From assembly GCF_054482525.1 (NCBI RefSeq), contig NZ_CM137006.1: a stretch of 64,000 bases of DNA; one strand, written 5' to 3'. The position numbers were made by a program, and so were the translations under genes. Below are positions 1 through 64,000 of this stretch, one piece after another. The notes under the pieces were generated by a model. It saw only the letters and a program-made list of their open reading frames with translations. It did no database searches and was not told where the DNA came from. Positions within the stretch are counted from its first letter, which is position 1. Each line of letters begins with the position of its first letter.

Positions 1-67
1 TCTGCTGGAGCTGGTCAACTCCGTGGTTGGGCTGATTATTGTGTTGATTATCAGCATGGTAGCGTAA
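1..67 (+). CDS. gntP: 3' end of gluconate permease gene (partial, runs off window start)
   Basis: Frame 2 reads LLELVNSVVGLIIVLIISMVA then TAA at 65-67. The tail is hydrophobic and membrane-like. Position convergent with fimH matches K-12 synteny. Confidence 0.6.
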   Translation, partial: LLELVNSVVGLIIVLIISMVA

Positions 68-75
68 AAGAGCAC

Positions 76-100
76 CAGAGCCTGCCATTGGCAGGCTCTG
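76..100. terminator. GC-rich hairpin after gntP (cagagcctgcc-attg-ggcaggctctg)
   Basis: Perfect 11-bp stem seen directly; no clear T-run follows. Confidence 0.4.
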
Positions 101-135
101 ACTGATGACAAAGTCTAAAAATGTGCCCGGCCAGT

Positions 136-172
136 CCCCTCGACCCTCCGGGGAGAGGGTTAGGGTGAGGGG
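136..172. repeat. GC-rich imperfect palindromic intergenic repeat (possibly Box C-like)
   Basis: Contains ggagagggttagggtgagggg. The reverse complement of this motif recurs at 45069-45101. Family name is from uncertain memory. Confidence 0.4.
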
Positions 173-201
173 AACAGACCAGCAAAGTGCGCTTTGTTTA
201 T

Positions 202-237
202 GCCAGATGCGACGCTGACGCGTCTTATCTGGCCTAC
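202..237. repeat. REP (PU) element
   Basis: gccagatgcgacgctgacgcgtcttatctggcctac matches the canonical E. coli REP palindrome. Confidence 0.7.
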
Positions 238-309
238 AAAGGGCTAACGTGCAGGTTTTTAGCTTCAGGTAATATTGCGTACCAGCATTAGCAATGTCCT
301 GTGATTTCT

Positions 310-1212
310 TTATTGATAAACAAAAGTCACGCCAATAATCGATTGCACATTCCCTGCAGTCACCTGCCCTCCGGTACGTGCGTAATTTGCCGTTAATCCC
401 AGACTTACCGCCGAAGTCCCTACTGCTCCTAACGATACCGTGTTATTCGCTGGAATAATCGTACCGTTGCGCGTCAACTGTACGCCGACGCCCTGCGCTG
501 GTGAAAACGAGGCGGTATTGGTGAAAATCGAGTTGCCCGCATCTGCGGTTGTGCCGGAGAGGTAATACCCCAGGTTTTGGCTTTTCGCACAATAAACGGT
601 AAGAGGAATTGGCACTGAACCAGGGTAGTCCGGCAGAGTAACGGTGACATCACGAGCAGAAACATCGCAGCCACCAGTGGGCACCACCACATCATTATTG
701 GCGTAAATATTCCACACAAACTGAAAATCATCGCTGTTATAATTGTTGGTCTGTCGCAAAATAAGCACGGCAATTAATGAACCAGCTTTAATCGCCACCC
801 CGCCCGCACTGCTCACAGGCGTCAAATAAAGCGCCACCGGCCACGGCTTATCCGTTCTCGAATTATAAACAACGCGCGGCGTTTCGCTGGTGGTCGGAAA
901 TGGATAGCTACTGCCACTATATTTTACGGTCCCGGAAAAATTAGATAACACGACGCCGTAAGCCGAGCCTCGTTGCAGTGTGACATAGTCTGTAATGGTT
1001 TCCGGATAATCGTTATGGCAAAAGATTTGCGTCGAAAGATCCACGACCAGGTTTTGCCCCACATTCACGGCGGGCGCAAGGTTTACATAAACATTGGCGC
1101 TGCCACCGCCAATAGGGATAGCTGTACCATTGGCGGTTTTACAGGCGAATGACCAGGCATTTACCGACCAGCCCATCAGCAGTACAGCAAACAGGGTAAT
1201 AACTCGTTTCAT
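310..1212 (-). CDS. fimH: Type 1 fimbrial mannose-binding adhesin FimH
   Basis: Translation MKRVITLFAVLLMGWSVNAWSFACKTANG...; 300 aa from the third ATG of the ORF; fim operon synteny. Confidence 0.97.
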   Translation of the reverse strand: MKRVITLFAVLLMGWSVNAWSFACKTANGTAIPIGGGSANVYVNLAPAVNVGQNLVVDLSTQIFCHNDYPETITDYVTLQRGSAYGVVLSNFSGTVKYSGSSYPFPTTSETPRVVYNSRTDKPWPVALYLTPVSSAGGVAIKAGSLIAVLILRQTNNYNSDDFQFVWNIYANNDVVVPTGGCDVSARDVTVTLPDYPGSVPIPLTVYCAKSQNLGYYLSGTTADAGNSIFTNTASFSPAQGVGVQLTRNGTIIPANNTVSLGAVGTSAVSLGLTANYARTGGQVTAGNVQSIIGVTFVYQ

Positions 1213-1231
1213 TACAATCATCTCTTCGGGT

Positions 1232-1735
1232 TCAGCTGTAGGTATAGGTGATGCTAATCACTGCCTGAATGGTTCCCTGAGTGGCTCCGCCATTTACTGT
1301 CAATGCTCTGACCTGTAACGGGAAGTGCGCTGATTGTGAGGAATCATCCACCTGAACTGTTTTGGTTGCGCCACTATTCAATGTGTTGCCACTGTCATCC
1401 TGTAGCTCTAACTGGATGTTTTGCGCGGTCCCCTGGTTTTTATAATATCCGGTACTGTCGGCTGCCCCGCTGAAGCTGGCAGTGACCCTCGACGTTCCCA
1501 CCGGACAATTAGTCAACTCAAGCGCAACATCATGCCAGGCCGATGCCGCCCCGGCAGACATCAGACTGAAAGAATAAAGATCGCCGAGATCTACCGTGGC
1601 ATTGGTGGTGGAAACCGTGCACGGTTTGGCGACGACCTTACCGTTCACCGTGATGGTGACATCGGCTGCCTGTATCGTCGCACTTGCGAGCGCCAACATT
1701 GCCGCCAATAAATACCCACGTTTGCGCCATTTCAT
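1232..1735 (-). CDS. fimG: Type 1 fimbrial minor subunit FimG
   Basis: MKWRKRGYLLAAMLALASATIQA...; 167 aa; synteny. Confidence 0.95.
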   Translation of the reverse strand: MKWRKRGYLLAAMLALASATIQAADVTITVNGKVVAKPCTVSTTNATVDLGDLYSFSLMSAGAASAWHDVALELTNCPVGTSRVTASFSGAADSTGYYKNQGTAQNIQLELQDDSGNTLNSGATKTVQVDDSSQSAHFPLQVRALTVNGGATQGTIQAVISITYTYS

Positions 1736-1747
1736 GAGCATCTCCAG

Positions 1748-2278
1748 TTACTGATATTCAAGAGTGAAGGTAGCCGTGGCATTGATATGCCCCGCAGTGA
1801 CAGGCACCTGTGTCGCCATTAGCCGGGCGTAAAAATTCAGCGTATTTGGTTTACCCGGCGTCAGGGTCGTCCACGAAATCGCGGACGATGGGGCATTAAG
1901 GGGTATCTGATTTTGTTGCTCATTCAGAAGCTGTATTCCCAGTCCCGCAGCCGCTGACACCGTATTTTCAAGTGCAAGCAGGTTGGCATTGTGGCTATCT
2001 GCAACACCGGTAAACCCAACTTTTACGGCAGAAACGGCATTACCACAGGGTGACAGCAAAATACGAAATGGAACGACAGGAGTCGTCGCGCCAATGTTGT
2101 TAAATTGCTTCGCCGCGTTTTCCATCAGATCAACAGTAAAATTGGTTGATTCAGCGGCCACACTACAGCCGTTATCTCTGACATAGCCGCGGATAGTAAT
2201 CGTGCTATCCGCAGCCAAAGCGTGACTTACCGCCAGCCACAAAAAAGCGCACAGAAGATAAAAAGGTTTGTTTCTCAT
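1748..2278 (-). CDS. fimF: Type 1 fimbrial minor subunit FimF
   Basis: [22 protein letters not shown]...; 176 aa; synteny. Confidence 0.95.
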
Positions 2279-2287
2279 CACGCCCCC

Positions 2288-4924
2288 TTAACGACATTCA
2301 GCTGATAGCTGGGTTAATAACTGCTGCTGACTCTCTGGTGGCAGTTGATAATTGGCGACACAGTGAGCATTTTCCTCTTCTCCCCATTTCACCTGAACTT
2401 TTCCCGCTAAAGGCATTCCGCTGAGGTAAACCTGACCATTATCCGCAACAATGCCGCTACTCTGGCTACTCTCTGATGTCACCATCGCCCCAAACGGCAG
2501 CGGCTTATTATTGTGGGTTAGCGTCATGAGCAGTTTTATCCCAACGCGCGCTTTAAACTCTGCTCGCACTATCGCCCCACGAGTGGGAACAACGTTAGCG
2601 ACCGCGTTATCTAAATCGACGTTATCAGCCAGGGTATTGGTATCCAGCGCTACTCTGTTTTCCCGATATTCAGTGGCATAAGGCAGCACGGCATAACCGC
2701 GCCAGTCGGTACGCACCCCCGTCTGGTTTTCGACTTTTGCATCTTTTGCGCCAGGCGCTTTAACAAGCACTACCGTATCGTTTAACGGCTGCCCCAGCGT
2801 TACGCCATTGGCATGAGCCAGTACCCCACCGCTGACTCCGTAATAGAGCTGCTTAATATCATCGCTATGGCTGTAACCGATGTTGGCATTGCCGTAACCA
2901 CCGCGATAATTCAGCGTGGCGTAGCCTGTACTTCCGCTATTACCATCACCTCCCCCGGCGTAACCGGTTTGCACGCTATAGCTGAGGTTGTTGTCTTCCA
3001 GCAACGTACCGTATACACCGGCCAGATTGGTCATCCGACCGTTGAGATCGTGTGACATGCTGTAACTGGCACTGGCATGTCGCCACTGAGATTTACTGTC
3101 AGAACGCAGCCAGTGGCTGAAAGGAATATTGACGTTAAGCGCTAACATCTGATCCCGTCCTTTTTGCCAGGCGTTTTTCGTCAGGCTATAGCTGAGCGTC
3201 CAGTTGATATCTTCGAATGCAGTATTTAAACCAGCCTGGAATTGCTCATCGACATTATTCGTTCCCCAATAAGTTTGATGGCTACCACTCAAATACAGTG
3301 TTGATGAGCGCCCGAGTTGCTGAGTAACGGTGAGCTGTAATTTCCCGCGTTTGTTATAAGCGAGGTTGTAATAGTCGGTGAATTTCGGCTTAACCTGAAT
3401 AACTCCGTCCTGTGTTTCGATGTTGTAGCCATTCATTCGACTGTATGTTGTATCAGCGAAATTAAAATATCCGCTGGTCGAATAACGGTAACCCACTAAC
3501 TGAATATTCGTGCCTGACTCATTGAGCGATTTGTTATAGAGAAAACGCACCGATTGTCCGTCATGCTGACTGTCATCGGGAAGTGTGGAATTAGCCTGCG
3601 TCATATCCACAGACAGAGCACCCAGTGCCCCCATGTTTTTCCCGATACCGAAATTAAAAGCACGATAACGATCCGCCAGTTGCGTTCCACCATATATTGT
3701 CCAGCCAGCCGGAAGGCCGTGGAGTAATGTACTCTGGAAAAAGCGGGGTTTTTCCTGTTGCGCATTTCCACTACGGTATTCTCCTGCCGTAATGGAATAA
3801 CGAGTATGCCCTTCACGTTGCAAAAGCGGGACTGACGAATAGGGTACGGTAAAAATCTGCGTGCTGCCGTCAGCCTCTTTGATCGTTACCTGCAAGTCAC
3901 CACTATTACCTGCGGCATAGATATCGTTGATGGTAAAAGGCCCCGGTGGCACCGTACTATTATAAATGTCATACCCATTTTGTTTAATAGTGACCTGTGC
4001 AGTACCACGAGCAATACCGTGGATCACCGGGGCAAATCCTCTTTGGCTATCGGGTAACATATTGTCATCTGAGGCCAATTGTGCGCCGCGAAAGTTAATA
4101 CCATCGAAAATATCGCCCTGAGTATAACCATCACCCAGCGTCAGCCGGGAACGTAACGGAATTATGTCTCGCTCAAGCCAGGTATTGATATGCTGCCATT
4201 TATTTTTGCTACCTGATGAACTGTCGCTACTGTTATAACTCCAGGTGGTATTGTCGCGTAAACGCCACGCACCAATATTTAACCCACTCTGTAGGTTTAA
4301 ATATGCATAATGGCTGTTACCCCCAATCCGATTCTGTACACTATTTCCGCTAAAATTATAATTGAGCAATCCGGCATTAATACCGGGATCCCATAACTCA
4401 GGAGGAATATAACCACGCGCGCGATTACTCATAAATGCCTGAGGGATCGTCAGGTTGAGTCGCTGCTGACCAACATCTAAATGCGCAGTAGCGTCATGGA
4501 TCATTGAGGTTAATGGCACGCAGGCATCATCCGCCAGCAGATTCATACCGGAGACAGAAGCCGTATTCAGCCCCATACCGGCAAGTTGCGCGCGTGTCAG
4601 GCAGGGAACAATCCCTTGTTCACTGTCGCCCGTATTAAATGTGACATCACGCGTTGCCATATAACCATTATTCAAATAGATATCGACACGATACGTCCCT
4701 GGCGGTAATTCTTGCCCATTCTCAAAACGCGATAAATCAGCCACAGCCTGGGGATCATCCGCTAAAAAACGCGGGTTAAAATAGAGTTCGGCAGATGACA
4801 AAGGTGCCTGTGCGGCAAAAGCACAAGCAACAAAGAACCGGACAAAAAAACCAGCCAAACGATGCTTACGAATATGCAAGCATTGTGTGTTTCGCTGGTA
4901 AAGTCTTAAATTCAGATATGACAT
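2288..4924 (-). CDS. fimD: Outer membrane fimbrial usher FimD
   Basis: 878-aa ORF with typical usher sequence; synteny. Confidence 0.97.
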   Translation of the reverse strand: MSYLNLRLYQRNTQCLHIRKHRLAGFFVRFFVACAFAAQAPLSSAELYFNPRFLADDPQAVADLSRFENGQELPPGTYRVDIYLNNGYMATRDVTFNTGDSEQGIVPCLTRAQLAGMGLNTASVSGMNLLADDACVPLTSMIHDATAHLDVGQQRLNLTIPQAFMSNRARGYIPPELWDPGINAGLLNYNFSGNSVQNRIGGNSHYAYLNLQSGLNIGAWRLRDNTTWSYNSSDSSSGSKNKWQHINTWLERDIIPLRSRLTLGDGYTQGDIFDGINFRGAQLASDDNMLPDSQRGFAPVIHGIARGTAQVTIKQNGYDIYNSTVPPGPFTINDIYAAGNSGDLQVTIKEADGSTQIFTVPYSSVPLLQREGHTRYSITAGEYRSGNAQQEKPRFFQSTLLHGLPAGWTIYGGTQLADRYRAFNFGIGKNMGALGALSVDMTQANSTLPDDSQHDGQSVRFLYNKSLNESGTNIQLVGYRYSTSGYFNFADTTYSRMNGYNIETQDGVIQVKPKFTDYYNLAYNKRGKLQLTVTQQLGRSSTLYLSGSHQTYWGTNNVDEQFQAGLNTAFEDINWTLSYSLTKNAWQKGRDQMLALNVNIPFSHWLRSDSKSQWRHASASYSMSHDLNGRMTNLAGVYGTLLEDNNLSYSVQTGYAGGGDGNSGSTGYATLNYRGGYGNANIGYSHSDDIKQLYYGVSGGVLAHANGVTLGQPLNDTVVLVKAPGAKDAKVENQTGVRTDWRGYAVLPYATEYRENRVALDTNTLADNVDLDNAVANVVPTRGAIVRAEFKARVGIKLLMTLTHNNKPLPFGAMVTSESSQSSGIVADNGQVYLSGMPLAGKVQVKWGEEENAHCVANYQLPPESQQQLLTQLSAECR

Positions 4925-4990
4925 TATTCCTCCGGTTTAAAATCACCCGGCAGTCAATTCTTTTTATTCAGGCGAAAAATTCCCCCTGCG

Positions 4991-5716
4991 TTATTCCATT
5001 ACGCCCGTCATTTTGGGGGTAAGTGCGCCATAATCATTTATTGTTCGGTAAGTAATATTGCTTCCTGCATCAGAAGGCAATTTAACCGTGCTTTCGCCCA
5101 TTGGAGGCACCAATGCATTTTCAAGAACCCGGGTTCCGGCATTCAACTCTGTTACCGTCAGGTAATAGGGTGTCGGGTTAATCAGCGTCAGAGAATTCGC
5201 GCTACGACGAAATCTTAATTTTTCTGCGGCCTGATCGGGTGGCAACGCTAATTTAGCCGGGCGATAGTACAGTTTAATGCGGCTGATAATTGCGAGCTGT
5301 AGCGTATTCTCAGTCAATTTTGATTTATCCATTGACGGAATCGCTTTAACGTTCATCCAGAATAAACTTTCCCGATCCTGTGGCAATTGGTTATTTGTTG
5401 CATCAAGAATACGTAAGGTATTCTCTTTTTTTCCCTTCATCGCAAACAGAGGTGGCGTCACGATAAAACGACCATCCTTTACACCATCGGCATTTTCCAC
5501 CCATGATTGAATTAAATAGGTGCTATTTTCATCATTATTTGTCACGGCAAGTTGCACTTGTTTTTGCCCTGCCGGATAAATTACGCGGGTCGCACCTAAG
5601 GCCACTCCCGCTTCAGCGCGTCCGGCAACCATCATTGCCATGAACATCAGGATACCTGCCAGCAAGCAGAATGTTATTTCCTGCGATTTCCTTACATTGA
5701 CGTTTTTATTACTCAC
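4991..5716 (-). CDS. fimC: Periplasmic fimbrial chaperone FimC
   Basis: 241 aa, PapD-like chaperone sequence (GVALGATRVIYP...); synteny. Confidence 0.97.
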   Translation of the reverse strand: MSNKNVNVRKSQEITFCLLAGILMFMAMMVAGRAEAGVALGATRVIYPAGQKQVQLAVTNNDENSTYLIQSWVENADGVKDGRFIVTPPLFAMKGKKENTLRILDATNNQLPQDRESLFWMNVKAIPSMDKSKLTENTLQLAIISRIKLYYRPAKLALPPDQAAEKLRFRRSANSLTLINPTPYYLTVTELNAGTRVLENALVPPMGESTVKLPSDAGSNITYRTINDYGALTPKMTGVME

Positions 5717-5752
5717 TGTCCTGTTCCTGTTATCACATTATCTGCTGAACAA

Positions 5753-6292
5753 TTACTGATAGGTTAAAGAGAACCAGGCCTGGGCATTGGCGATGCCGCC
5801 AGTAACCCGACGCCCGGTAGCACGATATTTGGCGATGAAATGTAGCGAAGTAGAGCCTGAGTAAAGCCGTTTCCAGTTTGCAGGAGGACGATTAATCGGT
5901 ACGAGGTTTCCTTCATCATCAAACAACGCTACGCCAATATTGGCGGCTATCCCTGGCCCCTCTCCCACGGAAAGCACATCCGGATTTTTACCATCCGCGA
6001 CACCGTGAAACGCCACACCCACACGTTCACTCACCACCGTGCTACATTCCCGTAAATGAATAACAAAAGGCACCGGTGCGCTATCTTCCCCTACCGCATG
6101 AAACCGGTTACTGCTGATTTGCCCCATATTGACCGTCATTTGTTTATCACCGGCTTCAATCCGGCAAGTTTCCGCAATAATGACGCCCTGAAATTGCATA
6201 TTTCCGCCGGGCAGCGTGGTATTCCATTTATTTCCGGCCAGAGCAAACATTGGCAGTAACGACGCTAATAGAAATAATCTCTTCCTTTTCAT
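5753..6292 (-). CDS. fimI: Fimbrin-like protein FimI
   Basis: Internal start [20 protein letters not shown] gives 179 aa. The ORF-track N-terminal extension overlaps fimA and was trimmed. Confidence 0.9.
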
Positions 6293-6356
6293 CGTTATTT
6301 TTATCGCACAAGGGTGGGCATCCCTGCCCGTAATGACGTCCCTGAACCTGGGTAGG

Positions 6357-6905
6357 TTATTGATACTGAACCTTGAAGGTCGCATCCGCATTAGCAGCAC
6401 CCGGGGTTGCAGCAGCGGTTGCAAAATAACGCGCCTGGAACGGAATGGTGTTAGTACCGTTATTCAGGGTTGTTTCTGCACTAAATGTCGCACCGTCCAG
6501 CGCCAGCGCAGCACCGGTTCTGTCCAGAATTTGCACACCAACGTTTGTTGCGCTACCTGCAGCAGAACTCTGCAGAGCCAGTACATCAGTATGCGTAGCA
6601 TCAATTGCCGTACCTAAGAAGGCAACAGCGGCTTTTGTGGCAACAGTGGTATCGCAATCATTCAGCTGAATGTTAAAACCAACAGCAGAGCTGGTTGCTC
6701 CAGCCTGCTTCAGGCTAGCGGTACGAACCTGTCCTAACTGAACGGTTTGATCAACAGAGCCTGCATCAACTGCGCAAGCGGCATTAACAACTTCCCCTTT
6801 AAAGTGAACGGTCCCACCATTTACCGTCGTAGTATCAGCCAGAGCCGCTGCGGAACTGAGGGACAGAGCCGACAAAACAACGATTGCCAGAGTTTTAATT
6901 TTCAT
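6357..6905 (-). CDS. fimA: Major type 1 fimbrial subunit FimA
   Basis: [23 protein letters not shown] signal peptide; 182 aa. The ORF-track extension into fimS was trimmed. Confidence 0.97.
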
Positions 6906-7023
6906 GCTGCTTTCCTTTAAAAAACTATTTCTAAATCGACATGGGCAGTCGTTCTGTACACTTTGTTTTGTCAACGAGTTTGACTGCCAACACTGCACAG
7001 TTTTCCCCCAAAAGATGAAACAT

Positions 7024-7337
7024 TTGGGGCCATTTTGACTCATAGAGGAAAGCATCGCGCACAAACTTTTTCAGTTTATTTGTTGGCTTGATATTCTACC
7101 GTTATCTTTATTTATAGATTTTTATATTGCATGAGGTGGTTTTTGGAGAGAAGAATGAGGAAGTTGCTTCGAGACACAGAAACGTTAGCTTTACATTTAG
7201 CGGAGGTGATGTGAAATTAATTTACAAGAGAAATAATTTACATATCAAACAGTTAGATGCTTTTTGTCGTTTTTTAATATTTTTATGCTTGAGAAAAAAT
7301 ACGTAACTTATTTATGATATGGACAGTTTGGCCCCAA
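7024..7337. promoter_or_regulatory. fimS: fimS invertible phase-variation switch (314 bp), in phase-OFF orientation
   Basis: 9-bp inverted repeats ttggggcca (7024-7032) and tggccccaa (7329-7337). The internal promoter reads on the + strand, away from fimA. Confidence 0.9.
7289..7318 (+). promoter_or_regulatory. fimA promoter inside fimS, currently pointing toward fimE (OFF)
   Basis: -35 ttgaga (7289-7294), 18-nt spacer, -10 tatgat (7313-7318), adjacent to the inverted repeat at 7329. Confidence 0.75.
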
Positions 7338-7384
7338 TTGTCTTGTATTTATTTGTTTTTTAACTTTATTATCAATGAGTTAAA

Positions 7385-7981
7385 TCAAACCTCTTCTCTT
7401 TTTAATTTTTCGTTTATGAGATTATTTCTTTCCCATAATCCGGCAAAACGAGCAGCATTACTGGCGGTATAACGCACAGTATGGCGAATATTTCGATGCC
7501 CGAGATAATCCTGAATTAAACGGGTATCGGCACCACGCTCCGCCAGTTCATAACCACAAGCATGCCTTAACATATGAGGATGAGTCTGCGTTACGGTTCC
7601 AGCTTCAATACCGGCATCGCGAATAATGCGATAGGCCTGCTGGCGAGAAAGCCGACTCCCGCGGCGAGAAATAAATATAGCGTCGGTCCGGTCAGCGCCT
7701 TTCCAGTTAGCACGTTCCTGGGTCCAGCGTTCCACGGCTTCACGCTCATCAAAACGTAACGGGTGAACGGTAGAAAATCCGTTCTTCAGTCGGCGAATAT
7801 TTATTCGACCTTCATTAAGGTCAAGGTCCTGATAATGCAGATCAAGCAGTTCACTAATACGCATCCCATGCCGATATGCCAACAGAATAAGACAATAATC
7901 TCTGGCTCCCGTTGCCCCGTAACAAACCGCCTGCATCATGGCCTGAACTTCTTTACCGGTAAGATAACGACGTTTACTCAC
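7385..7981 (-). CDS. fimE: Tyrosine recombinase FimE (ON-to-OFF switching)
   Basis: 198 aa; MSKRRYLTGKEVQAMMQAV...; HxLRH and RHTVRYT recombinase motifs. Confidence 0.97.
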   Translation of the reverse strand: MSKRRYLTGKEVQAMMQAVCYGATGARDYCLILLAYRHGMRISELLDLHYQDLDLNEGRINIRRLKNGFSTVHPLRFDEREAVERWTQERANWKGADRTDAIFISRRGSRLSRQQAYRIIRDAGIEAGTVTQTHPHMLRHACGYELAERGADTRLIQDYLGHRNIRHTVRYTASNAARFAGLWERNNLINEKLKREEV

Positions 7982-8459
7982 AATAGTAGTACTCCTAACT
8001 GAGATATATTTGAATGAATACCTATAGGAAACCTCAATCGGTCAAAATTAGCCCAATAGATAAAAAGATAACCACACACGAAGTGATGTGGCTATCAGTC
8101 AATTACATTAAATATCATACAAAAATAAAATATCACTGATGTGACAACATCTATTTTCATTGATTTGATTCAATATAACAATAGATTGCAGTGGATTAAC
8201 TTCCCAGTTGCTTAAAAAATAAAGAAAAAAGTATGAAAACAGGAGAATTTAAGTGATGTGTAAATTTATGAATGATTTTGTTTATTTATTTTGAAGAACA
8301 CAAACCATTGTATTTTGTATGGATATGGTTAACTTAATGTTTATTATGATAATTAAGAATCACACTTACAATAACATCAATTAATAAATGGTTAATCATT
8401 TTTGATATATCGTAAGAATAATGTGTTTTTTAACACCATCCCTGGTATCCCATCTATCT

Positions 8460-9062
8460 CTATAAAACAGCGTGACGCTGTCTCCCTCTAGCTCTATCCC
8501 AGATGCCGTAAAAACGCCCTGCATTGCTGGCGGTATACCAGACTGTATGACGAATATTGCGATGCCCAAGATAATCCTGGATAAGTCGCGTATCTATTCC
8601 CATATTCGCCAAAGCAAAACCACACGAATGGCGTAACATGTGCGGATGAATCTCCAGTGATAACCCAGCATTACCACCAGAAGTCGAGATAATATGGTAA
8701 AACTGTTGCCGAGAAAGCGGATTCCCCTTACGTGATAAAAATACCCACTCGCTCTCAGCATGCGGATACGAAGTACGGATACTCAACCAGTTTTTTAAAG
8801 CCTGAACTTCTTTGTTCAATAGCGGGTGCGTTGTTGAAAAGCCTTTTTTTAATCGATGGATATATATACACTTTGCCTTAAGATCAATATCCGAAATCCT
8901 CAATCGACAAATTTCACTCGCCCGGAAACCATGAATAAAACAAAGCAAAGTCAGACAATAATTACGTGCTGCATGAGGCCCGGTATTTGCTGCTTTAAGG
9001 AGTGACTCGATTTCACTATGGGTCAGGAAGTTCCTTTTTTTGTTATCAGCCTTATTCTTCAT
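8460..9062 (-). CDS. fimB: Tyrosine recombinase FimB
   Basis: Internal start MKNKADNKKRNFLTHSEIESLL gives 200 aa; paralog of FimE. Confidence 0.96.
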   Translation of the reverse strand: MKNKADNKKRNFLTHSEIESLLKAANTGPHAARNYCLTLLCFIHGFRASEICRLRISDIDLKAKCIYIHRLKKGFSTTHPLLNKEVQALKNWLSIRTSYPHAESEWVFLSRKGNPLSRQQFYHIISTSGGNAGLSLEIHPHMLRHSCGFALANMGIDTRLIQDYLGHRNIRHTVWYTASNAGRFYGIWDRARGRQRHAVL

Positions 9063-10077
9063 CGTTTTTCCCTTATAATTACAGACGCGCACTAGCTGTG
9101 CTGGGTTAGCAATAATCCAACATTTTAATCCTGATTATGTTTATAAAAGCGAACGTTTGCTTAATAACTAACGTAAGTGGACCAGTTCTTCAGAGTGAAC
9201 TTAAATGGAGTGGCAACAGTTACTTATAATAACGTTGCCATACAAACGCTATGCTCCTGCATGCTATGTACCTTTATATATTTATCAATCTGATACGAAT
9301 CTAATAATAACCCTCATCATTAATGCAACTAATCTTATCTATATATCATGTGATATGTTCTGTAACAAGTAAAATCAACATAAAAAATTCAGCAAAATTT
9401 AATATTCGTTCAACTAGCCGTCTCACATATGACATTATTAGTCAACTCCATTTGCCACAAAATGGCTATTTCATGGAACGCAGTAATTTCTTAGTGGCTA
9501 TTATCATGCTAATGCTTAGGTCCCTAGCGATTATTCCTGGCTGGTTCGTCAGTTTAGGCCATGAGATTGTTACATTCCTTTTTATCATGGAGATATGGGG
9601 GAAAGCAGGAGACGATTTTTTCATCTACATTCGTTGATAAATATGGCTTTGGTCACTAAGACTTAAACCCTCCTCAATCACAGCTGTTCGCCGGGCAATA
9701 CGGCAAACAAACTAAGTGAAACATCATCCTGAAAACACCAACATCAACAAGCCTCTCCAGATCGACTTCAGGAGTGACCAGTTACAAGCCACAAATCAGG
9801 AAACATATTTCATGGTGAGAATTATGATCAGTCTGATGGCGGGTAAACCCTTATTTTCACCCCGCTCACTGAGTTAGCTTGCAAATCTTCCCTTGTTTAG
9901 ACTCTAGATAAATCTCATATAAAACAGGCAATTAAACAAAAACCTTTGGTTTGTGACGGCCTCCACAAATGTTCGTTTAGCTTCACATGGCATCTTCTTC
10001 TTAGAAAAAGATCGACATATTTTGTGACACGAATTGCAAATCTGGTTTTGTTGTATGGATTGCGTGATTTTTGATCT

Positions 10078-10100
10078 GGTATAACAGGTATAAAGGTGCA
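10078..10100. promoter_or_regulatory. Probable NanR operator (GGTATA repeats) in the nanC-fimB intergenic region
   Basis: ggtataacaggtataaaggtgca: two GGTATA hexamers plus a degenerate third, like the nanA operator. Confidence 0.6.
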
Positions 10101-10515
10101 CCACGATAGTCAATGAGACAGGGCATCTCGCAATCTATGGCAAACATCACTTCAGTTCTTTCTCATCGGGTGATGAAAACGCACTTCAGTCTGAAAGGAA
10201 TATGAAAATGAGATCAACAGACACTCTATTTTATGACTCTGGGTAAAATGGATTGAGTAAGTGATATAGCTTACGAACATTCAAATCAATTAAACATCAG
10301 AAGAGATTTTATACTCAGGTATTTAATCTGGCTCTCTGTTTATTTAAATAATGTGGAAGAGAATTTTCACAGGAGACCTTATACAAAAAATATAAAATAC
10401 AGTTACCCGTTGCCAAAGACACTATAAGCCTGGCAAAAAATATTACACAACATAAATGCTAATTGTTTATGCGGGCTTTGTATTGCTTTCTGTATCCTAC
10501 AAATGAGTGAAATTT

Positions 10516-11232
10516 ATGAAAAAGGCAAAAATACTTTCTGGCGTATTATTACTGTGCTTTTCGTCACCATTAATTTCTCAGGCTGCGACACTGGACGTAC
10601 GTGGTGGATATCGTAGCGGAAGCCATGCCTATGAGACTCGACTCAAAGTCAGTGAGGGATGGCAAAATGGATGGTGGGCAAGCATGGAAAGTAATACCTG
10701 GAATACCATTCATGATAATAAAAAGGAAAATGCCGCACTCAATGATGTTCAGGTTGAAGTTAATTACGCGATTAAACTTGATGATCAATGGACGGTGCGC
10801 CCGGGAATGTTAACGCATTTTAGCAGCAACGGCACACGCTACGGACCCTACGTAAAACTGTCCTGGGACGCGACAAAAGATCTTAATTTTGGCATTCGCT
10901 ATCGTTACGACTGGAAAGCTTACCGACAACAAGACTTATCCGGTGATATGTCTCGTGATAACGTTCATCGTTGGGATGGATATGTCACTTACCATATTAA
11001 TAGTGATTTCACCTTCGCATGGCAAACGACGCTATACAGCAAACAGAACGATTATCGCTATGCAAACCACAAGAAATGGGCGACGGAAAATGCATTTGTT
11101 CTACAATACCATATGACGCCCGATATTACGCCATACATAGAATATGACTACCTTGACCGTCAGGGTGTTTACAACGGCAGAGATAATTTATCGGAAAACA
11201 GTTATCGCATTGGTGTGTCATTTAAACTGTAG
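10516..11232 (+). CDS. nanC: N-acetylneuraminic acid outer membrane channel NanC
   Basis: MKKAKILSGVLLLCFSSPLISQA signal peptide; 238 aa; KdgM-family porin-like sequence. The ORF-track start is an upstream GTG. Confidence 0.95.
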   Translation: MKKAKILSGVLLLCFSSPLISQAATLDVRGGYRSGSHAYETRLKVSEGWQNGWWASMESNTWNTIHDNKKENAALNDVQVEVNYAIKLDDQWTVRPGMLTHFSSNGTRYGPYVKLSWDATKDLNFGIRYRYDWKAYRQQDLSGDMSRDNVHRWDGYVTYHINSDFTFAWQTTLYSKQNDYRYANHKKWATENAFVLQYHMTPDITPYIEYDYLDRQGVYNGRDNLSENSYRIGVSFKL

Positions 11233-11251
11233 TAGACAGGAGACAGTCACA

Positions 11252-12358
11252 ATGAATAAAACAATAACGGCGCTTGCTATCATGATGGCTTCATTTGCCG
11301 CAAACGCGTCTGTATTACCGGAAACTCCTGTGCCATTTAAAAGTGGTACCGGGGCAATTGATAACGACACTGTCTACATTGGTTTAGGTAGCGCAGGTAC
11401 AGCATGGTACAAGCTGGATACACAGGCCAAAGATAAAAAATGGACAGCGTTAGCTGCATTCCCTGGCGGACCAAGAGATCAAGCAACCTCTGCATTTATT
11501 GATGGCAATCTGTATGTGTTTGGCGGCATTGGCAAAAACAGCGAGGGCTTGACTCAGGTATTTAATGACGTACACAAATACAACCCCAAAACCAATAGCT
11601 GGGTTAAATTGATGTCGCACGCGCCGATGGGCATGGCGGGCCATGTGACTTTTGTACACAACGGCAAGGCTTATGTTACTGGCGGTGTTAACCAGAATAT
11701 CTTCAATGGCTATTTTGAAGATCTCAACGAGGCTGGAAAAGATTCAACCGCTATAGATAAAATCAACGCCCACTATTTTGACAAAAAAGCAGAAGATTAT
11801 TTCTTCAATAAGTTTCTGTTGTCTTTTGATCCCTCAACACAGCAATGGAGTTACGCTGGCGAATCTCCCTGGTACGGGACGGCTGGTGCGGCGGTTGTGA
11901 GTAAAGGTGATAAAACCTGGCTTATTAATGGCGAAGCCAAACCAGGATTGCGAACGGATGCCGTATTTGAACTTGATTTCACCGGTAATAATTTAAAATG
12001 GAATAAGCTTGCTCCCGTCGCATCACCAGATGGCGTCGCTGGCGGTTTTGCAGGCATGAGCAATGACTCACTGATATTTGCCGGAGGGGCCGGATTCAAA
12101 GGTTCACGGGAAAATTACCAAAACGGTAAGAACTATGCGCATGAAGGCCTGAAAAAATCATATAGCGCTGATATTCATCTTTGGCATAACGGAAAATGGG
12201 ATAAATCTGGTGAATTATCGCGAGGTCGGGCCTACGGAGTATCATTGCCCTGGAATAATAGTTTATTAATTATTGGCGGTGAAACTGCAGGCGGCAAAGC
12301 GGTGACGGATTCAGTTTTAATTTCTGTGAAGGATAATAAAGTCACAGTACAAAACTAA
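11252..12358 (+). CDS. nanM: N-acetylneuraminate epimerase/mutarotase NanM (Kelch repeat)
   Basis: MNKTITALAIMMASFAANA signal peptide; 368 aa; synteny. Confidence 0.95.
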   Translation: MNKTITALAIMMASFAANASVLPETPVPFKSGTGAIDNDTVYIGLGSAGTAWYKLDTQAKDKKWTALAAFPGGPRDQATSAFIDGNLYVFGGIGKNSEGLTQVFNDVHKYNPKTNSWVKLMSHAPMGMAGHVTFVHNGKAYVTGGVNQNIFNGYFEDLNEAGKDSTAIDKINAHYFDKKAEDYFFNKFLLSFDPSTQQWSYAGESPWYGTAGAAVVSKGDKTWLINGEAKPGLRTDAVFELDFTGNNLKWNKLAPVASPDGVAGGFAGMSNDSLIFAGGAGFKGSRENYQNGKNYAHEGLKKSYSADIHLWHNGKWDKSGELSRGRAYGVSLPWNNSLLIIGGETAGGKAVTDSVLISVKDNKVTVQN

Positions 12359-12422
12359 CGCTTCAGGGCCCCGGTAAAGGGGCCTTGCTATCAATTTGTC
12401 ATTTGTATTACGCGAAAATTAT

Positions 12423-13409
12423 ATGAACGCAATAATATCGCCCGATTATTACTATGTTCTTACCGTTGCTGGTCAGTCTAATGCCATGGCGTATGGCGAA
12501 GGACTGCCATTACCGGACAGGGAAGATGCGCCTCATCCCAGAATTAAACAATTAGCGAGATTTGCGCATACGCATCCCGGAGGCCCGTCATGTCACTTTA
12601 ACGACATTATTCCACTGACTCACTGCCCACACGATGTTCAGGATATGCAGGGTTATCACCATCCTCTGGCAACGAATCATCAAACACAGTACGGCACCGT
12701 TGGCCAGGCACTGCATATTGCACGGAAATTACTGCCCTTCATTCCTGATAATGCAGGGATTCTCATCGTTCCGTGTTGCCGTGGCGGATCGGCTTTTACC
12801 GCAGGCAGCGAAGGGACATATTCAGAACGGCACGGAGCCAGCCATGATGCTTGTCGTTGGGGAACGGATACTCCGCTATACCAGGATTTAGTCAGCAGAA
12901 CGCGAGCCGCACTGGCAAAAAATCCGCAGAACAAATTCCTCGGCGTATGCTGGATGCAAGGCGAATTTGACTTAATGACCAGTGACTACGCGTCACACCC
13001 TCAACACTTTAATCATATGGTTGAAGCCTTTCGTAGGGATCTAAAACAATACCATTCTCAGCTTAATAAAATTACTGACGCACCGTGGTTTTGCGGCGAT
13101 ACCACCTGGTACTGGAAAGAAAATTTCCCTCATGCGTATGAAGCTATTTATGGCAATTATCAAAATAATGTTTTAGCCAATATTATTTTCGTCGACTTCC
13201 AGCAACAAGGTGCAAGAGGACTGACGAACGCGCCTGATGAAGATCCGGACGATTTAAGCACGGGATATTACGGTTCAGTGTACCGGTCACCGGAGAACTG
13301 GACGACGGCACTGCGAAGCAGTCATTTCAGCGCGGCAGCCCGTCGGGGGATTATTTCTGACAGGTTTGTAGAAGCAATTTTGCGTTTGTCACATTTTCAC
13401 AAAGAATAG
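12423..13409 (+). CDS. nanS: 9-O-acetyl-N-acetylneuraminate esterase NanS (YjhS)
   Basis: MNAIISPDYYYVLTVAGQSNAMAYGEG (SGNH-type GQSN motif); 328 aa from this start; synteny. Confidence 0.9.
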   Translation: MNAIISPDYYYVLTVAGQSNAMAYGEGLPLPDREDAPHPRIKQLARFAHTHPGGPSCHFNDIIPLTHCPHDVQDMQGYHHPLATNHQTQYGTVGQALHIARKLLPFIPDNAGILIVPCCRGGSAFTAGSEGTYSERHGASHDACRWGTDTPLYQDLVSRTRAALAKNPQNKFLGVCWMQGEFDLMTSDYASHPQHFNHMVEAFRRDLKQYHSQLNKITDAPWFCGDTTWYWKENFPHAYEAIYGNYQNNVLANIIFVDFQQQGARGLTNAPDEDPDDLSTGYYGSVYRSPENWTTALRSSHFSAAARRGIISDRFVEAILRLSHFHKE

Positions 13410-14208
13410 TACACGCTATTCCTTGTGCAATCAGGCCAGCTCGCAATAAAGGCAGCAACTATGCTTGAAGCCCCTTTCACCGCCGGATAAATAATATCCT
13501 TACGGCAATTGGTAACCGTATAAAATGCTTGATGTTTTGAACTGCCGTTGACGAAGATGAAGTAATCTGCTTTTTTGGCAGCATCCAATAACGCATCAAT
13601 GGCAACGCGATCATTGTTGAGCTCAATTCATAGCGCCGGATACAATTTCAATAAGGCGTCTTTACCACGTTGCGTGGCATTTTTGTAATACTGTAAAACA
13701 CCCGCTTTTTCCCGCGGAGATTCCGATACAACGGAGACGTTACGCTTGCTGGTATGGTTTCTGTCGGGAGGGTACTACCGATATCCTTACAAACGTAGAG
13801 CTGTTCCATCATGCGTGCCAACAACAGCATACGGATATCCAACCGTTCCCAGCGACGTAGGAACATCTCGCGAATGTTAATCCAGTACTGTAGTCGGCGA
13901 TCGCTATCACCAGATTCACAATCATAAAGAACCTCTGCAATATCAAGAGTATACTTGAGAATTTATGTCGATTCATTTTTCGTGCACAACATTTCGATAG
14001 CTTCGAGGGCATCATGGTATTCTTTGTGACTGAAGGTCCATGAAAGTAACGTATCCAGAATAATCCCTGTAGTTGCCAAAATGAGTTGATCACTACACAA
14101 TGATTTGTTTGTACAGAAGGAACGATTATTATATGTTCTTGTAGGGCAGAGCACGTTGCTACGGTAACAGCGTTGAAGATAATTTGGTCGAGACTGTAGT
14201 GGCCCAGT
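13397..14208 (-). pseudogene. 5'-truncated, frameshifted remnant of an unidentified gene at the island edge
   Basis: Four short minus-strand ORFs in at least three different frames can be chained into one reading. No convincing start. The 3' end overlaps the nanS stop by 13 nt. Confidence 0.45.
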
Positions 14209-14271
14209 TTAAAAGGTAGCAGAATTTTAAAAGTGTCAGGTGCATAGAATTAAAAAAATGGAACTATAAAA

Positions 14272-16005
14272 ATGGAAATCATGTTACCAAAAAACACCTT
14301 ATATGACAGAGAGCAAAATGTCTTTTTTGAAAAGGTTACGGCCTTAATTGGCGAAAATGGTGCTGGTAAGTCCTCGATTTTACAATCCGTATTTATTAAC
14401 TGTTTAACAAAAAAATATCTACCAGAAACAAAGGTTGTTTGTTTTTCTTCTGGACAAAATGAGAAATACTCAACGTACTTCTCTGATTATCTTTCTCATG
14501 AAAGGCAAGCAAATAGAGGTCTTAACTTAGATTGTTGTTATTACGATAAATCATGGTCAAAGTTACTAATATTCATATCCACAATTTGTAAATCAAATGG
14601 TCTTGTTAGAAATTTTTTATGTGAGAAAGGCTATATTGATGTATCAGATGATAAAAATGATGATATATCAAGCAAGCTTACATTGACGGTCCGAGTAAAT
14701 TCGGCTTACGTTAATCGAGTAAAAATGGCATTAGCACAAGAAGAACAAGGTATTGAAAATACTTTAAGGTATTCAGCTTATCATAGGACTTTAGAAAGTT
14801 TCATTAATAATATTGTTAATGCTGATTATGATTTCGAGTCTCCACTTGAAGCTCAAGAGATCTTGCTAACTCATTCAAATTTTTTCAATCCATCATTTGA
14901 GGAAGCAGAAGATTCCTTTTTTGATCCTATCATAACATTTTTCACTCAAGCAGCAGATAATGATTACTTTATAATAAAACCATCATTACAGCTAGAGTTT
15001 AAAAATAATATCGAACTGAATGATATTAGTGATGGGGAATATCAAGTACTCTTTTTATACTCTCTGCTTGATATTTTTGATAGTCCTAATACTTTATTCT
15101 TATTAGATGAGATAGATTCCCATTTACATTACAAGAATATTGAGCTCTTATGGCATCGACTACATAGTATTAATGGTTATGCGATAACAACCACCCATCT
15201 ATTAGACTCAATTACAGCTACTGATAATGATTTTAAAAACTTAAAGATTGTTGATAAAGGAAAAATAAAAGAAGATGATAAAATAAAAACTATAATAGAA
15301 CGTTTATCTGTCTTGACAAGAATATCAGACGTACAGTTCGAAGTGTGTCGTAAACTAGAAAACATAGTATTGATGGATGATTATAATGATTGGACTATTT
15401 TTTATGCCTTAGCAAAGAAAAAAGGACTTGATGTATCAAAGTTAGATGGCCTCCATGCAATAAAACAGTCCTCTGGTTACGATAATTTAAATCAAGAGTT
15501 CGCAAAACCAAAAATAGAGTGGATTAATTCGCTTTCAAATGTAAATACTGATAAGAAAGTCAAAAAAATATTCATGATCTGCGACAAAGATGAGGCTCCA
15601 ATTACCTATCAGAAAGATGGAGTTCAAGTCAATGGAAGTGAATATTCAAAACATATAGCGAAGTTAGAAAATAAAAACAAAAATAAAATATATCTCCTTG
15701 CTTGGAAAAGAAGAGAAATAAAAAACTACTTATTATCTTATACGGCATTGTCTCATCATGGATTTATCGGGCAAATAAACAATGGTGATCTGCCGGCTAA
15801 CAGTTATTTAAAAGAAAACAATCCTGGAGATAATTCAGCAATTAGCCGGCTTAATGTAAAACATTGCATCACAAAAATAATTGATTCTGATGGTATAGGA
15901 TTAGATATCTCAAAACTTTACTCATATATAGAACTTATACCACCTGCTGAGATCAGTGAAGATATAGTGAACATGTACAATTTTTTGGTGGAGAAATTAA
16001 AATGA
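14272..16005 (+). CDS. ABC-type ATPase fused to a C-terminal DUF4435/Toprim-like domain (OLD / PARIS AriA-AriB-like architecture)
   Basis: Walker A GENGAGKSS; signature-like SDGEYQ; Walker B LFLLDEIDSHLH; H-loop TTTH. C-terminal IVLMDDYNDW..FY, MICDKDE and KRREIKNYLL resemble DUF4435. Very AT-rich. Confidence 0.75.
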   Translation: MEIMLPKNTLYDREQNVFFEKVTALIGENGAGKSSILQSVFINCLTKKYLPETKVVCFSSGQNEKYSTYFSDYLSHERQANRGLNLDCCYYDKSWSKLLIFISTICKSNGLVRNFLCEKGYIDVSDDKNDDISSKLTLTVRVNSAYVNRVKMALAQEEQGIENTLRYSAYHRTLESFINNIVNADYDFESPLEAQEILLTHSNFFNPSFEEAEDSFFDPIITFFTQAADNDYFIIKPSLQLEFKNNIELNDISDGEYQVLFLYSLLDIFDSPNTLFLLDEIDSHLHYKNIELLWHRLHSINGYAITTTHLLDSITATDNDFKNLKIVDKGKIKEDDKIKTIIERLSVLTRISDVQFEVCRKLENIVLMDDYNDWTIFYALAKKKGLDVSKLDGLHAIKQSSGYDNLNQEFAKPKIEWINSLSNVNTDKKVKKIFMICDKDEAPITYQKDGVQVNGSEYSKHIAKLENKNKNKIYLLAWKRREIKNYLLSYTALSHHGFIGQINNGDLPANSYLKENNPGDNSAISRLNVKHCITKIIDSDGIGLDISKLYSYIELIPPAEISEDIVNMYNFLVEKLK

Positions 16006-17909
16006 ACACCTCTTTATTTGAAGATCTACTTACACTAATCAAGAAAAAGAGTTCGATAAGAAATACAGAGCAAGCAGTAGAGTTAATTTCATTATTTATT
16101 TTTTTACATTATATAAAATTATATCTTTATGAAAATGATAAAAGATTTTCAGATATAAAAAACATATCAAGCAACAACATTAATGAAATTAAATATTATT
16201 ACCAGCAACTATATGAAAGTTTTATTTTCTCGATAGATATAAAAAATATAAACCACGACATGCTTGAAAACCTCAGGAGTAAGATAGGTTTTTTAATTAA
16301 TAACATCAATGACCATGAAATAATTAAATATATAGATTATTCTATTTCGCAGATACATTCACTTACAGAATTCCATCAATATGCAAATTCTTATCAATCT
16401 TTAATTCTTAGGATGGTTAATGAATCGGGTCGTTCAGGTGAATATGTTACTCCATCTGCTTTAGTTCAGCTCATGGTTGAAATGTTATCACCTACAGATG
16501 GCACATCAATCTACGACCCAGCATGTGGAACTGGGGGTTTATTAATAGAGTCAGCACGATATATTAAAGGCAACAGTTTAAACAAAAACTTAAATTTAAA
16601 TTATTCCCTTATTGGTAATGACACATCATCATTTGCCTGTCTAATCTCAATTGTTAACCTTTTAATCAATAAAGAATTTAATTTTGAAATAATACTAAAA
16701 GATAGCTTAGATATAAATTATAAGAATAAAAAATATGACTTTGTTTTAACTAACCCACCATTTGGGAAAAAGAGCTGTTGGGATAATATTCATATTGACA
16801 CACATTATAAAGGACCTAATCTAGACTATTACTTCCTGGAGCATGTTATTGACTCTCTCGCTGTTAATGGCAAAGCAGCCATGATATTACCAGAGCGTTT
16901 TTTATATGATGTGAGTGAAGAGTGCATCACTCTTAAAGATAAGATCTTCCAAAATTATAATTTAGATTGTATTTTATCTATACCGTCAGGTGCATTGCTT
17001 CCTTACACTGCAGTAAAATTATGTATTCTTTTTATAAGTAATTCTGGCCCAACAGATAGAATATTTTTCTACAATTTAAATAATGGTGAAAAATACTCAC
17101 GTACAAATATTATAAAATTCGATGATTTTATAGATTTTTTAGAGTCAGCAAAAAATAGAACAATAACTGAACACTCCTGGATTATCAATATTAGTGATAC
17201 ACCTTCATCTTATAACTTACTCTTAAAAGATAAAGAGCGAAACTCATATGAGTTTCTTAGTGATTCTATAGTTAACATTGAACAGACAATACGTAATAAT
17301 GAATTATTACTAACAGAGTTGTCTTTATTAAGAGAAAAAATAGCAATCTTAGAGTCAACAATAAAAAATCATTCGCATGAATATGAATTTGAGAGACTTA
17401 AAGTTGGAAATATTGCAATAGTAAAATCCGGAAATTTATTACAAAAAAACAGGCTGTTACCCACTGGACCAATTCCTGTATACGGTGGAAATGGAGTTAT
17501 TGGATATAATAATGAAGCAATGGAAAATGGTGAAAATATTATTATTGGTAAGGTCGGAGCTCTTTGCGGAAACGTTCGGTATGTTCAAGGTGATATTTGG
17601 GTGACAAATAACTCATTAATTATTAAGAATTATTCACCAAATAAAGTTTTAACACCCTACCTTGCAAAATTATTATCTACTTTAAACTTAAGAAGGCTCG
17701 CCGTTGGTACCGCTCAGCAATATTTAACCACGACACAAATAAAAAATGTAGAAGTTAGTATTCCACCTTTAACGACCCAGTATAAATTAAATATTTGGCT
17801 TGATGAGTTAGATAATACGCTTGAACAATATAATAATCTCATTGAAAAAATAATGAATGATAAGCGAGAACTTAAAGAGAATTTGTATAAAGGTCTTTTA
17901 ATAGAATAG
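16002..17909 (+). CDS. N6-adenine DNA methyltransferase (HsdM-like) fused to a single HsdS-type target recognition domain
   Basis: Motif I DPACGTGGLLIE and motif IV TNPPFGKK. C-terminal ~200 aa resembles one HsdS TRD plus a conserved helix (GKVGALCGNV, WVTNNSLII, SIPPLTTQ). ATGA start/stop overlap with the upstream gene. Confidence 0.8.
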   Translation: MNTSLFEDLLTLIKKKSSIRNTEQAVELISLFIFLHYIKLYLYENDKRFSDIKNISSNNINEIKYYYQQLYESFIFSIDIKNINHDMLENLRSKIGFLINNINDHEIIKYIDYSISQIHSLTEFHQYANSYQSLILRMVNESGRSGEYVTPSALVQLMVEMLSPTDGTSIYDPACGTGGLLIESARYIKGNSLNKNLNLNYSLIGNDTSSFACLISIVNLLINKEFNFEIILKDSLDINYKNKKYDFVLTNPPFGKKSCWDNIHIDTHYKGPNLDYYFLEHVIDSLAVNGKAAMILPERFLYDVSEECITLKDKIFQNYNLDCILSIPSGALLPYTAVKLCILFISNSGPTDRIFFYNLNNGEKYSRTNIIKFDDFIDFLESAKNRTITEHSWIINISDTPSSYNLLLKDKERNSYEFLSDSIVNIEQTIRNNELLLTELSLLREKIAILESTIKNHSHEYEFERLKVGNIAIVKSGNLLQKNRLLPTGPIPVYGGNGVIGYNNEAMENGENIIIGKVGALCGNVRYVQGDIWVTNNSLIIKNYSPNKVLTPYLAKLLSTLNLRRLAVGTAQQYLTTTQIKNVEVSIPPLTTQYKLNIWLDELDNTLEQYNNLIEKIMNDKRELKENLYKGLLIE

Positions 17910-17915
17910 ATCACA

Positions 17916-17946
17916 GTAGCAGGGTGTCCACAATACACCCTGCTAC
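17916..17946. terminator. Bidirectional hairpin between convergent MTase-S gene and hsdR
   Basis: gtagcagggtg / caccctgctac: 11-bp perfect stem. Confidence 0.6.
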
Positions 17947-17989
17947 TGGTTGCAAGTAAGTTGCAATATCTGTACTGCTGAAGCTACGA

Positions 17990-20900
17990 TTAATAATGCT
18001 CCTCAATATACCCATACGCCTTCTGGAACAACTCTTTATCTTTCCCTAGTCCAAACTGGGCCAAGGTCAGCAAAAGCGCCTTTTGGATTTCGCGCGGGCC
18101 ACTGTTAGAATTTTGCCAGCCATCAAAGCGGGTAGCTTTCACAATTTTATCAATTTGCTCTACAACATCACCGATTAACTTAGGGGTAGTTTCCGGACGT
18201 GTTTCGAGGAAAAGCTTAGTCAACGCCTGTTTATTATCAGCTTCAGTTACTGGACGCTCGCCCGTTTCGCGCTCGGCTTGAACGGTATCTTTCGCTGCAT
18301 CCAACAGGCCTTTCAACCAGTCAATGGCCTTGATAACACCAGCTTCATAGTCCTGACGCAGTTTTTCAAGGCGCTCGCCCAATGCCACAAATTTAGGATC
18401 ATGACTGCCGCGCAAACGTCCCATAAGATCAATCTCCAGGCGTTTAGCACGTTGTTCCTGCTCTTTAGCGGTCAGGGTAAAAATAGCGTGCTCGTCCATG
18501 ACCAACTCGTCAATATCATCGCGAATACGATTGATATCAGTATGCTCATGGATCATCTTGATTGTTTCGGGGCCAAGGGCAGCCCAAACAAGCGCACCTG
18601 TCTGCCCTACCGGACGCACCGATTCATAAATTTGCGCCAGCCATTTATAGTCCTGACGATAAGGGGTCAAAAAAGGGTCTGGGTTGATAGCTGACCATAA
18701 CTTGGATAACACACCAAAGCTGGCAGCGAATTCATCGCGCTTCTCGTTGGTCGGCAGGCATTCCTGCGCGGCCATAATACCTTCAAAACCAGCTATGGAC
18801 CGATCCACACCAGGGAAGAAGGACAAACATTTATTCAGTTGTAACGGCAATAGCTCTTTAAATGCCTCAATTCCCTCTACAACTCCTTCAATTTCTTCAG
18901 GGTTATAGGCCAGAGCGGTACGCAGATTTTCGAAAACGCCGAGGTAGTCGATAATTAATCCCATGTCCTTGCGTACAGTATCGGTTTCGTACAGCCGGTT
19001 AGTTCGGCACATGGCCTGCAGAAGGGTATGATCGCGTAGAGGCTTATCGAGGTACATGCAGTAGCAAATCGGGGCATCAAAGCCCGTAAGCAGCTTGGCG
19101 GTTACGATAATAAGCTGTAATGGATATTCAGGATCTTTAAAGCACTCAATTAGATCCTTTTGCACCTGCTCTTCGGCATCGATGTGCTGCCAGCGTTCAA
19201 AATCGACTTGTTTGACAGGCAGCTCCAACTCATCATGCCATTTAAGCCAATCCTTGTTGAGCTTGTCTTTTTTGCCACCCTCTTCAACTTTAATCGGAGC
19301 CTGGTCAACGTTCATAACCACTTCAACTGCATCAAAACCAAGCTTTTCACCGAGCAAATAATACATCTGCACACAGGCTTCGCGATCGTATACCACAACC
19401 ATGCCTTTCATCTTTTTCGGCATAACATGGTTGGTAAAATGCTCAGCAATATCATTACTCACCGCAGCCATACGTCTGGGAGATTTCAGCATAATAGCCA
19501 GCTTGCCGGCACGTCTGGACAATGCTGCTTTTTCTTCTTCATCCAGGTTGTTTTCGGTAGCCAGTTGCTCGAACTCTTCATTGATGGCATCACGATCCAC
19601 TCGGAGTTCAGCCAGCCGAGGTTCGAACTTCACCGGGTTAGTTGCGCCATCCCGGATCGACTGCTTATAGCTATAGCGGCTCATATAGCGACCTGGATCT
19701 TCTTCGGCACCGAACAATTTGAACGTATTACGATCAATGCCAGAAATCGGAGTACCAGTCAGGCCATAGAAGTGGGCATTGGGCAACGCCCAGCGCATTT
19801 TCTCGCCTAATCCCCCTTCCTGTGTACGGTGAGCTTCGTCAACCAACACAATGATATTGTCCCGGTTGTTCAGGCCATTAGGGTTGCTATCGTCAATTTC
19901 GATATCTTTAAATTTAAAGATGGTGGTGATTAAAATGCCACGGCTGTCTTGTTCAATGTATTCACCCAACTTTTTGCAGCTTTGCACTTTAATCAGATTC
20001 TTAACGTCGGCTCCACCAAAGGTCTCGTTAATTTGGCTGTCCAGATCTCGCCGGTCCACAACGATAAGTACCGTCGGGTTTTTTAACGCATTATCGGCAC
20101 GTAGCATTTTGGCGGCGTAAAGCATCAACAAGGATTTACCCGATCCCTGGAAATGCCAAATAAGACCTTTTTTTGGATAGCCTCTGCGAACACGCTCAAC
20201 AATTTGTTTTGCAGCTTCAAATTGCGGATAACGCGGCAAGATTTTAACGCGTTTAGGTGGAGTATTTTTGCCCGTTTTGACGGTTGAAAATAATGCAAAA
20301 GATTCCAGTAACTGCAATAAGGTTTGCGGATTTAACAAACTCTCACAGCTATTGAGTACCGATGCCAGACCCGGCAAAATTTCATCACGAAGCTCAGTAT
20401 TATGCCAGGGTCCCCAGTCTTTAACTCGGGCATTAATGGCTCCATAGGCAAAGGTTTTACCTTCGCTGGCAAAGCACAGCAAGTTAGGTACAAAGAAAGA
20501 TTCAACATTTTTCCAGTAGTACTTTTTGCCACCCATGAAATCGGCAGCACCGTCTTGCCAGGTCACGCTGGGGCGTGTTGCGGTTTTAACTTCGCCTACT
20601 ACCAGTGGCATGCCGTTCACATAAAGAACAATATCAAAATAGACTTCAGTGGCCGCGATATAGTGAACCTGCTGCGCCACTACAAAGTGGTTGTTCTCTA
20701 TATTGTCAAAATCAATCAGATTGATGGTGATATGGTCGCCATTCTTACCAAAAGGCAAGGTTTTGTCGGCCATCAACCATTCCTGGAAGTTTTCATTGGC
20801 CTTTACCAAGCCGGTATGGCGGGCTTCTAAAACCACTCCTCGCAGTTTGTAAATGACCTCATCGGCATAGTCAGGCTGTCTGCCGATATCAGGGTTTAAC

Positions 20901-21052
20901 GAACAAAGCGCGTCTTTTAGCCACTCATCAACGAATATATCCTGCGCTTGTTTAGGCAGGTTTTCACCGTGGCAGTAAGTCCACTTGACTCCGCTTAAAC
21001 CTTTTAAACGGTCGATAATTCCATTTTCTGTGACGGTTTGTTCGTTAAACAT
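17990..21052 (-). CDS. hsdR: Type I restriction enzyme R subunit HsdR
   Basis: 1020 aa from MFNEQTV. PD-(D/E)xK-like DIVLYVNGMPLVVGEVK; helicase motifs QGSGKS and VDEAHRTQ. The start lies 1 nt after the hsdS stop. Confidence 0.93.
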   Translation of the reverse strand: MFNEQTVTENGIIDRLKGLSGVKWTYCHGENLPKQAQDIFVDEWLKDALCSLNPDIGRQPDYADEVIYKLRGVVLEARHTGLVKANENFQEWLMADKTLPFGKNGDHITINLIDFDNIENNHFVVAQQVHYIAATEVYFDIVLYVNGMPLVVGEVKTATRPSVTWQDGAADFMGGKKYYWKNVESFFVPNLLCFASEGKTFAYGAINARVKDWGPWHNTELRDEILPGLASVLNSCESLLNPQTLLQLLESFALFSTVKTGKNTPPKRVKILPRYPQFEAAKQIVERVRRGYPKKGLIWHFQGSGKSLLMLYAAKMLRADNALKNPTVLIVVDRRDLDSQINETFGGADVKNLIKVQSCKKLGEYIEQDSRGILITTIFKFKDIEIDDSNPNGLNNRDNIIVLVDEAHRTQEGGLGEKMRWALPNAHFYGLTGTPISGIDRNTFKLFGAEEDPGRYMSRYSYKQSIRDGATNPVKFEPRLAELRVDRDAINEEFEQLATENNLDEEEKAALSRRAGKLAIMLKSPRRMAAVSNDIAEHFTNHVMPKKMKGMVVVYDREACVQMYYLLGEKLGFDAVEVVMNVDQAPIKVEEGGKKDKLNKDWLKWHDELELPVKQVDFERWQHIDAEEQVQKDLIECFKDPEYPLQLIIVTAKLLTGFDAPICYCMYLDKPLRDHTLLQAMCRTNRLYETDTVRKDMGLIIDYLGVFENLRTALAYNPEEIEGVVEGIEAFKELLPLQLNKCLSFFPGVDRSIAGFEGIMAAQECLPTNEKRDEFAASFGVLSKLWSAINPDPFLTPYRQDYKWLAQIYESVRPVGQTGALVWAALGPETIKMIHEHTDINRIRDDIDELVMDEHAIFTLTAKEQEQRAKRLEIDLMGRLRGSHDPKFVALGERLEKLRQDYEAGVIKAIDWLKGLLDAAKDTVQAERETGERPVTEADNKQALTKLFLETRPETTPKLIGDVVEQIDKIVKATRFDGWQNSNSGPREIQKALLLTLAQFGLGKDKELFQKAYGYIEEHY

Positions 21053-21053
21053 T

Positions 21054-22241
21054 TTATATTTCCTTATCAATCATAGCTTGGCGCAGTTGAATAATTTTCC
21101 CCAAGGATTCATTGTGCCTATAAATATTCTCATACGAACACTTAAACGTATTAATGATTGATGCTTGAATATCGAAGGGAGGAATAGGAATTTGAATTTT
21201 TAAAAAGTTATCTTTATTTATTTTCTTCATACTTCCGCTAGTTCCAGCAGCAATACCTTGAATAGCTCGACGGCCATATGGAGACATCAGATAGTACATT
21301 AAAAACTCTTTTTTAATAAATTTTTCGTCAACAGCCAATCTCCACATCGTGTCTGGGAAAATCGTATTCCCATTGCCAGTCGATCCTTTATATTTTCCAA
21401 CTAAACCAACCAACTCCGCTGTATTAGAACGAGAGATTAACAAATCACCATCATTGCATGTTTTTCCTTTTAAAAAATGATCTTCTGTAATATTTTTTAA
21501 AGTAGTTTCTCTGAATCCTGATTTCGACAAACTATTTAGGTTCAGGACATAGTACCCAGTCCCGACTGCGGTTTCAACAGGAGAATATCCCCCTTCTGGA
21601 GAATCAATTAAAACATCTTTAATAGAACCAAAAGTCCATCCAACCGGAAGAGGAACACATTTATTCTCCCTCGAATCAAAGTAGTTATCAAAAGTCCGTA
21701 GACCAATAGCATATAATAATCTTTTAGCTGCTTTGAGAGCACTTAAATATAGAAGTTCTTTCTTTGCTAACGAATCAAAGATTATTAATGACGAGTATTG
21801 CTGTTCAATGCTCGGTATATTAACTTCTAGTTTATTTAAATCACTCCATTTTATTCGCGATGATAGCGAGCCGGCGGAATTTGCAATCACCTTTTCCATA
21901 AAAGAGGTTGATTGCATCAAGTGGGGTAAGTACCCATCCAATAAGTAGTTGTTTTTCCTTGGTTTAATTACCATTGCATCAGCAGAGCAAATACCATTAA
22001 TAGGGCTCACCGACACCCTTTTTAAATATGTATTTCGTCTACTAAAAATTATTTCGCCACACTTTACCTTAAAGGCTTGTGTTTTCAATTCAACGTCAGC
22101 CCCCCAATCATGAACATAAAAATAACCAGATTTCAAATGTTCCAACCCAATAAAATGCTTAGCATCGTCGCTTGTTGGGGAGATTCTAACCATAACCTGT
22201 TCAGCAAGATCACCAAATGTAACATTTCTTTTATTATTCAT
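21054..22241 (-). CDS. hsdS: Type I R-M specificity subunit HsdS (two TRDs)
   Basis: 395 aa from MNNKRNVTFGDL. Two TRD-like halves separated by a helical spacer. AT-rich. Overlaps the hsdM stop. Confidence 0.88.
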   Translation of the reverse strand: MNNKRNVTFGDLAEQVMVRISPTSDDAKHFIGLEHLKSGYFYVHDWGADVELKTQAFKVKCGEIIFSRRNTYLKRVSVSPINGICSADAMVIKPRKNNYLLDGYLPHLMQSTSFMEKVIANSAGSLSSRIKWSDLNKLEVNIPSIEQQYSSLIIFDSLAKKELLYLSALKAAKRLLYAIGLRTFDNYFDSRENKCVPLPVGWTFGSIKDVLIDSPEGGYSPVETAVGTGYYVLNLNSLSKSGFRETTLKNITEDHFLKGKTCNDGDLLISRSNTAELVGLVGKYKGSTGNGNTIFPDTMWRLAVDEKFIKKEFLMYYLMSPYGRRAIQGIAAGTSGSMKKINKDNFLKIQIPIPPFDIQASIINTFKCSYENIYRHNESLGKIIQLRQAMIDKEI

Positions 22242-23739
22242 TATTATATTTCTCTCTATCAATTTCATAGCCAATGCTATCCAAGCTATCAAACAATACC
22301 TTGATATTTCTTTTGAGTTTTACGCTACTGACTTTCCATGATTCGATAGCATGCTGAATATCATTCATTTTGACATTGTTTTGAGATTTCACATAAAGTG
22401 AAATCGATAAATTATAGAAATTTTCTTTAATAGCTTCGATATCCACTAAAGCGGTTATGTCGTTTTTTTTCTCCGGATTAAAATAAGCCTCGCATAATAC
22501 TTCCAAATCATCATCAGATAGGCGACTATGGGCACGTTCACGGGTAACATACTCAACCCCGTTGATAAACAAAACCTTATTTTTGCGTTCAGCAGGTTTA
22601 TTGCAATTAAGCACCACCAAGCAAGATTCCATCGGCGAGTTGTAAAACAGATTTGGTCCCAAACCAATCACCGCTTCGATTATGTCGGATTCAATCACCT
22701 GTTTACGAATGGCTTGTTCAGAATCACGGAACAGTACACCATGCGGCCAGAGCATGGCAGCACGACCGGTGTCGGGTTTTAAACTTTTGATTATATGGGT
22801 ATAAAACGCATAATCAGCACAACCTTGTGGAGGCACGCCATAGAGATTACGCCCATAGGGATCGGCTGCAAACTTGTCACGATTCCATTTCTTAATGGAG
22901 TATGGTGGGTTAGCAAAAATCACATCAAACTGCTTGAGCCGATCGTTTTCAATAAACTTTGGCTCAGCCAAAGTATCACCACGCAGCACATCAAACTCTT
23001 CAATATCATGCAGGAACATATTCATACGAGCAATAGCGGAAGTCAGCAGGTTCACTTCCTGACCATAAAGGTGCACAGAGCGCCACTCTTCTCCTCTTGC
23101 ACGAAGATCCATCACTGCATTTAGCAACATCCCTCCAGTGCCACACGTTGGATCATAGGCTGTTTCACCCGGTTTTAAGCCCATAATGCGCGTCATTAAA
23201 TGCACGACTGTTCGGTTGGTGTAGAACTCTGCTGCCGTATGACCGGAATCATCAGCGAACTTTTTAATCAGGTATTCGTAGGCCTCACCAAGATCATCCT
23301 GAGCGACAGATTTAATACCGAGCGGTATTTTACTGAAATGTTCAATCAGATCAGCCAGCAGATGATCGGGCAGGCGCTCTTTATTGGTCCACTGCGCATC
23401 ACCGAAGACGCCATGTAAACGCGGATTATTGGCTTCAATTAGTCGAAGCGCATTCTGGATCGCTTCACCAATGTTTTTACTGGTATTGCGTACCTTTTCC
23501 CAACTGGCTTCAGAGGGAATATTGAAACGGTGAAACATCGGCATGGCGGCATATTCAGCATCACCTTCATGGAGTTCCAGCGCTTCGTTATATTCTTCCA
23601 GATAGACATCTGACAGGCGTTTGTAAAACAGCAACGGGAAGATATACTGCTTGTAGTCTGATGCGTCAATTTGGCCACGAAGAAATTCGGCGGCTCCCCA
23701 GAGCAGCTCTTCCAGCTTTTTATTACTCATAGTACTCAT
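22234..23739 (-). CDS. hsdM: Type I R-M methyltransferase subunit, distal paralog (HsdM-2)
   Basis: HsdM N-terminal domain; EFYTNRTVV; DPTCGTGGML; ANPPYSIKKW. ATGA overlap with the upstream hsdM paralog. Confidence 0.9.
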   Translation of the reverse strand: MSTMSNKKLEELLWGAAEFLRGQIDASDYKQYIFPLLFYKRLSDVYLEEYNEALELHEGDAEYAAMPMFHRFNIPSEASWEKVRNTSKNIGEAIQNALRLIEANNPRLHGVFGDAQWTNKERLPDHLLADLIEHFSKIPLGIKSVAQDDLGEAYEYLIKKFADDSGHTAAEFYTNRTVVHLMTRIMGLKPGETAYDPTCGTGGMLLNAVMDLRARGEEWRSVHLYGQEVNLLTSAIARMNMFLHDIEEFDVLRGDTLAEPKFIENDRLKQFDVIFANPPYSIKKWNRDKFAADPYGRNLYGVPPQGCADYAFYTHIIKSLKPDTGRAAMLWPHGVLFRDSEQAIRKQVIESDIIEAVIGLGPNLFYNSPMESCLVVLNCNKPAERKNKVLFINGVEYVTRERAHSRLSDDDLEVLCEAYFNPEKKNDITALVDIEAIKENFYNLSISLYVKSQNNVKMNDIQHAIESWKVSSVKLKRNIKVLFDSLDSIGYEIDREKYNNE

Positions 23740-25235
23740 ACCTCGAACCCTTCTTTGATAAGCAGGGCCTCCAGCTCCTCTTCTGCTTTTTCCAGCTCAG
23801 CCAGCTTCCGTTGAAAATCTTTGAGCGCCTCTTCCACAGTGATGGTTTCTTCTTCGAGTGGCTTTTGCACATAACGAGCAATATTTAGATTGAAGTCATT
23901 TTCTTCAATCTCCTTCAGAGGAACCCAGCGTGCAACGCCTTCGATTTCTTTTGCATCTGGCCCTTGTTGCGCCTGGTCATGATAGATTTGGTATATTTCA
24001 TCGGCCTGCTTGTTGGACAGCGTATTCTGCGCACGTCCCTTGGTATAGATTTCTTCAGCATTGATGATCAATACATGATCTTTATGCGCGGCCGGACGTG
24101 ATTTACGCAGCACCAAAATACACGCAGGAATCCCAGTTCCATAGAACAGGTTGGAAGCAACACCAATAATCGCCACAATGCGATTCTCTTGCAGTAATTT
24201 GGTTCGAATTGCCCCCTCTGCGCCGCCACGAAACAGCACACCATGAGGTAATACGACTGCCATACGTCCATTGTCGTTAAGTGAAGCAAACATATGCTGC
24301 ACCCAGGCAAAATCACCATTTGTTTTAGGCGCCAGGCCATATTGCTTACGGCCATAGGGATCGTTCGACCACAGATCGTATCCCCATTCTTTTAAGCTAA
24401 ACGGTGGGTTGGCAACAACGCAGTCAAAGGTTTCTAAACGATCGCTTTTTAAAAATTTAGGTTCGCGTAAAGTATCCCCTCGGACAATATCGAAATCTTC
24501 CTGTCCATGCAGGAACAGATTCATACGCGCAATAGCTTCCGTCGTTAAGTTCTTTTCCTGACCCTTGATTTTTAGTAAACGCGGATCACCACCATTTTCT
24601 TTTACATGGTGGATGGTCTCAAGCAGCATACCACCGGTACCACAGGCGGGATCGTAGACACTCTCACCGGCTTTTGGATCAAGAATGTTAACCATCAAAC
24701 GAACGATAGTTCGTGGGGTATAGAACTCACCTGCTTTCTTATTGGCTTTGTCTGCAAAGCGTTTGATCAGATACTCGTATGCGCGCCCCATATCATCGTC
24801 ACGGACACTAGAAACGCCAAGGTTCACCTTATTGAAGTGATTGAGTAACGTAGCCAGTAACTCATCAGAAAGGCGTTCTTTATTGGTCCAGCTGGCATCG
24901 CCAAAAATGCCATGCAGTTTAGGGTTTGCCAGTTCTATACCACGGAAGGACTCTTTTAAAGCCTGACCGATGTCCTTGGTCTCAGCGAAAACATCGCGCC
25001 AGTGGCAATTTTCAGGTATCTGAATACGGTGAAACATCTTGCCCTTGGCAAGCTCTGCATCCCCAACGCTCTCCATCGCATCAGCAAATTCTTCGTCATA
25101 CACGTCACAAATGCGCTTGAAGAACAAGATGGGGAAAATGTACGTTTTGTAATCTGACGCATCAATGGGCCCTGTAATAATATGGGCTGCATGCCATAGA
25201 TGGGCCTCGAGATCTTTTAGGTTAATCAGTGTCAT
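23736..25235 (-). CDS. hsdM: Type I R-M methyltransferase subunit, proximal paralog (HsdM-1)
   Basis: 499 aa from MTLINLKDLEAHLWHAA; EFYTPRTIV; DPACGTGGML; ANPPFSLKEW; C-terminal coiled coil. The ORF-track extension was trimmed. Confidence 0.9.
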   Translation of the reverse strand: MTLINLKDLEAHLWHAAHIITGPIDASDYKTYIFPILFFKRICDVYDEEFADAMESVGDAELAKGKMFHRIQIPENCHWRDVFAETKDIGQALKESFRGIELANPKLHGIFGDASWTNKERLSDELLATLLNHFNKVNLGVSSVRDDDMGRAYEYLIKRFADKANKKAGEFYTPRTIVRLMVNILDPKAGESVYDPACGTGGMLLETIHHVKENGGDPRLLKIKGQEKNLTTEAIARMNLFLHGQEDFDIVRGDTLREPKFLKSDRLETFDCVVANPPFSLKEWGYDLWSNDPYGRKQYGLAPKTNGDFAWVQHMFASLNDNGRMAVVLPHGVLFRGGAEGAIRTKLLQENRIVAIIGVASNLFYGTGIPACILVLRKSRPAAHKDHVLIINAEEIYTKGRAQNTLSNKQADEIYQIYHDQAQQGPDAKEIEGVARWVPLKEIEENDFNLNIARYVQKPLEEETITVEEALKDFQRKLAELEKAEEELEALLIKEGFEV

Positions 25236-25478
25236 TGTTGTCTCTTTTCGATCCTGCAGTGCTTGAACTCTCAGCAACTCATGGATTTCACAGTAAAAAA
25301 GCAAGCAAAGCGATTCCACAACCACCTGAGCGTTCAATACGTATGACGCCTTTACCCAAGTTGCTTAAATCAAGGAAATTGCCAGAGATAATACTCTGGC
25401 ATCAGAATGATACCAAGTTGAAGGGCTGATTTCCGCATCAATACCTTGTGGTAATAGGGGATTACTCTTTTACCCTTA

Positions 25479-26296
25479 TTGGCGCAAAATGGCGGCATTT
25501 ACTCATTTCTCCATCGGAGCATCTTACGCGCTATAACCACTCTCGTTTTTTCCTATTCCCATGCAGATGAAGCACTACGCAATGAACTTGAGAAGCATCT
25601 CTCCCCGCTGAAGCGAACCGGGAAGATCACAACATGGCACGATCGCCGCATCGTTCCTGGTCAGGAGTTCGAACGTCAGATCGACCACTATTTTTCGCAA
25701 GCAGATATCATCCTGATCCTGATCCTGATCCTGATCAGCAGTGACTTTATTGCTTCTGATTACTGCTATCAGGTAGAGATGAAAAACGCACTGGAACGGC
25801 ATGACCGGGGCGAGGCGGTGGTCATTCCGGTAATTTTAAGAAACTGTGCATGGCATCAGTTATAATTCGGCAGCATTATGGCGGCGACTATCGACGGTAA
25901 ACCCATCACTAAGTTTGCCACCCACGATGAAGGCTACGTTCAGGTCGTCGAGGCCGTCTCGCGTGCCATTGCCCGGATGGAAGCCAAAAAACTACAGCAA
26001 ACCATACATATCCCTTCACCGGCTCCGGCGAATCCGATCTTTTAGGGAGTAGATTCCGTTTTTACACCGCGTTCAAGCAACCTTACTCTATCTGTTATAG
26101 CCAGGATAATGTTGTTCGAAACAGTATTAACGAAATTGTAAGCCTTGCTGATAACGGCCAGACTCTTGGTTTTCGTGCTCTGATGGGAGGCTTCAGTCGT
26201 GGAACTTCACGAGACGAACTATTGACCAATGAAGGTATGTCGGAACATCTCTGGGAAATGTTCTTCGGGCTAATCAAGCAAAGAATGTCCCGATAA
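25479..26296 (+). pseudogene. Disrupted TIR-domain protein gene
   Basis: TIR signature VFSYSHADEALRNELEKHL...SSDFIASDYC...VIPVILRNCAW. In-frame TAA at 25863 and TAG at 26043. The likely ATG at 25489 is out of frame. The C-terminal part (..ADNGQTLGFRALMGG..KQRMSR*) is readable only in frame +2. Confidence 0.8.
25710..25736 (+). repeat. Hexanucleotide tandem repeat (atcctg x4.5) inside the TIR gene
   Basis: atcctgatcctgatcctgatcctgatc, translated ILILILILI within a conserved TIR strand. Confidence 0.95.
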
Positions 26297-26311
26297 TTTG
26301 CCATATCACAG

Positions 26312-26333
26312 TCGGGCATACTGCCCGATTTTT
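26312..26333 (+). terminator. Rho-independent terminator of the TIR gene
   Basis: tcgggca-tac-tgcccga followed by ttttt, 16 nt after the frame +2 stop codon. Confidence 0.75.
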
Positions 26334-26444
26334 GTGCTGTCATTATTGGCAATATCTCAATAGGCGTTGAGAAATGGTGCAATTTAATCTTGCCAGAGCG
26401 CTGTTACTTGGGGACGAAATGAATGGGCTCCTGCTGTAGTTACA

Positions 26445-26476
26445 GCAACGCCTGTATATACAAAAACAGGCGTTGC
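26445..26476. terminator. Strong hairpin just downstream of the Mrr-like gene
   Basis: gcaacgcctgt / acaggcgttgc 11-bp stem; weak U-tract. Confidence 0.5.
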
Positions 26477-26480
26477 AAAT

Positions 26481-27476
26481 TCATGCAGGCAAATACGTTT
26501 TCTTAAGCGGCACCAACAGCTTAGTTTCAATATCCACCTGCTCATAGTTTTCCACTAACGCGCGTACCAAATCGTCCAGCGTCCATAGCGTCAACGGGAT
26601 TGTAGAACGATCGGCCTCATAACGCGCATCCTTGCTGAATCCGCCGGTACTAACATACAGCCCGCGATCGTCTTTATGACGGCCACCGATAAAGCTACGG
26701 ATTTGCTGGCTGCTCATCTGTTCCCGCCGGTGCTTCACCTCAACAATAATGCGCGGATTTTCAAACCCAAATCCGTCAGGCGAAGCAATGATGTCTTTCC
26801 CACGGTCAGCACCCGCAGGCGATACCTGAGTTTTATATCCCATGCTGCGTAACACGCCAGCGACCAGATTCTGCATCTCATCCCAGTCGAGACGGTTGAT
26901 ACGATCCTTGATGCCTTCAAAAGCGATCATTTCCATGTCGCGCAGAGGATTAGAAACGACCTCATCCTCTTCACCTGAAACAGGTACTTCCGGCACGATA
27001 TCTGAGACAGGCTTATTGCCCTGCACTAATTCATTCACAGCAAAATCAGGCACCTGAAAAACTGTCAGCGTTGAACCAAGGGTGTTTCTGGTTGCATCAC
27101 TCAGACTATCGCGCTTAATCTCTTCCGCATTCCACTTCACTTTACGGGCGATGCCCATGCCATCTTCAAGCCACTCGGCATGAAACTCAAAATCTGACGC
27201 TATTTTCCCTATTAAATAGGTCCGATTAGAAGGTGAATAAGTGATAGCCCAGTCGCCTTTCTGCATTTCATTCACAAAGCGCCAGACCTGAGAAGCTCCA
27301 GAACGAACTGTGCCTGGCTTAGTCTGTGGCTCAAGCTCCTGATACCGGGTAAACAACTGCTCTCTTGAGCATCCAGGTTTCACATAGGGAGCGAGCTGCG
27401 ACCAACCAATTGCAACAACCTGTTTGTCTCTGAAGTCGTCGTACAATTTTCCGCCATCACCGCGGATCATCCACAT
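26481..27476 (-). CDS. Mrr-like (type IV) restriction endonuclease with N-terminal uncharacterised domain
   Basis: C-terminal Mrr_cat-like block (RGKDIIAS...IIVEVKHRRE..STGGFSKDA). Start chosen at MWMIRGDGGKLY; the ORF-track extension overlaps the upstream gene. Confidence 0.8.
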   Translation of the reverse strand: MWMIRGDGGKLYDDFRDKQVVAIGWSQLAPYVKPGCSREQLFTRYQELEPQTKPGTVRSGASQVWRFVNEMQKGDWAITYSPSNRTYLIGKIASDFEFHAEWLEDGMGIARKVKWNAEEIKRDSLSDATRNTLGSTLTVFQVPDFAVNELVQGNKPVSDIVPEVPVSGEEDEVVSNPLRDMEMIAFEGIKDRINRLDWDEMQNLVAGVLRSMGYKTQVSPAGADRGKDIIASPDGFGFENPRIIVEVKHRREQMSSQQIRSFIGGRHKDDRGLYVSTGGFSKDARYEADRSTIPLTLWTLDDLVRALVENYEQVDIETKLLVPLKKTYLPA

Positions 27477-27597
27477 CTTAGTCGCCACAATAATTCCTTC
27501 TGAAAATACTTCATCGTTATACCGGGACGTGATCATTCCATTCAGCCATCTTATCCAGGGAAAAACACCGATAAGATGGCTAATCAAAATGTCTGTT

Positions 27598-30500
27598 CTA
27601 AACCTGACGCCTCTCAAGACTATTATAAATAGCCTCAATTTCACCTTTCAGGTTATCACCAGAGTAAACCATCGATGTATCGTATCGTTCATATCGCGCT
27701 TCCCGTGTCGCACTAAACCAGTTGAACGATCCCACGCATAGCAAACCATCATCACCAATAACAATTTTGCTATGAACACGGTTTACCAGCTTTGTAGCAA
27801 TACCCAGCGCATTCAGTTTCTCCAGCGCCGCTTTAAGGTTCTGCTGCTTCTCTTTTCGCTTCTCAAAATCTTTATGTTCAGTGTTGTAGCTTCTGTCAGT
27901 GACTATCGTGACGTTAATACCACGTGAACACGCCGCAATCATGGAATCAAGAAAACCCGTTTGCTCCAGCTTTTGCCAGGTCAGCCATGGAGAAACTATC
28001 GTGATGTGTTTATCGGTATTTTCAAACGTCTGATTCAGGAAATTATCATGCTGCTCCACACCATGGAGTGTGTAGATTTTGGTCTCGGAAGTTTTTAAAT
28101 CCTTACGCTCTTTATAATCAAAAGAGAGCGCATTCTTCTCGGACTCAAAGAGATATTTTGCCAGTAATCCCCGCGGAGATGAGGGAGGCTGGATCTCAAA
28201 CAGATCCATATCGCCGAAGACCAGGAAGCTATCCTTCGCACGGGAGACTGCAACATTCAGCATGCTGTTATCGCTATCAATAAACCCGCCATCTTCATGT
28301 TTTGAATAGACTGGCGAGAATATAACAATCGCTCTTTCCGCTCCCTGAAGAGAGTGCACGGTGCCCACGGTGAGCGACTTTTCATTCGCGCCCGTACTGA
28401 TACCTTGTTTACCCAGCGCCTGTTTGATAGTGGATACCTGCGCGCTAAAAGGCGTCACGATACCGACAACTTCATGAAGCGATTTGCCGTAATGCGCTTC
28501 AATATTTTGCTGGTTCTCTGCCAACCAGGCCGCTATCGTTTCAGCCTCAAGCAAATTATATCTACTTCCACTACTTGCCAGCTCTCCTTTACCATCAATA
28601 TGGAGATAACCCATTGCGGGCATTAAATTGCTCTCTTCGCGCCCTCTTTTAGGCAACAACTTACCGTGATAGCAGAGCGTATTACAGTATCCAATAATAT
28701 TATCGAAGCACCGGCGGTGTTCATATAGGTACATACCACGAGCCAGTTCGGGATCATATTGATAGCGCGAAGCAAACTGCGCTATTTTCATAACGCTGCC
28801 AGATGCGGCACTTTTACCAAGGTCTGCGATTGCCGTATATTTCTCGGTAATCTCTTCTTGCGTACTGCCAGACAGAATTTTTTCCGCAAGCATGTTACCG
28901 ACATCAATCGCGGGAGCAATACTCCATATTGGCGGGATCTGCTCCGTATCGCCAATCACTAATGCCTTCTTAGCTAATGCAAACGAGGCAGCAGCCACTT
29001 CAGGAAGCACCTGCCCGGCTTCATCGACAATGAGTAAATCGGCAAAATCATACAAATAACTTTTCTCGAATTTACGTTGTCCTTTGTGCTCACTTATCTG
29101 CATATTGCCGGGCAGCATATAGCATGTCATCACCACACATGGAGTGAGTTTCATTCGACGTTGCCAACGGGCGGTTACCCCTTTAGCGCCTTTTTTCTTC
29201 TTCTCTTCCTGCAGATCATCAATTCTGGCCATATCCATCAGCCAACGACCTTCCCAGTAGTGAGTCGTCAGTAAAAATGCAGGGAAGCGAATCTGCGTAT
29301 CAGCCAGTTCATCGGCCTGTGAGAAGCTCAGTTCCTCGTCGCCCTCATACCCTAAATCAAATGCCAGCCTCTGCCACTCCTGAACCGCCTGCTGTTCTTT
29401 AAGAACGATTTCATGGGCGGAGTCAATCTGCTGCCGGTATGTTGTTTGCTCGCGCTCAGCGGAATTGAGCAGCCCATCAATATTACGTTCGATAGTTTCA
29501 GGATCAGACCACTGATTTCCTGCAATCAGCGCGCCTAATTTATCTTCGAGAAACAACTGTATTTGGTACTGTCGCTTACTACGAACCGCTGGGAGCCAGG
29601 AAAATAATGAATAGATCAGTGATTCACCGGCGCGATATTTTTTCCATTCCGTTTTAGCACTCTTCAGTAGAGTGACTTTTTGTTCTTGTCCGGAAAGTAA
29701 TTTATTTAAATTATCGAGATATTGCTCAATGTCGTTAGCAATAAGCTCACGCGCAGCCCGTACCTGGCTTAACGTTTGCCATGTTGCGTTCAGTCTTATC
29801 AGTTGCTCGGATTTTGCTGCCAACTGACCATGCAGGAGTTCAATGACCTTTTCAGGGGATGAACACTCTTTTTCAGGAAAAGCTGCCTTAGCTTTCTCGA
29901 GATAAAACAGCAGTGCATCCTCTACATACTCTTTTGACTCAACCTGGTTGAAGAAATCTTCAGTTTGATATTTTTTGGCTGCCTCAGCTTTACGAGTGCT
30001 TGAGGGAAAATAAGCGCCGAAGCTTTTCAGCTCTGGCAACCATCGTCCGGCCATCGCACCTGAACCTTGCGAAAAGTCTTTCCCGAATGCCTCAATAATG
30101 TTCGTTACAGCCTGGTTATTCGTTGAAGTCGCGATAATAACCGGAGGCTCAGATTTTTCGAGAGCTGCTCTGGCCCACTGCGTGGCGATGATAGAAAGCA
30201 CCAGCGTGGTTTTTCCGGTTCCCGGAGGTCCATTAACAGCAAGGATATCGCCATGTCTTGCATCCAGAAAATGGCTTAAGGCATCGCGCTGAGCCTTTGC
30301 CAGCGGAAACTTATCTCCGGAGTGTCCAAGCCTGTCGCTGAATTTTGCTCCTGGAGCCAGCAAAGACTCTGCAGCATGAACCTCTCGCGAGGCGAAGCGA
30401 TTGAAGAGCGGCACATCCTTCTTGCAAACAAGCAGGTGATCATAAAGAGAAAGGATATGGAAACTGGCACCGCCAGATTGCGCCGTTTTAACAATATAAC

Positions 30501-31113
30501 CGTGCTCAGCGAGTTCATATTGCTCAGGATTTTTAATCCAGTCGCCGGCAACGTTCTTCAGCAGCCTCTCTGAATCATCCAGATATTGATGCCACTCCTG
30601 CTGCAAGGCTGCATATCGTGCTTCCCGTTCTTCATCCGTTTCGGCAGTCTTATCAATGCTGTCATCAAAGTTGATAGAGAACGAGGTATGGATTGTCTTG
30701 TATTTGTCATACTGCCCAATCTCACCAATCGAAAATGCTCCTTTTGGCAAAGGTTCAAGCAGGTCTCTGGGAATGGAGGTCGCTGGCGTCGGATATAAAA
30801 AACCCTCACGGCTGAGCAAGGCTGGCGTCACTAGCGGGGTAACAATATCAGGTGCGCCTGCGGAACGGTCCTTACCATGCTGCAGTAACCGAAAATAAAC
30901 TTTTGGGCGCAAGACGACATCGACCGTTTCGACATCGTCTTTTTCTCCCTCAAAAAATTTACTGACAATCGCTTCGTCAAGACGTCCCGCCGCTATCCCA
31001 TGCCAGTGAGTGAAATTTTTGGCGTCTTTCCGTTCAAAACTGCCCTTTCCTGACTCAGCATCCGCAAGCGAGTTGCGCCAGTATGAGGCAAACCCTAAAG
31101 CATTTTCATCCAT
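27598..31113 (-). CDS. SF1 (DNA2/NAM7/COG1112-like) helicase with C-terminal PLD-family nuclease domain; type II Mokosh-like architecture
   Basis: Walker [10 protein letters not shown]; LIVDEAGQV; [17 protein letters not shown]-terminal single HKD motif HSKIVIGD plus GSFNW. 1171 aa. Confidence 0.85.
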
Positions 31114-31438
31114 TACCAGTCCTATGACTCAATGAAATCCATTGATTTATCGAATATAAAATCACCGTATGGATAACTATTGTCCACGTTGCAAGGCTGG
31201 CTGCAATGTTTTGTTCACGCTTCGATACAAATACTCAGGTTATACGGAGTTCAGAAAACGACCATATCATGTTGCATGGCACATAAAAGCTTTATAACCG
31301 AAGCAGCAAAGGATTACCGGCTGCGCAGCACGCCCCGAAAGCCCGTGAGCCCTGCTGGACAGCGTTCAGTGCAATATTGGAGCCTGTAAGTTCAGAAAAT
31401 ATCGCTGTCGAAGATGGTTCTGTATGTAGGCGCGCCAG

Positions 31439-31816
31439 CTATCGTTTTGTCCGATGCTTGCGAATAAAAGCATTCAAAATGTCGCCTTCACCATGCATGA
31501 CAGAAAAAGAATATTCACATTCTTTCTTTATCAAGATTCCACATAATTCCTTGTGCAAATCAACATTAACTCCCTTTCCTTTCTGCGCTTTCTTCACACC
31601 GAGCTCACATGAACTGATTAATTCAACGGTACAGGGTTTCTTCAGATAATTCACACCATCAATTAAGCCCTGGAGAATGCATCTATTTGCGGTCGTATCA
31701 CTGTAGGAGAAAGTCAGATATTTTATTTTTCCTTCGTATTCCAACACAACCTCCGCCGAACCTTCACGTGTTGCAGCATCACAACCTCCTGTTGAATATA
31801 TTTTTACCATCTTCAT
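31439..31816 (-). CDS. Small RNase H-fold protein with degenerate active site
   Basis: Aligns by eye to E. coli RNase HI: VKIYSTGGC / VEIFTDGSC, TTANRCIL / TTNNRMEL, CTVELISSC / CEVILSTDS, VNVDLHKEL / VNVDLWQRL. D10, E48 and D70 equivalents are T, I and S. Confidence 0.65.
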   Translation of the reverse strand: MKMVKIYSTGGCDAATREGSAEVVLEYEGKIKYLTFSYSDTTANRCILQGLIDGVNYLKKPCTVELISSCELGVKKAQKGKGVNVDLHKELCGILIKKECEYSFSVMHGEGDILNAFIRKHRTKR

Positions 31817-31884
31817 TTTGTAACTTTCCCCTTACCAAACGAATCGCGACATCCTATATCAAAGGCATTCTCGTCAAAACTTAA

Positions 31885-32664
31885 TTATCTCAGTAAATTC
31901 TTCCGATGCCACTCCAGATAACAATACGATTCAACAGAAAACGCCTTTATTTTCTCCGGCAACAAACATTGCTCTTTAACGCTAATATCCAGCGCCTTAC
32001 TAATTAATAAATGCCCATCGTTCTCAAACGAAATCCATCCCTGATCGAATAGAATATCAATATGCGCAGCCAATATAATTCCATTAAAAGGATCAAGCCG
32101 TTCATTCCCATTCTCGCAGGCAGCCCACGGCTTTATATGGCTGGTACGCAGTAAAGGTGCAAACGTCGTTCCCGTAACAGGACATGCCGGATACAACATA
32201 AGACAATTTTTCCGAAAGGTACCTTGCCCCAGCCGTGCCGCAATCAGCTGCTCGCGTACGGTATCTTCAATACTTTTATCCTGCTGAATAGCAAGACAGT
32301 CACGTTGTGCCTGTTCATCTCCAGCAGAAGATATTAACGAAAGAACGCGCTGCTCAATCGCACTGTCTGAAAGCACACTCATTCGCTGATACACACGCTG
32401 CGCTGAATGAGAAAGCGCAGCAGGAGCGCCCTGCTCGTCAAGCCAGCCGACACGCACATCACTAAGCCAGGAATCAAAACGGTCACGACTATTTTTCAGA
32501 CTATTGTGAAACTCGCTGGCAGTTTTGCCCGCTCCAAATCGAGGATAAAACAAGGCAAAAGCCTCTTTCCATTTCTGAACACCCAGTCCTGCGGGTGGTT
32601 GAGATTTTCCGTACTTCGACAAATACCACGCCACTTCAAGCAAATCGTCTTCAGAGCTATTCAA
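31885..32664 (-). CDS. HNH_2-family endonuclease with N-terminal uncharacterised domain
   Basis: CPVTG...SHIKPW...NGIILAAHIDILFDQGWISF is typical of the PF13391-type HNH. Apparent TTG start preceded by an AGGA Shine-Dalgarno. Confidence 0.75.
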   Translation of the reverse strand: MNSSEDDLLEVAWYLSKYGKSQPPAGLGVQKWKEAFALFYPRFGAGKTASEFHNSLKNSRDRFDSWLSDVRVGWLDEQGAPAALSHSAQRVYQRMSVLSDSAIEQRVLSLISSAGDEQAQRDCLAIQQDKSIEDTVREQLIAARLGQGTFRKNCLMLYPACPVTGTTFAPLLRTSHIKPWAACENGNERLDPFNGIILAAHIDILFDQGWISFENDGHLLISKALDISVKEQCLLPEKIKAFSVESYCYLEWHRKNLLR

Positions 32665-32965
32665 TATTACGTCCTGTTTTTGCAGAGTAAATTATCACCA
32701 GATTATATCTGAAAAGATCGTTTACTAAACTGATCTGCTTACCTGCAAAACGGTACTGCAAACGCTAATACTCAGAACCATTAAGAGGAACAAGCAGGTG
32801 CATTCCGCTGCCATCGGTCAGTTTGTATTGCTTATCCCCTGCCTCTAGGTACAAGCATTTTCGAAACGGAAATACCATTATCTGTTGGTAGATGTACGTT
32901 GAAGTTGGTTCACCTGGAGAGAGTTAATATAGCGGGAAAGGTAGGTAAATACTGGATTTCAGGTA

Positions 32966-32990
32966 TAAAAAAAGACCTCAGTTGAGGTCT
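32966..32990 (-). terminator. leuX rho-independent terminator
   Basis: agacctca-gt-tgaggtct stem followed, on the minus strand, by a T-run. Confidence 0.8.
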
Positions 32991-33003
32991 ATTTACATAC
33001 TTT

Positions 33004-33088
33004 TGGTGCCGAAGGCCGGACTCGAACCGGCACGTATTTCTACGGTTGATTTTGAATCAACTGCGTCTACCGATTTCGCCACTTCGGC
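33004..33088 (-). tRNA. leuX: tRNA-Leu (anticodon CAA)
   Basis: Reverse complement reads GCCGAAGTGGCGAAATCGGTAGACGCAGTTGATTCAAAATCAACCGTAGAAATACGTGCCGGTTCGAGTCCGGCCTTCGGCACCA. Cloverleaf with long variable arm; CAA in the anticodon loop. Confidence 0.97.
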
Positions 33089-33283
33089 ACTGAAGAGGTA
33101 TGCGGAAAACGTTGTGGATTATACCTGTCGCACGCCACCATGCAAGCGCCAGCTTGCTCCCACTTCGCTAAGTGCTGAAATTTTCAGCATTGCATACAGC
33201 GATGTGTAACCTTTGTCACACTCCAGGCACCCCGCCCTGCCATGCTCTACACTTCCCAGACAACACCAGAGAAGGACCAAAAA

Positions 33284-34303
33284 ATGTCGATGATAAAAAG
33301 CTATGCCGCAAAAGAAGCTGGCGGCGAACTGGAACTTTATGAGTACGATCCCGGTGAACTGAAGCCACAAGATGTTGAAGTGCAAGTGGATTACTGCGGG
33401 ATCTGCCATTCCGATCTGTCGATGATCGACAACGAATGGGGATTTTCACAATATCCGCTGGTTGCCGGGCATGAGGTGATTGGGCGCGTGGTGGCACTAG
33501 GGAGCGCCGCGCAGGATAAAGGTTTGCAGGTCGGTCAGCGTGTCGGGATTGGCTGGACGGCGCGTAGCTGTGGTCACTGCGATGCCTGTATTAGCGGTAA
33601 TCAGATCAACTGCGAGCAAGGCGCGGTGCCAACAATTATGAATCGCGGCGGCTTTGCCGAGAAGTTGCGTGCGGACTGGCAATGGGTGATTCCGCTGCCA
33701 GAAAATATTGATATCGAGTCTGCCGGACCGCTGTTGTGCGGCGGTATCACGGTCTTTAAGCCACTGTTGATGCACCATATCACTGCCACCAGCCGCGTCG
33801 GCGTGATTGGTATTGGCGGGCTGGGGCATATCGCTATAAAACTTCTGCACGCAATGGGATGCGAGGTGACAGCCTTTAGTTCAAATCCGGCGAAAGAGCA
33901 GGAAGTACTGGCGATGGATGCCGATAAAGTGGTGAATAGCCGCGATCCGCAGGCACTGAAAACTCTGGCGGGGCAGTTTGATCTCATTATCAATACTGTG
34001 AACGTCAGCCTCGACTGGCAGCCTTATTTTGAGGCGCTGACGTATGGCGGTAATTTCCACACCGTCGGTGCGGTTCTCACGCCGTTGCCGGTTCCGGCCT
34101 TTACGCTGATTGCGGGCGATCGCAGTGTCTCTGGCTCTGCTACCGGTACACCTTATGAGTTGCGTAAGCTGATGCGCTTTGCCGCCCGCAGCAAGGTTGC
34201 GCCGACTACCGAACTGTTCCCGATGTCGAAAATTAACGACGCCATCCAGCATGTGCGCGACGGTAAGGCGCGTTACCGCGTGGTGTTGAAAGCCGATTTT
34301 TGA
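33284..34303 (+). CDS. ahr: NADPH-dependent aldehyde reductase Ahr (YjgB), Zn-ADH family
   Basis: [17 protein letters not shown]...GHEVIGRV; 339 aa; synteny next to leuX. Confidence 0.93.
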
Positions 34304-34306
34304 AAA

Positions 34307-34870
34307 TCATTCGCAGCGCTGATCTGAGGCGCTGCCCTCTTTCGCACATATTCTGTTTTGTCGTATCGCCAGCACAGCCTGCCGACATTGTTCGGTGACA
34401 TTGGCAATATCATGGTTGATATCAATGCGCACAATATCCTGTTCATCTGCTTGTGGACGCTCCAGCGCCTCAAACTGACTTTTTAGTAACGCTACCGGCA
34501 TAAAATGCCCAGCCCGACGCTGCATTCGCGCGAGAATAGTTTCATAGTCGCCATCTAACCAGAGGAAATGAACATGGGGGCTACCCTTGCGTAAAATATC
34601 ACGATACTGTTTTTTTAATGATGAACAGACAATAAATCCTGTTTCATTCTTTTTATAAAGACTGTATGAAGCATCATTTAAGCGTTCCAGCCAGGGAAGT
34701 CGATCTTCATCAGATAATGGAATACCCTGCGACATTTTATCTATATTTTTGGCTGGATGAAGATCGTCACCATCAATAAATTTAGCAGATAATAACGCGG
34801 CAACCTTGCTACCAATTAATGTTTTACCACTCCCTGAAACGCCCATCAAAATAAAGCTTTCACCCGCCAT
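34307..34870 (-). CDS. idnK: Thermosensitive gluconokinase IdnK (GntV)
   Basis: 187 aa; P-loop GVSGSGKT; synteny. Confidence 0.93.
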   Translation of the reverse strand: MAGESFILMGVSGSGKTLIGSKVAALLSAKFIDGDDLHPAKNIDKMSQGIPLSDEDRLPWLERLNDASYSLYKKNETGFIVCSSLKKQYRDILRKGSPHVHFLWLDGDYETILARMQRRAGHFMPVALLKSQFEALERPQADEQDIVRIDINHDIANVTEQCRQAVLAIRQNRICAKEGSASDQRCE

Positions 34871-34972
34871 TTAAAATCTCCTGAATCATCTTACCTGCTG
34901 CGATACTACGCCTGGTGGCATAATAATTTCACGTTTTTTTATTTCTGCTGATAAGAATTACAAAGCACATCA

Positions 34973-34988
34973 CGTTATGCGTAACATA
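34973..34988. promoter_or_regulatory. Putative IdnR/GntR operator in the idnK-idnD divergent promoter region
   Basis: acgttatgcgtaacat is close to the ATGTTA-N4-TAACAT palindrome consensus. Confidence 0.55.
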
Positions 34989-35086
34989 GTAATGTAACAA
35001 TTTTCTAACGTGATCTTCATCACAAATAATGACAATTAAAACCGCTTAAATGCTTCCGAGGTGTCTACCTGACCAGTGAGGAATTT

Positions 35087-36118
35087 ATGCAAGTGAAAAC
35101 ACAGTCCTGCGTTGTTGCAGGCAAGAAAACTGTTGCCGTTACCGAGCAGACGATAGATTGGAATAATAATGGAACATTAGTACAAATAACCCGAGGTGGA
35201 ATTTGCGGTTCCGATTTACATTATTATCAGGAAGGAAAAGTAGGTAATTTCATGATAAAGGCACCGATGGTGTTAGGTCATGAAGTTATCGGTAAAGTTA
35301 TTCATAGCGACTCATCAAAATTACATGAAGGGCAAACGGTAGCCATTAATCCGTCTAAACCGTGCGGTCACTGCAAATACTGCATTGAACATAACGAGAA
35401 TCAGTGTACAGAGATGCGTTTTTTTGGCAGTGCCATGTATTTCCCTCATGTTGATGGTGGCTTTACCCGTTATAAAATGGTCGAAACGTCGCAATGTGTC
35501 CCTTATCCGGCCAAAGCTGACGAAAAGGTTATGGCTTTTGCCGAACCTTTAGCCGTCGCGATTCATGCCGCACATCAGGCCGGCGAGTTACAGGGCAAGC
35601 GAGTATTTATTTCTGGTGTTGGGCCCATTGGTTGCCTGATTGTCAGTGCTGTGAAAACACTGGGGGCCGCGGAAATTGTCTGTGCCGATGTGAGTCCCCG
35701 TTCCCTTTCGCTGGGCAAAGAGATGGGGGCGGATGTGCTCGTAAACCCACAAAACGACGACATGGATCACTGGAAAGCGGAAAAAGGCTATTTCGATGTC
35801 AGCTTTGAAGTGTCCGGTCATCCTTCATCAGTGAATACCTGTCTGGAGGTCACTCGTGCACGCGGCGTAATGGTGCAGGTAGGTATGGGAGGCGCGATGG
35901 CAGAATTCCCAATGATGACATTGATTGGTAAGGAGATTTCACTCAAAGGCTCTTTCCGTTTTACCAGCGAATTTAATACCGCAGTGTCATGGCTGGCGAA
36001 TGGCGTTATCAATCCACTGCCTTTACTGAGTGCTGAATATCCCTTCACTGACCTGGAAGAGGCGCTACGTTTCGCCGGTGATAAAACCCAGGCAGCAAAA
36101 GTCCAGCTTGTTTTCTAA
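35087..36118 (+). CDS. idnD: L-idonate 5-dehydrogenase IdnD
   Basis: 343 aa, Zn-dependent dehydrogenase; synteny. Confidence 0.93.
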   Translation: MQVKTQSCVVAGKKTVAVTEQTIDWNNNGTLVQITRGGICGSDLHYYQEGKVGNFMIKAPMVLGHEVIGKVIHSDSSKLHEGQTVAINPSKPCGHCKYCIEHNENQCTEMRFFGSAMYFPHVDGGFTRYKMVETSQCVPYPAKADEKVMAFAEPLAVAIHAAHQAGELQGKRVFISGVGPIGCLIVSAVKTLGAAEIVCADVSPRSLSLGKEMGADVLVNPQNDDMDHWKAEKGYFDVSFEVSGHPSSVNTCLEVTRARGVMVQVGMGGAMAEFPMMTLIGKEISLKGSFRFTSEFNTAVSWLANGVINPLPLLSAEYPFTDLEEALRFAGDKTQAAKVQLVF

Positions 36119-36141
36119 GAGATAAATAAAGGAATAATACA

Positions 36142-36906
36142 ATGAACGATCTATTTTCACTGGCAGGAAAAAATATCTTGATTACCGGTTCAGCACAGGG
36201 CATTGGCTTTTTACTGGCAACCGGCCTGGGTAAATATGGCGCACAAATAATTATTAATGATATTACTGCCGAACGCGCAGAACTTGCTGTAGAAAAACTC
36301 CACCAGGAGGGTATTCAGGCCGTTGCCGCACCTTTTAATGTTACTCATAAACATGAAATTGATGCCGCCGTTGAACATATCGAAAAGAACATCGGCCCCA
36401 TTGATGTGCTGGTGAATAACGCCGGTATCCAGCGCCGTCATCCTTTTACTGAGTTCCCTGAACAAGAGTGGAATGATGTGATCGCAGTAAACCAGACCGC
36501 CGTGTTCCTGGTATCGCAAGCGGTAACTCGTCACATGGTTGAACGCAAGGCAGGTAAAGTTATTAATATTTGCTCGATGCAAAGCGAACTGGGACGTGAC
36601 ACCATCACCCCTTATGCCGCATCGAAAGGGGCGGTAAAAATGCTCACCCGCGGCATGTGCGTCGAGCTGGCGCGCCACAATATTCAGGTCAACGGTATTG
36701 CGCCGGGCTATTTCAAAACAGAAATGACTAAAGCACTGGTTGAGGACGAAGCCTTCACCGCCTGGTTGTGCAAACGGACCCCCGCCGCACGCTGGGGAGA
36801 TCCGCAGGAACTGATTGGTGCTGCGGTGTTCCTTTCTTCAAAAGCCTCTGATTTCGTAAACGGCCACCTGTTGTTTGTTGATGGCGGCATGTTAGTGGCT
36901 GTTTAA
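36142..36906 (+). CDS. idnO: 5-keto-D-gluconate 5-reductase IdnO (SDR)
   Basis: 254 aa; TGSAQGIG and YAASKGAV SDR motifs. Confidence 0.93.
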   Translation: MNDLFSLAGKNILITGSAQGIGFLLATGLGKYGAQIIINDITAERAELAVEKLHQEGIQAVAAPFNVTHKHEIDAAVEHIEKNIGPIDVLVNNAGIQRRHPFTEFPEQEWNDVIAVNQTAVFLVSQAVTRHMVERKAGKVINICSMQSELGRDTITPYAASKGAVKMLTRGMCVELARHNIQVNGIAPGYFKTEMTKALVEDEAFTAWLCKRTPAARWGDPQELIGAAVFLSSKASDFVNGHLLFVDGGMLVAV

Positions 36907-36970
36907 CAGCCACCATCCTACGTGCAGCGCGAAAGCGCTGCTTTTCTGGCACTAATAAGAGATAAAGACT

Positions 36971-38290
36971 ATGCCATTAATCATTATTGCGGCAGGCGTC
37001 GCGCTGCTTCTTATCCTGATGATCGGCTTTAAAGTTAACGGCTTTATTGCCCTCGTTCTGGTAGCTGCCGTCGTCGGATTTGCCGAAGGGATGGATGCAC
37101 AGGCCGTCCTGCACTCTATACAAAATGGTATCGGCAGCACGCTCGGCGGGCTGGCAATGATCCTCGGTTTCGGGGCCATGTTAGGCAAGCTGATTTCTGA
37201 TACGGGCGCGGCACAACGTATCGCCACTACGCTGATTGCTACTTTTGGTAAAAAACGCGTGCAATGGGCGCTAGTGATCACCGGTCTGGTTGTGGGCCTC
37301 GCCATGTTTTTTGAAGTGGGTTTTGTCCTGCTGTTGCCGTTGGTATTTACCATCGTAGCATCATCAGGATTACCCCTGTTGTATGTTGGCGTACCAATGG
37401 TAGCAGCGCTCTCTGTAACCCACTGTTTTCTGCCGCCACATCCAGGGCCTACTGCCATCGCGACTATCTTTGAGGCTAATCTCGGAACGACTTTACTGTA
37501 TGGATTTATCATTACCATTCCGACAGTTATTGTCGCAGGACCGCTGTTTTCTAAACTGCTAACTCGCTTTGAGAAAGCACCACCGGAAGGCTTATTTAAT
37601 CCTCATCTGTTTAGCGAAGAGGAGATGCCCTCCTTCTGGAACAGTATTTTCGCTGCCGTGATCCCGGTCATCCTGATGGCTATCGCCGCCGTTTGTGAAA
37701 TTACGTTACCGAAAACTAACACCGTGCGCCTCTTCTTTGAATTTGTCGGTAACCCTGCCGTTGCGCTGTTTATTGCCATTGTTATTGCGATTTTCACACT
37801 GGGCCGACGTAATGGACGCACCATCGAGCAAATCATGGATATCATTGGGGATTCTATAGGCGCTATCGCGATGATTGTGTTTATTATCGCTGGCGGCGGC
37901 GCGTTTAAGCAGGTATTAGTAGATAGCGGTGTCGGGCAGTATATTTCACACTTAATGACCGGAACTACACTTTCGCCGTTATTGATGTGCTGGACTGTTG
38001 CGGCGCTGTTGCGTATCGCTCTGGGCTCTGCCACCGTCGCGGCCATTACCACCGCGGGTGTGGTGTTGCCGATTATCAACGTTACCCATGCCGATCCCGC
38101 TTTAATGGTACTGGCAACCGGTGCGGGCAGCGTGATCGCGTCACACGTAAACGACCCTGGCTTCTGGCTATTTAAAGGGTATTTTAATCTGACGGTTGGT
38201 GAAACGTTGCGTACCTGGACGGTGATGGAAACCCTTATTTCTATTATGGGTTTGCTGGGCGTGTTAGCCATTAACGCCGTATTGCACTGA
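36971..38290 (+). CDS. idnT: L-idonate/5-ketogluconate/gluconate transporter IdnT (GntP family)
   Basis: 439 aa, polytopic membrane protein; synteny. Confidence 0.93.
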   Translation: MPLIIIAAGVALLLILMIGFKVNGFIALVLVAAVVGFAEGMDAQAVLHSIQNGIGSTLGGLAMILGFGAMLGKLISDTGAAQRIATTLIATFGKKRVQWALVITGLVVGLAMFFEVGFVLLLPLVFTIVASSGLPLLYVGVPMVAALSVTHCFLPPHPGPTAIATIFEANLGTTLLYGFIITIPTVIVAGPLFSKLLTRFEKAPPEGLFNPHLFSEEEMPSFWNSIFAAVIPVILMAIAAVCEITLPKTNTVRLFFEFVGNPAVALFIAIVIAIFTLGRRNGRTIEQIMDIIGDSIGAIAMIVFIIAGGGAFKQVLVDSGVGQYISHLMTGTTLSPLLMCWTVAALLRIALGSATVAAITTAGVVLPIINVTHADPALMVLATGAGSVIASHVNDPGFWLFKGYFNLTVGETLRTWTVMETLISIMGLLGVLAINAVLH

Positions 38291-38356
38291 AAGAATAAAA
38301 TATTGTGATGTAGTTTCGGGGGAAGATTGAAGATTCCCCCGACGTTGGGAGAAGTT

Positions 38357-39355
38357 ATGCGCAATCACAGAATTTCTTTACAGGATATCGCTACGCTGGC
38401 TGGCGTAACAAAAATGACCGTGAGTCGTTATATCCGCTCGCCGAAAAAGGTGGCAAAGGAAACAGGCGAGCGCATCGCCAAAATTATGGAAGAGATCAAT
38501 TATATCCCTAATCGCGCTCCCGGCATGTTGTTGAATGCACAAAGTTATACCCTCGGTATCTTGATTCCGTCATTTCAAAATCAACTCTTCGCTGACATTC
38601 TCGCGGGAATAGAATCCGTCACCTCTGAGCATAATTATCAGACCCTTATTGCTAATTACAATTACGATCGCGATTCCGAAGAAGAGTCGGTGATTAACCT
38701 GCTCTCTTATAACATTGACGGGATTATACTTTCGGAAAAATATCACACCATCAGGACGGTGAAATTTCTGCGTTCAGCCACCATTCCGGTCGTGGAATTG
38801 ATGGATGTACAGGGAGAACGGCTGGATATGGAGGTCGGTTTTGATAATCGGCAGGCCGCTTTTGACATGGTGTGTACCATGCTGGAGAAGCGAGTCAGGC
38901 ACAAAATTCTGTATCTCGGTTCCAAAGATGACACCCGCGATGAACAGCGTTATCAGGGGTATTGCGATGCGATGATGCTGCATAATCTTTCCCCATTACG
39001 CATGAATCCACGCGCCATCTCATCCATTCATTTAGGAATGCAGTTAATGCGTGATGCCCTTAGCGCAAACCCGGATTTAGACGGTGTATTTTGCACCAAT
39101 GACGATATTGCGATGGGTGCGCTTCTGCTGTGCCGCGAGCGAAACCTCGCCGTGCCAGAACAAATTTCCATTGCGGGTTTTCATGGGCTGGAGATTGGCA
39201 GGCAAATGATCCCAAGCCTCGCCAGCGTAATTACTCCCCGTTTTGATATTGGTCGGATGGCCGCCCAAATGTTGCTGAGCAAAATTAAAAATAACGATCA
39301 CAACCACAACACTGTTGACCTCGGGTATCAGATTTATCACGGCAACACGCTTTAG
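38357..39355 (+). CDS. idnR: LacI-family regulator IdnR
   Basis: [29 protein letters not shown]; 332 aa from the internal start. Confidence 0.92.
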
Positions 39356-39432
39356 GTTATTTTCTCTTCATTACACGTATTCTCTTTGCCGGACGTTGCC
39401 TATACTCCAGGCAGGAAACTGGAGGATATCTC

Positions 39433-40935
39433 ATGAGCGAACCCCTGTTAATTGCCCGCACGCCAGACACAGAACTGTTTTTACTACCCGCTATGGCTAA
39501 CCGTCATGGGCTGATTACCGGCGCAACGGGGACGGGTAAAACCGTTACGCTGCAAAAACTGGCGGAGTCATTGTCGGAAATCGGCGTTCCGGTGTTTATG
39601 GCCGATGTGAAAGGCGATCTGACCGGCGTCGCGCAGGCAGGAACGGCGTCGGAAAAACTGCTCGCAAGGCTTAAAAATATCGGCGTAAATGACTGGCAAC
39701 CGCATGCTAATCCGGTGGTGGTGTGGGATATCTTTGGCGAGAAAGGCCATCCGGTGCGGGCGACGGTTTCGGATCTGGGGCCGCTGTTGCTGGCGCGACT
39801 GTTGAATCTCAACGATGTGCAATCTGGCGTGCTGAATATTATCTTTCGTATTGCTGATGATCAGGGGCTGTTACTGCTCGACTTTAAAGATTTGCGGGCG
39901 ATTACCCAGTACATCGGCGATAACGCCAAATCCTTCCAGAATCAGTACGGTAATATCAGTAGCGCATCGGTTGGTGCCATCCAGCGCGGGCTGTTGTCGC
40001 TGGAACAGCAAGGCGCAGCACACTTCTTTGGTGAGCCGATGCTGGATATCAAAGACTGGATGCGCACCGATGCCAACGGTAAAGGCGTTATCAATATCCT
40101 CAGCGCCGAGAAACTTTATCAGATGCCGAAACTGTACGCCGCCAGCCTGCTGTGGATGCTTTCAGAGTTGTATGAACAATTGCCTGAAGCGGGCGATCTG
40201 GAGAAACCAAAACTGGTGTTTTTCTTCGACGAAGCACATCTGCTGTTTAACGATGCACCGCAGGTACTGCTGGATAAGATTGAGCAGGTGATAAGGCTTA
40301 TTCGCTCAAAAGGCGTGGGCGTCTGGTTCGTTTCGCAAAACCCGTCAGATATTCCGGATAATGTGCTCGGGCAGCTCGGTAATCGCGTTCAGCACGCTTT
40401 GCGGGCTTTTACGCCAAAAGATCAGAAAGCAGTGAAGGCAGCGGCGCAAACCATGCGGGCCAATCCGGCGTTTGATACCGAAAAGGCAATCCAGGAACTG
40501 GGGACCGGCGAGGCGTTAATCTCGTTTCTCGATGCGAAAGGAAGCCCTTCAGTGGTGGAACGGGCGATGGTGATTGCCCCCTGTTCACGAATGGGGCCGG
40601 TGACGGAAGATGAGCGTAATGGCTTGATTAATCACTCCCCGGTGTATGGCAAGTACGAGGATGACGTGGACCGGGAATCCGCCTATGAGATGTTGCAAAA
40701 AGGCTTTCAGGCCAGTACCGAGCAGCAAAATAATCCTCCCGCGAAAGGGAAAGAGGTGGCGGTGGATGACGGTATTCTTGGTGGATTGAAGGATATTTTG
40801 TTTGGCACTACCGGACCACGCGGCGGGAAGAAAGATGGTGTGGTGCAAACAATGGCGAAAAGCGCCGCTCGCCAGGTGACGAATCAGATTGTACGCGGGA
40901 TGTTGGGGAGTTTGCTGGGGGGGAGAAAAAGATAA
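39433..40935 (+). CDS. yjgR: DUF853-family P-loop NTPase YjgR
   Basis: 500 aa; GATGTGKT Walker A; synteny. Confidence 0.9.
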
Positions 40936-40955
40936 GTCAGGTGCGATTTGTCTTT

Positions 40956-40991
40956 GCCTGATGCGACGCTGGCGCGCTTTATCATGCCTAC
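40956..40991. repeat. REP element
   Basis: gcctgatgcgacgctggcgcgctttatcatgcctac. Confidence 0.7.
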
Positions 40992-41095
40992 ACTACTGCA
41001 ATATATTGAATTTTCATGATTTTTCAGGCATGAACGAAGCACACTTTGCTAACAATAATAAAGGGAGCTTTCGCTCCCTTTATTCGTTCATCAGG

Positions 41096-42178
41096 TTACG
41101 ATTTTCTCATTAACAGCCACAGGCTGATTAAGAAGAAGCTGGCGCTTGGCAACAGTGCGCCAATGATCGGCGGGATGCCATAAACCAACGTCAGCGGGCC
41201 GAAGATCTGGTCCAGTACGTAGAAAACAAAACCGAAGCTGATACCGGTGACCACACGCACGCCCATCGGTACGCTACGCAGTGGGCCAAAGATGAACGAC
41301 AGCGCCATCAACATCATCACCGCCACGGATAGCGGCTGGAAGATTTTGCTCCACATGTTGAGCTGATAACGTCCGGCATCCTGACCGCTCGACTTCAGAT
41401 ACTTCACATAGTTGTGCAAACCACTGATGGAGAGTGCATCCGGGTCCAGCGCCACCACGCCCAGTTTGTCTGGCGTGAGGTTGGTTTTCCAGGTGCCGCT
41501 CACCGTCTGCGAACCGGTGATCTGTTTCGGATTGGTCAAATCAGATTCATCAACCTGCGACAGACGCCAGACTTTATGTTCCGGGTCAAACTTCGCGGTA
41601 GCGGCATAACGTACGGATTGCAGACGACGATTCTCGTTAAAGGCATAAATACTGATGCCACCTAACTCCTCGTCACCTTTAACCCGCTCAATGTAGACGA
41701 AGTTGTTGCCATCTTTCGCCCATAAGCCTTGCTGGGTAGAGAGCAACGAGCCGCCGTACATCGCCTGCGCACGGTAGTTACGCGCCATCTGTTCGCCCTG
41801 CGGCGCGACCCATTCGCCAATCGCCATCGTCAGCAAGACCAGCGGAATGGCGGTTTTCATCACCGACAGCGCAACCTGCATACGGGTAAAACCAGAAGCC
41901 TGCATCACCACCAGTTCGCTGCGCTGCGCCAGCATCCCAAGACCAAGCAACGCCCCAAGCAGAGCCGCCATCGGGAAGAAGATTTGCACATCTTTCGGCA
42001 CGCTCAGCAAGGTATACATTCCTGCGCCTAACGCGTCGTAACTCCCCTGCCCGGCTTTTTTCAGCTGATCGACAAACTTGATAATGCCCGACAGCGACAC
42101 CAGCATGAACAGCGTCATCATGATGGTGGTGAAAATAGTTTTACCGATATAGCGGTCAAGTACGCCAAAAGGTTGCAT
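41096..42178 (-). CDS. lptG: LPS export ABC permease LptG
   Basis: MQPFGVLDRYIGKTIF; 360 aa. The ATG overlaps the lptF TGA (TGATG). Confidence 0.95.
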   Translation of the reverse strand: MQPFGVLDRYIGKTIFTTIMMTLFMLVSLSGIIKFVDQLKKAGQGSYDALGAGMYTLLSVPKDVQIFFPMAALLGALLGLGMLAQRSELVVMQASGFTRMQVALSVMKTAIPLVLLTMAIGEWVAPQGEQMARNYRAQAMYGGSLLSTQQGLWAKDGNNFVYIERVKGDEELGGISIYAFNENRRLQSVRYAATAKFDPEHKVWRLSQVDESDLTNPKQITGSQTVSGTWKTNLTPDKLGVVALDPDALSISGLHNYVKYLKSSGQDAGRYQLNMWSKIFQPLSVAVMMLMALSFIFGPLRSVPMGVRVVTGISFGFVFYVLDQIFGPLTLVYGIPPIIGALLPSASFFLISLWLLMRKS

Positions 42179-43278
42179 CACACCGCTCCTTTACGCGAAA
42201 AACTGGCGCGCAGGCGGCGGACCGGCACGGTGTCCCAAAGGTTGAGAACAATCGCCAAAGCCAGATAAATCAGGTTAACGGTCCACATCCACAGCGTCGG
42301 GTCCAGCTTACCTTTACCGCCGTTCGATTTCAGGGAGGTCTGGATCAGGAAGAAAAGTAGATACAGCAGCATGGCTGGCAACATCGACAGTACGCGTCCC
42401 TGACGTGGGTTAACCACGCTCAGCGGTACGACCATAAGTGCCATCATAAACACGGTGAATACCAACGTGATACGCCAGTTCAGTTCTGCGCGGGCACGAT
42501 CGGTGTCAGTGTTCCACAATGTGCGCATGTCCATCTGGTCGGTATCGTTCGGGTCGAGCGCCACCGCCTGGTGACCAATGATCGCCTGATAATCCTGGAA
42601 ATCCGTAATGCGGAAATCACGTAACAGTGCAGTGCCTTCGAAGCGCGTTCCCTGGTTGAGAGTGACGACCTGGGAGCCGTCGCGCAGCTGGGTTAAATGT
42701 CCGGAATCGGCCACCACCACAGAAGGACGTGCATTACCTTTTGGTCGAATTTGTGCGAGGAACACATCTTTGAAATCGCTGCCGTCAACGCTTTCGATGA
42801 ACAGCACCGAGCTGCCATTAGTCGCTTGCTGGAATTGCCCTTGCGCCAGCGCCGCCATGCCAGGGTTCGCTTTCGCTTCTGCTAACACTTCATCCTGATG
42901 ACGCGATGACCACGGTCCCGCCCACATCACGTTAACCGCCGCGACGATTGCCGTGAATACCGCAAGGATCATTGCCGCTTTCACCAGAACCGCTTTGCTC
43001 AAGCCGCAGGCATGCATTACCGTAATTTCACTTTCGGTATACAGTTTGCCCAGCGTCATCAGCAGCCCGAGGAACAGGCTTAATGGCAGGATAAGCTGCG
43101 CCATTTCCGGCACGCCCAACCCGAGAAGGGAGAGCACCAGATTCGCCGGAATATCGCCGTCAACCGCTGCGCCGAGGATCCTCACTAACTTTTGACAGAA
43201 GAAGATCAAAAGCAAGATGAAGAGTATCGCCAGCTGGCTTTTGAGCGTCTCCCGCACCAGATATCTTATGATTATCAC
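42178..43278 (-). CDS. lptF: LPS export ABC permease LptF
   Basis: MIIIRYLVRETLKSQ; 366 aa. Confidence 0.95.
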   Translation of the reverse strand: MIIIRYLVRETLKSQLAILFILLLIFFCQKLVRILGAAVDGDIPANLVLSLLGLGVPEMAQLILPLSLFLGLLMTLGKLYTESEITVMHACGLSKAVLVKAAMILAVFTAIVAAVNVMWAGPWSSRHQDEVLAEAKANPGMAALAQGQFQQATNGSSVLFIESVDGSDFKDVFLAQIRPKGNARPSVVVADSGHLTQLRDGSQVVTLNQGTRFEGTALLRDFRITDFQDYQAIIGHQAVALDPNDTDQMDMRTLWNTDTDRARAELNWRITLVFTVFMMALMVVPLSVVNPRQGRVLSMLPAMLLYLLFFLIQTSLKSNGGKGKLDPTLWMWTVNLIYLALAIVLNLWDTVPVRRLRASFSRKGAV

Positions 43279-43541
43279 TTTAAATACGCCCGTAAAAACT
43301 CGTCTTTTGCAGGATTTTAGCTTGTTTCATGGCTTAAACGTCATTTATTCTCTTGAGTCGTCGAAATCGTCGCTAAGATAATTATACTCAACGGATTCAC
43401 CTCTCAGATTTTGTTCTGACGTGCCAATGCCGTAATAACGTTAAGATTAACACGAAGTCATCGCAACAGCGGACATGAGTTACGAAAGCTTGCAATTCTA
43501 TCTGTAGCCACCGCCGTTGTCTTTAAGATTCAGGAGCGTAG

Positions 43542-45056
<1,515 letters not shown>

Positions 45057-45068
45057 GTTTGCGTTTTA

Positions 45069-45101
45069 CCCTCACCCTAACCCTCTCCCTAAGGGAGAGG
45101 G
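45069..45101. repeat. GC-rich palindromic intergenic repeat (same family as 136-172); also a hairpin after pepA
   Basis: ccctcaccctaaccctctccc-taa-gggagaggg. Confidence 0.45.
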
Positions 45102-45189
45102 AACCGATCGAGCGCAATAGAAATTCATTGCTCATCTTTCAGGGTGAGGAATGCAGCAATATTTAAATCCACCACAAGAAGCCCCATAT

Positions 45190-45633
45190 ATGAAAAACGC
45201 GACGTTCTACCTTCTGGACAATGACACCACCGTCGATGGCTTAAGCGCCGTTGAGCAGTTGGTGTGTGAAATTGCCGCAGAACGTTGGCGCAGCGGTAAG
45301 CGCGTACTCATCGCCTGTGAAGATGAAAAGCAGGCTTACCGGCTGGATGAAGCCCTGTGGGCGCGTCCGGCAGAAAGCTTTGTTCCGCATAATTTAGCGG
45401 GAGAAGGACCGCGCGGCGGTGCGCCGGTGGAGATCGCCTGGCCGCAAAAACGCAGCAGCAGCCCGCGCGATATATTGATTAGTCTGCGAACAAGCTTTGC
45501 AGATTTTGCCACCGCTTTCACAGAAGTGGTAGACTTCGTTCCTTATGAAGATTCTCTGAAACAACTGGCGCGCGAACGCTATAAAGCCTACCGCGTGGCT
45601 GGTTTCAACCTGAATACGGCAACCTGGAAATAA
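45190..45633 (+). CDS. holC: DNA polymerase III chi subunit HolC
   Basis: [14 protein letters not shown]; 147 aa from the internal start. Confidence 0.95.
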
Positions 45634-48488
45634 TGGAAAAGACATATAACCCACAAGATATCGAACAGCCGCTTTACGAGCACTGGGAAAAGCAGGGCTA
45701 CTTTAAGCCTAATGGCGATGAAAGCCAGGAAAGTTTCTGCATCATGATCCCGCCGCCGAACGTCACCGGCAGTTTGCATATGGGTCACGCCTTCCAGCAA
45801 ACCATCATGGATACCATGATCCGCTATCAGCGCATGCAGGGCAAAAACACCCTGTGGCAGGTCGGTACTGACCACGCCGGGATCGCTACCCAGATGGTCG
45901 TTGAGCGCAAGATTGCCGCAGAAGAAGGTAAAACCCGTCACGACTACGGCCGCGAAGCTTTCATCGACAAAATCTGGGAATGGAAAGCGGAATCTGGCGG
46001 CACCATTACCCGTCAGATGCGCCGTCTCGGCAACTCCGTCGACTGGGAGCGTGAACGCTTCACCATGGACGAAGGCCTGTCCAATGCGGTGAAAGAAGTT
46101 TTCGTTCGTCTGTATAAAGAAGACCTGATTTACCGTGGCAAGCGCCTGGTAAACTGGGACCCGAAACTGCGTACCGCTATCTCTGACCTGGAAGTGGAAA
46201 ATCGCGAATCGAAAGGTTCGATGTGGCACATCCGCTATCCGCTGGCTGACGGCGCGAAAACCGCAGACGGTAAAGATTATCTGGTGGTTGCGACCACTCG
46301 CCCGGAAACCCTACTGGGCGATACCGGCGTAGCCGTTAACCCGGAAGATCCGCGTTACAAAGATCTGATTGGCAAATATGTCATTCTGCCGCTGGTTAAC
46401 CGTCGTATTCCGATCGTTGGCGACGAACACGCCGACATGGAAAAAGGCACCGGCTGCGTGAAGATCACTCCGGCGCACGACTTTAACGACTATGAAGTGG
46501 GTAAACGTCACGCCCTGCCGATGATCAACATCCTGACCTTTGACGGTGATATCCGTGAAAGCGCCCAGGTGTTCGATACCAAAGGTAACGAATCTGACGT
46601 TTATTCCAGCGAAATCCCGGCAGAGTTCCAGAAACTCGAGCGTTTTGCTGCACGTAAAGCAGTCGTTGCTGCGGTTGATGCACTCGGCCTGCTGGAAGAA
46701 ATTAAACCGCACGACCTGACCGTTCCTTACGGCGACCGTGGCGGCGTGGTTATCGAACCGATGCTGACCGACCAGTGGTACGTGCGTGCCGATGTACTGG
46801 CGAAACCGGCAGTTGAAGCGGTTGAGAACGGCGACATTCAGTTCGTACCGAAGCAGTACGAAAACATGTACTTCTCCTGGATGCGCGATATTCAGGACTG
46901 GTGTATCTCTCGTCAGCTGTGGTGGGGTCACCGTATCCCGGCATGGTACGACGAAGCGGGTAACGTTTATGTTGGCCGTAACGAAGACGAAGTGCGTAAA
47001 GAAAATAACCTCGGTGCCGACGTTGCCCTGCGTCAGGACGAAGACGTTCTCGACACCTGGTTCTCCTCCGCGCTGTGGACCTTCTCCACGCTCGGCTGGC
47101 CGGAAAACACCGACGCCCTGCGTCAGTTCCACCCAACCAGCGTGATGGTATCCGGCTTCGACATCATCTTCTTCTGGATTGCCCGCATGATCATGATGAC
47201 CATGCACTTCATCAAAGATGAAAATGGCAAACCGCAGGTGCCGTTCCACACTGTTTACATGACCGGTCTGATTCGTGACGACGAAGGCCAGAAGATGTCC
47301 AAATCCAAGGGTAACGTTATCGACCCGCTGGATATGGTTGACGGTATTTCGCTGCCAGAACTGCTGGAAAAACGTACCGGTAATATGATGCAGCCGCAGC
47401 TGGCGGACAAAATCCGTAAGCGCACCGAGAAACAGTTCCCGAACGGCATTGAGCCGCACGGCACCGATGCCCTGCGCTTCACCCTGGCGGCGCTGGCTTC
47501 TACCGGTCGTGACATCAACTGGGATATGAAGCGTCTGGAAGGCTACCGTAACTTCTGTAACAAGCTGTGGAACGCCAGCCGCTTTGTGCTGATGAACACA
47601 GAAGGTCAGGATTGCGGCTTCAACGGCGGCGAAATGACGCTATCGCTGGCGGACCGCTGGATTCTGGCGGAGTTCAACCAGACCATCAAAGCGTACCGCG
47701 AAGCGCTGGACAGCTTCCGCTTCGATATCGCCGCAGGCATTCTGTATGAATTCACCTGGAACCAGTTCTGCGACTGGTATCTGGAGCTGACTAAGCCGGT
47801 AATGAATGGTGGAACAGAAGCCGAACTGCGCGGTACTCGCCATACGCTGGTGACCGTGCTGGAAGGTCTGCTGCGCCTCGCGCATCCGATCATTCCGTTC
47901 ATCACCGAAACCATCTGGCAGCGTGTGAAAGTACTTTGCGGTATCACTGCCGACACCATCATGCTGCAGCCGTTCCCGCAGTACGATGCATCTCAGGTTG
48001 ATGAAGCCGCACTGGCCGACACCGAGTGGCTGAAACAGGCGATCGTTGCGGTACGTAACATCCGTGCAGAAATGAACATCGCGCCGGGCAAACCGCTGGA
48101 GCTGCTGCTGCGTGGTTGCAGCGCGGATGCAGAACGTCGCGTAAATGAAAACCGTGGCTTCCTGCAAACGCTGGCGCGTCTGGAAAGTATCACCGTGCTG
48201 CCTGTCGATGATAAAGGTCCGGTTTCCGTTACGAAGATCATCGACGGCGCAGAGCTGCTGATCCCGATGGCTGGCCTCATCAACAAAGAAGATGAGCTGG
48301 CGCGCCTGGCGAAAGAAGTGGCGAAGATTGAAGGTGAAATCAGCCGTATCGAGAACAAACTGGCGAACGAAGGCTTTGTCGCCCGTGCACCGGAAGCGGT
48401 CATCGCGAAAGAGCGTGAGAAGCTGGAAGGTTATGCAGAAGCGAAGGCCAAGCTGATTGAACAGCAGGCGGTTATCGCTGCGCTGTAA
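45633..48488 (+). CDS. valS: Valyl-tRNA synthetase
   Basis: 951 aa; class I HIGH-type motif (SLHMGH) and KMSKS. The start overlaps the holC stop by 1 nt. Confidence 0.98.
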
Positions 48489-48508
48489 TCAACACAGTGA
48501 TGAAAACG

Positions 48509-48536
48509 AAGGCCGGCGCATGCGCCGGCCTTTTTT
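48509..48536. terminator. Bidirectional rho-independent terminator (valS / yjgN)
   Basis: ggccggcgca/tgcgccggcc perfect stem followed by tttttt. Confidence 0.85.
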
Positions 48537-48541
48537 ATCTC

Positions 48542-49738
48542 TTACAGAAATGGTAAAGAAGGCATAACTCCCCGAGAAATACTGGCTAAGAAGCCTTTAT
48601 CTGGTTGTTCTTCTTTATTGATTAGAGGAAGGTCATCCAAATCGCCCAGCAAATACGTATTTTTTGCCTGCCAGTCAATCATCCATATTTTCAGCAGTGG
48701 ATAAGCCAGACCGCCCGTAATCCCGGATATCACCACCAACGCACACATGCGATAAAGCATACCGTGGTACGTTAAAGTTGAGCGAAAACGAATACGCCCA
48801 TCATTCAGTGACAGGTTGCTCATAAAATGGTTTCGCAACGACACCGTTAAATAACTTGTGCTAACAGCAATCCCAAAATAATAGATTAACTGCGCGATTA
48901 TCATTTTACGTTGCATTTCCATAAATTGCTGTAAATTCTCAATGTCATCATTTGCATATACAGAACTATCATACGCATTTAATATTTGATCGAAGATAAT
49001 ATAACCAGCAACAGCGAGAAAAGGCAATAAAGCTAAAAATGCGAGAATGGCATATTTTATACAATACGTAGTATCTAATTTCACCTTGAAACGATGTATA
49101 CCGAAACTGGTATTGCTCCAGAGAAAACTCATTACCAGACTATATAAAGTACCATTAAAAATACCAATGGAAACAATACCAACTATTGCCATCAGAACCA
49201 TAGATATAATAACACTACTTGAACTATTGGCATGTAGCATCTTTGTCGAGATAAAGAAAACAGTCCCCATCCCAACGGCCATTAAAATCGGCAAGAAAAA
49301 GGTCACCCACCAGAACCCTTTCATAGAGCAATTAAAACTAAATCTTACGCCGTTGAGACTGGTCATTAAGGCCTGATGACGCAGTCCTTTTGCTGCCATA
49401 AATATAAGCAAAACCAACAGTAACAAAGTCAAAACACAACCAACAAGCGGCATATCTGCTGACACTGTCATTAAGATTGCGAAATAGAAAAAAACAAAAA
49501 AAAGACAACTAACAAAAACATTCCCACCGGTAATTCCATAAGAAAATCGTTGTCCGTTAACTTCCATATTAGCATAAAGATAACGCTTACATTTCATTAA
49601 TGCCCATGGTAAATAGATACCTAGCGTTATAATCGTTAACAACACATTCACCACACAAATAAGAAAATATCTCTCACCTGTACCATGAAAAACAAAAGAA
49701 TGGGACGGAACATCCATTTCATTAATAACTTGAGCCAT
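48542..49738 (-). CDS. yjgN: DUF898 inner membrane protein YjgN
   Basis: MAQVINEMDVPSHSFVFHGTG; 398 aa; multi-pass membrane protein. Confidence 0.9.
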   Translation of the reverse strand: MAQVINEMDVPSHSFVFHGTGERYFLICVVNVLLTIITLGIYLPWALMKCKRYLYANMEVNGQRFSYGITGGNVFVSCLFFVFFYFAILMTVSADMPLVGCVLTLLLLVLLIFMAAKGLRHQALMTSLNGVRFSFNCSMKGFWWVTFFLPILMAVGMGTVFFISTKMLHANSSSSVIISMVLMAIVGIVSIGIFNGTLYSLVMSFLWSNTSFGIHRFKVKLDTTYCIKYAILAFLALLPFLAVAGYIIFDQILNAYDSSVYANDDIENLQQFMEMQRKMIIAQLIYYFGIAVSTSYLTVSLRNHFMSNLSLNDGRIRFRSTLTYHGMLYRMCALVVISGITGGLAYPLLKIWMIDWQAKNTYLLGDLDDLPLINKEEQPDKGFLASISRGVMPSLPFL

Positions 49739-49930
49739 AAAAATTCCCTGAATTAAAAAATCCATTGATATAATTTATAGATACAGACAGTAAAATGTTC
49801 TGCCACGTTACAATACTCTTATCAGTAATAGGCTGGCAAAAACTTTATTGCTTTATAAGACGCTTGCGCACGTAAGAAGAGAGTGGTATTAAACAAATGT
49901 ATAATTACTTTATTTTTATTGGGTTAAACT

Positions 49931-50434
49931 ATGAATAACATTGCGCCGCAATCACCTGTAATGCGTCGCCTGACGCTGCAGGATAATCCTGCTATCGCCC
50001 GCGTCATTCGTCAGGTATCCGCCGAATACGGTCTTACCGCTGATAAAGGCTACACCGTCGCCGATCCGAATCTTGACGAGCTGTATCAAGTGTATAGTCA
50101 GCCTGGCCATGCATATTGGGTGGTTGAGTACGAGGGTGAAGTGGTCGGCGGCGGTGGGATTGCACCATTAACCGGGAGTGAGTCGGACATTTGCGAACTG
50201 CAAAAGATGTATTTTCTTCCGGCTATTCGCGGTAAAGGGCTAGCGAAAAAACTGGCCTTAATGGCGATGGAGCAGGCACGAGAGATGGGCTTCAAACGCT
50301 GCTATCTGGAAACGACCGCTTTTTTAAAGGAAGCCATTGCGCTTTATGAGCATTTGGGCTTTGAGCATATCGACTATGCGCTTGGCTGCACGGGCCATGT
50401 CGATTGTGAAGTGCGGATGCTACGCGAACTCTAA
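49931..50434 (+). CDS. yjgM: GNAT-family acetyltransferase YjgM
   Basis: 167 aa; acetyl-CoA motif RGKGLAKKL. Confidence 0.9.
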
Positions 50435-50470
50435 AAAAATGCCCGCTAGTATGTGCTATCGGGCATTTTA
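50434..50470. terminator. Bidirectional terminator (yjgM / rraB)
   Basis: aaaaaa-atgcccg...cgggcat-ttt. Confidence 0.7.
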
Positions 50471-50479
50471 ATCAATTAA

Positions 50480-50896
50480 TTAGTGGCGAACCCCATCATC
50501 GTCTTCATCGACAAAATCTTCATCGTCGCCATCTTCGCCGTTAGGATCTTCAAAGTAAGTGCCCCAACCGTCGTACTCAACGTCAAATTTCTCCGCCAGC
50601 GTCATCAGTTGTTCAACCTGGGCATCGATCAGATCGGCATTCAACGCGCACTCGCTGAGGATGTCGCAGCAAATCACGATATCACCATCTTCAACTTCCA
50701 GCTCTTCTGGATCGGTCACTTCGTAACCGAGTTTAAACGCTTCAACTGCCGCTTTTTCCAGAGTTTCCAGATCGTCTGCGGAAAGATGGTGTTCGATGGT
50801 GTACAGCGCGTCCGGATCGCTGCCATCTTCCAGTAATTCTTCAATAATCAAACGTGTTTCTTCACGCTGTTCTTCCAGTTGTTCCGGGTTTGCCAT
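50480..50896 (-). CDS. rraB: RNase E regulator RraB (YjgD), highly acidic
   Basis: 138 aa; [29 protein letters not shown]. Confidence 0.93.
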
Positions 50897-50994
50897 GGCT
50901 CATTCCTCTTAATGTCCTGCCGATACTCTTATTGTCACACACCACTGACATTGCCTCCACCTTTGTGACAAAGATTTATGCTTTAGACTTGCAA

Positions 50995-51033
50995 ATGAAT
51001 AATCATCCATATAAATTGAATTTTAATTCATTG
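50995..51033. promoter_or_regulatory. Tandem ARG boxes (ArgR operator) upstream of argI
   Basis: aatgaataatcatccata followed by aaattgaattttaattcatt, resembling TNTGAAT-W4-ATTCAN. Confidence 0.7.
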
Positions 51034-51057
51034 AGGCGTTAGCCATAGGAGGGATCT

Positions 51058-52062
51058 ATGTCCGGGTTTTATCATAAGCATTTCCTGAAATTACTCGATT
51101 TCACGCCAGCTGAACTCAACAGCCTGCTGCAGTTAGCCGCGAAGCTGAAAGCCGATAAGAAAAGCGGTAAAGAAGAAGCCAAACTCACTGGTAAAAACAT
51201 CGCGCTCATCTTCGAAAAAGACTCGACTCGTACCCGATGCTCTTTCGAAGTTGCCGCATATGACCAGGGTGCTCGCGTTACTTATCTCGGCCCAAGCGGC
51301 AGCCAGATTGGTCATAAAGAGTCGATTAAAGACACTGCCCGCGTGCTTGGTCGCATGTATGACGGTATTCAGTATCGCGGCTATGGTCAGGAGATTGTCG
51401 AAACACTGGCGGAATACGCTGGCGTGCCGGTATGGAACGGCCTGACCAATGAGTTTCACCCCACGCAGCTTCTGGCGGATCTCCTCACCATGCAGGAGCA
51501 TTTGCCCGGCAAAGCGTTCAACGAAATGACGCTGGTTTATGCAGGTGACGCGCGTAACAACATGGGAAACTCGATGCTCGAAGCTGCGGCGCTTACCGGT
51601 CTGGATTTGCGTCTGGTCGCGCCGCAGGCATGCTGGCCGGAAGCTGCGCTGGTTACGGAATGCCGCGCCCTGGCACAGCAAAATGGTGGGAATATTACGC
51701 TGACGGAAGATGTCGCGAAGGGAGTTGAAGGTGCTGACTTTATCTATACCGATGTGTGGGTGTCGATGGGGGAAGCAAAAGAGAAATGGGCGGAACGGAT
51801 TGCATTGCTGCGTGAATATCAGGTGAACAGCAAGATGATGCAGTTGACCGGTAACCCGGAGGTCAAATTCCTCCACTGCCTGCCCGCGTTTCATGACGAC
51901 CAAACGACGCTTGGCAAGAAAATGGCGGAAGAATTTGGCCTACATGGCGGTATGGAAGTCACTGATGAGGTCTTCGAATCTGCCGCCAGCATTGTTTTTG
52001 ATCAGGCGGAAAACCGTATGCATACTATCAAAGCGGTGATGGTCGCGACGCTCAGTAAATAA
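51058..52062 (+). CDS. argI: Ornithine carbamoyltransferase ArgI
   Basis: 334 aa; STRTR and HCLP motifs. Confidence 0.97.
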
Positions 52063-52078
52063 TTGATATCGCTATAAA

Positions 52079-52110
52079 GATGCCGGGAAATACAAAAACA
52101 TCCCGGCATC
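52079..52110. terminator. Bidirectional hairpin (argI / yjgL)
   Basis: gatgccggga...tcccggcatc. Confidence 0.7.
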
Positions 52111-52118
52111 ACATTATT

Positions 52119-53990
52119 TTATGCAGTGATAGTTTTTTTCTTCCAGCCAAATTTTTCTATTGTTATACGTAAATTTTCCGGAGGATTTAATTTTTCTAGC
52201 TGTTCTTTATTAATATATTCATATATATTAATTTTGCCATTCTGGAGGATTTTCATCATTCTTGTTCTAATTTTTAATTCATTATCGATCTTTTCTTCAA
52301 AAATCTTAACGTCATAACCCGGAAGTTTATTTACAATTTCTTTTATTTTTTCTTCATCACCAAAAACATACCCTAACTCATTAAGATACAGCTGTTCGCC
52401 CTCATACTTCTTAAGTAATTGATAGAAGTACCGCTTAGCAAAATCAGGTTGTTTCATGAAAAAAACCTTCAAAAAAATGTCATTTACTAAAATGCTGACA
52501 GGCACTTCATTAAATAGCAACTTAACATCATCAAATAACCTTAGTATTAAGCGTGATTTTTCTTGATTACTTAAATTAAAATCATTGACATATACAACCA
52601 ACTTATTCCAAATCAACTCCTGTAATTCAGGGCTATTTTTATAGGGTTCTTTATCGAGATTGAAAAATAATGCCTCAGCTATTTTAGACTGATCGCTGCG
52701 AAGATTAATATGATTTATTACGGAGCATGCATGCTTTATCTTTGCAGAATCATCAAAATATTGCATGCTTTTATTAAAACACCATTCCAGTATTTTTACA
52801 TCATTATTATATGGCAATTCTAAAAAAGTCACCAACATCGAATGGATGACCGGTGTAAGGTTAACCTTTGCATCATCTAAGGAATCAATAAGAATATGAG
52901 ACAGGTTAATCATGATGTCATTAATTTCATTGTTACCTTTTTTGTCATTATCAATTCCGTGATCATTTGATTCGTAGAGCTTATCTATTTCTTCAAGTAT
53001 ACCATTTTCGCCCAGTAAGTATGATATCGATTCATCACATACATGAGGCATTAATAGCAGATGTTCTTTCCTTATTGCTAATAATGCATTATTCAATGGT
53101 TTTTCTAATAAATCCGTAATCGTAGAATCAACTGAACCTTTACAACTCACCTGCGAGTTATTTAAGTCCTGAGAATTATTTAACTCCTGCGAGTTATTTA
53201 ACTCCTGAGAATCATTTAAATCCTGAGAATCATTTAAATCCTGAGAATCATTTAACCCCTGCGAATCATTTAACCCCTGCGAATCATTTAACCCCTGCGA
53301 ATCATTTAACCCCTGCGAATCATTTAACCCCTGTATATTATTTAACTTCTGTAGATTATTTAACTTCTGTAGATTATTTAACTTATGATGATTATTTAAC
53401 TTCTGATGATTATTTAACTTCTGATGATTATTTAATAGACGCGCTATTTCCTTGTTAGCTTCGCGTTGGTAACACGCCAGAACCTTGTTAGTAATCAGGT
53501 GTAATGAACTATCATCTTTTCTTTCAAAAGACTTCCCTTCATAACGATTAGTCGAACCATCAGATTGTTTAAATATAATGACTGTATGTCCTTCACGAAT
53601 CCCTTTAGTAGAAGCTGAGGAAAGTGTAATTTCTATCTTCACCTTAGATAAATCCGCTCGCTCCCCTTCAGGATTATTCATGTAAAACTTCATTTTTTCA
53701 TTGCCATCAGTATCTTTAGAATAAGATGAGGACTCAATATGAGCCATCATATTTCTACCCGCTTCGTTGGAGCGTTTGCTAAAATCCACATAACCCAAGG
53801 TAAATATCTTTGCCAAAAACTCCAAAAATGCTCCAGGAGAAAGAATATTGCTTCTGCTATTCTGCCCCCCGGCAATTCGGGCAAAATCATTCATTCCCAC
53901 ATACCAGGTATCTAGGGCTTCATTTTTTTGTTTAAAATTGTCGGCTAATGTAATGTGTTGAGAATAATTCAAATCTGATATTTTGCTCAT
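52119..53990 (-). CDS. yjgL: YjgL, AT-rich protein with central hexapeptide (LNxxQx) repeat array
   Basis: 623 aa; MSKISDLNYSQHITLADNF; 16 tandem hexapeptides; synteny between argI and tabA. Confidence 0.85.
   Translation of the reverse strand: MSKISDLNYSQHITLADNFKQKNEALDTWYVGMNDFARIAGGQNSRSNILSPGAFLEFLAKIFTLGYVDFSKRSNEAGRNMMAHIESSSYSKDTDGNEKMKFYMNNPEGERADLSKVKIEITLSSASTKGIREGHTVIIFKQSDGSTNRYEGKSFERKDDSSLHLITNKVLACYQREANKEIARLLNNHQKLNNHQKLNNHHKLNNLQKLNNLQKLNNIQGLNDSQGLNDSQGLNDSQGLNDSQGLNDSQDLNDSQDLNDSQELNNSQELNNSQDLNNSQVSCKGSVDSTITDLLEKPLNNALLAIRKEHLLLMPHVCDESISYLLGENGILEEIDKLYESNDHGIDNDKKGNNEINDIMINLSHILIDSLDDAKVNLTPVIHSMLVTFLELPYNNDVKILEWCFNKSMQYFDDSAKIKHACSVINHINLRSDQSKIAEALFFNLDKEPYKNSPELQELIWNKLVVYVNDFNLSNQEKSRLILRLFDDVKLLFNEVPVSILVNDIFLKVFFMKQPDFAKRYFYQLLKKYEGEQLYLNELGYVFGDEEKIKEIVNKLPGYDVKIFEEKIDNELKIRTRMMKILQNGKINIYEYINKEQLEKLNPPENLRITIEKFGWKKKTITA
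53151..53438. repeat. 16 tandem 18-bp units inside yjgL
   Basis: Units such as ctgcgaatcatttaaccc (x4 identical) and ctgtagattatttaactt (x2) seen directly. Confidence 0.95.
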
Positions 53991-54112
53991 GACGAACTCC
54001 TTGAGTTAATAAGAACGTCTAAGCATTACAAATTTTACTCACAAAAAAATATCAAAAAACGCTCTTTTCACAAACTCGCCGTAAACCTGGAGTTATTTAC
54101 GGCGAAAAGTCA

Positions 54113-54577
<465 letters not shown>

Positions 54578-54709
54578 TTAATTAAAACAACGTTTCATTT
54601 CTATCGTTATACGAAAAGATGATCAATTCCGCTAGCCTTAACGCGTGAATTATTGTCTTATCACAACTTATCGGCAGACGCGTTCCCGCCTTTCGGCTCA
54701 AGGCCCGCA

Positions 54710-55303
54710 TCACTCCTCGAGAATAGTTTTTATCGCTTCCCCCGCCATTGCAGCTGTTGCACAGAGTTGTTCGATGGAGTGCCCCTCCCGTGCCTTCGCA
54801 GAAAGCCCTGACATCACTGTACTCATAAAATCAGTCACACATTGTGCGCGTTGTGGATACCGCCTGGCGATATAGTCATAAATGGTCGTTTCTGCGGCGT
54901 GATAATATTGAACGGCAATATCACGCGCTTGTGGATCATGACTATGAATACCTTCAAGAACCATACAGCCAGCGCAGTCGCCATTTTGGCTATATCTGCG
55001 CGCCGCTTCTTTTAATACCTCAACCAGGCACTCGCCTACCGGACGATCATCACGAAGAATATCGGCAAGCGGAATAGCTTCCGTACCGACATATTCATTG
55101 AGAACACGGCTAAATAACCCAGCCTTACTGCCAAAAGCCGCGTAGAGGCTCGGGGGGTTAATACCAAGATAATCAGTAACTTCAGCAACACTGACAGCAT
55201 CGAAACCTTTTTGGTGAAAAAGCACTTTTGCCGCAGAGACTGCCTGCTCAGGAGCGAAACGTCTGGGACGACCTGGAACGCGAGATTGTTTTTTAGTGAC
55301 CAT
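54710..55303 (-). CDS. bdcR: TetR-family repressor BdcR (YjgJ)
   Basis: 197 aa; N-terminal TetR HTH; divergent from bdcA. Confidence 0.9.
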   Translation of the reverse strand: MVTKKQSRVPGRPRRFAPEQAVSAAKVLFHQKGFDAVSVAEVTDYLGINPPSLYAAFGSKAGLFSRVLNEYVGTEAIPLADILRDDRPVGECLVEVLKEAARRYSQNGDCAGCMVLEGIHSHDPQARDIAVQYYHAAETTIYDYIARRYPQRAQCVTDFMSTVMSGLSAKAREGHSIEQLCATAAMAGEAIKTILEE

Positions 55304-55373
55304 TACAAAACTTATTGACAGAAAGTTAAAACAGTTTTGTAATGCATGTTACATAATAAATCAAGGAGTCCTT

Positions 55374-56087
55374 ATGGGCGCTTTTACAGGTAAGACAGTT
55401 CTCATCCTCGGTGGCAGCCGTGGAATCGGTGCCGCTATCGTACGTCGTTTCGTCACCGATGGGGCCAATGTACGATTCACCTATGCGGGGTCGAAAGATG
55501 CCGCTGAACGCCTGGCACAAGAGACTGGAGCGACAGCAGTATTCACAGATAGTGCTGACAGAGACGCTGTTATTGATGTCGTTCGTAAGAGCGGCGCATT
55601 GGATATCCTGGTGGTAAATGCAGGTATTGGCGTCTTTGGCGATGCCCTGGAATTAAATGCCGACGATATTGATCGCCTTTTCAAAATCAATATTCATGCT
55701 CCTTATCATGCCTCTGTTGAAGCCGCCCGGCAGATGCCCGAAGGCGGGCGCATCTTAATCATCGGCTCCGTGAATGGCGATCGTATGCCTGTTGCAGGCA
55801 TGGCTGCTTATGCCGCCAGTAAATCTGCCCTGCAAGGCATGGCGCGCGGGCTGGCCCGTGATTTTGGACCGCGAGGGATCACCATCAACGTCGTCCAGCC
55901 AGGACCAATTGATACCGACGCTAATCCCGCCAACGGGCCAATGCGCGATATGTTGCATAGTTTTATGGCCATCAAAAGACATGGGCAACCGGAAGAGGTC
56001 GCTGGTATGGTCGCATGGTTAGCAGGGCCAGAAGCCAGTTTTGTTACCGGCGCGATGCATACCATTGATGGCGCGTTTGGCGCATAA
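55374..56087 (+). CDS. bdcA: SDR-family protein BdcA (YjgI)
   Basis: MGAFTGKTVLILGGSRGIGAAI; 237 aa from the internal start. Confidence 0.9.
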   Translation: MGAFTGKTVLILGGSRGIGAAIVRRFVTDGANVRFTYAGSKDAAERLAQETGATAVFTDSADRDAVIDVVRKSGALDILVVNAGIGVFGDALELNADDIDRLFKINIHAPYHASVEAARQMPEGGRILIIGSVNGDRMPVAGMAAYAASKSALQGMARGLARDFGPRGITINVVQPGPIDTDANPANGPMRDMLHSFMAIKRHGQPEEVAGMVAWLAGPEASFVTGAMHTIDGAFGA

Positions 56088-56217
56088 CCGACTACGCTCA
56101 ATTAAGCCCAGCCATTATCCATGATGTCTGGGCTTTGTTTACTTACGTCGTCCGCTAAAAGCGGCTCCCGGTAAATATAAATCTTCTGTTCATGTCGTAA
56201 ATCTTGAGGATAACCAA

Positions 56218-56613
56218 ATGGAAGAAAGAACCGCTGTTTTCCCTGCTGGCCGACATTCACTGTATGCTGAGCATCGTTATTCTGCGGCTATTCGTTCCGG
56301 CGATTTGCTGTTTGTTTCCGGGCAAGTAGGAAGTCGAGAGGACGGAACACCAGAACCCGATTTTCAGCAACAAGTCAGACTGGCCTTTGATAATTTGCAT
56401 GCGACCCTGGCTGCTGCGGGATGCACTTTTGACGATATCATTGATGTTACGAGCTTTCATACCGATCCAGAAAAACAATTTGAAGACATCATGACGGTGA
56501 AAAATGAAATATTTAGCGCCCCACCTTATCCAAACTGGACGGCGGTGGGTGTTACCTGGCTGGCAGGCTTTGATTTTGAAATTAAAGTGATAGCGCGCAT
56601 CCCTGAGCTATAA
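56218..56613 (+). CDS. yjgH: RidA/YjgF-family protein YjgH
   Basis: 131 aa; synteny. Confidence 0.88.
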   Translation: MEERTAVFPAGRHSLYAEHRYSAAIRSGDLLFVSGQVGSREDGTPEPDFQQQVRLAFDNLHATLAAAGCTFDDIIDVTSFHTDPEKQFEDIMTVKNEIFSAPPYPNWTAVGVTWLAGFDFEIKVIARIPEL

Positions 56614-56840
56614 GCAATAGTGTTAGCCGTTCGTTTTCACCCTCCGCCCTATAAGTCGGATGAATGGAATAAAATGCATATCTGATTGCGTGAAAATGAA
56701 AAAGAAAAAAGCAGGAAATGTCTGCAATTATTGATACCGAACGACACTTCCCCTCCAAAATCATAGAAAATAAAAATGCATATACTTTGACTTTTAATTC
56801 AAATAAACCGTTTGCGCTGACAAAATATTGCATCAAATGC

Positions 56841-56881
56841 TTGCACCGCTTCTGGCTATGAGTATAATGCCGGACAATTTG
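56841..56881 (+). promoter_or_regulatory. pyrLBI promoter with AATTTG initially transcribed region (UTP-sensitive reiterative transcription)
   Basis: -35 ttgcac (56841-46), 16-nt spacer, -10 tataat (56863-68), then caatttg. Confidence 0.7.
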
Positions 56882-56893
56882 CCGGGAGGATGT

Positions 56894-57028
56894 ATGGTTC
56901 AGTGTGTTCGACATTTTGTCTTACCGCGTCTGAAAAAAGACGCTGGCCTGCCGTTTTTCTTCCCGTTGATCACCCATTCCCAGCCCCTCAATCGAGGGGC
57001 TTTTTTTTGCCCAGGCGTCAGGAGATAA
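56894..57028 (+). CDS. pyrL: pyrBI operon leader peptide PyrL
   Basis: MVQCVRHFVLPRLKKDAGLPFFFPLITHSQPLNRGAFFCPGVRR; 44 aa. Confidence 0.9.
   Translation: MVQCVRHFVLPRLKKDAGLPFFFPLITHSQPLNRGAFFCPGVRR
56983..57008 (+). terminator. pyrBI attenuator
   Basis: gcccctc-aatc-gaggggc followed by T8, inside pyrL. Confidence 0.9.
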
Positions 57029-57031
57029 AAG

Positions 57032-57967
57032 ATGGCTAATCCGCTATATCAGAAACATATCATTTCCATAAACGACCTTAGTCGCGATGACCTTAATCTG
57101 GTGCTGGCGACAGCGGCGAAACTGAAAGCAAACCCGCAACCAGAGCTGTTGAAGCACAAAGTCATTGCCAGCTGTTTCTTCGAAGCCTCTACCCGTACCC
57201 GCCTCTCTTTCGAAACTTCCATGCACCGCCTGGGTGCCAGCGTGGTGGGCTTCTCCGACAGCGCCAATACATCACTGGGTAAAAAAGGCGAAACGCTGGC
57301 CGATACCATTTCGGTTATCAGCACTTACGTCGATGCGATAGTGATGCGTCATCCGCAGGAAGGTGCGGCGCGCCTGGCCACCGAGTTTTCCGGCAATGTA
57401 CCGGTACTGAATGCCGGTGATGGCTCCAACCAACATCCGACGCAAACCTTGCTGGACTTATTCACCATTCAGGAAACCCAGGGGCGTCTGGACAATCTCC
57501 ACGTCGCAATGGTTGGTGACCTGAAATATGGCCGCACCGTTCACTCCCTGACTCAGGCGTTAGCGAAGTTCGACGGCAACCGTTTTTACTTCATCGCGCC
57601 GGACGCGCTGGCAATGCCGCAATACATCCTTGATATGCTCGATGAAAAAGGGATCGCCTGGAGTCTGCACAGCTCTATTGAAGAAGTGATGGCGGAAGTA
57701 GACATCCTGTACATGACTCGCGTGCAAAAAGAGCGTCTGGACCCGTCCGAGTACGCCAACGTGAAAGCGCAGTTTGTTCTTCGCGCCAGCGATCTCCACA
57801 ACGCCAAAGCCAATATGAAAGTGCTGCATCCGCTGCCGCGTGTTGATGAGATTGCCACCGATGTTGATAAAACGCCGCACGCCTGGTACTTCCAGCAGGC
57901 AGGCAACGGGATTTTCGCTCGCCAGGCGTTACTGGCACTGGTTCTGAATCGCGATCTGGTACTGTAA
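57032..57967 (+). CDS. pyrB: Aspartate carbamoyltransferase catalytic subunit
   Basis: 311 aa; STRTR and HPLPR motifs. Confidence 0.98.
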
Positions 57968-57979
57968 GGGGAAATAGAG

Positions 57980-58441
57980 ATGACACACGATAATAAATTG
58001 CAGGTTGAAGCTATTAAACGCGGCACGGTAATTGACCATATCCCCGCCCAGATCGGTTTTAAGCTGTTGAGTTTGTTCAAGCTGACCGAAACGGATCAGC
58101 GCATCACCATTGGTCTGAACCTGCCTTCTGGCGAGATGGGCCGCAAAGATCTGATCAAAATCGAAAATACCTTTTTGAGTGAAGATCAGGTAGATCAACT
58201 GGCATTGTATGCGCCGCAAGCCACGGTAAATCGTATCGACAACTATGAAGTGGTTGGCAAATCGCGCCCCAGTCTGCCGGAGCGCATCGACAATGTGCTG
58301 GTCTGCCCGAACAGCAACTGTATCAGCCATGCCGAACCGGTTTCATCCAGCTTTGCCGTGCGAAAACGCGCCAATGATATCGCGCTCAAATGCAAATACT
58401 GTGAAAAAGAGTTTTCCCATAATGTGGTGCTGGCCAATTAA
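57980..58441 (+). CDS. pyrI: Aspartate carbamoyltransferase regulatory subunit
   Basis: 153 aa; C-terminal Zn-binding CPNSNC...CKYC. Confidence 0.98.
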
Positions 58442-58513
58442 TTGCGGTTGGTAATAAAAGTCTGGCTCCCTATAATGAGCCAGACTTTTTACCGCTGTAA
58501 TAAAGGAGAAATC

Positions 58514-58900
58514 ATGAGCAAAACTATCGCGACGGAAAATGCACCGGCAGCTATCGGTCCTTACGTACAGGGCGTTGATCTGGGCAATATGATCATCACC
58601 TCCGGTCAGATCCCGGTAAATCCGAAAACGGGCGAAGTACCGGCAGACGTCGCTGCACAGGCTCGTCAGTCGCTGGATAACGTAAAAGCGATCGTCGAAG
58701 CCGCTGGCCTGAAAGTGGGCGACATCATTAAAACCACCGTGTTTGTGAAAGATCTGAACGACTTCGCAACCGTTAATGCTACTTACGAAGCCTTCTTCAC
58801 CGAACACAACGCCACCTTCCCGGCACGTTCTTGCGTTGAAGTTGCCCGTCTGCCGAAAGACGTGAAGATTGAGATCGAAGCGATCGCTGTTCGTCGCTAA
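58514..58900 (+). CDS. ridA: Enamine/imine deaminase RidA (YjgF)
   Basis: MSKTIATENAPAAIGPYVQG; 128 aa from the internal start. Confidence 0.95.
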   Translation: MSKTIATENAPAAIGPYVQGVDLGNMIITSGQIPVNPKTGEVPADVAAQARQSLDNVKAIVEAAGLKVGDIIKTTVFVKDLNDFATVNATYEAFFTEHNATFPARSCVEVARLPKDVKIEIEAIAVRR

Positions 58901-58910
58901 TCTTGACGGA

Positions 58911-58934
58911 AATCCGGGCTATCAAGCCCGGATT
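58911..58934 (+). terminator. Hairpin after ridA
   Basis: atccgggc-tatca-agcccggat. Confidence 0.6.
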
Positions 58935-58957
58935 AAGTCTGATGACAAAAGCAAAAT

Positions 58958-59049
58958 CGCCCGATGCGCTACGCTTATCAGGCCTATGTGATTCCTGCAA
59001 TTTATTGAATTTGTAGGCCGGATTGGGCGTTTACGCCGCATCCGGCATG
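58958..59049. repeat. BIME (two inverted REP elements)
   Basis: cgcccgatgcgctacgcttatcaggcctat ... gtaggccggattgggcgtttacgccgcatccggcatg. Confidence 0.75.
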
Positions 59050-59105
59050 AACAAAGCTCACTTTGTCTGCAATATGAATCCGGGCCACCATGCCCAGTCT
59101 ATTCT

Positions 59106-61802
59106 TTACTGCCAGCCGTAACGACGGCTATAGAACCCTTTCACCAACTGGGTTAACGTCATATACCCTGCCAGAATCGCAACCAGCCACGGGAAATAGC
59201 TTAACGGCAGCGCCTGCAGCTGCAGATAACTGGCCAGCGGTGAAAACGGCAATGCGATCCCGACAATCATCACGATCACGGTCATGATCATTAACGGCCA
59301 CGATGCACAGCTCTGAATAAACGGCACACGACGGGTGCGGATCATATGCACAATCAGCGTTTGTGACAGCAAGCCCACCACAAACCAGCCCGACTGGAAC
59401 AGCGTTTGCGTTTCCGGCGTGTTGGCATGGAATACCCACCACATCAGGCAAAACGTCAGAATATCGAAGATCGAGCTGATCGGTCCGAAGAAGATCATAA
59501 AGCGCCCCAGATCCGCCGGATTCCAACGCTGCGGCTTTTGAATTTGCTCGTCGTCGACGTTATCAAACGGGATCGCCACCTGTGACACATCGTACAGCAA
59601 GTTCTGAATAAGCAAGTGTAACGGCAACATCGGCAGGAAGGGCAAGAAAGCACTCGCCACCAGCACGCTGAACACATTACCGAAGTTAGAACTCGCCGTC
59701 ATTTTGATGTATTTCAGCATATTGGCGAAAGTGCGACGTCCCTCAATAACCCCCTCTTCCAGCACCATCAGGCTTTTTTCCAGCAGGATGATATCAGCCG
59801 CTTCACGGGCAATATCTACCGCGCCGTCCACAGAAATGCCGATATCCGCAGCGCGTAAGGCGGGCGCATCATTAATACCATCGCCCATAAAGCCAACCAC
59901 ATGCCCTTCGCGCTTCAGTAAGGTCACAATGCGTTCTTTATGCATCGGCGTCAGGCGGGCAAACAGCGTGGTGCGCTGTGCGAGATTTGCCAGTTCGTCG
60001 TCAGATAGCGTTTCAATATCACTACCAATGACCACCTCTCCCGCGTCCAGCCCCACTTCATGGCACACTTTCGCTGCAACTAACTCACTGTCGCCAGTAA
60101 GGATTTTTACGGTAATGCCACTCGCTTTTAATGCCTTCAGTGCCGGAGCGGTTGTCTCTTTTGGCGGATCAAGGAAAGCAATATATCCTTCGAGGATCAG
60201 GTCGGACTCATCCGCTCGCTGGTAATCTCCTTCACGCGCTGGCAGGTATTTCGTCGCCACCGCAACCACGCGCAGCCCCTGACGATTCAGCGTATCGGTA
60301 ACCCGCTTAATCTTACGCAGCATGGTGTCATCGAGTGGTACAATCTCGCCATTGTGACGCACCTGCGAACACACATTGAGGATTTCCTGCAATGCGCCTT
60401 TGCAAACCAGCTGATGGTGTTCGGTATTTTCTGCCACTACCACCGACATCCGGCGACGCTCGAAATCAAACGGAATCTCATCAATTTTTTGCCAACGGCT
60501 GGCCAGCGAGCGCGCTGACTCTTCATCCGTACCTTCGAGCACCGCGGTATCAAGCAGGTTTTTAAGTCCGGTCTGGTAATGACTGTTCAACCACGCGCTA
60601 TGCAGCACGCGTTCGCTGGTTTTACCGGAGATATCGGTATGATTCTCCAGCACAATTTTATCCTGCGTCAGGGTGCCGGTTTTATCAGTGCACAGAATAT
60701 CCATTGCGCCAAAGTTCTGAATGGCATCCAGATGTTTGACAATCACTTTCTGTTTCGACAGCTTTACTGCGCCGCGCGCCAGCGTCGAGGTAACAATCAT
60801 CGGCAACATTTCCGGCGTTAAGCCTACCGCGACCGAAAGCGCAAACAGTGCCGCTTCCCACCAGTCGCCTTTGGTGTAACCGTTGATAAGCAACACCACC
60901 GGAGCCATCACCAGCATAAAGCGAATCAGCAGCATACTGACGCGGCTGATCCCTTGCTGAAAGGCATTCGGCTCGCTTTCCTGCTCACTAACACGCCCCG
61001 CCAGTTGACCAAACCAGGTGTTGGCTCCTGTAGCAATCACCATTGCTTGTGCCGTGCCGCTCACCACGGTGGTGCCCATAAAACACAGGGTGTCGCACTC
61101 CAGCGGATTGCTGTGCTCCGGCTGGCGAGTGGTGGCGGCTTTTTCCACGGGCAGAGACTCACCGGTTAACGACGCCTGAGCGACGAACAGATCCCGCGCC
61201 TGCAAGATACGTAAATCTGCCGGGATCATATCCCCCGCCGCCAGTTTTATAATATCGCCGGGCACCAGCTGGTCGATCGGGATCTCCAGCCAGCCATTTT
61301 CGCCTTTGTCGTTAATTACGCGCAGCACCGTCGCGGTATTGCTGACCATCGCTTTCAGGGCATCTGCCGCTTTAGTGGAACGTGCTTCCTGAATAAAGTT
61401 CAGCAACGTAGAAATAGCGACCATTAGCGCGATAACACCCGCGGCAAATAAATCTTCCGTGGCGTAAGAAATAGCGCCGAGAATGGTGAGTAAAATATTA
61501 AAGGGGTTGCGATAGCAGACCCATAAATGTACCCACCACGGCGACGGTTGTTGTGCGGGTAATTTATTATCACCATGTTGTTCGCGGGCAGATTCCACTT
61601 CCGCCTGATTTAATCCTTCCGGATGGGTGTCGAACGTTTTCCATAATTCTTCTTCGGGCATCACCGCCATTTTCAGGCAATGCGCACTTAAGGACGGCGG
61701 GACCGCCGTATTCACTGTCTGCTGCGCGCCAGGTAATGGATCGCGATGAACCAGACGGGAAGGTAAATGGCGAATGAACCGAGTAAAAATTTCTTTAAAC
61801 AT
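59106..61802 (-). CDS. mgtA: Mg2+-importing P-type ATPase MgtA
   Basis: 898 aa; DKTGTLT phosphorylation motif and GDGINDAPAL. Confidence 0.98.
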   Translation of the reverse strand: MFKEIFTRFIRHLPSRLVHRDPLPGAQQTVNTAVPPSLSAHCLKMAVMPEEELWKTFDTHPEGLNQAEVESAREQHGDNKLPAQQPSPWWVHLWVCYRNPFNILLTILGAISYATEDLFAAGVIALMVAISTLLNFIQEARSTKAADALKAMVSNTATVLRVINDKGENGWLEIPIDQLVPGDIIKLAAGDMIPADLRILQARDLFVAQASLTGESLPVEKAATTRQPEHSNPLECDTLCFMGTTVVSGTAQAMVIATGANTWFGQLAGRVSEQESEPNAFQQGISRVSMLLIRFMLVMAPVVLLINGYTKGDWWEAALFALSVAVGLTPEMLPMIVTSTLARGAVKLSKQKVIVKHLDAIQNFGAMDILCTDKTGTLTQDKIVLENHTDISGKTSERVLHSAWLNSHYQTGLKNLLDTAVLEGTDEESARSLASRWQKIDEIPFDFERRRMSVVVAENTEHHQLVCKGALQEILNVCSQVRHNGEIVPLDDTMLRKIKRVTDTLNRQGLRVVAVATKYLPAREGDYQRADESDLILEGYIAFLDPPKETTAPALKALKASGITVKILTGDSELVAAKVCHEVGLDAGEVVIGSDIETLSDDELANLAQRTTLFARLTPMHKERIVTLLKREGHVVGFMGDGINDAPALRAADIGISVDGAVDIAREAADIILLEKSLMVLEEGVIEGRRTFANMLKYIKMTASSNFGNVFSVLVASAFLPFLPMLPLHLLIQNLLYDVSQVAIPFDNVDDEQIQKPQRWNPADLGRFMIFFGPISSIFDILTFCLMWWVFHANTPETQTLFQSGWFVVGLLSQTLIVHMIRTRRVPFIQSCASWPLMIMTVIVMIVGIALPFSPLASYLQLQALPLSYFPWLVAILAGYMTLTQLVKGFYSRRYGWQ

Positions 61803-62066
61803 AAGGAGTCCCTCCGCACTGTCTGAAACAGTACAGAAATGTCTTCAGGCGTGGCGAAGCCTTACCTGAAGGTAATAAAGCTGAGCTGGGACGTTAAAAC
61901 GTCACGGCCTTACGCATCCGGTAACGCCGTGAAAAGACGGGCTTACCGGAAAAGTTTTAATCTCCGTCGAGGGAGAGGCGTGGGATCAGGTTCCATATAA
62001 CCTCCGGTAAGTGAAAAAAGCGCCGCAAATAATAAGGAGAATCCAATAATATTCGTAGCATCTATG
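61803..62066 (-). ncRNA. mgtA 5' leader (Mg2+/proline-responsive regulatory leader containing mgtL)
   Basis: Interval between the predicted PhoP-dependent start site and the mgtA ATG. The 264-nt length agrees with established knowledge. Confidence 0.7.
61943..61996 (-). CDS. mgtL: Leader peptide MgtL
   Basis: [17 protein letters not shown], 17 aa, proline-rich; the last 17 codons of a spurious 113-aa ORF. Confidence 0.85.
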
Positions 62067-62106
62067 GCGATATAATACCTGCTGGCAACTAAACCAACGA
62101 TAAACC
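62066..62106 (-). promoter_or_regulatory. PhoP-activated mgtA promoter
   Basis: On the minus strand: GGTTTA-TCGTT-GGTTTA PhoP box (62090-62106) and TATTAT -10 (62072-62077). Confidence 0.75.
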
Positions 62107-62180
62107 AGACTTTACCCATTGCTGAATGCACGGGTAAAGTTAGGCTCAAATAATTAAACAACACGTTACGGGACAACAGG

Positions 62181-63128
62181 ATGCAAAATCGGCTGACCAT
62201 CAAAGACATCGCGCGCTTAAGCGGCGTGGGGAAATCTACGGTTTCCCGGGTGCTGAATAACGAAAGCGGCGTGAGCCAGCGCACGCGCGAGCGTGTTGAA
62301 GCAGTGATGAATCAGCATGGATTTTCCCCTTCCCGCTCTGCGCGCGCTATGCGTGGGCAAAGCGATAAAGTGGTCGCCATCATTGTGACCCGTCTGGATT
62401 CGTTGTCAGAAAATCTCGCCGTTCAAACCATGCTGCCAGCGTTCTATGAACAAGGTTACGATCCAATCATGATGGAAAGTCAGTTTTCCCCACAATTAGT
62501 TGCCGAACATTTGGGGGTGCTGAAACGGCGTAATATCGACGGCGTAGTGCTGTTCGGTTTTACCGGCATAACAGAAGAAATGATAGCCCACTGGCAGTCA
62601 TCGCTGGTTCTGCTGGCGCGTGACGCAAAAGGCTTTGCTTCGGTCTGTTATGACGACGAAGGGGCAATCAAGATCCTGATGCAACGGCTGTATGACCAGG
62701 GGCATCGTAATATCAGTTATCTCGGCGTGCCGCATAGTGACGTGACGACCGGTAAGCGACGTCACGAAGCCTACCTGGCGTTCTGCAAAGCGCATAAACT
62801 GCATCCCGTTGCCGCTCTGCCAGGCCTTGCTATGAAGCAAGGCTATGAGAACGTAGCAAAAGTGATTACGCCTGAAACTACCGCGTTACTGTGCGCAACC
62901 GACACGCTGGCACTTGGTGCAAGTAAATACCTGCAAGAGCAACGCATCGACACCTTGCAACTGGCGAGCGTCGGTAATACACCGTTAATGAAATTCCTCC
63001 ATCCGGAGATCGTCACCGTAGATCCCGGTTACGCCGAAGCTGGACGCCAGGCGGCCTGCCAGTTGATCGCGCAGGTAACCGGGCGCAGCGAACCGCAACA
63101 AATCATCATCCCCGCCACCCTGTCCTGA
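62181..63128 (+). CDS. treR: Trehalose repressor TreR (LacI family)
   Basis: MQNRLTIKDIARLSGVGKSTVSRVLN; 315 aa. Confidence 0.96.
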   Translation: MQNRLTIKDIARLSGVGKSTVSRVLNNESGVSQRTRERVEAVMNQHGFSPSRSARAMRGQSDKVVAIIVTRLDSLSENLAVQTMLPAFYEQGYDPIMMESQFSPQLVAEHLGVLKRRNIDGVVLFGFTGITEEMIAHWQSSLVLLARDAKGFASVCYDDEGAIKILMQRLYDQGHRNISYLGVPHSDVTTGKRRHEAYLAFCKAHKLHPVAALPGLAMKQGYENVAKVITPETTALLCATDTLALGASKYLQEQRIDTLQLASVGNTPLMKFLHPEIVTVDPGYAEAGRQAACQLIAQVTGRSEPQQIIIPATLS

Positions 63129-63168
63129 TCGTTTCCTGAACGATAAATTGTGATCTTCGCTGCGTTTC

Positions 63169-63180
63169 GGGAACGTTCCC
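63169..63180. promoter_or_regulatory. Probable TreR operator palindrome upstream of treB
   Basis: gggaacgttccc is a perfect 12-bp palindrome between treR and treB. Confidence 0.55.
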
Positions 63181-63246
63181 GTTTTTAAATTTTTCCGCGC
63201 AATATATTCTGCAGCCAACCAAAAATGTCATCTGCCATGGGGCTTT

Positions 63247-64000
63247 ATGATGAGCAAAATAAACCAAACGGATATCGATCGGTTGATTGAACTGGTCGGC
63301 GGGCGCGGCAATATTGCGACGGTGAGCCACTGTATTACTCGTCTGCGCTTTGTCCTCAACCAACCGGCCAATGCCAGACCGAAAGAAATTGAGCAACTCC
63401 CCATGGTGAAAGGCTGTTTCACCAATGCCGGGCAATTTCAGGTGGTGATTGGCACCAACGTGGGTGATTACTATCAAGCACTGATTGCGTCAACCGGACA
63501 GGCGCAGGTTGATAAAGAGCAGGTAAAAAAAGCCGCCCGGCAGAATATGAAATGGCATGAGCAGTTGATCTCTCATTTCGCGGAGATCTTCTTCCCGCTG
63601 CTGCCCGCGCTGATTAGCGGCGGTTTGATCCTCGGTTTTCGCAATGTGATCGGCGATTTACCCATGAGCAATGGTCAGACGCTGGCGCAAATGTACCCTT
63701 CCCTGCAAACGATCTACGATTTTCTGTGGTTGATCGGTGAAGCGATCTTCTTCTACCTGCCGGTCGGGATTTGCTGGTCAGCGGTGAAAAAAATGGGCGG
63801 CACGCCGATCCTTGGTATCGTGCTTGGCGTAACGCTGGTTTCTCCACAGCTGATGAACGCTTATCTGCTCGGACAGCAGCTGCCGGAAGTGTGGGACTTT
63901 GGCATGTTCAGCATCGCCAAAGTGGGCTATCAGGCGCAGGTGATCCCGGCACTGTTAGCCGGGCTGGCGCTGGGCGTTATTGAAACTCGTCTTAAGCGCA
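63247..64000 (+). CDS. treB: PTS trehalose-specific EIIBC component TreB (5' part, runs off window end)
   Basis: MMSKINQTDIDRLIELVGGRGNIATVSHCITRLRF (EIIB Cys motif). Open frame to the window end, so it is not in the ORF track. Confidence 0.93.
   Translation, partial: MMSKINQTDIDRLIELVGGRGNIATVSHCITRLRFVLNQPANARPKEIEQLPMVKGCFTNAGQFQVVIGTNVGDYYQALIASTGQAQVDKEQVKKAARQNMKWHEQLISHFAEIFFPLLPALISGGLILGFRNVIGDLPMSNGQTLAQMYPSLQTIYDFLWLIGEAIFFYLPVGICWSAVKKMGGTPILGIVLGVTLVSPQLMNAYLLGQQLPEVWDFGMFSIAKVGYQAQVIPALLAGLALGVIETRLKR

Follow-up and report, generated by a model that had tools for sequence, protein, structure and literature searches.

Anatomy of a 19.6-kb filling of the leuX-nanS phage-defence hotspot in Escherichia coli

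How a run of nuclease and methylase genes comes to be packed beside a tRNA gene, with no working integrase among them, is the question raised by the 19.6-kb interval between nanS and leuX in the 64,000-nucleotide stretch of DNA analysed here (the window). An earlier note on this DNA had pointed out, correctly, that the same interval of K-12 holds the KpLE2 element with intB, and had read the uneven base composition as the trace of six or seven modules acquired one after another at a site devoid of integrase. We consider it likely that the interval is an old leuX-integrated genomic island with no site-specific movement of its own, built of three blocks.

The leuX-nanS site and its integrase remnant

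The edges of the island and the block next to the tRNA gene comprise the following features.

12423-13409, plus strand: nanS, sialate O-acetylesterase, the left flank (Pfam SASA; RefSeq on the identical PCN033 sequence)
13388-14271, no strand: left junction spacer, with no recognisable gene or att-like repeat
31439-31816, minus strand: RNase H-like protein of 125 aa, first gene of the integrase-replacing cassette (NCBIfam, PHROG)
31885-32664, minus strand: HNH endonuclease with HNH_2 at its C-terminus and an N-terminal part outside any assigned domain (Pfam HNH_2; PADLOC HNH, 69 bits)
32734-32837, minus strand: dead 5' remnant of a leuX-specific tyrosine integrase (intB/P4-type, arm-binding DUF4102 region; alignment to K-12 intB, tblastn)
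32838-33003, minus strand: leuX-downstream sequence with the tRNA terminator hairpin, common to K-12 (alignment)
33004-33088, minus strand: leuX, tRNA-Leu CAA, right anchor and attachment site (ARAGORN, Rfam)

Together with ahr (yjgB, 33242-34303), these flanks are those of hotspot #37, defined as nanS to yjgB/ahr with tRNA-Leu-CAA in the supplementary table of Hochhauser et al. (2023, PMC10121019). The interval lies between nanS and yjgB with tRNA-Leu(CAA) at its edge, and a complete type I restriction-modification system is present in it together with MkoC and the candidate system PDC-S02. Among the phage-defence hotspots of E. coli this is the best known, and the interval is one of its fillings. 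This hotspot was filled in 462 of 475 genomes, and 68% of its islands had no detectable mobile element (Hochhauser et al., 2023, PMC10121019), so that an integrase-less island belongs to a kind already known; the same picture of the hotspot, under the name leuX 'HS37', is found in an EcoSal Plus review of restriction-modification (PMC12707154). With identical flanking genes and tRNA anchor, a dense packing of defence genes, a mobile element that goes undetected as in those 68% and contents that are swapped between strains, the present island shows no difference in kind. It is most likely an ordinary old integrated island whose integrase gene has mostly been overwritten, and the new details are the remnant of that gene with its replacement by an RNaseH-like and HNH cassette, the three-block structure, and a near-isogenic strain set displaying two routes of change, in which close relatives show island remodelling still under way.

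The claim that no frame of the interval encodes an integrase holds for a working gene but not for its remains. A 104-bp stretch (32734-32837) corresponds to about residues 16-48 of the leuX integrase, its start codon lost to a 48-bp deletion and its frame interrupted by a TAG. Searches by tblastn with four leuX integrases matched it at E values of 3e-12 to 5e-5 and found nothing below E 0.1 elsewhere in the island. In 13KWH46, STEC1590 and WP2-W18-CRE-03, RefSeq marks a pseudogene here, an incomplete 'DUF4102 domain-containing protein', and further strains, including UTI89, A33 and SCU-102, carry an intact integrase gene in this position. Since a dead integrase is present, the site was not natively integrase-less; the earlier note had itself named a degenerate integrase as something that would tell against its reading, and the alignment to K-12 intB and the tblastn match go part of the way. 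Of the two marks of a tRNA-integrated island, the integrase next to the tRNA is thus represented by the dead remnant, and the second, a copy of the tRNA 3' end repeated directly at the opposite edge, is absent: as had been said before, searches tolerating 3 mismatches over 23 nt, 2 over 14 nt or 5 errors over 24 nt found no second leuX 3' end, and the nanS end bears neither an att repeat nor another scar. The absence of transposase and phage structural genes was likewise confirmed, by the RefSeq annotation of the identical sequence and by PHROGs.

Relative to KpLE2 of K-12 and to the leuX pathogenicity islands (PAI II of UTI89 or 536), the island shares the attachment site and the integrase family, here surviving as a remnant, but it lacks a working integrase, IS elements and the fec, sgc or pap cargo, and it measures 19.6 kb, where KpLE2 spans about 40 kb. 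The leuX pathogenicity islands exceed 100 kb. UTI89 also shares mkoC, next to its own integrase, and yjhR of K-12, which adjoins nanS, is what remains of an mkoC-like gene (70% nucleotide identity).

Beside the remnant, which is followed towards leuX by a terminator-like site at 32990-32973, downstream of the tRNA gene, lie the RNase H-like gene (NCBIfam RNase HI, 3e-11, over profile positions 2-70 only; PHROG RNase H match) and the HNH gene, which always accompanies it in the 161 genomes that carry it. In UTI89 the order is leuX-int-mkoC, and the breakpoints of its similarity to the window lie at 31267 and 32736. We infer from this arrangement that a 1.5-kb RNaseH-like and HNH cassette replaced the rest of the integrase gene, which would have formed the block next to the tRNA by overwriting all but about 104 bp of it.

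On the other side, nanS similarity to K-12 (blastn, and alignment to K-12 and STEC1590) ends at about 13385-13387, and the final eight or so codons of nanS are therefore island DNA. The spacer that follows is completely (100%) covered in all 102 genomes matching 13410-17960 and is found only with the ATPase/methylase module. Its 94-aa ORF at 13809-14093 has no match in Pfam, PADLOC or PHROG, and repeat searches turned up no att-like repeat in it.

A restriction-modification cassette of uneven base composition

Between this spacer and the Mrr gene lie seven genes.

14272-16005, plus strand: OLD-family-like protein with N-terminal ABC ATPase (AAA_21) and a C-terminal probable Toprim fold, GC 0.31
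16002-17909, plus strand: M.S fusion of a type I-like methylase with one target-recognition domain (Pfam N6_Mtase and Methylase_S)
17990-21052, minus strand: hsdR, restriction subunit (TIGR00348, 475 bits; Pfam HSDR_N, SWI2_SNF2, T1R_D3-like; RefSeq)
21054-22241, minus strand: hsdS, specificity subunit (Pfam Methylase_S)
22234-23730, minus strand: hsdM2, NPPY-class subunit next to hsdS (FANPPYS motif; 7vru_B match)
23736-25235, minus strand: hsdM1, NPPF-class subunit, operon head (VANPPFS motif; 7vru_A match)
25479-26296, plus strand: TIR-domain gene, ThsB-like, a pseudogene (Pfam TIR_2; PADLOC ThsB, 202 bits, first ORF)

The gene set is the one first described, namely an AAA_21 ATPase, an N6_Mtase carrying one target-recognition domain, the hsdR, hsdS and two hsdM genes, a TIR gene, an Mrr-type nuclease, a helicase-PLD protein and an HNH gene, except that the TIR gene is present as a pseudogene. 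Compared by tblastn with the intact ESC818 allele, it contains an insertion of 12 bp and two stops in frame, and RefSeq labels it 'frameshifted; internal stop'. Neither a ThsA nor an intact ThsB TIR gene, the two components of Thoeris, is present.

The type I system is built like PacII (Morgan et al., 2016; PacII_M1M2S is PDB 7VRU). It has two paralogous M subunits with NPPF and NPPY at motif IV, each of them is orthologous to its PacII counterpart, and the order M1(NPPF)-M2(NPPY)-S-R is identical (minus strand, 25235-23736, 23730-22234, 22241-21054 and 21052-17990). The two M subunits are 49% identical here and 45% in PacII; hsdM1 scores 984 bits against 7vru_A (PacII M1) and 475 against 7vru_B, and hsdM2 983 bits against 7vru_B (PacII M2) and 451 against 7vru_A. 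NPPY subunits make m4C and adjoin S (Morgan et al., 2016). By its motif, hsdM1 is a predicted N6-adenine methylase and hsdM2 a predicted N4-cytosine methylase. Of the three methylase genes of the island, all of which had been called N6-adenine enzymes, one is thus of the NPPY class and probably an N4-cytosine methylase, since this type I system is of the PacII-like, m6A/m4C kind. The first recognition domain of hsdS (residues 23-196, matching residues 12-180 of 7vru_C at 1.8e-27) resembles the cytosine-recognising domain of PacII S, but the second differs from that of PacII, and therefore the target sequence should differ. This AT-rich gene is the most variable of the cassette, giving rise to at least four coverage classes (100, 83, 82 and 77%) among 109 matching genomes.

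Unlike PacII, the type I system here has linked neighbours, an OLD-like ATPase gene and a second methylase-specificity fusion. The ATPase protein has an N-terminal ABC ATPase with Walker A, an ABC ATPase head that it has in common with OLD-family and split ABC-ATPase-Toprim systems (GajA, PARIS AriA/AriB, RloA/RloB, Mad3/Mad4), and a C-terminal domain, probably of Toprim fold, whose acidic motifs may correspond to those of that group; in contrast to the split pairs, it carries both domains on one polypeptide. No curated family matches it above cut-off, the best matches being AriA (53 bits), mad3 (48 bits) and TIGR04435 (34 bits, cut-off 300). Like the Rlo genes it sits inside type I restriction-modification loci, usually preceded by hsdR. 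OLD class 4 is the split class, as in PARIS. A review of the family gives the contexts of the other classes as alone (class 1), with a UvrD-like helicase (class 2) or in a retron (class 3), and an OLD-like gene followed by a methylase lies outside these three; the gene's context agrees with none of the described classes 1-4. The M.S fusion, which begins before the ATPase gene has ended, is recognised by PADLOC as MTase_I and Specificity_I, carries the motifs DPACGTGG and TNPPFG in alignment, and is with its NPPF motif a predicted m6A enzyme; it is 35% identical to an Acinetobacter counterpart that likewise adjoins the ATPase. As for the methylation-associated defence system MADS, the mad1-mad8 set is not present, MAD2 reaching 59 bits (cut-off 720) and mad3 its 48 bits, and no other mad genes were found here.

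The base composition of the island does differ visibly, as the earlier note had seen: GC falls to 0.26-0.33 between 14.2 and 17.9 kb and to 0.35 in hsdS, the remainder lying at 0.43-0.50, a range across modules of 0.29-0.50. If this reflected separate donors, six or seven independent modules would have been added serially, a reading also favoured by the differing prevalence of the modules (102 to 888 of 5,426 genomes), by a Salmonella variant that has the type I system and TIR gene without the ATPase/methylase pair, and by the type I cassettes of A33 and SCU-102, which adjoin an intact integrase. The AT-rich pair is, however, linked to the mid-GC type I genes in about 100 E. coli genomes and in Tatumella (92% nucleotide identity), and the two recur in the same order in Salmonella (87-92%) and collinearly at six distant loci, in Vibrio, Aliiglaciecola, Thalassotalea and others, where the same GC contrast is found (0.30-0.38 versus 0.44-0.46). 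Because it recurs in Vibrio and the other collinear loci, the contrast is a property of the gene families, and composition does not bear out a serial acquisition. Of 55 loci compared across species, moreover, about 50 have a methylase gene immediately after the ATPase gene. Three blocks take the place of the six or seven modules, and no more than three or four acquisitions or replacements have to be assumed, which leaves the serial reading unlikely.

The identities seen in Salmonella and Tatumella exceed the genome-wide identity between these genera, and the 92% in Tatumella implies horizontal transfer of at least the 13-kb cassette; this restriction-modification cassette is passed between genera as a whole. 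On the ATPase side of the Salmonella cassette, the side covered here, an att-type leuX repeat lies just beyond the cassette and hints that the latter was once inside a complete integrative element. The high-identity match in Tatumella runs from 14098 onward and is arranged differently, with an mkoC homologue (67-73% identical) flanking the ATPase gene from the opposite side; the Tatumella contig ends at 23007. On our preferred reading of an old three-block island, the slot between the Mrr gene and nanS would have received a 13-kb cassette made of the PacII-like type I system, the OLD-like ATPase-Toprim gene with its M.S fusion, and the decayed TIR gene.

The resident block and its inheritance

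The middle block consists of two genes.

26481-27470, minus strand: Mrr-type restriction endonuclease with N-terminal DUF8426 (Pfam Mrr_cat; PADLOC PDC-S02, 275 bits)
27598-31113, minus strand: mkoC, single-gene Mokosh type II, an Upf1-like SF1 helicase with a C-terminal PLD nuclease (PADLOC, Pfam)

The Mrr-type enzyme, the candidate system PDC-S02 of PADLOC, is probably modification-dependent (type IV); its homologues combine PF28530 with PF04471, and an Acinetobacter McrB protein begins with DUF8426 as well. MkoC matches its PADLOC profile at 1692 bits over positions 1-1135 of 1136, and within this single protein a COG1112/Upf1-like helicase (AAA_11 and AAA_12, residues 272-969) is followed by a PLD nuclease (PLDc_2, 1028-1143; Pfam), so that at the sequence level the helicase-PLD layout matches Mokosh type II without detectable difference (Millman et al., 2022). 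The defence activity of this and of every other module of the island is putative. In UTI89 mkoC adjoins an intact integrase, and across distant strains (UTI89, O104:H4) it is 96-97% identical, about as identical as their flanks; MkoC, with the Mrr-like enzyme, is an old resident of the leuX-nanS site. 13KWH46 and STEC1590 share the block 26438-33027 at 97% identity, and their slot carries a DUF499/DUF3780/DUF1156/PLD system in place of the cassette.

Among 5,426 complete E. coli genomes, MkoC occurs in 888, the RNaseH-like and HNH genes in 161, TIR with Mrr in 148, the type I system in 109 and the ATPase with the methylase in 102. The modules do then have separate prevalences, as expected from the serial reading, but the whole island is also found as one unit in about 100 genomes (about 2%), with an identity of 98.8% against 98.7% for the flanking core genes of the same strains. 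A single conserved unit, vertically inherited, had been named beforehand as evidence against serial acquisition, and it is found in part. Taken further, the near-equal divergence of island and flank, and of mkoC and its flanks in UTI89 and O104:H4, could mean that the block is ancestral chromosome of one E. coli lineage, passed on vertically with no notable horizontal history. This we regard as improbable: the whole block is present in so small a share of complete genomes, strains sharing the neighbouring block hold another system in the slot, the cassette has the identities given above in Salmonella and Tatumella, and the near-isogenic SCU-102 differs by an 11.9-kb replacement. In the lineage of the window, an old integrated island would be transmitted vertically or through homologous recombination.

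Two proposed routes of change in near-isogenic strains

Four strains with near-identical flanks differ only by leuX elements of 49-57 kb or by the 11.9-kb replacement. In PCN033 and 19KM1776 island and flank are 100% identical to the window, and elements of about 49 kb (PCN033) and about 57 kb (19KM1776) are inserted with a leuX repeat between element and block, the repeat TTCGAGTCCGGCCTTC-GCACCA lying at the junction with this block; the last 23-24 nt of leuX are duplicated in strains with a newer element at leuX. P4-like satellites occupy the same place in STEC1590 and WP2-W18-CRE-03. Along this first route, new integrase-bearing elements would insert at leuX in tandem, with the old block left behind the att repeat.

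The adjoining integrases invite the idea, raised for islands of unclear mobility (Hochhauser et al., 2023, PMC10121019), that the whole 19.6 kb is still one mobile, satellite-like unit, moved in trans by the integrases of neighbouring leuX elements or by helper phages; such integrase-bearing elements adjoin the block in all four of these last-named strains, and the cassette did reach Tatumella. Yet the nanS end has no attR-like repeat within 5 errors in 24 nt, the att repeat separates the newer element from the block, so that excision of the element would leave the block behind, and what Tatumella shares is the cassette from 14098 onward in another arrangement, not the whole island. A unit that still moves as such is therefore very improbable.

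The second route open to an island that has lost its own movement would be homologous recombination, swapping stretches with the flanks and shared cassette genes as arms. SCU-102 matches window positions 1-21054 with 2 mismatches, and its leuX flank matches at 100%; in place of window positions 21055-33003 it has int-HTH-M1'-M2'-S', an 11.9-kb difference whose crossover falls at the hsdR/hsdS boundary. Either direct allelic replacement or an integration with a subsequent deletion between two copies of hsdR could have produced this structure. The same int-HTH-type I arrangement is found in A33.

Anatomy and block structure of the leuX-nanS interval

No defence locus of E. coli is used more heavily than the interval between leuX and nanS, and the movement of its contents is an acknowledged open point (PMC10121019). 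The interval corresponds to hotspot #37, for which nanS, yjgB (ahr) and tRNA-Leu-CAA serve as markers and which is occupied in 462 of 475 genomes and harbours 31 defence system types; in 68% of cases a mobile element is undetectable, and the mode of mobilisation is unclear (Hochhauser et al., 2023, PMC10121019). The same leuX-anchored island has also been described in a 2025 review (PMC12707154). Given the 68% figure and this review, the integrase-less defence island of the window, which is E. coli chromosome, represents the published norm: the phenomenon has already been described, and the window contains no new kind of system. What the present analysis adds is an integrase remnant and its replacement, a three-block structure, corrections concerning composition and methylases, and a set of near-isogenic strains. 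As a whole, the observation made in the earlier note was largely right, but its interpretation only half so.

Features of the interval and its flanks (window positions, strand, feature); for the genes inside the island, RefSeq annotation of PCN033 and 19KM1776 and profile searches agree
end at 13409: nanC-nanM-nanS, left of the island
14272-16005, plus: AAA_21 ATPase
16002-17909, plus: N6 methylase fused to one target-recognition domain
17990-25235, minus: hsdR, hsdS and two hsdM genes
25479-26296, plus: TIR gene
26481-27470, minus: Mrr-type nuclease
27598-31113, minus: helicase-PLD protein, 1,171 aa
31439-31816, minus: RNase H-like protein, 125 aa
31885-32664, minus: HNH nuclease
33004-33088, minus: leuX, tRNA-Leu(CAA)
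beyond leuX: ahr/idnK/idnD, right flank

The GC content is 0.26-0.33 at 14.2-17.9 kb, 0.35 in hsdS and 0.43-0.50 elsewhere. PCN033 and 19KM1776 match 13397-33003 at 100% identity, and the same interval in K-12 is occupied by intB and KpLE2, so the descriptive part of the earlier note (gene content, GC differences, the KpLE2/intB arrangement of K-12) stands. An Rfam search returned no structured RNA in the island, which therefore contains neither a retron nor a group II intron; Rfam matches outside it include Ysr276 (44103-44297, minus, 186 bits) and a magnesium riboswitch (61896-62011, minus, 126 bits). At the nanS end the window departs from K-12 about 20 bp ahead of the K-12 stop codon, and the final ~8 nanS codons are thus island DNA (C-terminus at 13384-13409: ...AILRLSHFHKE* in the window, ...AILQFWRER* in K-12); K-12 and STEC1590 part ways immediately past the stop codon. 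Adjoining the hotspot on the other side is a second presence/absence polymorphism: idnK-idnDOTR lies next to ahr (34307-39400) in the window, K-12 and UTI89, and is absent from 13KWH46, WP2-W18-CRE-03, STEC1590 and A33, where ahr is directly followed by yjgR.

The island was searched module by module in 5,426 complete E. coli genomes.

Genomes with a match to each module, of 5,426
ATPase + methylase: 102
type I system: 109
TIR + Mrr: 148 (99 with most of the module)
helicase-PLD gene: 888
RNase H-like + HNH: 161
whole island: 100

The stretch 26438-33027 is shared at ~97% identity with 13KWH46, STEC1590 and WP2-W18-CRE-03, in which the slot between Mrr and nanS holds a DUF499/DUF3780/DUF1156/PLD system instead. 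These distributions and the alternative filling of the slot resolve the island (13388-33003) into three blocks: a variable slot (13388-26437), filled here by a 13-kb restriction-modification cassette; Mrr and MkoC; and a cassette replacing the integrase, with the remnant of that gene after it. Two comparison loci from strains with the alternative filling (L006, 1831-3990; L007, 3109-5268) carry the fosfomycin resistance gene fosA7.5 and an ISL3 transposase inside the hotspot.

A decayed integrase and change in near-isogenic strains

The earlier note had found no integrase in any frame. A working integrase is indeed absent, but a dead remnant of about 104 bp is present. Alignment on the leuX side shows homology to K-12 running 268 bp beyond the tRNA and reaching the start of intB; the remnant (32734-32837, minus strand) encodes residues ~16-48, has lost its start codon through a 48-bp deletion and carries TAG where K-12 has TGG. 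It was recovered by tblastn with four different leuX integrases (E 3e-12 to 5e-5), none of which matched the rest of the island at E < 0.1, and RefSeq annotates an incomplete DUF4102 protein at this spot in other strains. UTI89 has leuX, an intact integrase and the same helicase-PLD gene, in that order, and its homology to the window stops at 31267 and restarts at 32736; about 1.47 kb with the RNase H-like and HNH genes therefore occupies the position of the integrase body. The absence of a second leuX 3' end, also claimed earlier, was upheld in a mismatch-tolerant search, where allowing 2-5 errors (five in 24 nt) yielded only chance-level matches; the same was true of direct or inverted repeats flanking the island.

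Present-day change can be followed in PCN033, 19KM1776 and SCU-102, whose leuX flank (33004-45000) shows 100% identity to that of the window. In PCN033 and 19KM1776 a CP4-like element of ~49 kb and ~57 kb, respectively, separates the identical island from leuX, and its junction with the old block carries a 23-nt leuX repeat bearing one deletion; P4-like satellites occupy that same position in STEC1590 and WP2-W18-CRE-03. A 100% identical island directly adjoining leuX was found in no complete genome searched. SCU-102 differs from window positions 1-21054 by two mismatches, and in place of 21055-33003 (11.9 kb) it has an intact integrase followed by HTH and M1'-M2'-S' genes, with the crossover at the hsdR/hsdS boundary; M1' and M2' share 90% identity with their counterparts in the window, S' is unrelated, and the integrase-HTH-type I arrangement recurs in strain A33. 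Two processes are visible in these comparisons: tandem insertion at leuX with the old block left in place, and replacement in which a shared defence gene serves as one of the homology arms; for SCU-102, the direction of the event and its exact course are our reconstruction. Strains carrying the island at 98.8% identity have flanks at 98.7% identity, and this equal divergence fits long residence in that lineage, with inheritance either vertical or by recombination. Together, these data suggest that the integrase-less islands at leuX-nanS are decayed integrative islands that homologous recombination later reshaped by way of shared defence genes. The window, PCN033, 19KM1776 and SCU-102, with near-identical flanks and differing only by integrase-bearing elements inserted in tandem at leuX or by the 11.9-kb replacement, provide a clean natural comparison.

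The restriction-modification cassette and its ATPase-methylase pair

The differences in base composition had been taken to imply serial acquisition, a reading not supported in view of the recurrence of the same contrast and linkage in Salmonella, Tatumella, Vibrio and other genera. Salmonella enterica carries the ATPase, methylase fusion, hsdR, hsdS, M2, M1 and TIR genes in unchanged order at 87-92% nucleotide identity, and Tatumella terrea matches 14098-23007 at 92% identity, hsdS included. When the ATPase was traced with one genome per species (55 loci), a methylase gene directly followed it in about 50 loci, in many gamma-proteobacteria, the partner being a methylase-specificity (M.S) fusion in ~22 and hsdM plus hsdS in ~28, and hsdR usually directly preceded it. 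The order M1-M2-S-R-ATPase-M.S on one strand occurs in six loci (Vibrio, Aliiglaciecola, Thalassotalea and others), where the GC contrast is the same (0.30-0.38 for ATPase and fusion, 0.44-0.46 for M1/M2/R). The contrast thus belongs to the gene families and is older than their arrival in E. coli, and the ATPase pair is not an independent late addition in this island, even though a Salmonella variant without it shows that the pair is separable. Compositional patchiness within a defence cassette is therefore no proof of stepwise acquisition.

Immediately outside the ATPase end of the Salmonella cassette (locus L012, 9372-9459) lies a degenerate leuX 3' repeat with the leuX terminator, the signature of the far, att-type boundary of an integrated element, whereas the E. 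coli island has no such boundary. The Salmonella homologue of Mrr sits in an unrelated context within a conjugative element, and the TIR homologues traced there either end their contigs or belong to a different type I island.

The methylases of the type I system also call for a revised reading. VANPPFS is found in the upstream M subunit, which matches M1 of the type I system PacII (PDB 7vru_A, 984 bits), and FANPPYS in the subunit adjoining hsdS, which matches PacII M2 (7vru_B, 983 bits). These M subunits share 49% identity, the genes run M1-M2-S-R, and S matches PacII S over its first recognition domain. In the PacII class, the NPPF subunit produces m6A and the NPPY subunit m4C (Morgan et al., 2016). 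The hsdM genes at 22234-25235 (minus) thus probably encode a non-canonical m6A/m4C enzyme in E. coli rather than two adenine methylases, and the three N6-adenine methylases reported earlier are most likely two, plus one predicted N4-cytosine enzyme. In the ~109 genomes that have the type I system, coverage groups at 100, 83, 82 and 77%, and the gap lies over hsdS (21054-22241), a sign that the cassette, conserved in other respects, exists with several specificity alleles.

The AT-rich pair (14272-17909) combines, in one OLD-like protein, an ABC-ATPase head with a probable Toprim domain, followed by the methylase with one recognition domain. No curated family covers the ATPase; its assignment to MADS, PARIS, Gabija or Menshen was rejected, their scores lying far under family level and their partner genes missing. 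As a conserved type I accessory, the pair is the sole part with some chance of being new; we consider it rather doubtful that it is an undescribed accessory of type I restriction-modification. The OLD-like nuclease may be a second restriction arm, directed or restrained by its own methylase and possibly sharing HsdR; alternatively, it may act as a guard of the PARIS kind, set off when the type I enzyme is disabled by an anti-restriction protein, Ocr for example. The pair is not tied to a single HsdR family, since the Acinetobacter HsdR beside it is only 22% identical to that of the window.

TIR, Mrr and helicase-PLD genes

The TIR gene, which contains two in-frame stops as well as a 12-bp insertion, is dead, and Thoeris was rejected on this ground and because ThsA is absent. 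Several distinct type I islands, from both E. coli and Salmonella, have a TIR (or TIR/Y4lF) gene next to the first hsdM and divergent from it (window 25479-26296; comparison loci L012 21221-21734, L018 10001-10801 and L019 10001-10446); it is intact in Salmonella (327 aa) and in some E. coli (216 aa) and dead in the window. A lone TIR gene is thus repeatedly linked to type I systems. The Mrr-type enzyme carries DUF8426 and matches the candidate system PDC-S02. Because this N-terminal domain of the Mrr-type nuclease also heads an McrB protein of Acinetobacter (L008, 2140-4533), it may read modified DNA. The helicase-PLD protein has the architecture of Mokosh type II, and the PADLOC MkoC profile matches it end to end (1692 bits), which fits a predicted Mokosh type II system. 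The K-12 pseudogene yjhR, located beside nanS (L002, 40812-42031), shows ~70% DNA identity to the 3' part of mkoC (window 27599-28819) and appears to be what is left of a divergent Mokosh type II gene.

Follow-up and report, generated by a model that had tools for sequence, protein, structure and literature searches.

What is an ABC-type ATPase with a Toprim-like C-terminus doing in front of a methyltransferase that carries its own specificity domain, with no restriction subunit in the cassette? The question is raised by two overlapping genes in a defence island of E. coli, located in a stretch of 64,000 nt of NZ_CM137006.1 (GCF_054482525.1), which we refer to as the window. An earlier note on this DNA took the pair as a candidate undescribed system and offered two readings, a type I-like restriction-modification (R-M) system in which an OLD/Toprim ATPase replaces HsdR, and a PARIS-like sensor in which a fused methyltransferase-specificity (M-S) protein serves as bait.

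Content and surroundings of the cassette

Both open reading frames described in that note (577 and 635 aa) were recovered together with their ATGA stop/start overlap (Table 1), which indicates that the two genes are translationally coupled. They lie in the AT-rich block that had been reported, with a GC content of 0.29-0.33 across 14-18 kb compared to 0.44-0.48 in the flanks, and the strong hairpin after gene 2 is also present. Its 96-nt fold has a dG of -36.3 and a z-score of -5.2, equalled by none of 200 shuffles; it has no T-run on the + strand and is probably a bidirectional terminator. At the other end, upstream conservation with Salmonella (73%) and Tatumella (84%) is confined to the leader; a sigma-70-like site lies within it at 14156-14183, and it matched no Rfam family.

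Table 1. Features of the cassette and its neighbourhood, in window coordinates; parts of gene 2 are given by residue.
Feature	Position	Strand	Remarks
Cassette leader/promoter region	14098-14271	+	about 175 bp; conserved upstream stretch
Gene 1	14272-16005	+	577 aa ORF
Gene 1, N-terminal OLD-type ABC ATPase domain	14272-15330	+	about residues 1-350
Gene 1, predicted C-terminal divergent Toprim-like nuclease domain and helical extension	15331-16005	+	
ATGA stop/start overlap of genes 1 and 2	16002-16005	+	preceded by GGAG
Gene 2	16002-17909	+	635 aa ORF, M-S fusion
Gene 2, variable N-terminal region	residues 1-120		
Gene 2, gamma-class N6-adenine methyltransferase core	residues 121-400		
Gene 2, linker helix	residues 401-460		
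Gene 2, single HsdS-type TRD	residues 461-600		
Gene 2, C-terminal helix	residues 601-635		
Hairpin, 14-bp perfect stem	17914-17948	none	between convergent gene 2 and hsdR
PacII-family non-canonical type I R-M system, hsdM1-hsdM2-hsdS-hsdR (m6A and m4C)	17990-25235	-	RefSeq annotation, Pfam

All ABC/OLD-type motifs previously quoted for gene 1 are present, and its N-terminal domain has the complete set that characterises the OLD family: Walker A (GENGAGKS), a Q-loop, the signature LSDGEYQ, a Walker B/D-loop (LFLLDEIDSHLH) and an H-loop (TTTHLLDS). Pfam assigns AAA_21 (4.5e-13) and SMC_N to this protein, and the ABC motifs are invariant in 50 homologous loci, across the clades A, B1 and B2 described below. 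The C-terminus, which had been read as DUF4435/Toprim, supports that assignment at the level of fold and motifs but not by profile searches, as its last 262 aa matched 0 Pfam families at E≤10. The AF2 model of the protein (pLDDT 87.6) has GajA, TsOLD, Eco8 and PtuA as its top Foldseek matches, and by predicted fold and invariant acidic motifs the C-terminus matches an OLD/AriB-type Toprim nuclease, with D369 and D373 (MDDYNDW), D438 and D440 (ICDKDE) and E482 (WKRREIKNYL) as putative metal-binding residues. The acidic motifs of this putative Toprim domain do not vary, nor does RREIK, and this invariance speaks for an active nuclease.

Gene 2 encodes, as had been proposed, a gamma-class methyltransferase with a single HsdS-like TRD. 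Pfam finds N6_Mtase (3.5e-42) and one Methylase_S domain (2.1e-15) but no HsdM_N domain, and PADLOC finds MTase_I (1e-63) and Specificity_I (4e-26). The core carries DPACGTGG (motif I) and NPPFG (motif IV), that is, both motifs (the latter as D/N-P-P-Y/F) that are intact in active N6-adenine methyltransferases. The protein aligns end to end (residues 8-614, E 4e-86) with 7EEW_A, from a PDB entry that holds an M-S fusion of the same protein family together with T7 Ocr, and probably dimerises to (M-S)2 in imitation of an M2S1 core. The 7EEW fusion, which also has a single TRD and no HsdM_N, belongs to clade B2, with GVPF as motif IV, and is 82-85% identical to the fusions of loci L041 and L042, both of which directly follow an ATPase-Toprim gene. 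The paper on this structure reportedly describes the protein as the methyltransferase of a type I system and is said not to discuss the ATPase-nuclease gene upstream. Ocr binds any type I-like methyltransferase and is a common crystallisation aid, so that the complex speaks for a capability, not for a function.

The cassette itself has no HsdR. The neighbouring HsdR, on the opposite strand, is part of a complete and separate PacII-type system, whose M1 and M2 match those of PacII (7VRU) with 984 and 982 bits and which shares 98% identity with Salmonella SenAboIII in HsdR, 98% in M1 and 28% in HsdS. Type I systems of the PacII family (m6A/m4C) are the usual neighbours of the cassette or share its operon, in many other genera as well as in the window; in loci L005, L034, L039, L040, L042 and L047 such a system lies directly upstream in the same operon. 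The system next to the cassette in the window is its probable guardee, and the PacII M1M2S family is inhibited by Ocr and ArdA (PMC9613975).

Conservation of the pair and its likeness to named systems

The earlier note supposed that the two genes belong together, and comparison across genomes bears this out: a type I-like N6 methyltransferase gene lies directly downstream of the ATPase gene in 51/51 related genome loci with enough downstream DNA, spanning gamma-, beta- and epsilonproteobacterial genera. The distance between ATPase stop and methyltransferase start ranges from -14 to +6 nt (50 intact ORF pairs, including that of the window); M-S fusion pairs invariably overlap (19/19, by 1-14 nt), and pairs of architecture A are separated by -1 to +6 nt, mostly +2 or +3. 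The ATPase and methyltransferase trees are congruent at clade level. Sequence comparison lends strong support to both genes being a single conserved unit.

This unit comes in three forms. Architecture A (hsdR-ATPase-hsdM-hsdS) has the ATPase gene inserted into a bona fide type I operon, after hsdR and before hsdM, as seen in 27 loci, and altogether the same ATPase stands alongside a genuine HsdR in about 30. Architecture B1, that of the window, consists of the ATPase and an M-S fusion with intact NPPF, and architecture B2 of the ATPase and an M-S fusion in which NPPF is degenerate. Pairs of the B2 type are also found stand-alone among housekeeping genes, with no HsdR within 7 kb, which implies that the pair can function alone.

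Searches with PADLOC 2.0, with NCBIfam and of the literature matched no named system to the cassette. To this extent it is undescribed, but a structure of the M-S family with Ocr exists, the Salmonella ortholog, a fusion of 633 aa, has carried a flag from REBASE curators since 2015 and was judged by them 'unlikely to be part of' the PacII-type system, and both the use of OLD-ABC backup modules in R-M and BREX loci and the logic of PrrC, PARIS and Ronin are established. PrrC (EcoprrI) likewise combines an ABC-type NTPase with a C-terminal nuclease inside a type I operon, to which architecture A is positionally equivalent; the R-M proteins keep this anticodon nuclease of a type Ic R-M operon inactive until an anti-restriction factor of a phage sets it free. 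Its nuclease is, however, of the HEPN type, whereas the C-terminus of gene 1 has a Toprim-like predicted fold and the Pfam, NCBIfam and PADLOC output for gene 1 contains no PrrC or HEPN family, and its partner is a working R-M enzyme rather than a dedicated M-S fusion. PARIS, with its AriA ABC ATPase and AriB DUF4435 Toprim protein, also fused as AriAB, needs no methyltransferase, whereas the ATPase family of the cassette is never seen without one. Gene 1 could not be assigned to PARIS, as AriA (1e-14, PADLOC) covers the ATPase part only, AriAB (2e-6) extends over just 57 residues (239-295) and Pfam DUF4435 is absent.

Ronin, a decoy derived from type I R-M, comprises RonA, HsdS and HsdM (ECOR55) and no HsdR, is triggered by Ocr, ArdA and Aop1, can dispense with the NPPF motif and methyltransferase catalysis, and occurs in linkage with further R-M or BREX systems (bioRxiv 10.1101/2023.04.06.535777). 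It acts through a membrane peptide of 61 aa and keeps HsdM and HsdS apart, in contrast to the 577-aa ATPase-nuclease and the one-TRD fusion of the cassette. Inspection by eye of the ORFs of 30 aa or more in 13410-14300 revealed no small ronA-like candidate next to the cassette. With OLD, GajA, the retron Eco8 effector and HEC-04, an ATPase-TOPRIM fusion embedded in defence systems, gene 1 shares a layout in which one polypeptide begins with an ABC ATPase and ends in a Toprim domain, the latter predicted in gene 1, and GajA, TsOLD and Eco8 are among its top full-length structural matches; sequence similarity to this group is nevertheless limited to the ATPase motifs, and HEC-04 is not among the best 25 PADLOC matches. 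No GajB helicase or retron partner accompanies gene 1, whose obligate partner is a methyltransferase.

Three further assignments were rejected. For Gabija, the GajA models match only short stretches (1e-7) and there is no adjacent helicase. For MADS (mad1-8), NCBIfam MAD2 reaches 59 bits against a cutoff of 720, PADLOC mad3 covers only 78 residues, and the cassette has two genes instead of eight. A type I R-M system would call for the HsdR and HsdM_N that are absent here and for two hypervariable TRDs, whereas the cassette has only one TRD, which is moreover its most conserved segment.

A proposed guard and decoy, weighed against other readings

We see about an even chance that the cassette is an abortive guard-decoy module like PrrC, PARIS and Ronin, directed against the anti-restriction proteins of phages and plasmids, and not an R-M enzyme. 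The gene 2 product would dimerise through its two long helices, as homology to 7EEW suggests, into an (M-S)2 copy of the core by which a type I methyltransferase binds DNA. The gene 1 product, made in stoichiometric coupling, would be held latent by binding to it, a step for which strict synteny, gene overlap and co-phylogeny speak. A DNA mimic such as Ocr or ArdA, deployed against the adjacent PacII-type system, would then occupy the TRD groove of the bait, upon which the ATPase would change state and the Toprim nuclease be released or activated; by analogy with PrrC/EcoprrI, PARIS and Ronin, this nuclease may cut tRNA or DNA and so halt the infected cell. Methylation by gene 2 would not be the purpose of the system. 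We hold it to be beside the point because an ortholog has no detectable motif in vivo and the sister clade is catalytically degenerate, although the copy in the window keeps its motifs.

The second reading of the earlier note, a sensor with an M-S bait, is favoured by the comparative data, and its PARIS analogy proves inexact, since AriA senses Ocr by itself, with no methyltransferase involved. In favour of the guard-decoy reading are the obligate pairing, the PrrC-like position, the effector family (ATPase-Toprim proteins of the OLD/PARIS/Gabija type are known backup effectors triggered by anti-restriction), the Ocr- and ArdA-sensitive partner, the 7EEW complex, the Ronin precedent and the autonomy of B2 pairs, together with the motif loss in B2, the evolutionary rates and the missing methylation motif in S. 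Abony, to which we now turn. It is weakened, besides the inexact analogy, by the conservation of catalytic motifs in B1 and by the narrow basis of the S. Abony result.

These same observations bear on the first reading, an R-M system of new composition in which (M-S)2 would methylate a symmetric bipartite site and the ATPase/Toprim protein would be the ATP-dependent restriction subunit in place of HsdR, at least in B1. We regard it as unlikely. Type I-like M/S modules can serve a nuclease other than HsdR, as in AhdI-type systems, R-M genes are typically coupled tightly in translation, and stand-alone pairs without a nearby HsdR do occur. Moreover, NPPFG and motif I are invariant in 52/52 cluster representatives of clade B1, down to 33% identity, which speaks for a continued role there of SAM binding, of chemistry in the adenine pocket or even of methylation. 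In clade B2, however, NPPF is replaced by G/A/T/H-[IVLAP]-P-F in 10/11 loci, and also in 11 of the best 24 50%-identity representatives, while the HsdMs encoded in the same operons retain NPPY/NPPF; this clade lost the catalytic Asn and kept the nuclease, a combination that would be lethal in an R-M system. The TRD, as the best-conserved segment of the fusion, does not diversify, unlike the HsdS of architecture A (median identity of 31% over 27 loci, compared to 86% for HsdR), and in that architecture the ATPase coexists with HsdR. The S. Abony ortholog of gene 2 (M.SenAboORF8720P, 633 aa, 79% identical) has no motif assigned in the SMRT methylome even though both cassette genes are present, every observed motif being assigned elsewhere (PMC4393132); this methylome represents one strain in one condition, and the absence of a motif could reflect low expression.

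Evolutionary rates differ between the architectures as well: in A, the real HsdM evolves more slowly than the ATPase (90% versus 72% median identity; 89% versus 71% over the 27 loci), whereas the methyltransferase of the fusions evolves faster than its own ATPase (34-44% versus 58-59%). Somewhat more tentatively than the guard-decoy reading itself, we propose that the family records a transition from guardee to decoy, from a guard on working HsdM/HsdS (A) through a catalytic-looking but silent bait (B1) to a dead pseudo-methyltransferase (B2), in which the cassette of the window would be a nuclease-armed, integrated decoy that senses DNA mimics aimed at its PacII-type neighbour. Should the guard-decoy reading be correct, the family, which ranges over E. 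coli, Salmonella, Vibrio, Pseudomonas, Acinetobacter and many marine gammaproteobacteria, would be a second case, and a widespread one, in which a type I methyltransferase has been made into decoy immunity, set apart from Ronin by its enzymatic ATPase-nuclease effector and grading naturally from working enzymes to pseudo-enzyme baits. This would explain the motif-less REBASE orphan, change the interpretation of 7EEW and of hundreds of 'N-6 DNA methylase' and 'AAA family ATPase' annotations, and predict the abortion of Ocr/ArdA-carrying phages and plasmids in about 2% of E. coli genomes and many Salmonella serovars. Being made of just two genes, and with an Ocr-bound structure available for the family of one of them, the cassette is a tractable model for the coupling of an ABC-ATPase sensor to a bait.

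The constancy of the TRD has another possible meaning, as it implies one constant target: the M-S protein could be the reader of an unchanging feature of the DNA (a modified adenine, for instance, or a site specific to phages) that is flipped into a non-catalytic pocket, and could license the Toprim nuclease against foreign DNA in a type IV-like manner. The B2 fusions, with their retained SAM loop and degenerate pocket, and the autonomous two-gene islands would fit, but the pocket of B1 looks catalytic, the strong linkage to Ocr-sensitive type I systems would go unexplained, and we found no precedent for an HsdM-like reader, so that this reading appears quite improbable. Marginally less probable still is that the ATPase-Toprim protein is not a toxin but an accessory or regulator of methylation or of the neighbouring type I enzyme (a loader, an activator or a factor in restriction alleviation); MANTIS, where the ATPase MtsA can be required to load a defence methyltransferase, is a precedent and the ATPase is embedded in type I operons, yet the invariant acidic Toprim and RREIK motifs argue for an active nuclease, the pair is found without any R-M system nearby and the B2 methyltransferases are catalytically degenerate. 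Finally, that the methyltransferase is a decaying orphan which only by chance adjoins a solitary nuclease of the OLD kind, in a defence island of the kind that gathers unrelated genes and with gene 2 split or degraded in a few E. coli genomes (H53, H54, H62 and H80), has almost no probability left, being effectively refuted by the adjacency across genera, the overlapping or near-abutting frames and the congruent trees.

Conservation and architectures of the ATPase–methyltransferase pair

The cassette is composed of an ABC ATPase with a putative Toprim-like C-terminal domain (gene 1, 577 aa) and a methyltransferase-specificity (M-S) fusion (gene 2, 635 aa), which RefSeq names 'AAA family ATPase' (WP_000404909) and 'N-6 DNA methylase' (WP_001097954). 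Both open reading frames, the ATGA overlap between them and the hairpin 3′ of gene 2 are present as the earlier note described, with a GGAG preceding the overlap and a 14-bp stem in the hairpin; so is the AT-rich block, the GC content of the 14–18 kb region being 29–33% vs 44–48% in its surroundings.

A scan with one genome per species returned 55 loci, and across these the proposed pairing is upheld: an N6 methyltransferase gene lies directly 3′ of the ATPase gene and on the same strand in each of the 51 loci whose sequence continues beyond the latter. Within the 50 intact pairs, of which the window's is one, the two genes are spaced by −14 to +6 nt, and every fusion overlaps. Neighbour clustering combined with Pfam annotation defines three architectures. 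Architecture A (∼31 loci) has the order hsdR (ResIII and EcoEI_R_C, ∼770 aa), ATPase (∼598 aa), hsdM (with HsdM_N), hsdS (with two specificity domains, TRDs) and variable cargo; median identities are 86% for HsdR, 71% for the ATPase, 89% for HsdM and 31% for HsdS, the last being the usual hypervariable S subunit. In clade B1 (the window and 7 further loci), the ATPase is followed by a ∼635-aa M-S fusion with an NPPFG motif, and clade B2 (11 loci) has the same layout with a degenerate motif IV. B pairs are found directly 3′ of a type I hsdM1-hsdM2-hsdS-hsdR system and in one operon with it (L005, L034, L039, L040, L042, L047; hsdR-ATPase gap of −1 to +6 nt), convergent with such a system (the window, Tatumella and Salmonella), or standing alone, as in solitary Psychrobacter copies among housekeeping genes. 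The ATPase and methyltransferase trees are congruent at the level of clades.

Domains and evolution of the two proteins

Pfam matches gene 1 to AAA_21 and SMC_N only, and all of the ABC/OLD-type ATPase motifs claimed for it are kept in the 50 homologous loci. Profiles do not support the accompanying DUF4435 label: no family is matched at E ≤ 10 by the C-terminal 262 aa, Pfam finds no DUF4435 or Toprim in the whole protein, and a 30-sequence family profile matches PDB sequences within the ATPase motifs only. What stands, with moderate confidence, is a Toprim-like fold, to which both predicted structure and conserved motifs point. The AlphaFold model built on a 30-homolog alignment (pLDDT 87.6) has GajA, the Thermus OLD nuclease and the retron Eco8 OLD effector as its best PDB fold matches, over >600 columns each, while the C-terminal domain modelled alone (pLDDT 92) is matched by Foldseek to two OLD C-terminal regions with probabilities of 0.94 and 0.85. 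Three motifs of this domain are retained in 50 of 50 homologous loci: xD(D/H)xxDW after strand 1, ICDxDE after strand 3, and WxRREIKxYL. We therefore regard the C-terminus, moderately confidently and short of certainty, as a divergent OLD/DUF4435-type Toprim with an invariant Asp in place of the usual Glu; it is predicted to be, probably, an active nuclease.

Gene 2 carries N6_Mtase (3.5e-42) and one Methylase_S domain (2.1e-15) and has no HsdM_N by Pfam, which bears out the proposed M-S fusion with a single TRD. In 10 of the 11 B2 loci, NPPF of motif IV is changed to G[IVL]PF or SVPI in an unambiguous local alignment, and the motif IV Asn is likewise missing from 11 of the best 24 full-length representatives in a library of 1.84 billion proteins; the type I HsdMs encoded in the B2 operons retain NPPY or NPPF. 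The TRD of the fusions is at least as conserved as the catalytic core, being 44–59% identical across B1 at an overall identity of 33–48%. The fusion methyltransferase evolves faster than the ATPase (median identity 34% vs 59% in B1 and 44% vs 58% in B2) and the real HsdM of architecture A more slowly than its ATPase (90% vs 72%); evolutionary rates are inverted in the fusions relative to real HsdM.

The same six-gene block occurs in Salmonella, one such locus being that of S. Abony CFSAN001275, where the orthologs of genes 1 and 2 are 89% and 79% identical, respectively. The latter corresponds to 'M.SenAboORF8720P', which is listed as unassigned in the SMRT methylome of this strain, each observed motif being assigned to some other enzyme (PMC4393132).

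Gene 2 aligns end-to-end (E 4e-86) with chain A of PDB entry 7EEW, a 638-aa 'type I R-M methyltransferase subunit' in which GVPF replaces NPPF and which is 82–85% identical to the B2 fusions of L041 and L042, both encoded immediately 3′ of an ATPase-Toprim gene. The entry also holds phage T7 Ocr, so that a crystal structure exists of a fusion-family member in complex with a DNA-mimic anti-restriction protein, although any type I-like methyltransferase is expected to bind Ocr. We take 7EEW to be the 'minimal intact methyltransferase' of Vibrio vulnificus YJ016; work by Seo et al. from 2022 reportedly describes an (M1S1/2)2 dimer that has SAH bound and Ocr lying in its TRD cleft.

The type I system next to the cassette is a non-canonical m6A/m4C enzyme of the PacII/SenAboIII family, whose HsdMs M1 and M2 score 984 and 982 bits against PacII M1 and M2 (PDB 7VRU chains A and B). 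Its HsdR and M1 are 98% identical to those of SenAboIII, a Salmonella type I R-M system, and its HsdS only 28%, so the E. coli copy recognises a different site. Enzymes of this family place m6A at one half-site and m4C at the other, and PacII M1M2S is bound and inhibited by Ocr and ArdA (PMC9613975).

Known systems and candidate mechanism

Partly in line with the claim that the pair is undescribed, no named system for it was found in PADLOC 2.0 and NCBIfam, nor any description in literature searches on both WP accessions and on ATPase-Toprim plus HsdM/S systems; neither accession is present in the DefensePredictor paper and its supplements. AriA (1e-14 in PADLOC, ATPase part only), mad2/mad3 (NCBIfam MAD2, 59 bits vs a cutoff of 720), PtuA, GajA, AbiLi and restrict_AAA_1 (34 vs 300 bits) were rejected, their matches being weak and partial. 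Also set aside were MANTIS/Gao_RL, which differs in having four genes, among them an AAA+ ATPase and a helicase-nuclease; HEC-04 (Payne et al.), a similar fusion but by score not of gene 1's family; and the unrelated VPI-2 type I system with embedded TgvAB.

Several known systems share the logic of the cassette. PrrC, in which a nuclease is fused to an ABC-type NTPase, resides within EcoprrI and is set free by T4 Stp, but the cassette has no HEPN domain; PARIS combines the ABC ATPase AriA with the Toprim protein AriB and is triggered by Ocr, but the cassette matches no DUF4435 or AriB profile; and Ronin has HsdS, HsdM and a 61-aa toxin but no HsdR, whereas the cassette lacks RonA. Ronin responds to Ocr, ArdA and Aop1, its NPPF is dispensable, and its authors explicitly term it decoy immunity (bioRxiv 10.1101/2023.04.06.535777). 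The cassette further differs from Gabija in lacking GajB and from type I R-M in lacking HsdR. Published work portrays OLD-type ABC ATPases with Toprim partners as a widespread class of backup effector within BREX and R-M-like loci. By this comparison, the cassette appears to fall outside each named system, yet to resemble PrrC, PARIS and Ronin on every checkable feature, and we rate it as a candidate variant of the known anti-restriction-sensing guard/decoy type. What is new is the specific combination of a fused ATPase-Toprim effector with a type I methyltransferase module as its obligate partner, together with the stand-alone two-gene form with a fused single-TRD M-S protein and a whole clade with a pseudo-methyltransferase partner.

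In the mechanism that we propose, (M-S)2 would mimic the M2S core and serve as bait, and the ATPase-Toprim protein would bind it and remain latent until a DNA mimic occupying the TRD groove switches the ATPase to another state and releases the nuclease, which would then arrest the infected cell. We give this mechanism roughly even credence. Of the two readings in the earlier note, the PARIS-like bait sensor is favoured over R-M without HsdR, on the motif IV loss in B2, the TRD that does not diversify, the Abony ortholog without an assigned motif and the structure with Ocr; the first three of these, together with the inverted rates, are evidence that the cassette is not a classical R-M system, and a true R-M system with an OLD-type restriction subunit seems unlikely. 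Because NPPFG and the SAM motif show strict conservation across the whole of B1, methylation or the chemistry of the pocket may still be of importance in the window's own clade. That the M-S protein acts as a reader of a DNA modification or sequence is quite improbable. An accessory or loader role is slightly less probable again, and chance adjacency of the two genes, at odds with their consistent pairing, is negligible. The cassette is worth experimental work, because it has two genes only, is common in enterobacteria, and a bait-Ocr crystal structure already exists.

Distribution and genomic setting

The cassette is carried by 102 of 5,426 complete E. coli genomes, always on the chromosome and at ≥96.8% identity. 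In a few of them (H53, H54, H62, H80) the annotation splits the M-S fusion into separate HsdM and S ORFs or shows it interrupted, which suggests occasional frameshift or decay of gene 2, with gene 1 still annotated as intact. Orthologs occur in Salmonella, Enterobacter, Cronobacter, Serratia, Klebsiella, Snodgrassella, Vibrio and others; homologs of gene 1 are rare on plasmids (4 records) and none was found in 50,697 phage records.

By RefSeq annotation, the cassette sits in a defence island directly after nanC-nanM-nanS.

Features of the cassette and its surroundings (window coordinates)
Feature	Coordinates	Strand	Remarks
Unannotated DNA, ∼680 bp	13420-14097		Between nanS and the conserved cassette leader
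Gene 1	14272-16005	+	
Gene 2	16002-17909	+	
Hairpin	17914-17948		
Type I R-M with two tandem hsdM genes	17990-25235	-	RefSeq; PacII/SenAboIII family
Frameshifted TIR-domain gene	25533-26296	+	RefSeq annotation; Salmonella copy intact at same position
Restriction endonuclease	26481-27470	-	RefSeq annotation only; adjoins 1171-aa AAA protein
1171-aa AAA protein	27598-31113	-	RefSeq annotation only
HNH endonuclease	31885 onward	-	RefSeq annotation only
AT-rich block	49000-50000		
AT-rich block	52000-54000		

The unannotated stretch is carried by exactly the 102 complete E. coli genomes with the cassette and has no conserved counterpart in Salmonella or Tatumella. Compared, as a possible remnant, with the HNH gene that Salmonella has at this place, it showed no similarity. 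An Rfam search of leader and cassette gave no credible match.

Architecture A has no match in the complete E. coli genomes; its E. coli copy, from draft assemblies (L061/L062), lies among resolvase, RhuM, MobI and DUF927 primase-like genes, on what resembles a mobilisable genomic island. In the type IB-like operons of architecture A (L008–L050), the variable slot 3′ of hsdS holds, among others, a 672-aa protein without Pfam match, a three-gene set (∼375, 150 and 675 aa), a 380-aa and 586-aa pair, or a 453-aa protein, and looks like a hotspot of additional defence cargo. The ATPase gene is fragmented and the methyltransferase gene remains in L051 (Leclercia, architecture A) and L053 (Pseudoalteromonas shioyasakiensis, B2), possible examples of effector loss. 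The two further AT-rich blocks of the window (GC 0.31–0.36, the rest being ∼50% GC) are probably other horizontally acquired segments.

Follow-up and report, generated by a model that had tools for sequence, protein, structure and literature searches.

The operon analysed here lies in a window of 64,000 nucleotides, the whole stretch of DNA under study, which is part of an E. coli chromosome and 100% identical to strain PCN033. Four closely packed minus-strand genes appear in the ORF list in the order M1-M2-S-R. The hsdM-1 gene (23736..25235) encodes 499 aa from an ATG with NPPF as motif IV, and hsdM-2 (22234..23739) encodes 501 aa with NPPY at this position; both products contain the Pfam domains HsdM_N and N6_Mtase and are the predicted m6A-forming M1 and m4C-forming M2 subunits, respectively. 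The hsdS gene (21054..22241) specifies a 395 aa specificity subunit with the layout TRD1-CR1-TRD2-CR2, in which Pfam Methylase_S matches two stretches. Finally, hsdR (17990..21052) encodes a restriction/translocase subunit of 1020 aa from an ATG, with HSDR_N, SWI2_SNF2/ResIII and T1R_D3-like domains in Pfam. HsdR is a full-length protein that comprises nuclease and motor domains, it scores 475 bits against the NCBIfam model hsdR TIGR00348 (cut-off 284), and its translation shows a Walker A motif (GSGKS) and a DEAH box (VDEAH); restriction activity is predicted.

Direct reading of the junctions gives GGTATGAGTACTATG between M1 and M2, i.e. an ATGA overlap, an 8 nt overlap between M2 and S, and one base between the S stop and the R ATG. 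The gene set, sizes and junctions of the initial annotation are therefore as described there. The same four genes are annotated by RefSeq/PGAP in the identical PCN033 sequence, with hsdS labelled 'restriction endonuclease subunit S'. The start of hsdM-2 is ambiguous, at 23739 or 23730, since PGAP begins the protein at Met4 (23730), which replaces the ATGA overlap by a 6-nt gap; the genes are tightly coupled with either start. The ATG of hsdM-1 is fixed by the first 52 residues of M1, which are identical to those of the M1 subunit of PacII, and because of this N-terminal identity a longer hsdM-1 ORF with a TTG start at 25337, proposed by the ORF lister, is spurious. Upstream of hsdM-1 a candidate sigma-70 promoter (TTGGTA-17-TATTAT, minus strand, 25388..25416) is a weak consensus match at 9/12 positions. 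A scan of the region returned 26 sites at this level where 16 +/- 4 are expected, and the candidate is accordingly suggestive only.

The two M proteins align over their full length with 46% identity and 66% positives (BLASTP, E = 5e-159), in line with the earlier estimate by eye of about one half. Identity amounts to 55% in the N-terminal domain, 47.5% in the catalytic domain and 21.7% in the C-terminal tails; the tails, initially thought to be unrelated, are present in both proteins, class-specific and strongly diverged. The motif sets are DPACGTGGML/NPPF/EFYTPRT in M1 and DPTCGTGGML/NPPY/EFYTNRT in M2, and the alignment bears out that neither copy has lost a catalytic motif. Each protein is far closer to one subunit of PacII, the prototype m4C/m6A Type I R-M system of Pseudomonas alcaligenes NEB 585 (recognition sequence C(m4C)C-N5-RTTGY), than to its partner. 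M1 is 85.2% identical to PacII M1 (PDB 7vru_A) over 499 ungapped residues (984 bits), M2 is 86.0% identical, again ungapped, to PacII M2 (7vru_B; 983 bits), and the cross-class scores are about half as high (475 bits for M1 against 7vru_B, 451 bits for M2 against 7vru_A). Judged by these alignments, M1 and M2 are orthologues of different PacII subunits.

This orthology extends to the positions examined or discussed in PMC9613975, and residues of catalysis, of the M1-M2 interface and of DNA contact are shared with PacII. All 12 positions checked in M1 are kept (D25, E170, F171, R252, N276-P-P-F279, S280, R336, T367 and R401), as are 20 of the 22 checked in M2. The latter include the aromatic cage F172, P279, Y280 and F365 (F180/P287/Y288/F373 in PacII), N277, R21 (PacII R29) and R402 (PacII R410). 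The loop N367-S-P-M-E371, equivalent to residues 375-379 of PacII M2, is likewise conserved, where M1 has G-T-G-I-P. An N-S-P-M-E loop in M2, with G-T-A/G-I-P as its M1 counterpart, has been proposed to shrink the pocket for cytosine (PMC5100572), and the E. coli M2 has both parts of this M2-specific pocket. The residues implicated in heterotrimer formation and asymmetric catalysis (D25, R252 and E170 for M1; R29, D33/D36/K38 and R130 for M2) are all conserved at aligned positions, from which assembly itself is predicted.

The m4C/m6A two-methyltransferase Type I subgroup to which PacII belongs was described by Morgan et al. 2016 in NAR, with more than 300 systems then in REBASE (PMC5100572), and the impression of the initial annotation that no characterised Type I family has such an arrangement was mistaken. 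In this subgroup the NPPF-M1 makes m6A and the NPPY-M2 makes m4C on opposite strands (PMC5100572; PMC9613975), a split in chemistry between the subunits that the initial annotation missed. Mutagenesis and methylome sequencing (PMC5100572) have demonstrated the M1-M2-S heteromer, as have crystal structures (PMC9613975), among them that of PacII M1M2S bound to DNA (Zhu et al. 2022, PDB 7vru/7vs4). M1 and M2 are as a rule 45-55% identical, M1 lies 5′ of M2, M2 precedes S, usually as its immediate neighbour, and R lies 3′ of S; the members are classical R-M systems that restrict phage lambda (PMC5100572). The E. coli operon combines an upstream gene with ANPPF and a downstream gene with ANPPY in a single Type I locus, its gene order is that of the subgroup with overlapping or 1-nt-spaced junctions, and the 46% identity between M1 and M2 falls inside the range. 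The S subunit also begins with a TRD1 of the cytosine family, though its contact signature is RRN..D in place of the KRR..H of PacII. We consider it very probable that the operon is an intact member of this subgroup. The two-hsdM arrangement is real, but it was already known: its description dates from 2016 and its structure from 2022. The heteromeric M1-M2-S methylase suggested at the outset, in which each paralog serves one half-site or strand, is what has been found for the subgroup (PMC5100572, PMC9613975), and with subunits 85-86% identical to those of PacII it can be predicted here as well.

The TRD1 of HsdS (21807..22241, about aa 1-145, approximate limits) is of the cytosine type and predicted to position M2. 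HsdS residues 6-179 align to residues 12-180 of PacII S, whose TRD1 reads CCC, with E = 2e-27 and 35.5% identity, and at the level of sequence the two domains are homologous. However, of the base contacts in PacII only R75 is retained (as R69), with R76 replaced by N70 and H94 by D88, so that the K74-R75-R76...H94 of PacII corresponds to R68-R69-N70...D88. With this identity and two of three base contacts changed, CCC should not be assumed as the cytosine half-site. TRD2 (21186..21656, about aa 196-352, approximate limits), adenine-type and predicted to position M1, is unrelated to the TRD2 of PacII; among solved structures its best relative is the S.BsaXI C-terminal TRD (8w0p_C; E = 1e-15, 31.6% identity), and this TRD2 family is found in single-M and two-M systems alike. 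The divergence of TRD1 together with the unrelated TRD2 leads us to expect a recognition sequence different from that of PacII, and our literature search found no paper reporting a bipartite m4C/m6A target for this E. coli allele. Other gammaproteobacteria have full-length homologues of HsdS at 60-68% identity, and that of Tatumella terrea reaches 94%. The R68-R69-N70...D88 class is shared with S homologues of Tatumella (the 94% identical protein), Aliidiomarina and Aliivibrio and is one of at least five contact-signature classes among 40 S homologues. Tentatively, and with some doubt, we suggest that this class may specify an m4C half-site beyond the three characterised ones (CCC, GCC and TCY). 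If true, this would be a new specificity inside a known enzyme class.

Among 5,426 complete E. coli genomes, 109 carry the operon, 88 of them at a coverage of 80% or more; it is 100% identical in two and keeps 95-100% identity across about 100. In this strain the TIR gene next to the operon is a pseudogene, a sign of some decay in the island. A survey of the hsdM-hsdM-hsdS-hsdR arrangement, which the initial annotation had called for, covered 80 loci with an S relative in GTDB species genomes of other species. In 49 of these loci a TRD1 of the cytosine type is accompanied by an NPPY M2, and in 26 loci that lack this type of TRD1 there is one M only, with NPPF. M1 precedes M2 and M2 precedes S in 44/44 loci, and R follows S in 39/41. 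Motif IV ends in Y in 46/46 M2 proteins and in F in 59/59 other M proteins, 39/39 M1 proteins having F as well; EFYT-N-R is found in 45/46 M2 and EFYT-P-R in all other M proteins. Orthologues of both M1 and M2, at 50-97% identity, occur in dozens of genera, some of them in the Actinomycetota and Planctomycetota, and hsdR is 81-98% identical to R genes located beside orthologous M1-M2-S genes in other genera. The four genes are real, intact and conserved, a pattern far beyond chance.

In canonical Type I enzymes such as EcoKI and EcoR124I a single hsdM is used twice, giving an M2S1 methylase and an R2M2S1 nuclease that place m6A on both strands. The E. coli operon resembles them in the architecture of M (HsdM_N, N6_Mtase and a C-terminal helix), of S (TRD-CR-TRD-CR) and of R (an HSDR_N nuclease and an SF2 motor), and it would share their clamp-like methylase and bipartite targets. 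The N-terminal PD-(D/E)xK nuclease of HsdR with its SF2 translocase and the two TRDs and two conserved helices of HsdS are all recognized by Pfam and NCBIfam. The operon differs in having two non-interchangeable M subunits predicted to form m6A and m4C: where families IA-IE have one hsdM at both HsdS positions, here there are two hsdM of different classes, which score 54-225 bits, no higher, against solved single-M subunits.

Within the subgroup, PacII also shares the presence of an HsdR gene, but its M genes flank S and R (PMC5100572) while the four E. coli genes are contiguous, and its S subunit has 383 aa as compared to 395 aa. Sen483I of Salmonella enterica Agona SL483 (CCC-N5-RTAG; Morgan et al. 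2016) shows that the subgroup occurs in Enterobacteriaceae. By their description, Sen483I and the other characterised members in Morgan et al. 2016 (DbaKI, PcaI, BceNI, Mma5219I, Apa12260I, Asu14238II, Pme5I and Dac11109IV) likewise have an NPPF M1 upstream of an NPPY M2, M2 adjoining S, R downstream and 45-55% M1/M2 identity; however, in 6/10 systems M1 and M2 are separated by additional ORFs, which are absent from the E. coli operon.

We infer the methylation chemistry, including m4C formation, the order of assembly and restriction by the E. coli allele from its close orthology to PacII. HsdS would bind a bipartite asymmetric target, with the C-terminal TRD2 placing the NPPF M1 on the adenine-containing half-site to yield m6A and the N-terminal TRD1 placing the NPPY M2 on the cytosine-containing half-site of the other strand to yield m4C. 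M1 would join S first via its C-terminal helix and M2 would be recruited next, through a four-helix bundle with the S coiled coil, to give an obligate M1-M2-S heterotrimer. Together with two HsdR subunits this complex would restrict DNA unmethylated at the target, like any Type I enzyme.

It could be argued that M1-M2-S forms as proposed but that both subunits make m6A, M2 being no cytosine methylase since TRD1 has diverged from that of PacII. The changes at two of three base contacts would agree with this, and NPPY motifs are common in adenine methylases. Yet M2 is 86% identical to PacII M2, with an identical cytosine cage, N277 and N-S-P-M-E loop. Moreover, APPA mutagenesis in four systems showed the NPPY subunit to be responsible for m4C, this modification occupies one half-site in 10/10 characterised systems, and PacII could not be converted into an all-m6A enzyme (Morgan et al., PMC5100572). 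We thus regard m6A formation by both subunits as very unlikely.

Even less credence can be given to the initial proposal that one hsdM is a spare or a decoy, such as one that withstands anti-restriction proteins, with a conventional homodimeric M2S as the active enzyme. Two intact copies would also be allowed by redundancy, but this is no specific support. In PacII, with its 85-86% identical subunits, M2 alone fails to bind S and needs M1 to do so (PMC9613975), M1 and S together get no further than an M1S heterodimer whose m6A activity is partial, and full modification requires both catalytic sites (PMC9613975; PMC5100572). PacII is reportedly inhibited by Ocr and ArdA (PMC9613975). In addition, the M1 and M2 classes have each been conserved on their own across phyla and have fixed residues specific to the class, which argues for distinct functions and not for redundancy. 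It is equally improbable that hsdM was tandemly duplicated only recently or that the operon is a decaying remnant without current restriction function. The pseudogenized TIR gene next door would be in its favour, but with only 46% identity between M1 and M2, and closer orthologues of each in dozens of genera, the duplication must be ancient, and four full-length ORFs with intact motifs, 95-100% identical across about 100 E. coli genomes, do not have the appearance of a remnant.

Membership in the m4C/m6A subgroup, the reading we prefer, carries little weight as a discovery because the arrangement was described in 2016, solved in 2022 and is annotated by RefSeq in about 100 complete E. coli genomes. 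It does imply that a system predicted to deposit m4C besides m6A is present in about 2% of complete E. coli genomes. This is of modest practical value for the interpretation of E. coli methylomes, for barriers to the transformation of strains like PCN033 and for the cataloguing of specificities.

The operon at 17990-25235 comprises four co-directional genes on the minus strand, defined in the ORF listing as hsdM-1 (23736-25235, 499 aa), hsdM-2 (22234-23739, 501 aa), hsdS (21054-22241, 395 aa) and hsdR (17990-21052, 1020 aa counted from its ATG). Direct reading of the sequence gives an ATGA overlap at the junction of the two hsdM genes, an 8-nt overlap between hsdM-2 and hsdS, and a gap of one base between the hsdS stop and the hsdR start. 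PGAP has the same four genes on identical E. coli sequence, with the start of M2 (the hsdM-2 product) three codons later, at 23730. The protein accessions are WP_000172638.1 for M1, WP_001376160.1 for M2, WP_001060853.1 for S and WP_000481474.1 for R. The longer TTG-initiated versions of M1 (the hsdM-1 product), S and R offered by the ORF lister were unsupported; the ATG start of M1 is favoured because the N-terminus so obtained is identical to that of crystallised M1 of PacII, the prototype m4C/m6A system. Both M proteins contain HsdM_N and N6_Mtase domains, S contains Methylase_S in two stretches, and R consists of HSDR_N, an SF2 motor and a T1R_D3-like domain. The full-length identity of M1 and M2 is 46% (BLASTP), which bears out the initial annotation of a four-gene operon with two diverged hsdM copies about half identical to each other. 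Identity falls from 55% in the N-terminal domain and 47.5% in the catalytic domain to 21.7% in the C-terminal tail; the tails, described as unrelated, are thus strongly diverged but not strictly unrelated. The names that M1 and M2 receive from PADLOC and NCBIfam are generic Type I ones, neither library including a model to tell the two classes apart.

The initial annotation linked the arrangement with two hsdM genes to no characterised Type I family. Such a family was described in 2016 as a Type I subgroup in which two similar but distinct methyltransferase subunits form an M1M2S enzyme, the NPPF-type M1 producing m6A on one strand and the NPPY-type M2 producing m4C on the opposite one (Morgan et al. 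2016, PMC5100572). According to the same study, M1 lies upstream of M2, M2 adjoins S and R follows S, and the two M proteins of a system share 45-55% identity. REBASE then listed over 300 systems of this kind, which made up about 2.5% of its Type I systems. Ten had been characterised, Sen483I of Salmonella among them, and cloned members restricted lambda 25-250-fold. Structures of PacII M1M2S with DNA followed (7vru, 7vs4; Zhu et al. 2022, PMC9613975). All the properties noted initially, NPPF/NPPY, EFYTPRT/EFYTNRT, roughly half identity and diverged tails, are hallmarks of this subgroup, and the suggestion of a heteromeric M1-M2-S methylase with one paralog per half-site or strand matches both the subgroup and the PacII complex. 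The kind of Type I system to which the operon belongs is therefore already known, with its structure solved; this allele is itself uncharacterised.

A comparison of M1 and M2 with all PDB sequences assigns each to its own class. M1 scores 984 bits against PacII M1 and 475 against PacII M2, while M2 scores 983 bits against PacII M2 and 451 against PacII M1; canonical single-M subunits (EcoR124I, EcoKI and others) reach 54-225 bits. Ungapped identity is 85.2% between the M1 proteins and 86.0% between the M2 proteins. Of the residues checked, all of them mutated or discussed by Zhu et al. (PMC9613975), 12 of 12 are conserved in M1 and 20 of 22 in M2, the two differences both lying in the M2 α1-helix (R11 to T3 and D19 to E11). 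With PacII numbering for M2, the conserved set includes the M1-M2 interface (M1 D25 and R252; M2 D33/D36/K38 and R130), the catalytic pockets (M1 F171, N276 and F279; M2 F180, N285-P-P-Y288 and F373), the minor-groove arginines (M1 R401, M2 R410) and the R29-E170 coupling pair. The cytosine-pocket loop N-S-P-M-E, highlighted in M2 by Morgan et al. (PMC5100572), is present in M2, while M1 has G-T-G-I-P.

Gene anatomy and residue conservation are direct observations on this operon; for its chemistry, assembly and restriction activity we infer a mechanism from the PacII enzyme, 85-86% identical. S would read a bipartite asymmetric target, TRD2 (its C-terminal, adenine-type recognition domain) presenting an adenine to M1 for conversion to m6A and TRD1 (N-terminal, cytosine-type) offering M2 a cytosine of the opposite strand for conversion to m4C. 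M1 would dock onto S first, via its C-terminal tail, and M2 would join next, in a four-helix bundle that includes the S coiled coil; together with HsdR the complex should behave as a classical restriction enzyme. Such an M1-first, M2-recruited assembly, in which M2 alone does not bind S, would explain why the tails have diverged and why neither M copy is dispensable. The idea that one copy is a spare or decoy can be rejected: it is contradicted by PacII biochemistry, where M2 without M1 shows no binding to S (PMC9613975), and both subunits are separately conserved in a class-specific manner. A heteromer making m6A twice is unlikely given the fully conserved cytosine pocket, and a recent hsdM duplication or a dead remnant is excluded by the ancient divergence, the intact ORFs and conservation at the population level.

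An alignment of S homologues was used for a single scan of the GTDB species genomes, which yielded 80 loci. The search patterns lay in TRD2, so that the set mixes loci sharing only the adenine-type TRD with loci sharing both TRDs, a mixture that serves well as a natural control. Of the 80 loci, 49 have both a TRD1-like domain and an NPPY M2, and 26 lack TRD1 and have a single M with NPPF. In three loci, all on truncated contigs, TRD1 is present with M2 undetected, and in two, both frameshifted-looking, M2 is present with TRD1 undetected. Motif IV carries Y in 46/46 M2 proteins and F in 39/39 M1 and 20/20 single-M subunits; the loop is N-S-P-M in 46/46 M2 versus G-T-(G/A)-(L/I) in M1, and EFYT-N-R is found in 45/46 M2 versus EFYT-P-R in all other M proteins. 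The two-M arrangement, initially regarded as a departure from the single-hsdM standard, is routine and widespread: gene order is M1, M2, S in 44/44 loci, with R after S in 39/41, and the hosts belong to Gammaproteobacteria, Betaproteobacteria, Actinomycetota, Planctomycetota, Acidobacteriota and Chloroflexota. Proteins of the M2 type that share 84% identity or more with the window M2 make up over 120 clusters at 90% identity, with Vibrio, Klebsiella, Morganella, Shewanella and Pseudomonas among their sources.

PacII M2 R29 is reported to be conserved in M2-type and not in M1-type subunits (Zhu et al., PMC9613975), but this column did not discriminate in our alignment of 105 M subunits from the surveyed loci. 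R is also found in 32/39 M1 and 19/20 single-M proteins, and for this reason R29 is not used here to assign subunits to a class; T is confined to those M1 proteins that are nearest to the PacII and E. coli ones, the window M1 among them. In three Pseudomonas loci (L005, L008 and L010, about 6360-9188) M2 and S are fused in one continuous ORF of ~930 aa. Since the same fusion was reported for Dac11109IV by Morgan et al. (PMC5100572), it is recurrent in Pseudomonas.

Residues 6-179 of S align with residues 12-180 of PacII S, the CCC-binding TRD1 (E = 2e-27), with an identity of only 35.5%, and of the PacII base contacts R75, R76 and H94 (R69, N70 and D88 in the window) only the first is kept. 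Contact signatures among 40 S homologues fall into at least five classes, the window class RRN-YL-R-D being distinct from the PacII class KRR-YQ-K-H. The 80 loci include no host strain of the ten characterised systems, through which a class could have been matched to CCC, GCC or TCY. The nearest solved relative of TRD2 is the CTCC-reading TRD2 of S.BsaXI. BsaXI specificity was retained with a 59% identical TRD, while with a 28% identical one it could not be assessed, the chimeric S subunit having failed to express (PMC9159934). Against these benchmarks the 31.6% identity of the window TRD2 is too low for a transfer of the S.BsaXI specificity.

The operon lies within a defence island adjoining nanS/nanM/nanC and fimB. 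Convergent with hsdR, at a distance of 80 bp, is a two-gene module (14272-17909, plus strand) with a GC content of 0.30 versus ~0.47 in its neighbours. It encodes a 577-aa AAA_21/ABC-type ATPase, with AriA, mad3 and AbiLi as best PADLOC matches, all weak, and a 635-aa fusion of N6_Mtase (NPPF) with a single Methylase_S TRD, the ATPase stop overlapping the start of the fusion gene. No curated family names the module, NCBIfam matches being far under cut-off; the pair may represent a separate ATPase-plus-methylase defence module. Both genes are likewise present beside the operon in the E. coli strains PCN033 and RM14516, and the MTase-TRD fusion also lies beside it in Tatumella terrea (L002, 12336-14273) and is absent beside the Aliidiomarina operon (L003). 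Further into the island, the 1171-aa helicase/PLD-type protein encoded at 27598-31113 (minus strand) is an anti-phage defence protein, with a full-length PADLOC match to MkoC of Mokosh type II (1692 bits). The Mrr-like 'restriction endonuclease' gene at 26481-27470 (minus strand) matches the candidate defence family PDC-S02 (PADLOC, E = 1.5e-80); PGAP gives it 330 aa, and the longer version of the ORF lister, from a GTG at 27644, overlaps the MkoC gene. A TIR-domain gene divergent from hsdM-1 (25479 to about 26250, plus strand) contains a frameshift and an internal stop here and in PCN033 (a PGAP pseudogene), and is intact in RM14516 (L082, 13444-14094).

The chromosomes of E. coli 19KM1776 and PCN033 match the 7.3-kb segment at 100% identity. 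In all, 109 of 5,426 complete genomes of E. coli contain it, in every case chromosomally, and 88 of the 109 cover at least 80% of it. Literature searches on E. coli methylomes turned up no specific report of this system. In many strains the match is limited to 83% of the segment, hsdS having been replaced. In RM14516 the M1/M2/R backbone is ~98% identical to that of the window and hsdS is different (L082 9067-10218 versus window 21054-22241): its 383-aa S has a TRD1 36% identical to ours over the first ~150 residues, the contact signature KRR-YL-K-D and an unrelated TRD2. Such TRD exchange is typical of Type I systems, and with the same backbone combined with different hsdS genes, E. coli strains carrying the m4C/m6A system probably have at least two different specificities.

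Follow-up and report, generated by a model that had tools for sequence, protein, structure and literature searches.

Nested lesions in a TIR-Y4lF pseudogene of an Escherichia coli defense island

How does a gene for a TIR-domain protein come to carry several disabling lesions inside an E. coli defense island? We address this question for a locus within a window of 64,000 nucleotides, the whole stretch of DNA that was analyzed (RefSeq assembly GCF_054482525.1, contig NZ_CM137006.1). An earlier note made from the sequence alone had read the gene as a TIR effector inactivated by at least four independent lesions, a pattern fitting selection against a toxic or orphaned protein. That the locus is a pseudogene is not new, as RefSeq already marks it as such: PGAP labels positions 25533-26296 "TIR domain-containing protein; frameshifted; internal stop" in both PCN033 and 19KM1776. 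The question is how the lesions relate to one another and to the loss of the gene.

The TIR-Y4lF family and its degraded member

The TIR signature described in the earlier note is real. The frame-0 translation of positions 25479-25862 matches Pfam TIR_2 (PF13676) with 44.6 bits against a cut-off of 28 (E 2.3e-11) and TIR (PF01582) with 26.5 bits against 21.3 (E 6.4e-06), and all the quoted motifs are present. With the same two models, the full-length E. coli allele reaches 53.3 and 31.9 bits. Such an allele is found at the equivalent locus of E. coli AR_0077 as an open gene of 327 codons (WP_024179470.1), to which full-length type the window copy is ~98% identical in nucleotides over the aligned part; its identity to Salmonella is 94%. 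The intact protein combines an N-terminal TIR_2 domain with a C-terminal domain labeled PF27176 "Y4lF" in a large protein database. TIR-Y4lF relatives of 321-329 aa occur throughout Enterobacterales, others with 42-65% identity are found in Pseudomonas, Halomonas, Stenotrophomonas, Rhizobiales, Acidobacteria and further groups, and the protein is encoded in 504 species-level genomes.

The window copy is a degraded member of this family by descent and no intact one. Like the intact alleles of AR_0077 and Salmonella, it occupies the island position between hsdM and an Mrr-like nuclease and retains the same TIR motifs, including Glu78. Unlike them, it has no ATG, a core strand is lengthened by four residues, two stops interrupt the reading frame, codons 182-259 are missing and the downstream companion is gone. 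The two-domain architecture of ~320-330 aa is no longer intact.

Glu78, in the motif S-D-Y-C-Y-Q-V-E, is invariant in alignments of 16 and of 41 homologs, and its region aligns with the catalytic WCWDEL region of Cat1, a TIR enzyme of solved structure. A catalytic role for this residue is therefore predicted from the alignments. The conserved Glu falls within the pattern of enzymatic TIR domains (S-x-W/Y-C-x-x-E), which makes the protein of NADase type by prediction only. The fold was assessed on the Salmonella enterica ortholog (P0001, 95% identical) as modeled by AF2 and not on the broken window copy. In this model, a TIR fold is joined by a disordered linker (residues 150-187) to an alpha/beta C-terminal domain, with a pLDDT of ~80 for the TIR part, 65 overall and a pTM of 0.49; confidence is low for the linker and for a portion of the Y4lF domain, and moderate at best for the C-terminal domain as a whole. 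Foldseek matched the model to MAL, RPS4, RPP1, AbTir and the SPARTA TIR with probability 1.0, and there were no non-TIR structures among its matches, the Y4lF domain included. A profile search of PDB sequences returned the Cat1 TIR domain as its sole match. With a Pfam set that does not contain PF27176, the segments 25866-26042, 26046-26138 and 26048-26293 had no match. A literature search for "Y4lF" found nothing relevant, and the RefSeq protein accessions led to no papers.

Judging by homology, the intact protein would be an NAD+-consuming TIR protein, either effector or signal generator, whose trigger acts via the C-terminal domain. Family knowledge suggests that the Y4lF domain would sense a phage cue, upon which the TIR domains would assemble and cleave NAD+, leading to NAD+ depletion or to a nucleotide signal. 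Abortive infection would be the outcome.

Table 1. Positions of the pseudogene, its lesions and its neighbors in the window
Feature	Position	Strand	Basis or remark
hsdM, two in tandem, ~500 aa each, type I RM system	22234-23739; 23736-25235	-	
In-frame TTG, 18 codons upstream of family start	25479-25481	+	PGAP start in truncated alleles
GGAG Shine-Dalgarno, family-conserved, 13 nt before start	25516-25519	+	Leaders of relatives
Ancestral start codon, now ATA	25533-25535	+	ATG in every other species examined
TIR-Y4lF pseudogene, PPECC33_RS29570	25533-26296	+	PGAP extent, "frameshifted; internal stop"
Perfect (ATCCTG)x4.5 microsatellite	25710-25736	+	TRF score 54
GAG codon of Glu78, predicted catalytic Glu of TIR NADase motif	25776-25778	+	Invariance; Cat1 alignment
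Nonsense TAA, from GAA (Glu107); cuts TIR after fourth strand	25863-25865	+	PCN033 and 19KM1776 only
Nonsense TAG, from CAG (Gln167), in inter-domain linker	26043-26045	+	PCN033 and 19KM1776 only
Junction of 232-bp deletion	26088-26089	+	Y4lF codons 182-259 lost, frame shifted
Out-of-frame C-terminal remnant, I260-R327 plus stop	26090-26296	+	68 codons; stop at 26294-26296
Terminator-like hairpin and T-run	26310-26338	+	9-bp stem, -15.9 kcal/mol, z -3.2
Stub of 102-aa companion gene	26374-26439	+	18 homologous codons (26374-26427), deletion junction, early TAG
Mrr-like nuclease, intact	26481-27470	-	PADLOC PDC-S02, E 1.5e-80
MkoC of type II Mokosh, intact	27598-31113	-	PADLOC, 1690 bits

Three layers of lesions in one hundred genomes

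Six lesions were counted against the Salmonella ortholog and the 327-aa full-length relatives, in an alignment of the window copy with nine other E. coli alleles and Salmonella. They are the ATA start codon, a 336-bp deletion in the companion gene, a 232-bp deletion, a 12-bp gain in the repeat and the two nonsense codons, TAA and TAG. Their distribution forms three layers. The ATA start and the companion deletion are present in 100 of the 100 E. coli genomes that carry the allele; 42 of these also have the 232-bp deletion, which shifts the frame within the Y4lF domain; and two, PCN033 and 19KM1776, add the longer repeat and both stops, and they alone share a C to A change at 25501. Since the layers nest (100 > 42 > 2), by the time the stops and the expansion appeared the allele had already lost a third of its second domain. 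The count of at least four lesions in the earlier note is thus exceeded, but they are not independent knock-outs: most of them struck a gene that had died before.

The first layer concerns the start of the gene. An ATG at 25489, in a different frame from the TIR body, had been taken for a lesion; full-length alleles share this upstream sequence, and the true start lies at 25533, where the codon is now ATA. The ccGGAGcatcttacgcgct context that precedes the ATG is the same in Hafnia, Enterobacter, Mixta and also Salmonella. A 41-mer containing the ATA is present in exactly 100 complete E. coli genomes, which are all those carrying the allele, and its ATG version in none of the complete E. coli genomes. 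Fifty full-length E. coli alleles nevertheless remain open despite the ATA start. Compared with Salmonella, the full-length E. coli allele has a dN/dS of 0.15, and the two branches are symmetric (12 synonymous and 9 non-synonymous changes versus 11 and 9), which points to an ATA change that is recent or tolerated. Expression and function may have persisted in the ATA allele, and the first layer would then be no inactivation.

An upstream in-frame TTG, at which PGAP starts the truncated alleles, could serve as a make-shift start after loss of the ATG. It has no Shine-Dalgarno sequence at a usable distance (an AGGGGA is 17 nt upstream), and in Salmonella the corresponding TTG frame is closed by a TAA. 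The E. coli leader is 1 nt shorter than that of Salmonella (CAATAATGG to CAAAATGG; window 25479-25532 versus L101:2941-3000), and this removes the in-frame TAA and opens the TTG frame into the TIR gene. In E. coli BS15R-A (L107), PGAP starts the gene at an in-frame ATG that owes its existence to a T to G change and lies 24 codons ahead of the family start, at the equivalent of window 25461-25463; that allele is already dead, having the 232-bp deletion and a 1.5-copy repeat. A promoter scan found no more sites than in shuffled sequence.

The other element of the first layer is the loss of a partner, as the earlier note had suggested might be found. In several genera and strains, a companion gene of ~102 aa follows the TIR gene after ~17-80 nt: Salmonella, Rouxiella, Hafnia, Erwinia, Serratia quinivorans, Chimaeribacter, Enterobacter ludwigii, E. 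hormaechei, Enterobacillus, Pantoea, K. pneumoniae and E. coli R2. Only 18 of its codons survive in the window, the 336-bp deletion having taken the rest. None of the 100 E. coli alleles has the companion, and their coverage of the two-gene module of Salmonella does not exceed 78%. Between the pseudogene and the stub lies the terminator-like hairpin that had been noted after the gene, and Salmonella likewise has such a hairpin between its TIR gene and the companion. Intact, ATG-started TIR-Y4lF genes also occur without the companion in many species (for example L027-L033 and L036-L038).

Searches of 5.8 billion proteins place the companion in only 30 clusters, all from Enterobacterales, and it sits directly 3' of TIR-Y4lF in every context examined (L101:4061-4369, L010:8986-9306, L021:8018-8368, L108:5989-6312 and L112:4001-4321). 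Immediately upstream, E. coli R2 and K. pneumoniae have a 171-aa gene and a BrxR-like WYL regulator. Pfam and PADLOC found nothing significant in the 102-aa companion, the 171-aa upstream protein or a 157-aa alternative downstream protein.

The second layer explains the frame change near the 3' end. The reading of the last codons in another frame was right, over 68 codons, while the cause is the 232-bp deletion and no small indel. Microhomology at this deletion amounts to 2 bp only (TA). Differing flanking haplotypes raised the possibility that the deletion had arisen more than once; with so little microhomology a recurrent origin is unlikely, and recombination around a single deletion would be the simpler reading of the haplotypes. 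Of the 42 genomes that carry the deletion, ~30 still encode a 216-aa TIR-only product and have no further lesion.

Independent decay is also seen in other E. coli lineages. A 1-bp deletion in a C-run leads to a 237-aa product in a 1359-bp length class of eight genomes among the full-length alleles, two of which were confirmed by sequence. In strain A10, a CAA to TAA change at 25698 accompanies the 232-bp deletion and a 6-bp contraction of the repeat. In ~48 complete genomes (L002, L015-L019), PGAP treats the 216-aa and 237-aa truncation products as normal TIR genes; it also starts the full-length E. coli allele at its ATA codon. With truncations left unflagged and an ATA-started allele passing as intact, counts of TIR defense genes in E. 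coli are inflated.

Substitutions are no denser here than nearby: they amount to 0.5-1.3% in the pseudogene and 0.2-1.0% in neighboring genes, and local hypermutation was rejected on this ground. The adjacent Mrr-like nuclease differs by 10 substitutions between PCN033 and AR_0077 and its protein is identical, which indicates constraint next door and none at the pseudogene. Between the same two strains, divergence is 0.2% in the first hsdM, 8.7% in the second and 46% in hsdS.

Neutral decay, contingency and counter-selection

The microsatellite in the TIR domain is a perfect repeat, and its expansion does fall in a conserved beta-strand; the insertion is, however, limited to 12 bp (ILIL) over a 2.5-copy core common in E. 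coli, and not the nine residues first supposed. In Salmonella, the strand is encoded by ATC ATC CTG CTC CTG ATC (IILLLI), and all other species likewise encode IILLLI with non-repetitive codons. A single CTC to ATC change (L62I) in E. coli created ATCCTGATCCTGATC, that is, 2.5 copies. Slippage, as predicted, is seen in the population: of the 100 genomes, 90 carry 2.5 copies, eight 1.5 and two 4.5. The lengths of all 58 full-length alleles fit 2.5 copies, so that repeat-length variants number 10 among the 42 alleles with the 232-bp deletion and none among the 58 full-length ones; this background was assigned partly by subtraction, and sequences confirmed it in both genomes with 4.5 copies and in two of the eight with 1.5. 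The family-invariant IILLLI strand is a predicted core beta-strand (residues 59-64 in the AF2 model of the Salmonella ortholog), and both changes in length should therefore be destructive. The repeat thus offers a textbook case in which one substitution makes a microsatellite that slips both ways once constraint is lifted.

Could the lesions be something other than the marks of decay? The existence of three copy-number alleles in the population might suggest a contingency device of the kind used in phase or antigenic variation, tuning the protein through its repeat. This is highly improbable: slippage of a 6-bp unit cannot change the frame, the repeat is confined to E. coli, where one CTC to ATC change produced it, and the copy-number variants are restricted to alleles already wrecked by the 232-bp deletion. 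The repeat slips, but it is no switch, as its variation is frame-neutral and comes only after the death of the gene. That the stops and the frameshift are sequencing or assembly artifacts, or are recoded, with the gene really intact, is so improbable that we set it aside. Two independent complete assemblies from different countries and hosts, those of the porcine ExPEC strain PCN033 and of 19KM1776, isolated from a dog in Switzerland, show 100% identity across the 1141 bp around the pseudogene; base-for-base agreement of this kind shows that the features are real in the DNA. The stops that the earlier note pointed out are indeed present, yet they are not shared by intact homologs, which have sense codons at both positions. 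Moreover, 78 codons are physically absent through the 232-bp deletion, and an Rfam scan of 25200-26600 gave no match and revealed no recoding element. These are disabling lesions relative to intact orthologs, and the locus is a pseudogene.

The lesions, their order and their frequencies in the population can be read directly from the aligned genomes, and their nested distribution makes neutral decay the default reading. We put at about 0.8 the probability that the locus is the stepwise-decayed pseudogene of a stand-alone TIR-Y4lF defense-island gene, formed by neutral sequential decay. The ancestor would have encoded a 327-aa protein with a TIR domain bearing the catalytic-type Glu and a Y4lF domain, paired in this lineage with the 102-aa downstream gene. 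In the E. coli lineage of the island, the start would have changed from ATG to ATA and the companion gene would have been deleted; one sub-lineage would then have lost 232 bp of the Y4lF domain; and in this dead allele the PCN033 lineage would have gained the 12-bp slippage expansion and two nonsense mutations. The later lesions would accordingly represent neutral decay of a gene that was already non-functional.

Active counter-selection, by which loss of the companion and/or of the C-terminal domain would have left a deregulated NAD+-consuming TIR toxin whose truncation was favored, has more to recommend it and is still unlikely. Nonsense mutations are in excess in dead alleles: they account for two of three substitutions found only in the PCN033 lineage, against ~3-3.6% expected (P ~0.004-0.006), and three of the 18 singleton substitutions in the sampled dead alleles (P ~0.045), in both cases among alleles chosen for looking broken. 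This excess could mean that a truncated TIR remnant is still harmful and selected against. The gene has also been disrupted by at least three independent routes in one species, linkage of the companion to TIR-Y4lF is tight in all five genomic contexts examined, and there is a precedent in an E. coli TIR system that was disrupted by an IS when co-expressed with its trigger (PMC11350192). However, the nonsense excess is marginal and ascertainment-biased and the statistics are post hoc, so that selection against a toxic effector, as proposed in the earlier note, is not demonstrated. The TIR-only product kept by ~30 of the 42 deletion genomes argues that the remnant is not strongly toxic, and the intact companion-less genes common in other species argue that the companion is no obligatory antitoxin. 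A related reading, which we consider a long shot, is that TIR-Y4lF and the 102-aa gene, sometimes with the 171-aa upstream gene, form an uncharacterized anti-phage module of type I RM and BREX loci, and that loss of the partner left a mildly harmful orphan TIR in E. coli. If true, it would account for both the ATG to ATA down-mutation and the three to four or more independent disruptions within the species.

Genomic setting and relation to known defense systems

The pseudogene lies between a type I RM system (upstream, divergent) and an Mrr-like nuclease (downstream, convergent), the latter followed by a type II Mokosh system (Table 1). The nan/fim region and a CP4-like element adjoin the island. 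Positions 38000-64000 of the window (L005) hold this CP4-like element with other pseudogenes, copies of IS3, IS100 and IS2, cbtA/cbeA toxin-antitoxin genes and a dGTPase-family gene, and gene decay is common there.

Across 78 related loci from diverse bacteria, no neighbor family is common to more than 17. The most frequent neighbors are hsdM, hsdR and hsdS in Enterobacterales, and pglX, pglZ and brxL in Pseudomonas, Halomonas and Marinobacter. TIR-Y4lF is found between pglX and pglZ/brxL of type 1 BREX in Pseudomonas flavescens, Azoarcus, Halomonas, Nitrincola and Marinobacter (L042, L044, L045, L048, L050, L054 and L096; at ~7001-7960 in most, L042:3315-12723). A 2026 survey of BREX (PMC12839542) does not mention TIR. 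The pseudogene alone matters little, multi-lesion decay of a defense gene being expected and the locus being flagged by RefSeq; the lead that it opens is a candidate TIR-Y4lF/small-protein module embedded in RM and BREX loci of Proteobacteria and Acidobacteria.

Thoeris ThsB had been named as a possible relative; beyond features of the TIR domain itself, the comparison holds only at the level of a PADLOC model. Both proteins have a TIR domain with a catalytic-type Glu, and the full-length E. coli allele matches the PADLOC model PDLC00420, labeled "ThsB1", over positions 2-317 of 319 (E 2e-153). NCBIfam Thoeris models, in contrast to this strong PADLOC match, stay below their cut-off (type III ThcB4, 14.3 bits versus 220). 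Unlike ThsB, TIR-Y4lF has a C-terminal domain of its own and no universally conserved neighbor. In a Thoeris operon, ThsB stands beside ThsA (SIR2-SLOG or TM-Macro), an arrangement that is not found here: the annotation of the 64-kb window includes no ThsA-like gene, and comparison of neighbor families across the 78 related loci revealed no conserved ThsA-like partner. Going by this annotation and neighbor comparison, the locus is not a Thoeris system, and the most fitting description of TIR-Y4lF is that of a TIR effector, stand-alone or with a small partner, carried in RM and BREX loci.

A further parallel is offered by the TIR systems of E. coli. Wang et al. (2024) defined 64 TIR clusters and tested 32 from E. 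coli, of which 12 were active, single- and two-protein systems (TIR-I to TIR-IX) among them, with the TIR active-site residues required for defense (PMC11350192). Like TIR-Y4lF, these systems are chromosomal, reside in defense islands and consist of a single gene or of one with a small partner. As for its decay, the window copy displays the same nested deletions, nonsense mutations and slippage, with flanking genes intact, as defense-island pseudogenes in general. Nothing about it is unusual in this respect; it is well resolved because 100 genomes carry the allele.

Follow-up and report, generated by a model that had tools for sequence, protein, structure and literature searches.

The window, by which we mean the whole stretch of 64,000 nucleotides that was analysed, is part of an Escherichia coli chromosome, and its positions 11300-33027 are 99.98% identical to strain PCN033. 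It contains a tRNA-Leu(CAA) gene, leuX, which was the sole match of an Rfam search and which marks the integration site of a defence island spanning from leuX to nanS. On the other side of leuX lie the core genes ahr, gntK/idnK and idnD. The island encodes an AAA ATPase accompanied by an N6 methylase, then type I restriction-modification (with two M genes), a TIR gene that is broken, an endonuclease of Mrr type and a 1171-aa helicase-PLD protein. These are followed by a pair of genes encoding an HNH endonuclease and a small RNase HI-like protein, and then by an integrase remnant (Table 1). As a defence-island neighbourhood the locus is ordinary.

Table 1. Features of the leuX-proximal part of the island (window positions)
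Feature	Position	Strand	Evidence or remark
Mrr-type restriction endonuclease, last gene of the block	26481..27470	-	Pfam Mrr_cat 2.3e-23; RefSeq 'restriction endonuclease'
mkoC, Mokosh type II, SF1 helicase + PLD nuclease, 1171 aa	27598..31113	-	PADLOC, Pfam
325-bp spacer, small gene to mkoC	31114..31438	-	
RNase HI-like protein gene, predicted catalytically dead, 125 aa	31439..31816	-	Profiles, AlphaFold2, Foldseek, dN/dS
68-bp spacer, HNH gene to small gene	31817..31884	-	GGGGA, Shine-Dalgarno-like, ~11 nt before ATG
HNH_2 endonuclease gene, 259 aa, TTG start	31885..32664	-	Pfam PF13391; RefSeq WP_001088804.1 'HNH endonuclease'
C-terminal His-Me finger (HNH) catalytic domain, residues 125-258	31891..32292	-	
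N-terminal helical domain of the HNH protein, residues 1-~120	32305..32664	-	Strongly conserved
P4-type integrase remnant, Arm/DUF4102 N-terminus, internal stop	32666..32860	-	tblastn
tRNA-Leu(CAA), leuX, integration site of the island	33004..33088	-	ARAGORN; Rfam tRNA 59.4 bits

The coordinates, strand, lengths and 68-bp gap given for the pair in an earlier note on this DNA all match the sequence. No terminator-like site is predicted between the HNH gene and the small gene, in promoter and terminator scans that performed at chance level. Co-transcription of the two genes is likely, since they lie on one strand, are separated by 68 bp and have no predicted terminator between them. The integrase remnant, of about 60 codons, abuts the start of the HNH gene on one side and leuX on the other; it aligns with residues 7-69 of the intact integrase of another HNH-carrying locus (L006) at 54% identity (tblastn, E=4e-12), and corresponds to an annotated DUF4102 pseudogene in other strains. 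On the far side of the small gene lies mkoC, whose product matches PADLOC model PDLC03924 over its full length (E=0, 1692 bits) as well as Pfam AAA_11, AAA_12 and PLDc_2, and whose dN/dS is 0.08. Mokosh type II is a single-gene system, and mkoC qualifies as one by itself.

The HNH protein and its helical N-terminal domain

The larger protein of the pair, for which RefSeq uses the same TTG start, had been assigned in the earlier note to the HNH_2 nucleases. This assignment is borne out by a Pfam PF13391 score of 44.7 bits (cut-off 21) over residues 161-214 and by the presence of the catalytic His/Asn/His residues. H176 (in SHIKPW) and N194 (in NG) are invariant, and H201 (in HIDILFD) is kept in at least 90% of 36 full-length homologues. 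In PADLOC-DB v2 the protein matches the generic 'HNH' and REase_II models only. The family comprises proteins of 259-275 aa with 53-92% identity, found in Escherichia, Klebsiella, Salmonella, Citrobacter, Kosakonia, Pantoea and Yersinia, and the gene is under purifying selection (dN/dS ~0.14).

The N-terminal domain had also been described as uncharacterised, and so it proved: some 110 residues are confidently predicted to be helical (residues 1-110, where invariant residues are dense), and the domain has no match in sequence or fold, whether to PUA, EVE or SRA domains or to any solved structure. A search for other architectures carrying this domain recovered mainly truncated copies of the same gene. 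The sole exception, P0303, may be fused to a PF01844-type HNH domain; domain shuffling was considered on this account and set aside, a single case being too few to claim it.

The catalytic domain is homologous to that of VcaM4I (E=5.8e-27), a 5mC/5hmC-dependent enzyme. The window protein shares with the type IV HNH enzymes of the VcaM4I/TagI type both this domain and its occurrence as a solitary gene without a methyltransferase: none is adjacent to it in the window or at the annotated homologue loci L086, L121/L122 and L131. It differs from them in its all-helical N-terminus, which lacks a PUA-superfamily (EVE/SRA) or other known reader domain. The best functional analogue is PcaII (R.PcaRCII) of Pectobacterium carotovorum, a solitary HNH enzyme that restricts 5mC-methylated phage and plasmid DNA (PMC8989522). 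PcaII has a helical N-terminus predicted to bind DNA and a C-terminal half that resembles VcaM4I and TagI (PMC8989522); it is likened to the 259-aa protein here by description, not by sequence. The primers used for its knock-out suggest that PcaII starts with M-A, as opposed to M-N/S (PMC8989522).

In our best reading, the HNH protein is a type IV-like restriction nuclease, solitary and equipped with a new reader domain. It would work alone, the helical domain picking the DNA and the His-Me finger cutting it. Target selection presumably falls to the family-specific N-terminal domain (about 110 residues); the target is most likely a DNA modification or another non-self feature, since the gene was without a methyltransferase in every context examined. 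Homology to VcaM4I, the solitary state of the gene and the analogy with PcaII together suggest that the enzyme may be modification-dependent. This solitary restriction family is widespread in Enterobacterales, and neither a fold nor a ligand is known for its conserved helical N-terminal domain; if what the domain reads is a DNA modification, it would represent a reader of a new kind that belongs to neither the PUA nor the winged-helix type.

An RNase HI-like family without the catalytic carboxylates

The small open reading frame is a genuine gene, as shown by a dN/dS of about 0.15 over 11 alleles, which were drawn from E. coli and gut metagenomes. Its product matches the NCBIfam RNase HI model NF001236 over residues 1-69 (E=3e-11; 43 bits, below the cut-off of 160), scores 23.6 bits against Pfam RNase_H (PF00075), just below the cut-off of 25.8, and finds E. 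coli RNase HI structures in the PDB at E ~3e-6 (phmmer). At the level of sequence the match covers the N-terminal half of RNase HI, and the resemblance goes well beyond what chance would give. The RNase H fold that had been proposed from alignment by eye is recovered in full by structure prediction: an AlphaFold2 model built from 31 family members (pLDDT 87.4, pTM 0.82) has the order beta-beta-beta-alpha-beta-alpha-alpha-beta-alpha, and a Foldseek search of the PDB with this model returns E. coli RNase HI and its relatives (E ~1e-11, TM 0.66-0.78).

Compared with E. coli RNase HI (RnhA), the small protein retains the full-length fold, 28% identity and the GSC, TTxNR and NxDL segments. It differs in that the carboxylates are all replaced, the basic protrusion is deleted and the profile scores stay below their cut-offs. 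Alignment with RnhA places T9, I47 and S69 at the positions of D10, E48 and D70, in agreement with the loss of catalytic residues reported by the earlier note. The suggestion that the GEGD motif preserves D134 does not hold, as the same alignment puts N115 there; GEGD lies one helical turn before the D134 equivalent, and its acidic position is conserved in about half of the family. The protrusion of about 15 residues found in E. coli RNase HI is replaced by a conserved basic loop, KAQKGKGVN. These substitutions lead to the prediction that the protein does not cleave.

Searching 1.84 billion cluster representatives with a profile gave 547 hits at E<=1e-3, of which 134 reached E<=1e-10. A family alignment of 149 rows was made from the best 147 of the 547 representatives together with RnhA and the window protein. 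In it the family lacks an acidic residue at the D10 and D70 positions, about 4 representatives being true D-E-D RNases H, and the E48 position (residue 47) is Ile in 84 of the 149 rows and otherwise Met, Val, Leu or Ala. From this, the inactivation is both family-wide and ancient. What the family conserves instead is G19, T42, N44, R45, G50, P61, G73, G82, N84, L87 and L91. T42 and N84 align with T43 and N100 of E. coli RNase HI, whose equivalents in the human RNase H1-hybrid structure are taken to form part of the pocket that holds a phosphate of the DNA strand; the remaining residue of this pocket, R41, is replaced by Asp. More broadly, the TTxNR and GxNxDL segments align with regions of RNase HI that contact the substrate in RNase H1-hybrid structures.

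Most members are stand-alone proteins of about 125 aa, and tandem duplications also occur. Extra domains are present in 65 of the 147 representatives listed (the best 147 of 547). Their Pfam partners comprise Cauli_VI hybrid-binding domains (two cases), GreA/GreB C-terminal domains (two), GIY-YIG (two), a DnaG zinc ribbon (one) and DUF559 (one), so that nuclease fusions account for three of the 65 multidomain members by Pfam. The other long members carry extra segments without a Pfam assignment, among which a ParB-like segment in P0237 and an HNH-like segment in P0240 were recognized by eye only. No family-specific model exists in Pfam, NCBIfam, PHROGs or PADLOC. A search of the literature for dead RNase H proteins in defence or anti-defence returned nothing relevant.

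On two Pantoea plasmids with differing iterons the small gene directly follows repB and the iteron field. Homologues of about 50% identity occur on a plasmid-like contig of Pantoea and, in another case, just after a hicAB pair; further copies of the family are found near zeta toxin, DUF1173 or hipAB genes. On Klebsiella-type plasmids the gene follows a Nuc-type PLD gene, whose product was considered as a partner and rejected, since it carries a signal peptide. A scan of viral contigs with the small-protein profile gave 39 pattern matches, none of which was confirmed as a relative.

The small protein is probably a non-cleaving binder of nucleic acid. A nucleic-acid-binding role for the dead domain is plausible, and the fusion partners within the family support it indirectly. 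Our best guess for the ligand is an RNA:DNA hybrid or an RNA-primed template, which would be bound without being cut; we favour these because of the ancestry of the protein, the segments it has retained and the fusions of its relatives to hybrid-binding, primase zinc-finger and RNA-polymerase-binding domains. The gene appears to be cargo of plasmids and islands, and its product would serve the mobile element that carries it, by handling origins or primers or by shielding a hybrid from the RNase HI of the host. The family is large and under selection; its genes reside in defence islands as well as on plasmids, where two of the sampled copies adjoin iteron origins. Putatively, its members could bind and protect or flag RNA:DNA hybrids, which, if true, would bear on the control of plasmid replication and on how mobile elements contend with host RNase H.

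Distribution of the two genes

The pair is found in 141 E. coli genomes (at coverage of at least 80%). In essentially all of these it belongs to a block of four genes at leuX, in the order HNH, dead RNase H, MkoC (Mokosh II) and Mrr-like nuclease, which is present in 140 of 5426 E. coli genomes. The block is also carried by L088-L102; it accounts for all the metagenomic relatives in which the small protein is at least 92% identical, and an HNH orthologue of 88% identity lies in the same four-gene block. Locus searches for the small protein were seeded with an alignment of 9 sequences, the 31-sequence family alignment being too diverse; for diverged homologues, about a dozen contexts per gene were sampled, which does not amount to a census. 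A full-length HNH orthologue of 85% identity (L131) stands without the small gene beside efflux genes. Another of 81% identity (L121/L122) likewise lacks it and lies within an integrative conjugative element (ICE), where the DNA ceases to match the window precisely at the stop of the HNH gene, at 31885. Orthologues of 59-64% identity in four genera (L006-L009) have no RNase-H-like open reading frame within 6 kb. Where the small protein is at most 57% identical, neither 13 metagenomic loci nor the Pantoea contig and the plasmid and phage records show an adjacent HNH_2, MkoC or Mrr gene.

The proposal of the earlier note that the two genes form a system therefore fails on co-conservation: the pair is limited to a single haplotype block of recent origin, outside which the HNH gene occurs alone at 85%, 81% and 59-64% identity and the small protein alone at 57% or less. 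As the pair is not co-conserved among diverged homologues, a two-gene system is not supported, and since the genes travel separately in other bacteria they are probably mere neighbours. The recombination junctions of the two cassettes fall inside or near the 68-bp spacer; at loci that lack the HNH gene and keep the small gene, homology begins at window position 31989, 31907 or 31857.

Four such HNH-less lineages are known to us from this sampling. The small gene is broken in two of them, by a TGA at codon 10 (L103, a form that appears as a 102-aa protein on 352 contigs) and by a frameshift (L119), and intact in the other two (L095 and L091). Breakage in L103 and L119 is what would be expected if the small gene depended on the HNH gene. 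A further metagenomic contig (L104) has an intact HNH gene and a frameshifted small gene. Together with the shared strand and close spacing, this pattern makes weak and mixed evidence for coupling.

The neighbouring mkoC has a distribution of its own. A total of 905 E. coli genomes carry it at 96-98% identity, and most of the ~765 that lack the block have neither the HNH gene nor the small gene. In most matching genomes homology extends over query positions 1054-4779, that is, window positions 27534-31259, so that the proximal 146 bp of the 325-bp spacer (31114-31259) travel with mkoC. Since mkoC occurs without both genes in most genomes, the HNH and small genes are not components of Mokosh, and MkoC was rejected as a partner of the small protein on its distribution across E. 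coli genomes.

Accounts of the pairing

We hold, with moderate confidence, that the HNH and small genes are two separate cassettes that lie side by side in one variant of the leuX island without forming an obligate two-component system. The small gene would have come to lie behind the HNH gene as cassettes were shuffled in the slot of the island nearest the integrase, and we infer that the two are not functionally coupled. The single strand, the 68-bp gap and the missing terminator prediction count against independent cassettes, and the same layout, with no terminator-like site found by a scan at chance level, would suit a lineage-specific two-gene defence module. The dead RNase H would then bind a nucleic acid specific to infection, such as an R-loop or RNA:DNA hybrid arising when a phage or plasmid replicates, and recruit or license the HNH nuclease. 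Such a module would follow a logic akin to that of short Argonautes whose inactive PIWI domains activate HNH effectors. In SPARHA, a short prokaryotic Argonaute-HNH system, an inactive nucleic-acid sensor of RNase H fold is co-encoded with an HNH effector (PMC12738770). The likeness is one of concept and is drawn as an analogy only: SPARHA consists of a MID-PIWI Argonaute and an APAZ-linked HNH effector; the small protein is a single 125-aa domain of RNase HI type, its pairing with HNH is not conserved, and Pfam and PADLOC find no Piwi, MID or APAZ in it. Within E. coli the genes always occur together (the 141 genomes at coverage of at least 80%), both are under purifying selection, and the small gene is broken in the HNH-less L103 and L119. 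In relatives the dead domain is fused to GIY-YIG and DUF559 nucleases, so that a nuclease-accessory role has precedent in the family, to which the segments seen by eye in P0237 and P0240 may be added, and the TTxNR and GxNxDL segments align with substrate-contacting regions of RNase HI. Set against this are the HNH orthologues of 85%, 81% and 59-64% identity that have no partner, the homologues of the small protein at 57% identity or less that have no HNH_2 neighbour, the intact small gene of the HNH-less L095 and L091, the low share of nuclease fusions (three of 65 multidomain members by Pfam) and the absence of a PADLOC model. The earlier note knew of no named system of this composition, and PADLOC indeed gives the small protein no match. 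On this evidence we regard a two-gene module as unlikely. The pairing appears to be a local accident of island assembly, and for this reason the locus is to be ranked down as a two-gene immune candidate; the HNH and dead RNase HI proteins represent two under-described families that are worth a modest follow-up.

The small protein might alternatively restrain the HNH nuclease as an antitoxin or immunity factor. HicB antitoxins, which employ a degraded, non-catalytic RNase H fold as a binding module in mobile two-gene cassettes, offer a precedent, and one homologue of the small gene directly follows a hicAB pair. Gene order and small size suit a toxin-antitoxin layout, and the small gene decays in two HNH-less lineages. 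However, the small protein has a complete fold clearly derived from RNase HI and does not match Pfam HicB; its gene lies downstream, 68 bp away and without overlap; and the family mostly has no nuclease neighbour and is sometimes fused in cis to other domains. The HNH nuclease, moreover, is tolerated alone, since the orthologues of 85% and 81% identity are intact without the small gene, and in L104 an intact HNH gene accompanies a frameshifted small gene. An antitoxin is thus very improbable. Least probable of all is that the small protein acts as an accessory of MkoC and presents RNA:DNA hybrids to the Mokosh type II helicase-nuclease. Mokosh is believed to act on RNA, which would fit, and mkoC follows the small gene wherever the protein is at least 92% identical, including in the HNH-less L095 and L103. 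Yet most of the ~765 E. coli genomes without the block have mkoC at 96-98% identity and no small gene, the boundary of its module at 31259 falls 180 bp short of the small gene, a spacer of 325 bp separates the two, and at the sampled loci diverged homologues of the small protein never have MkoC nearby. Rather unlikely, too, though less so than either of these two accounts, is that the dead RNase HI proteins are an undescribed, widespread family that reads RNA:DNA hybrids or primers for mobile elements, and that the small protein has been recruited here as a sensor or gate of HNH or Mokosh; if true, defence would be triggered by the replication or transcription hybrids of the invader.

Lineages without the HNH gene and apparent exchangeability of its reader domain

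The small gene, encoding an RNase HI-like protein devoid of catalytic carboxylates (dead RNase H), is also found away from the HNH_2 nuclease gene that accompanies it in the window. In the lineage represented by the homologous locus L103, a second Mrr-type endonuclease stands in place of the HNH gene, and the 102-aa product of this type of small gene (P0003) is on record for 352 contigs (Klebsiella oxytoca). At another homologous locus, L119, an IS fragment interrupts the remnant of a ScoMcrA-type sulfur-binding domain (PF26340). Judging from this remnant, together with the 57-59% identity between SBD-HNH proteins and the HNH domain of the window protein, HNH proteins of this lineage appear able to exchange their N-terminal reader. 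Many N-terminal fragments of the HNH protein, 80-105 aa in length (P0282, P0295, P0296 and others), are recorded from Klebsiella and its relatives, on contigs as long as 448 kb, which indicates that the HNH gene is often truncated. In a further protein of 209 aa (P0303), a PF01844-type HNH domain appears to be joined to part of the N-terminal motif of the HNH protein.

Features of the window and of homologous loci
Feature	Region	Remarks
AAA ATPase with N6 DNA methylase	window 14272-17909	rest of island (14272-26296 overall)
Type I R, S, M and second M gene	window 17990-25235	rest of island
TIR-domain gene, frameshifted	window 25533-26296	rest of island
mkoC (Mokosh type II), then Mrr-type endonuclease	window 26481-31259	Mrr_cat match, E=2e-23
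P4-type integrase remnant of island	window 32666-32860	only first ~60 codons left; internal stop
Small gene, L103 lineage	L103:6001-6378	GTG start; TGA at codon 10
PF26340 fragment, 98 aa	L119:4991-5586	upstream of frameshifted small gene
Dead RNase H homologue	L123:4373-5001	Pantoea plasmid; 49% identity; immediately after repB (Rep_3) and iteron field
Dead RNase H homologue	L128:3395-3986	Pantoea plasmid; 37% identity; immediately after repB (Rep_3) and iteron field
Dead RNase H homologue	L124:4478-5369, L125:4433-5372	Klebsiella / Enterobacteriaceae plasmids; 42% identity

The leuX island and its mkoC module

Since the island integrase is reduced to a remnant and the window contains no duplicate of the leuX 3' end (at least 16 nt), the island looks fixed. 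Identity to strain PCN033 stops inside leuX (window 33027 onward against L001:21728 onward), beyond which PCN033 carries a further CP4-like element. This element includes IS2, radC, an antirestriction gene and toxin-antitoxin genes of the cbtA/cbeA type; the leuX arrangement in the window's strain is therefore different and shorter. Of 5426 complete E. coli genomes, 905 carry mkoC at 96-98% identity, in most cases as a bare module with edges corresponding to window 27534 and 31259 and without the Mrr gene.

Plasmid homologues and architectures of the dead RNase H family

On both Pantoea plasmids (L123 and L128) the order umuDC, repB, iterons, dead RNase H gene is kept despite unlike iteron sequences, which suggests an origin-linked role for these homologues. 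At L124 and L125 a gene for a Nuc-type PLD nuclease, the full-length form of which bears a signal peptide, is followed after 40 nt by the dead RNase H homologue and then by a DUF159/SRAP gene.

Architecture groups were drawn from P0133, P0170, P0183, P0184, P0194, P0198 and other homologues. One subfamily of 260-290 aa contains two dead RNase H domains in tandem, in which Arg/Ile/His occupy the positions that were once D/E/D. Members of a distinct subfamily of ~205 aa, Firmicutes-like by eye, have a conserved helical tail at the C-terminus, and a group of 365-397 aa possesses an extra 250-aa C-terminal domain without family assignment.
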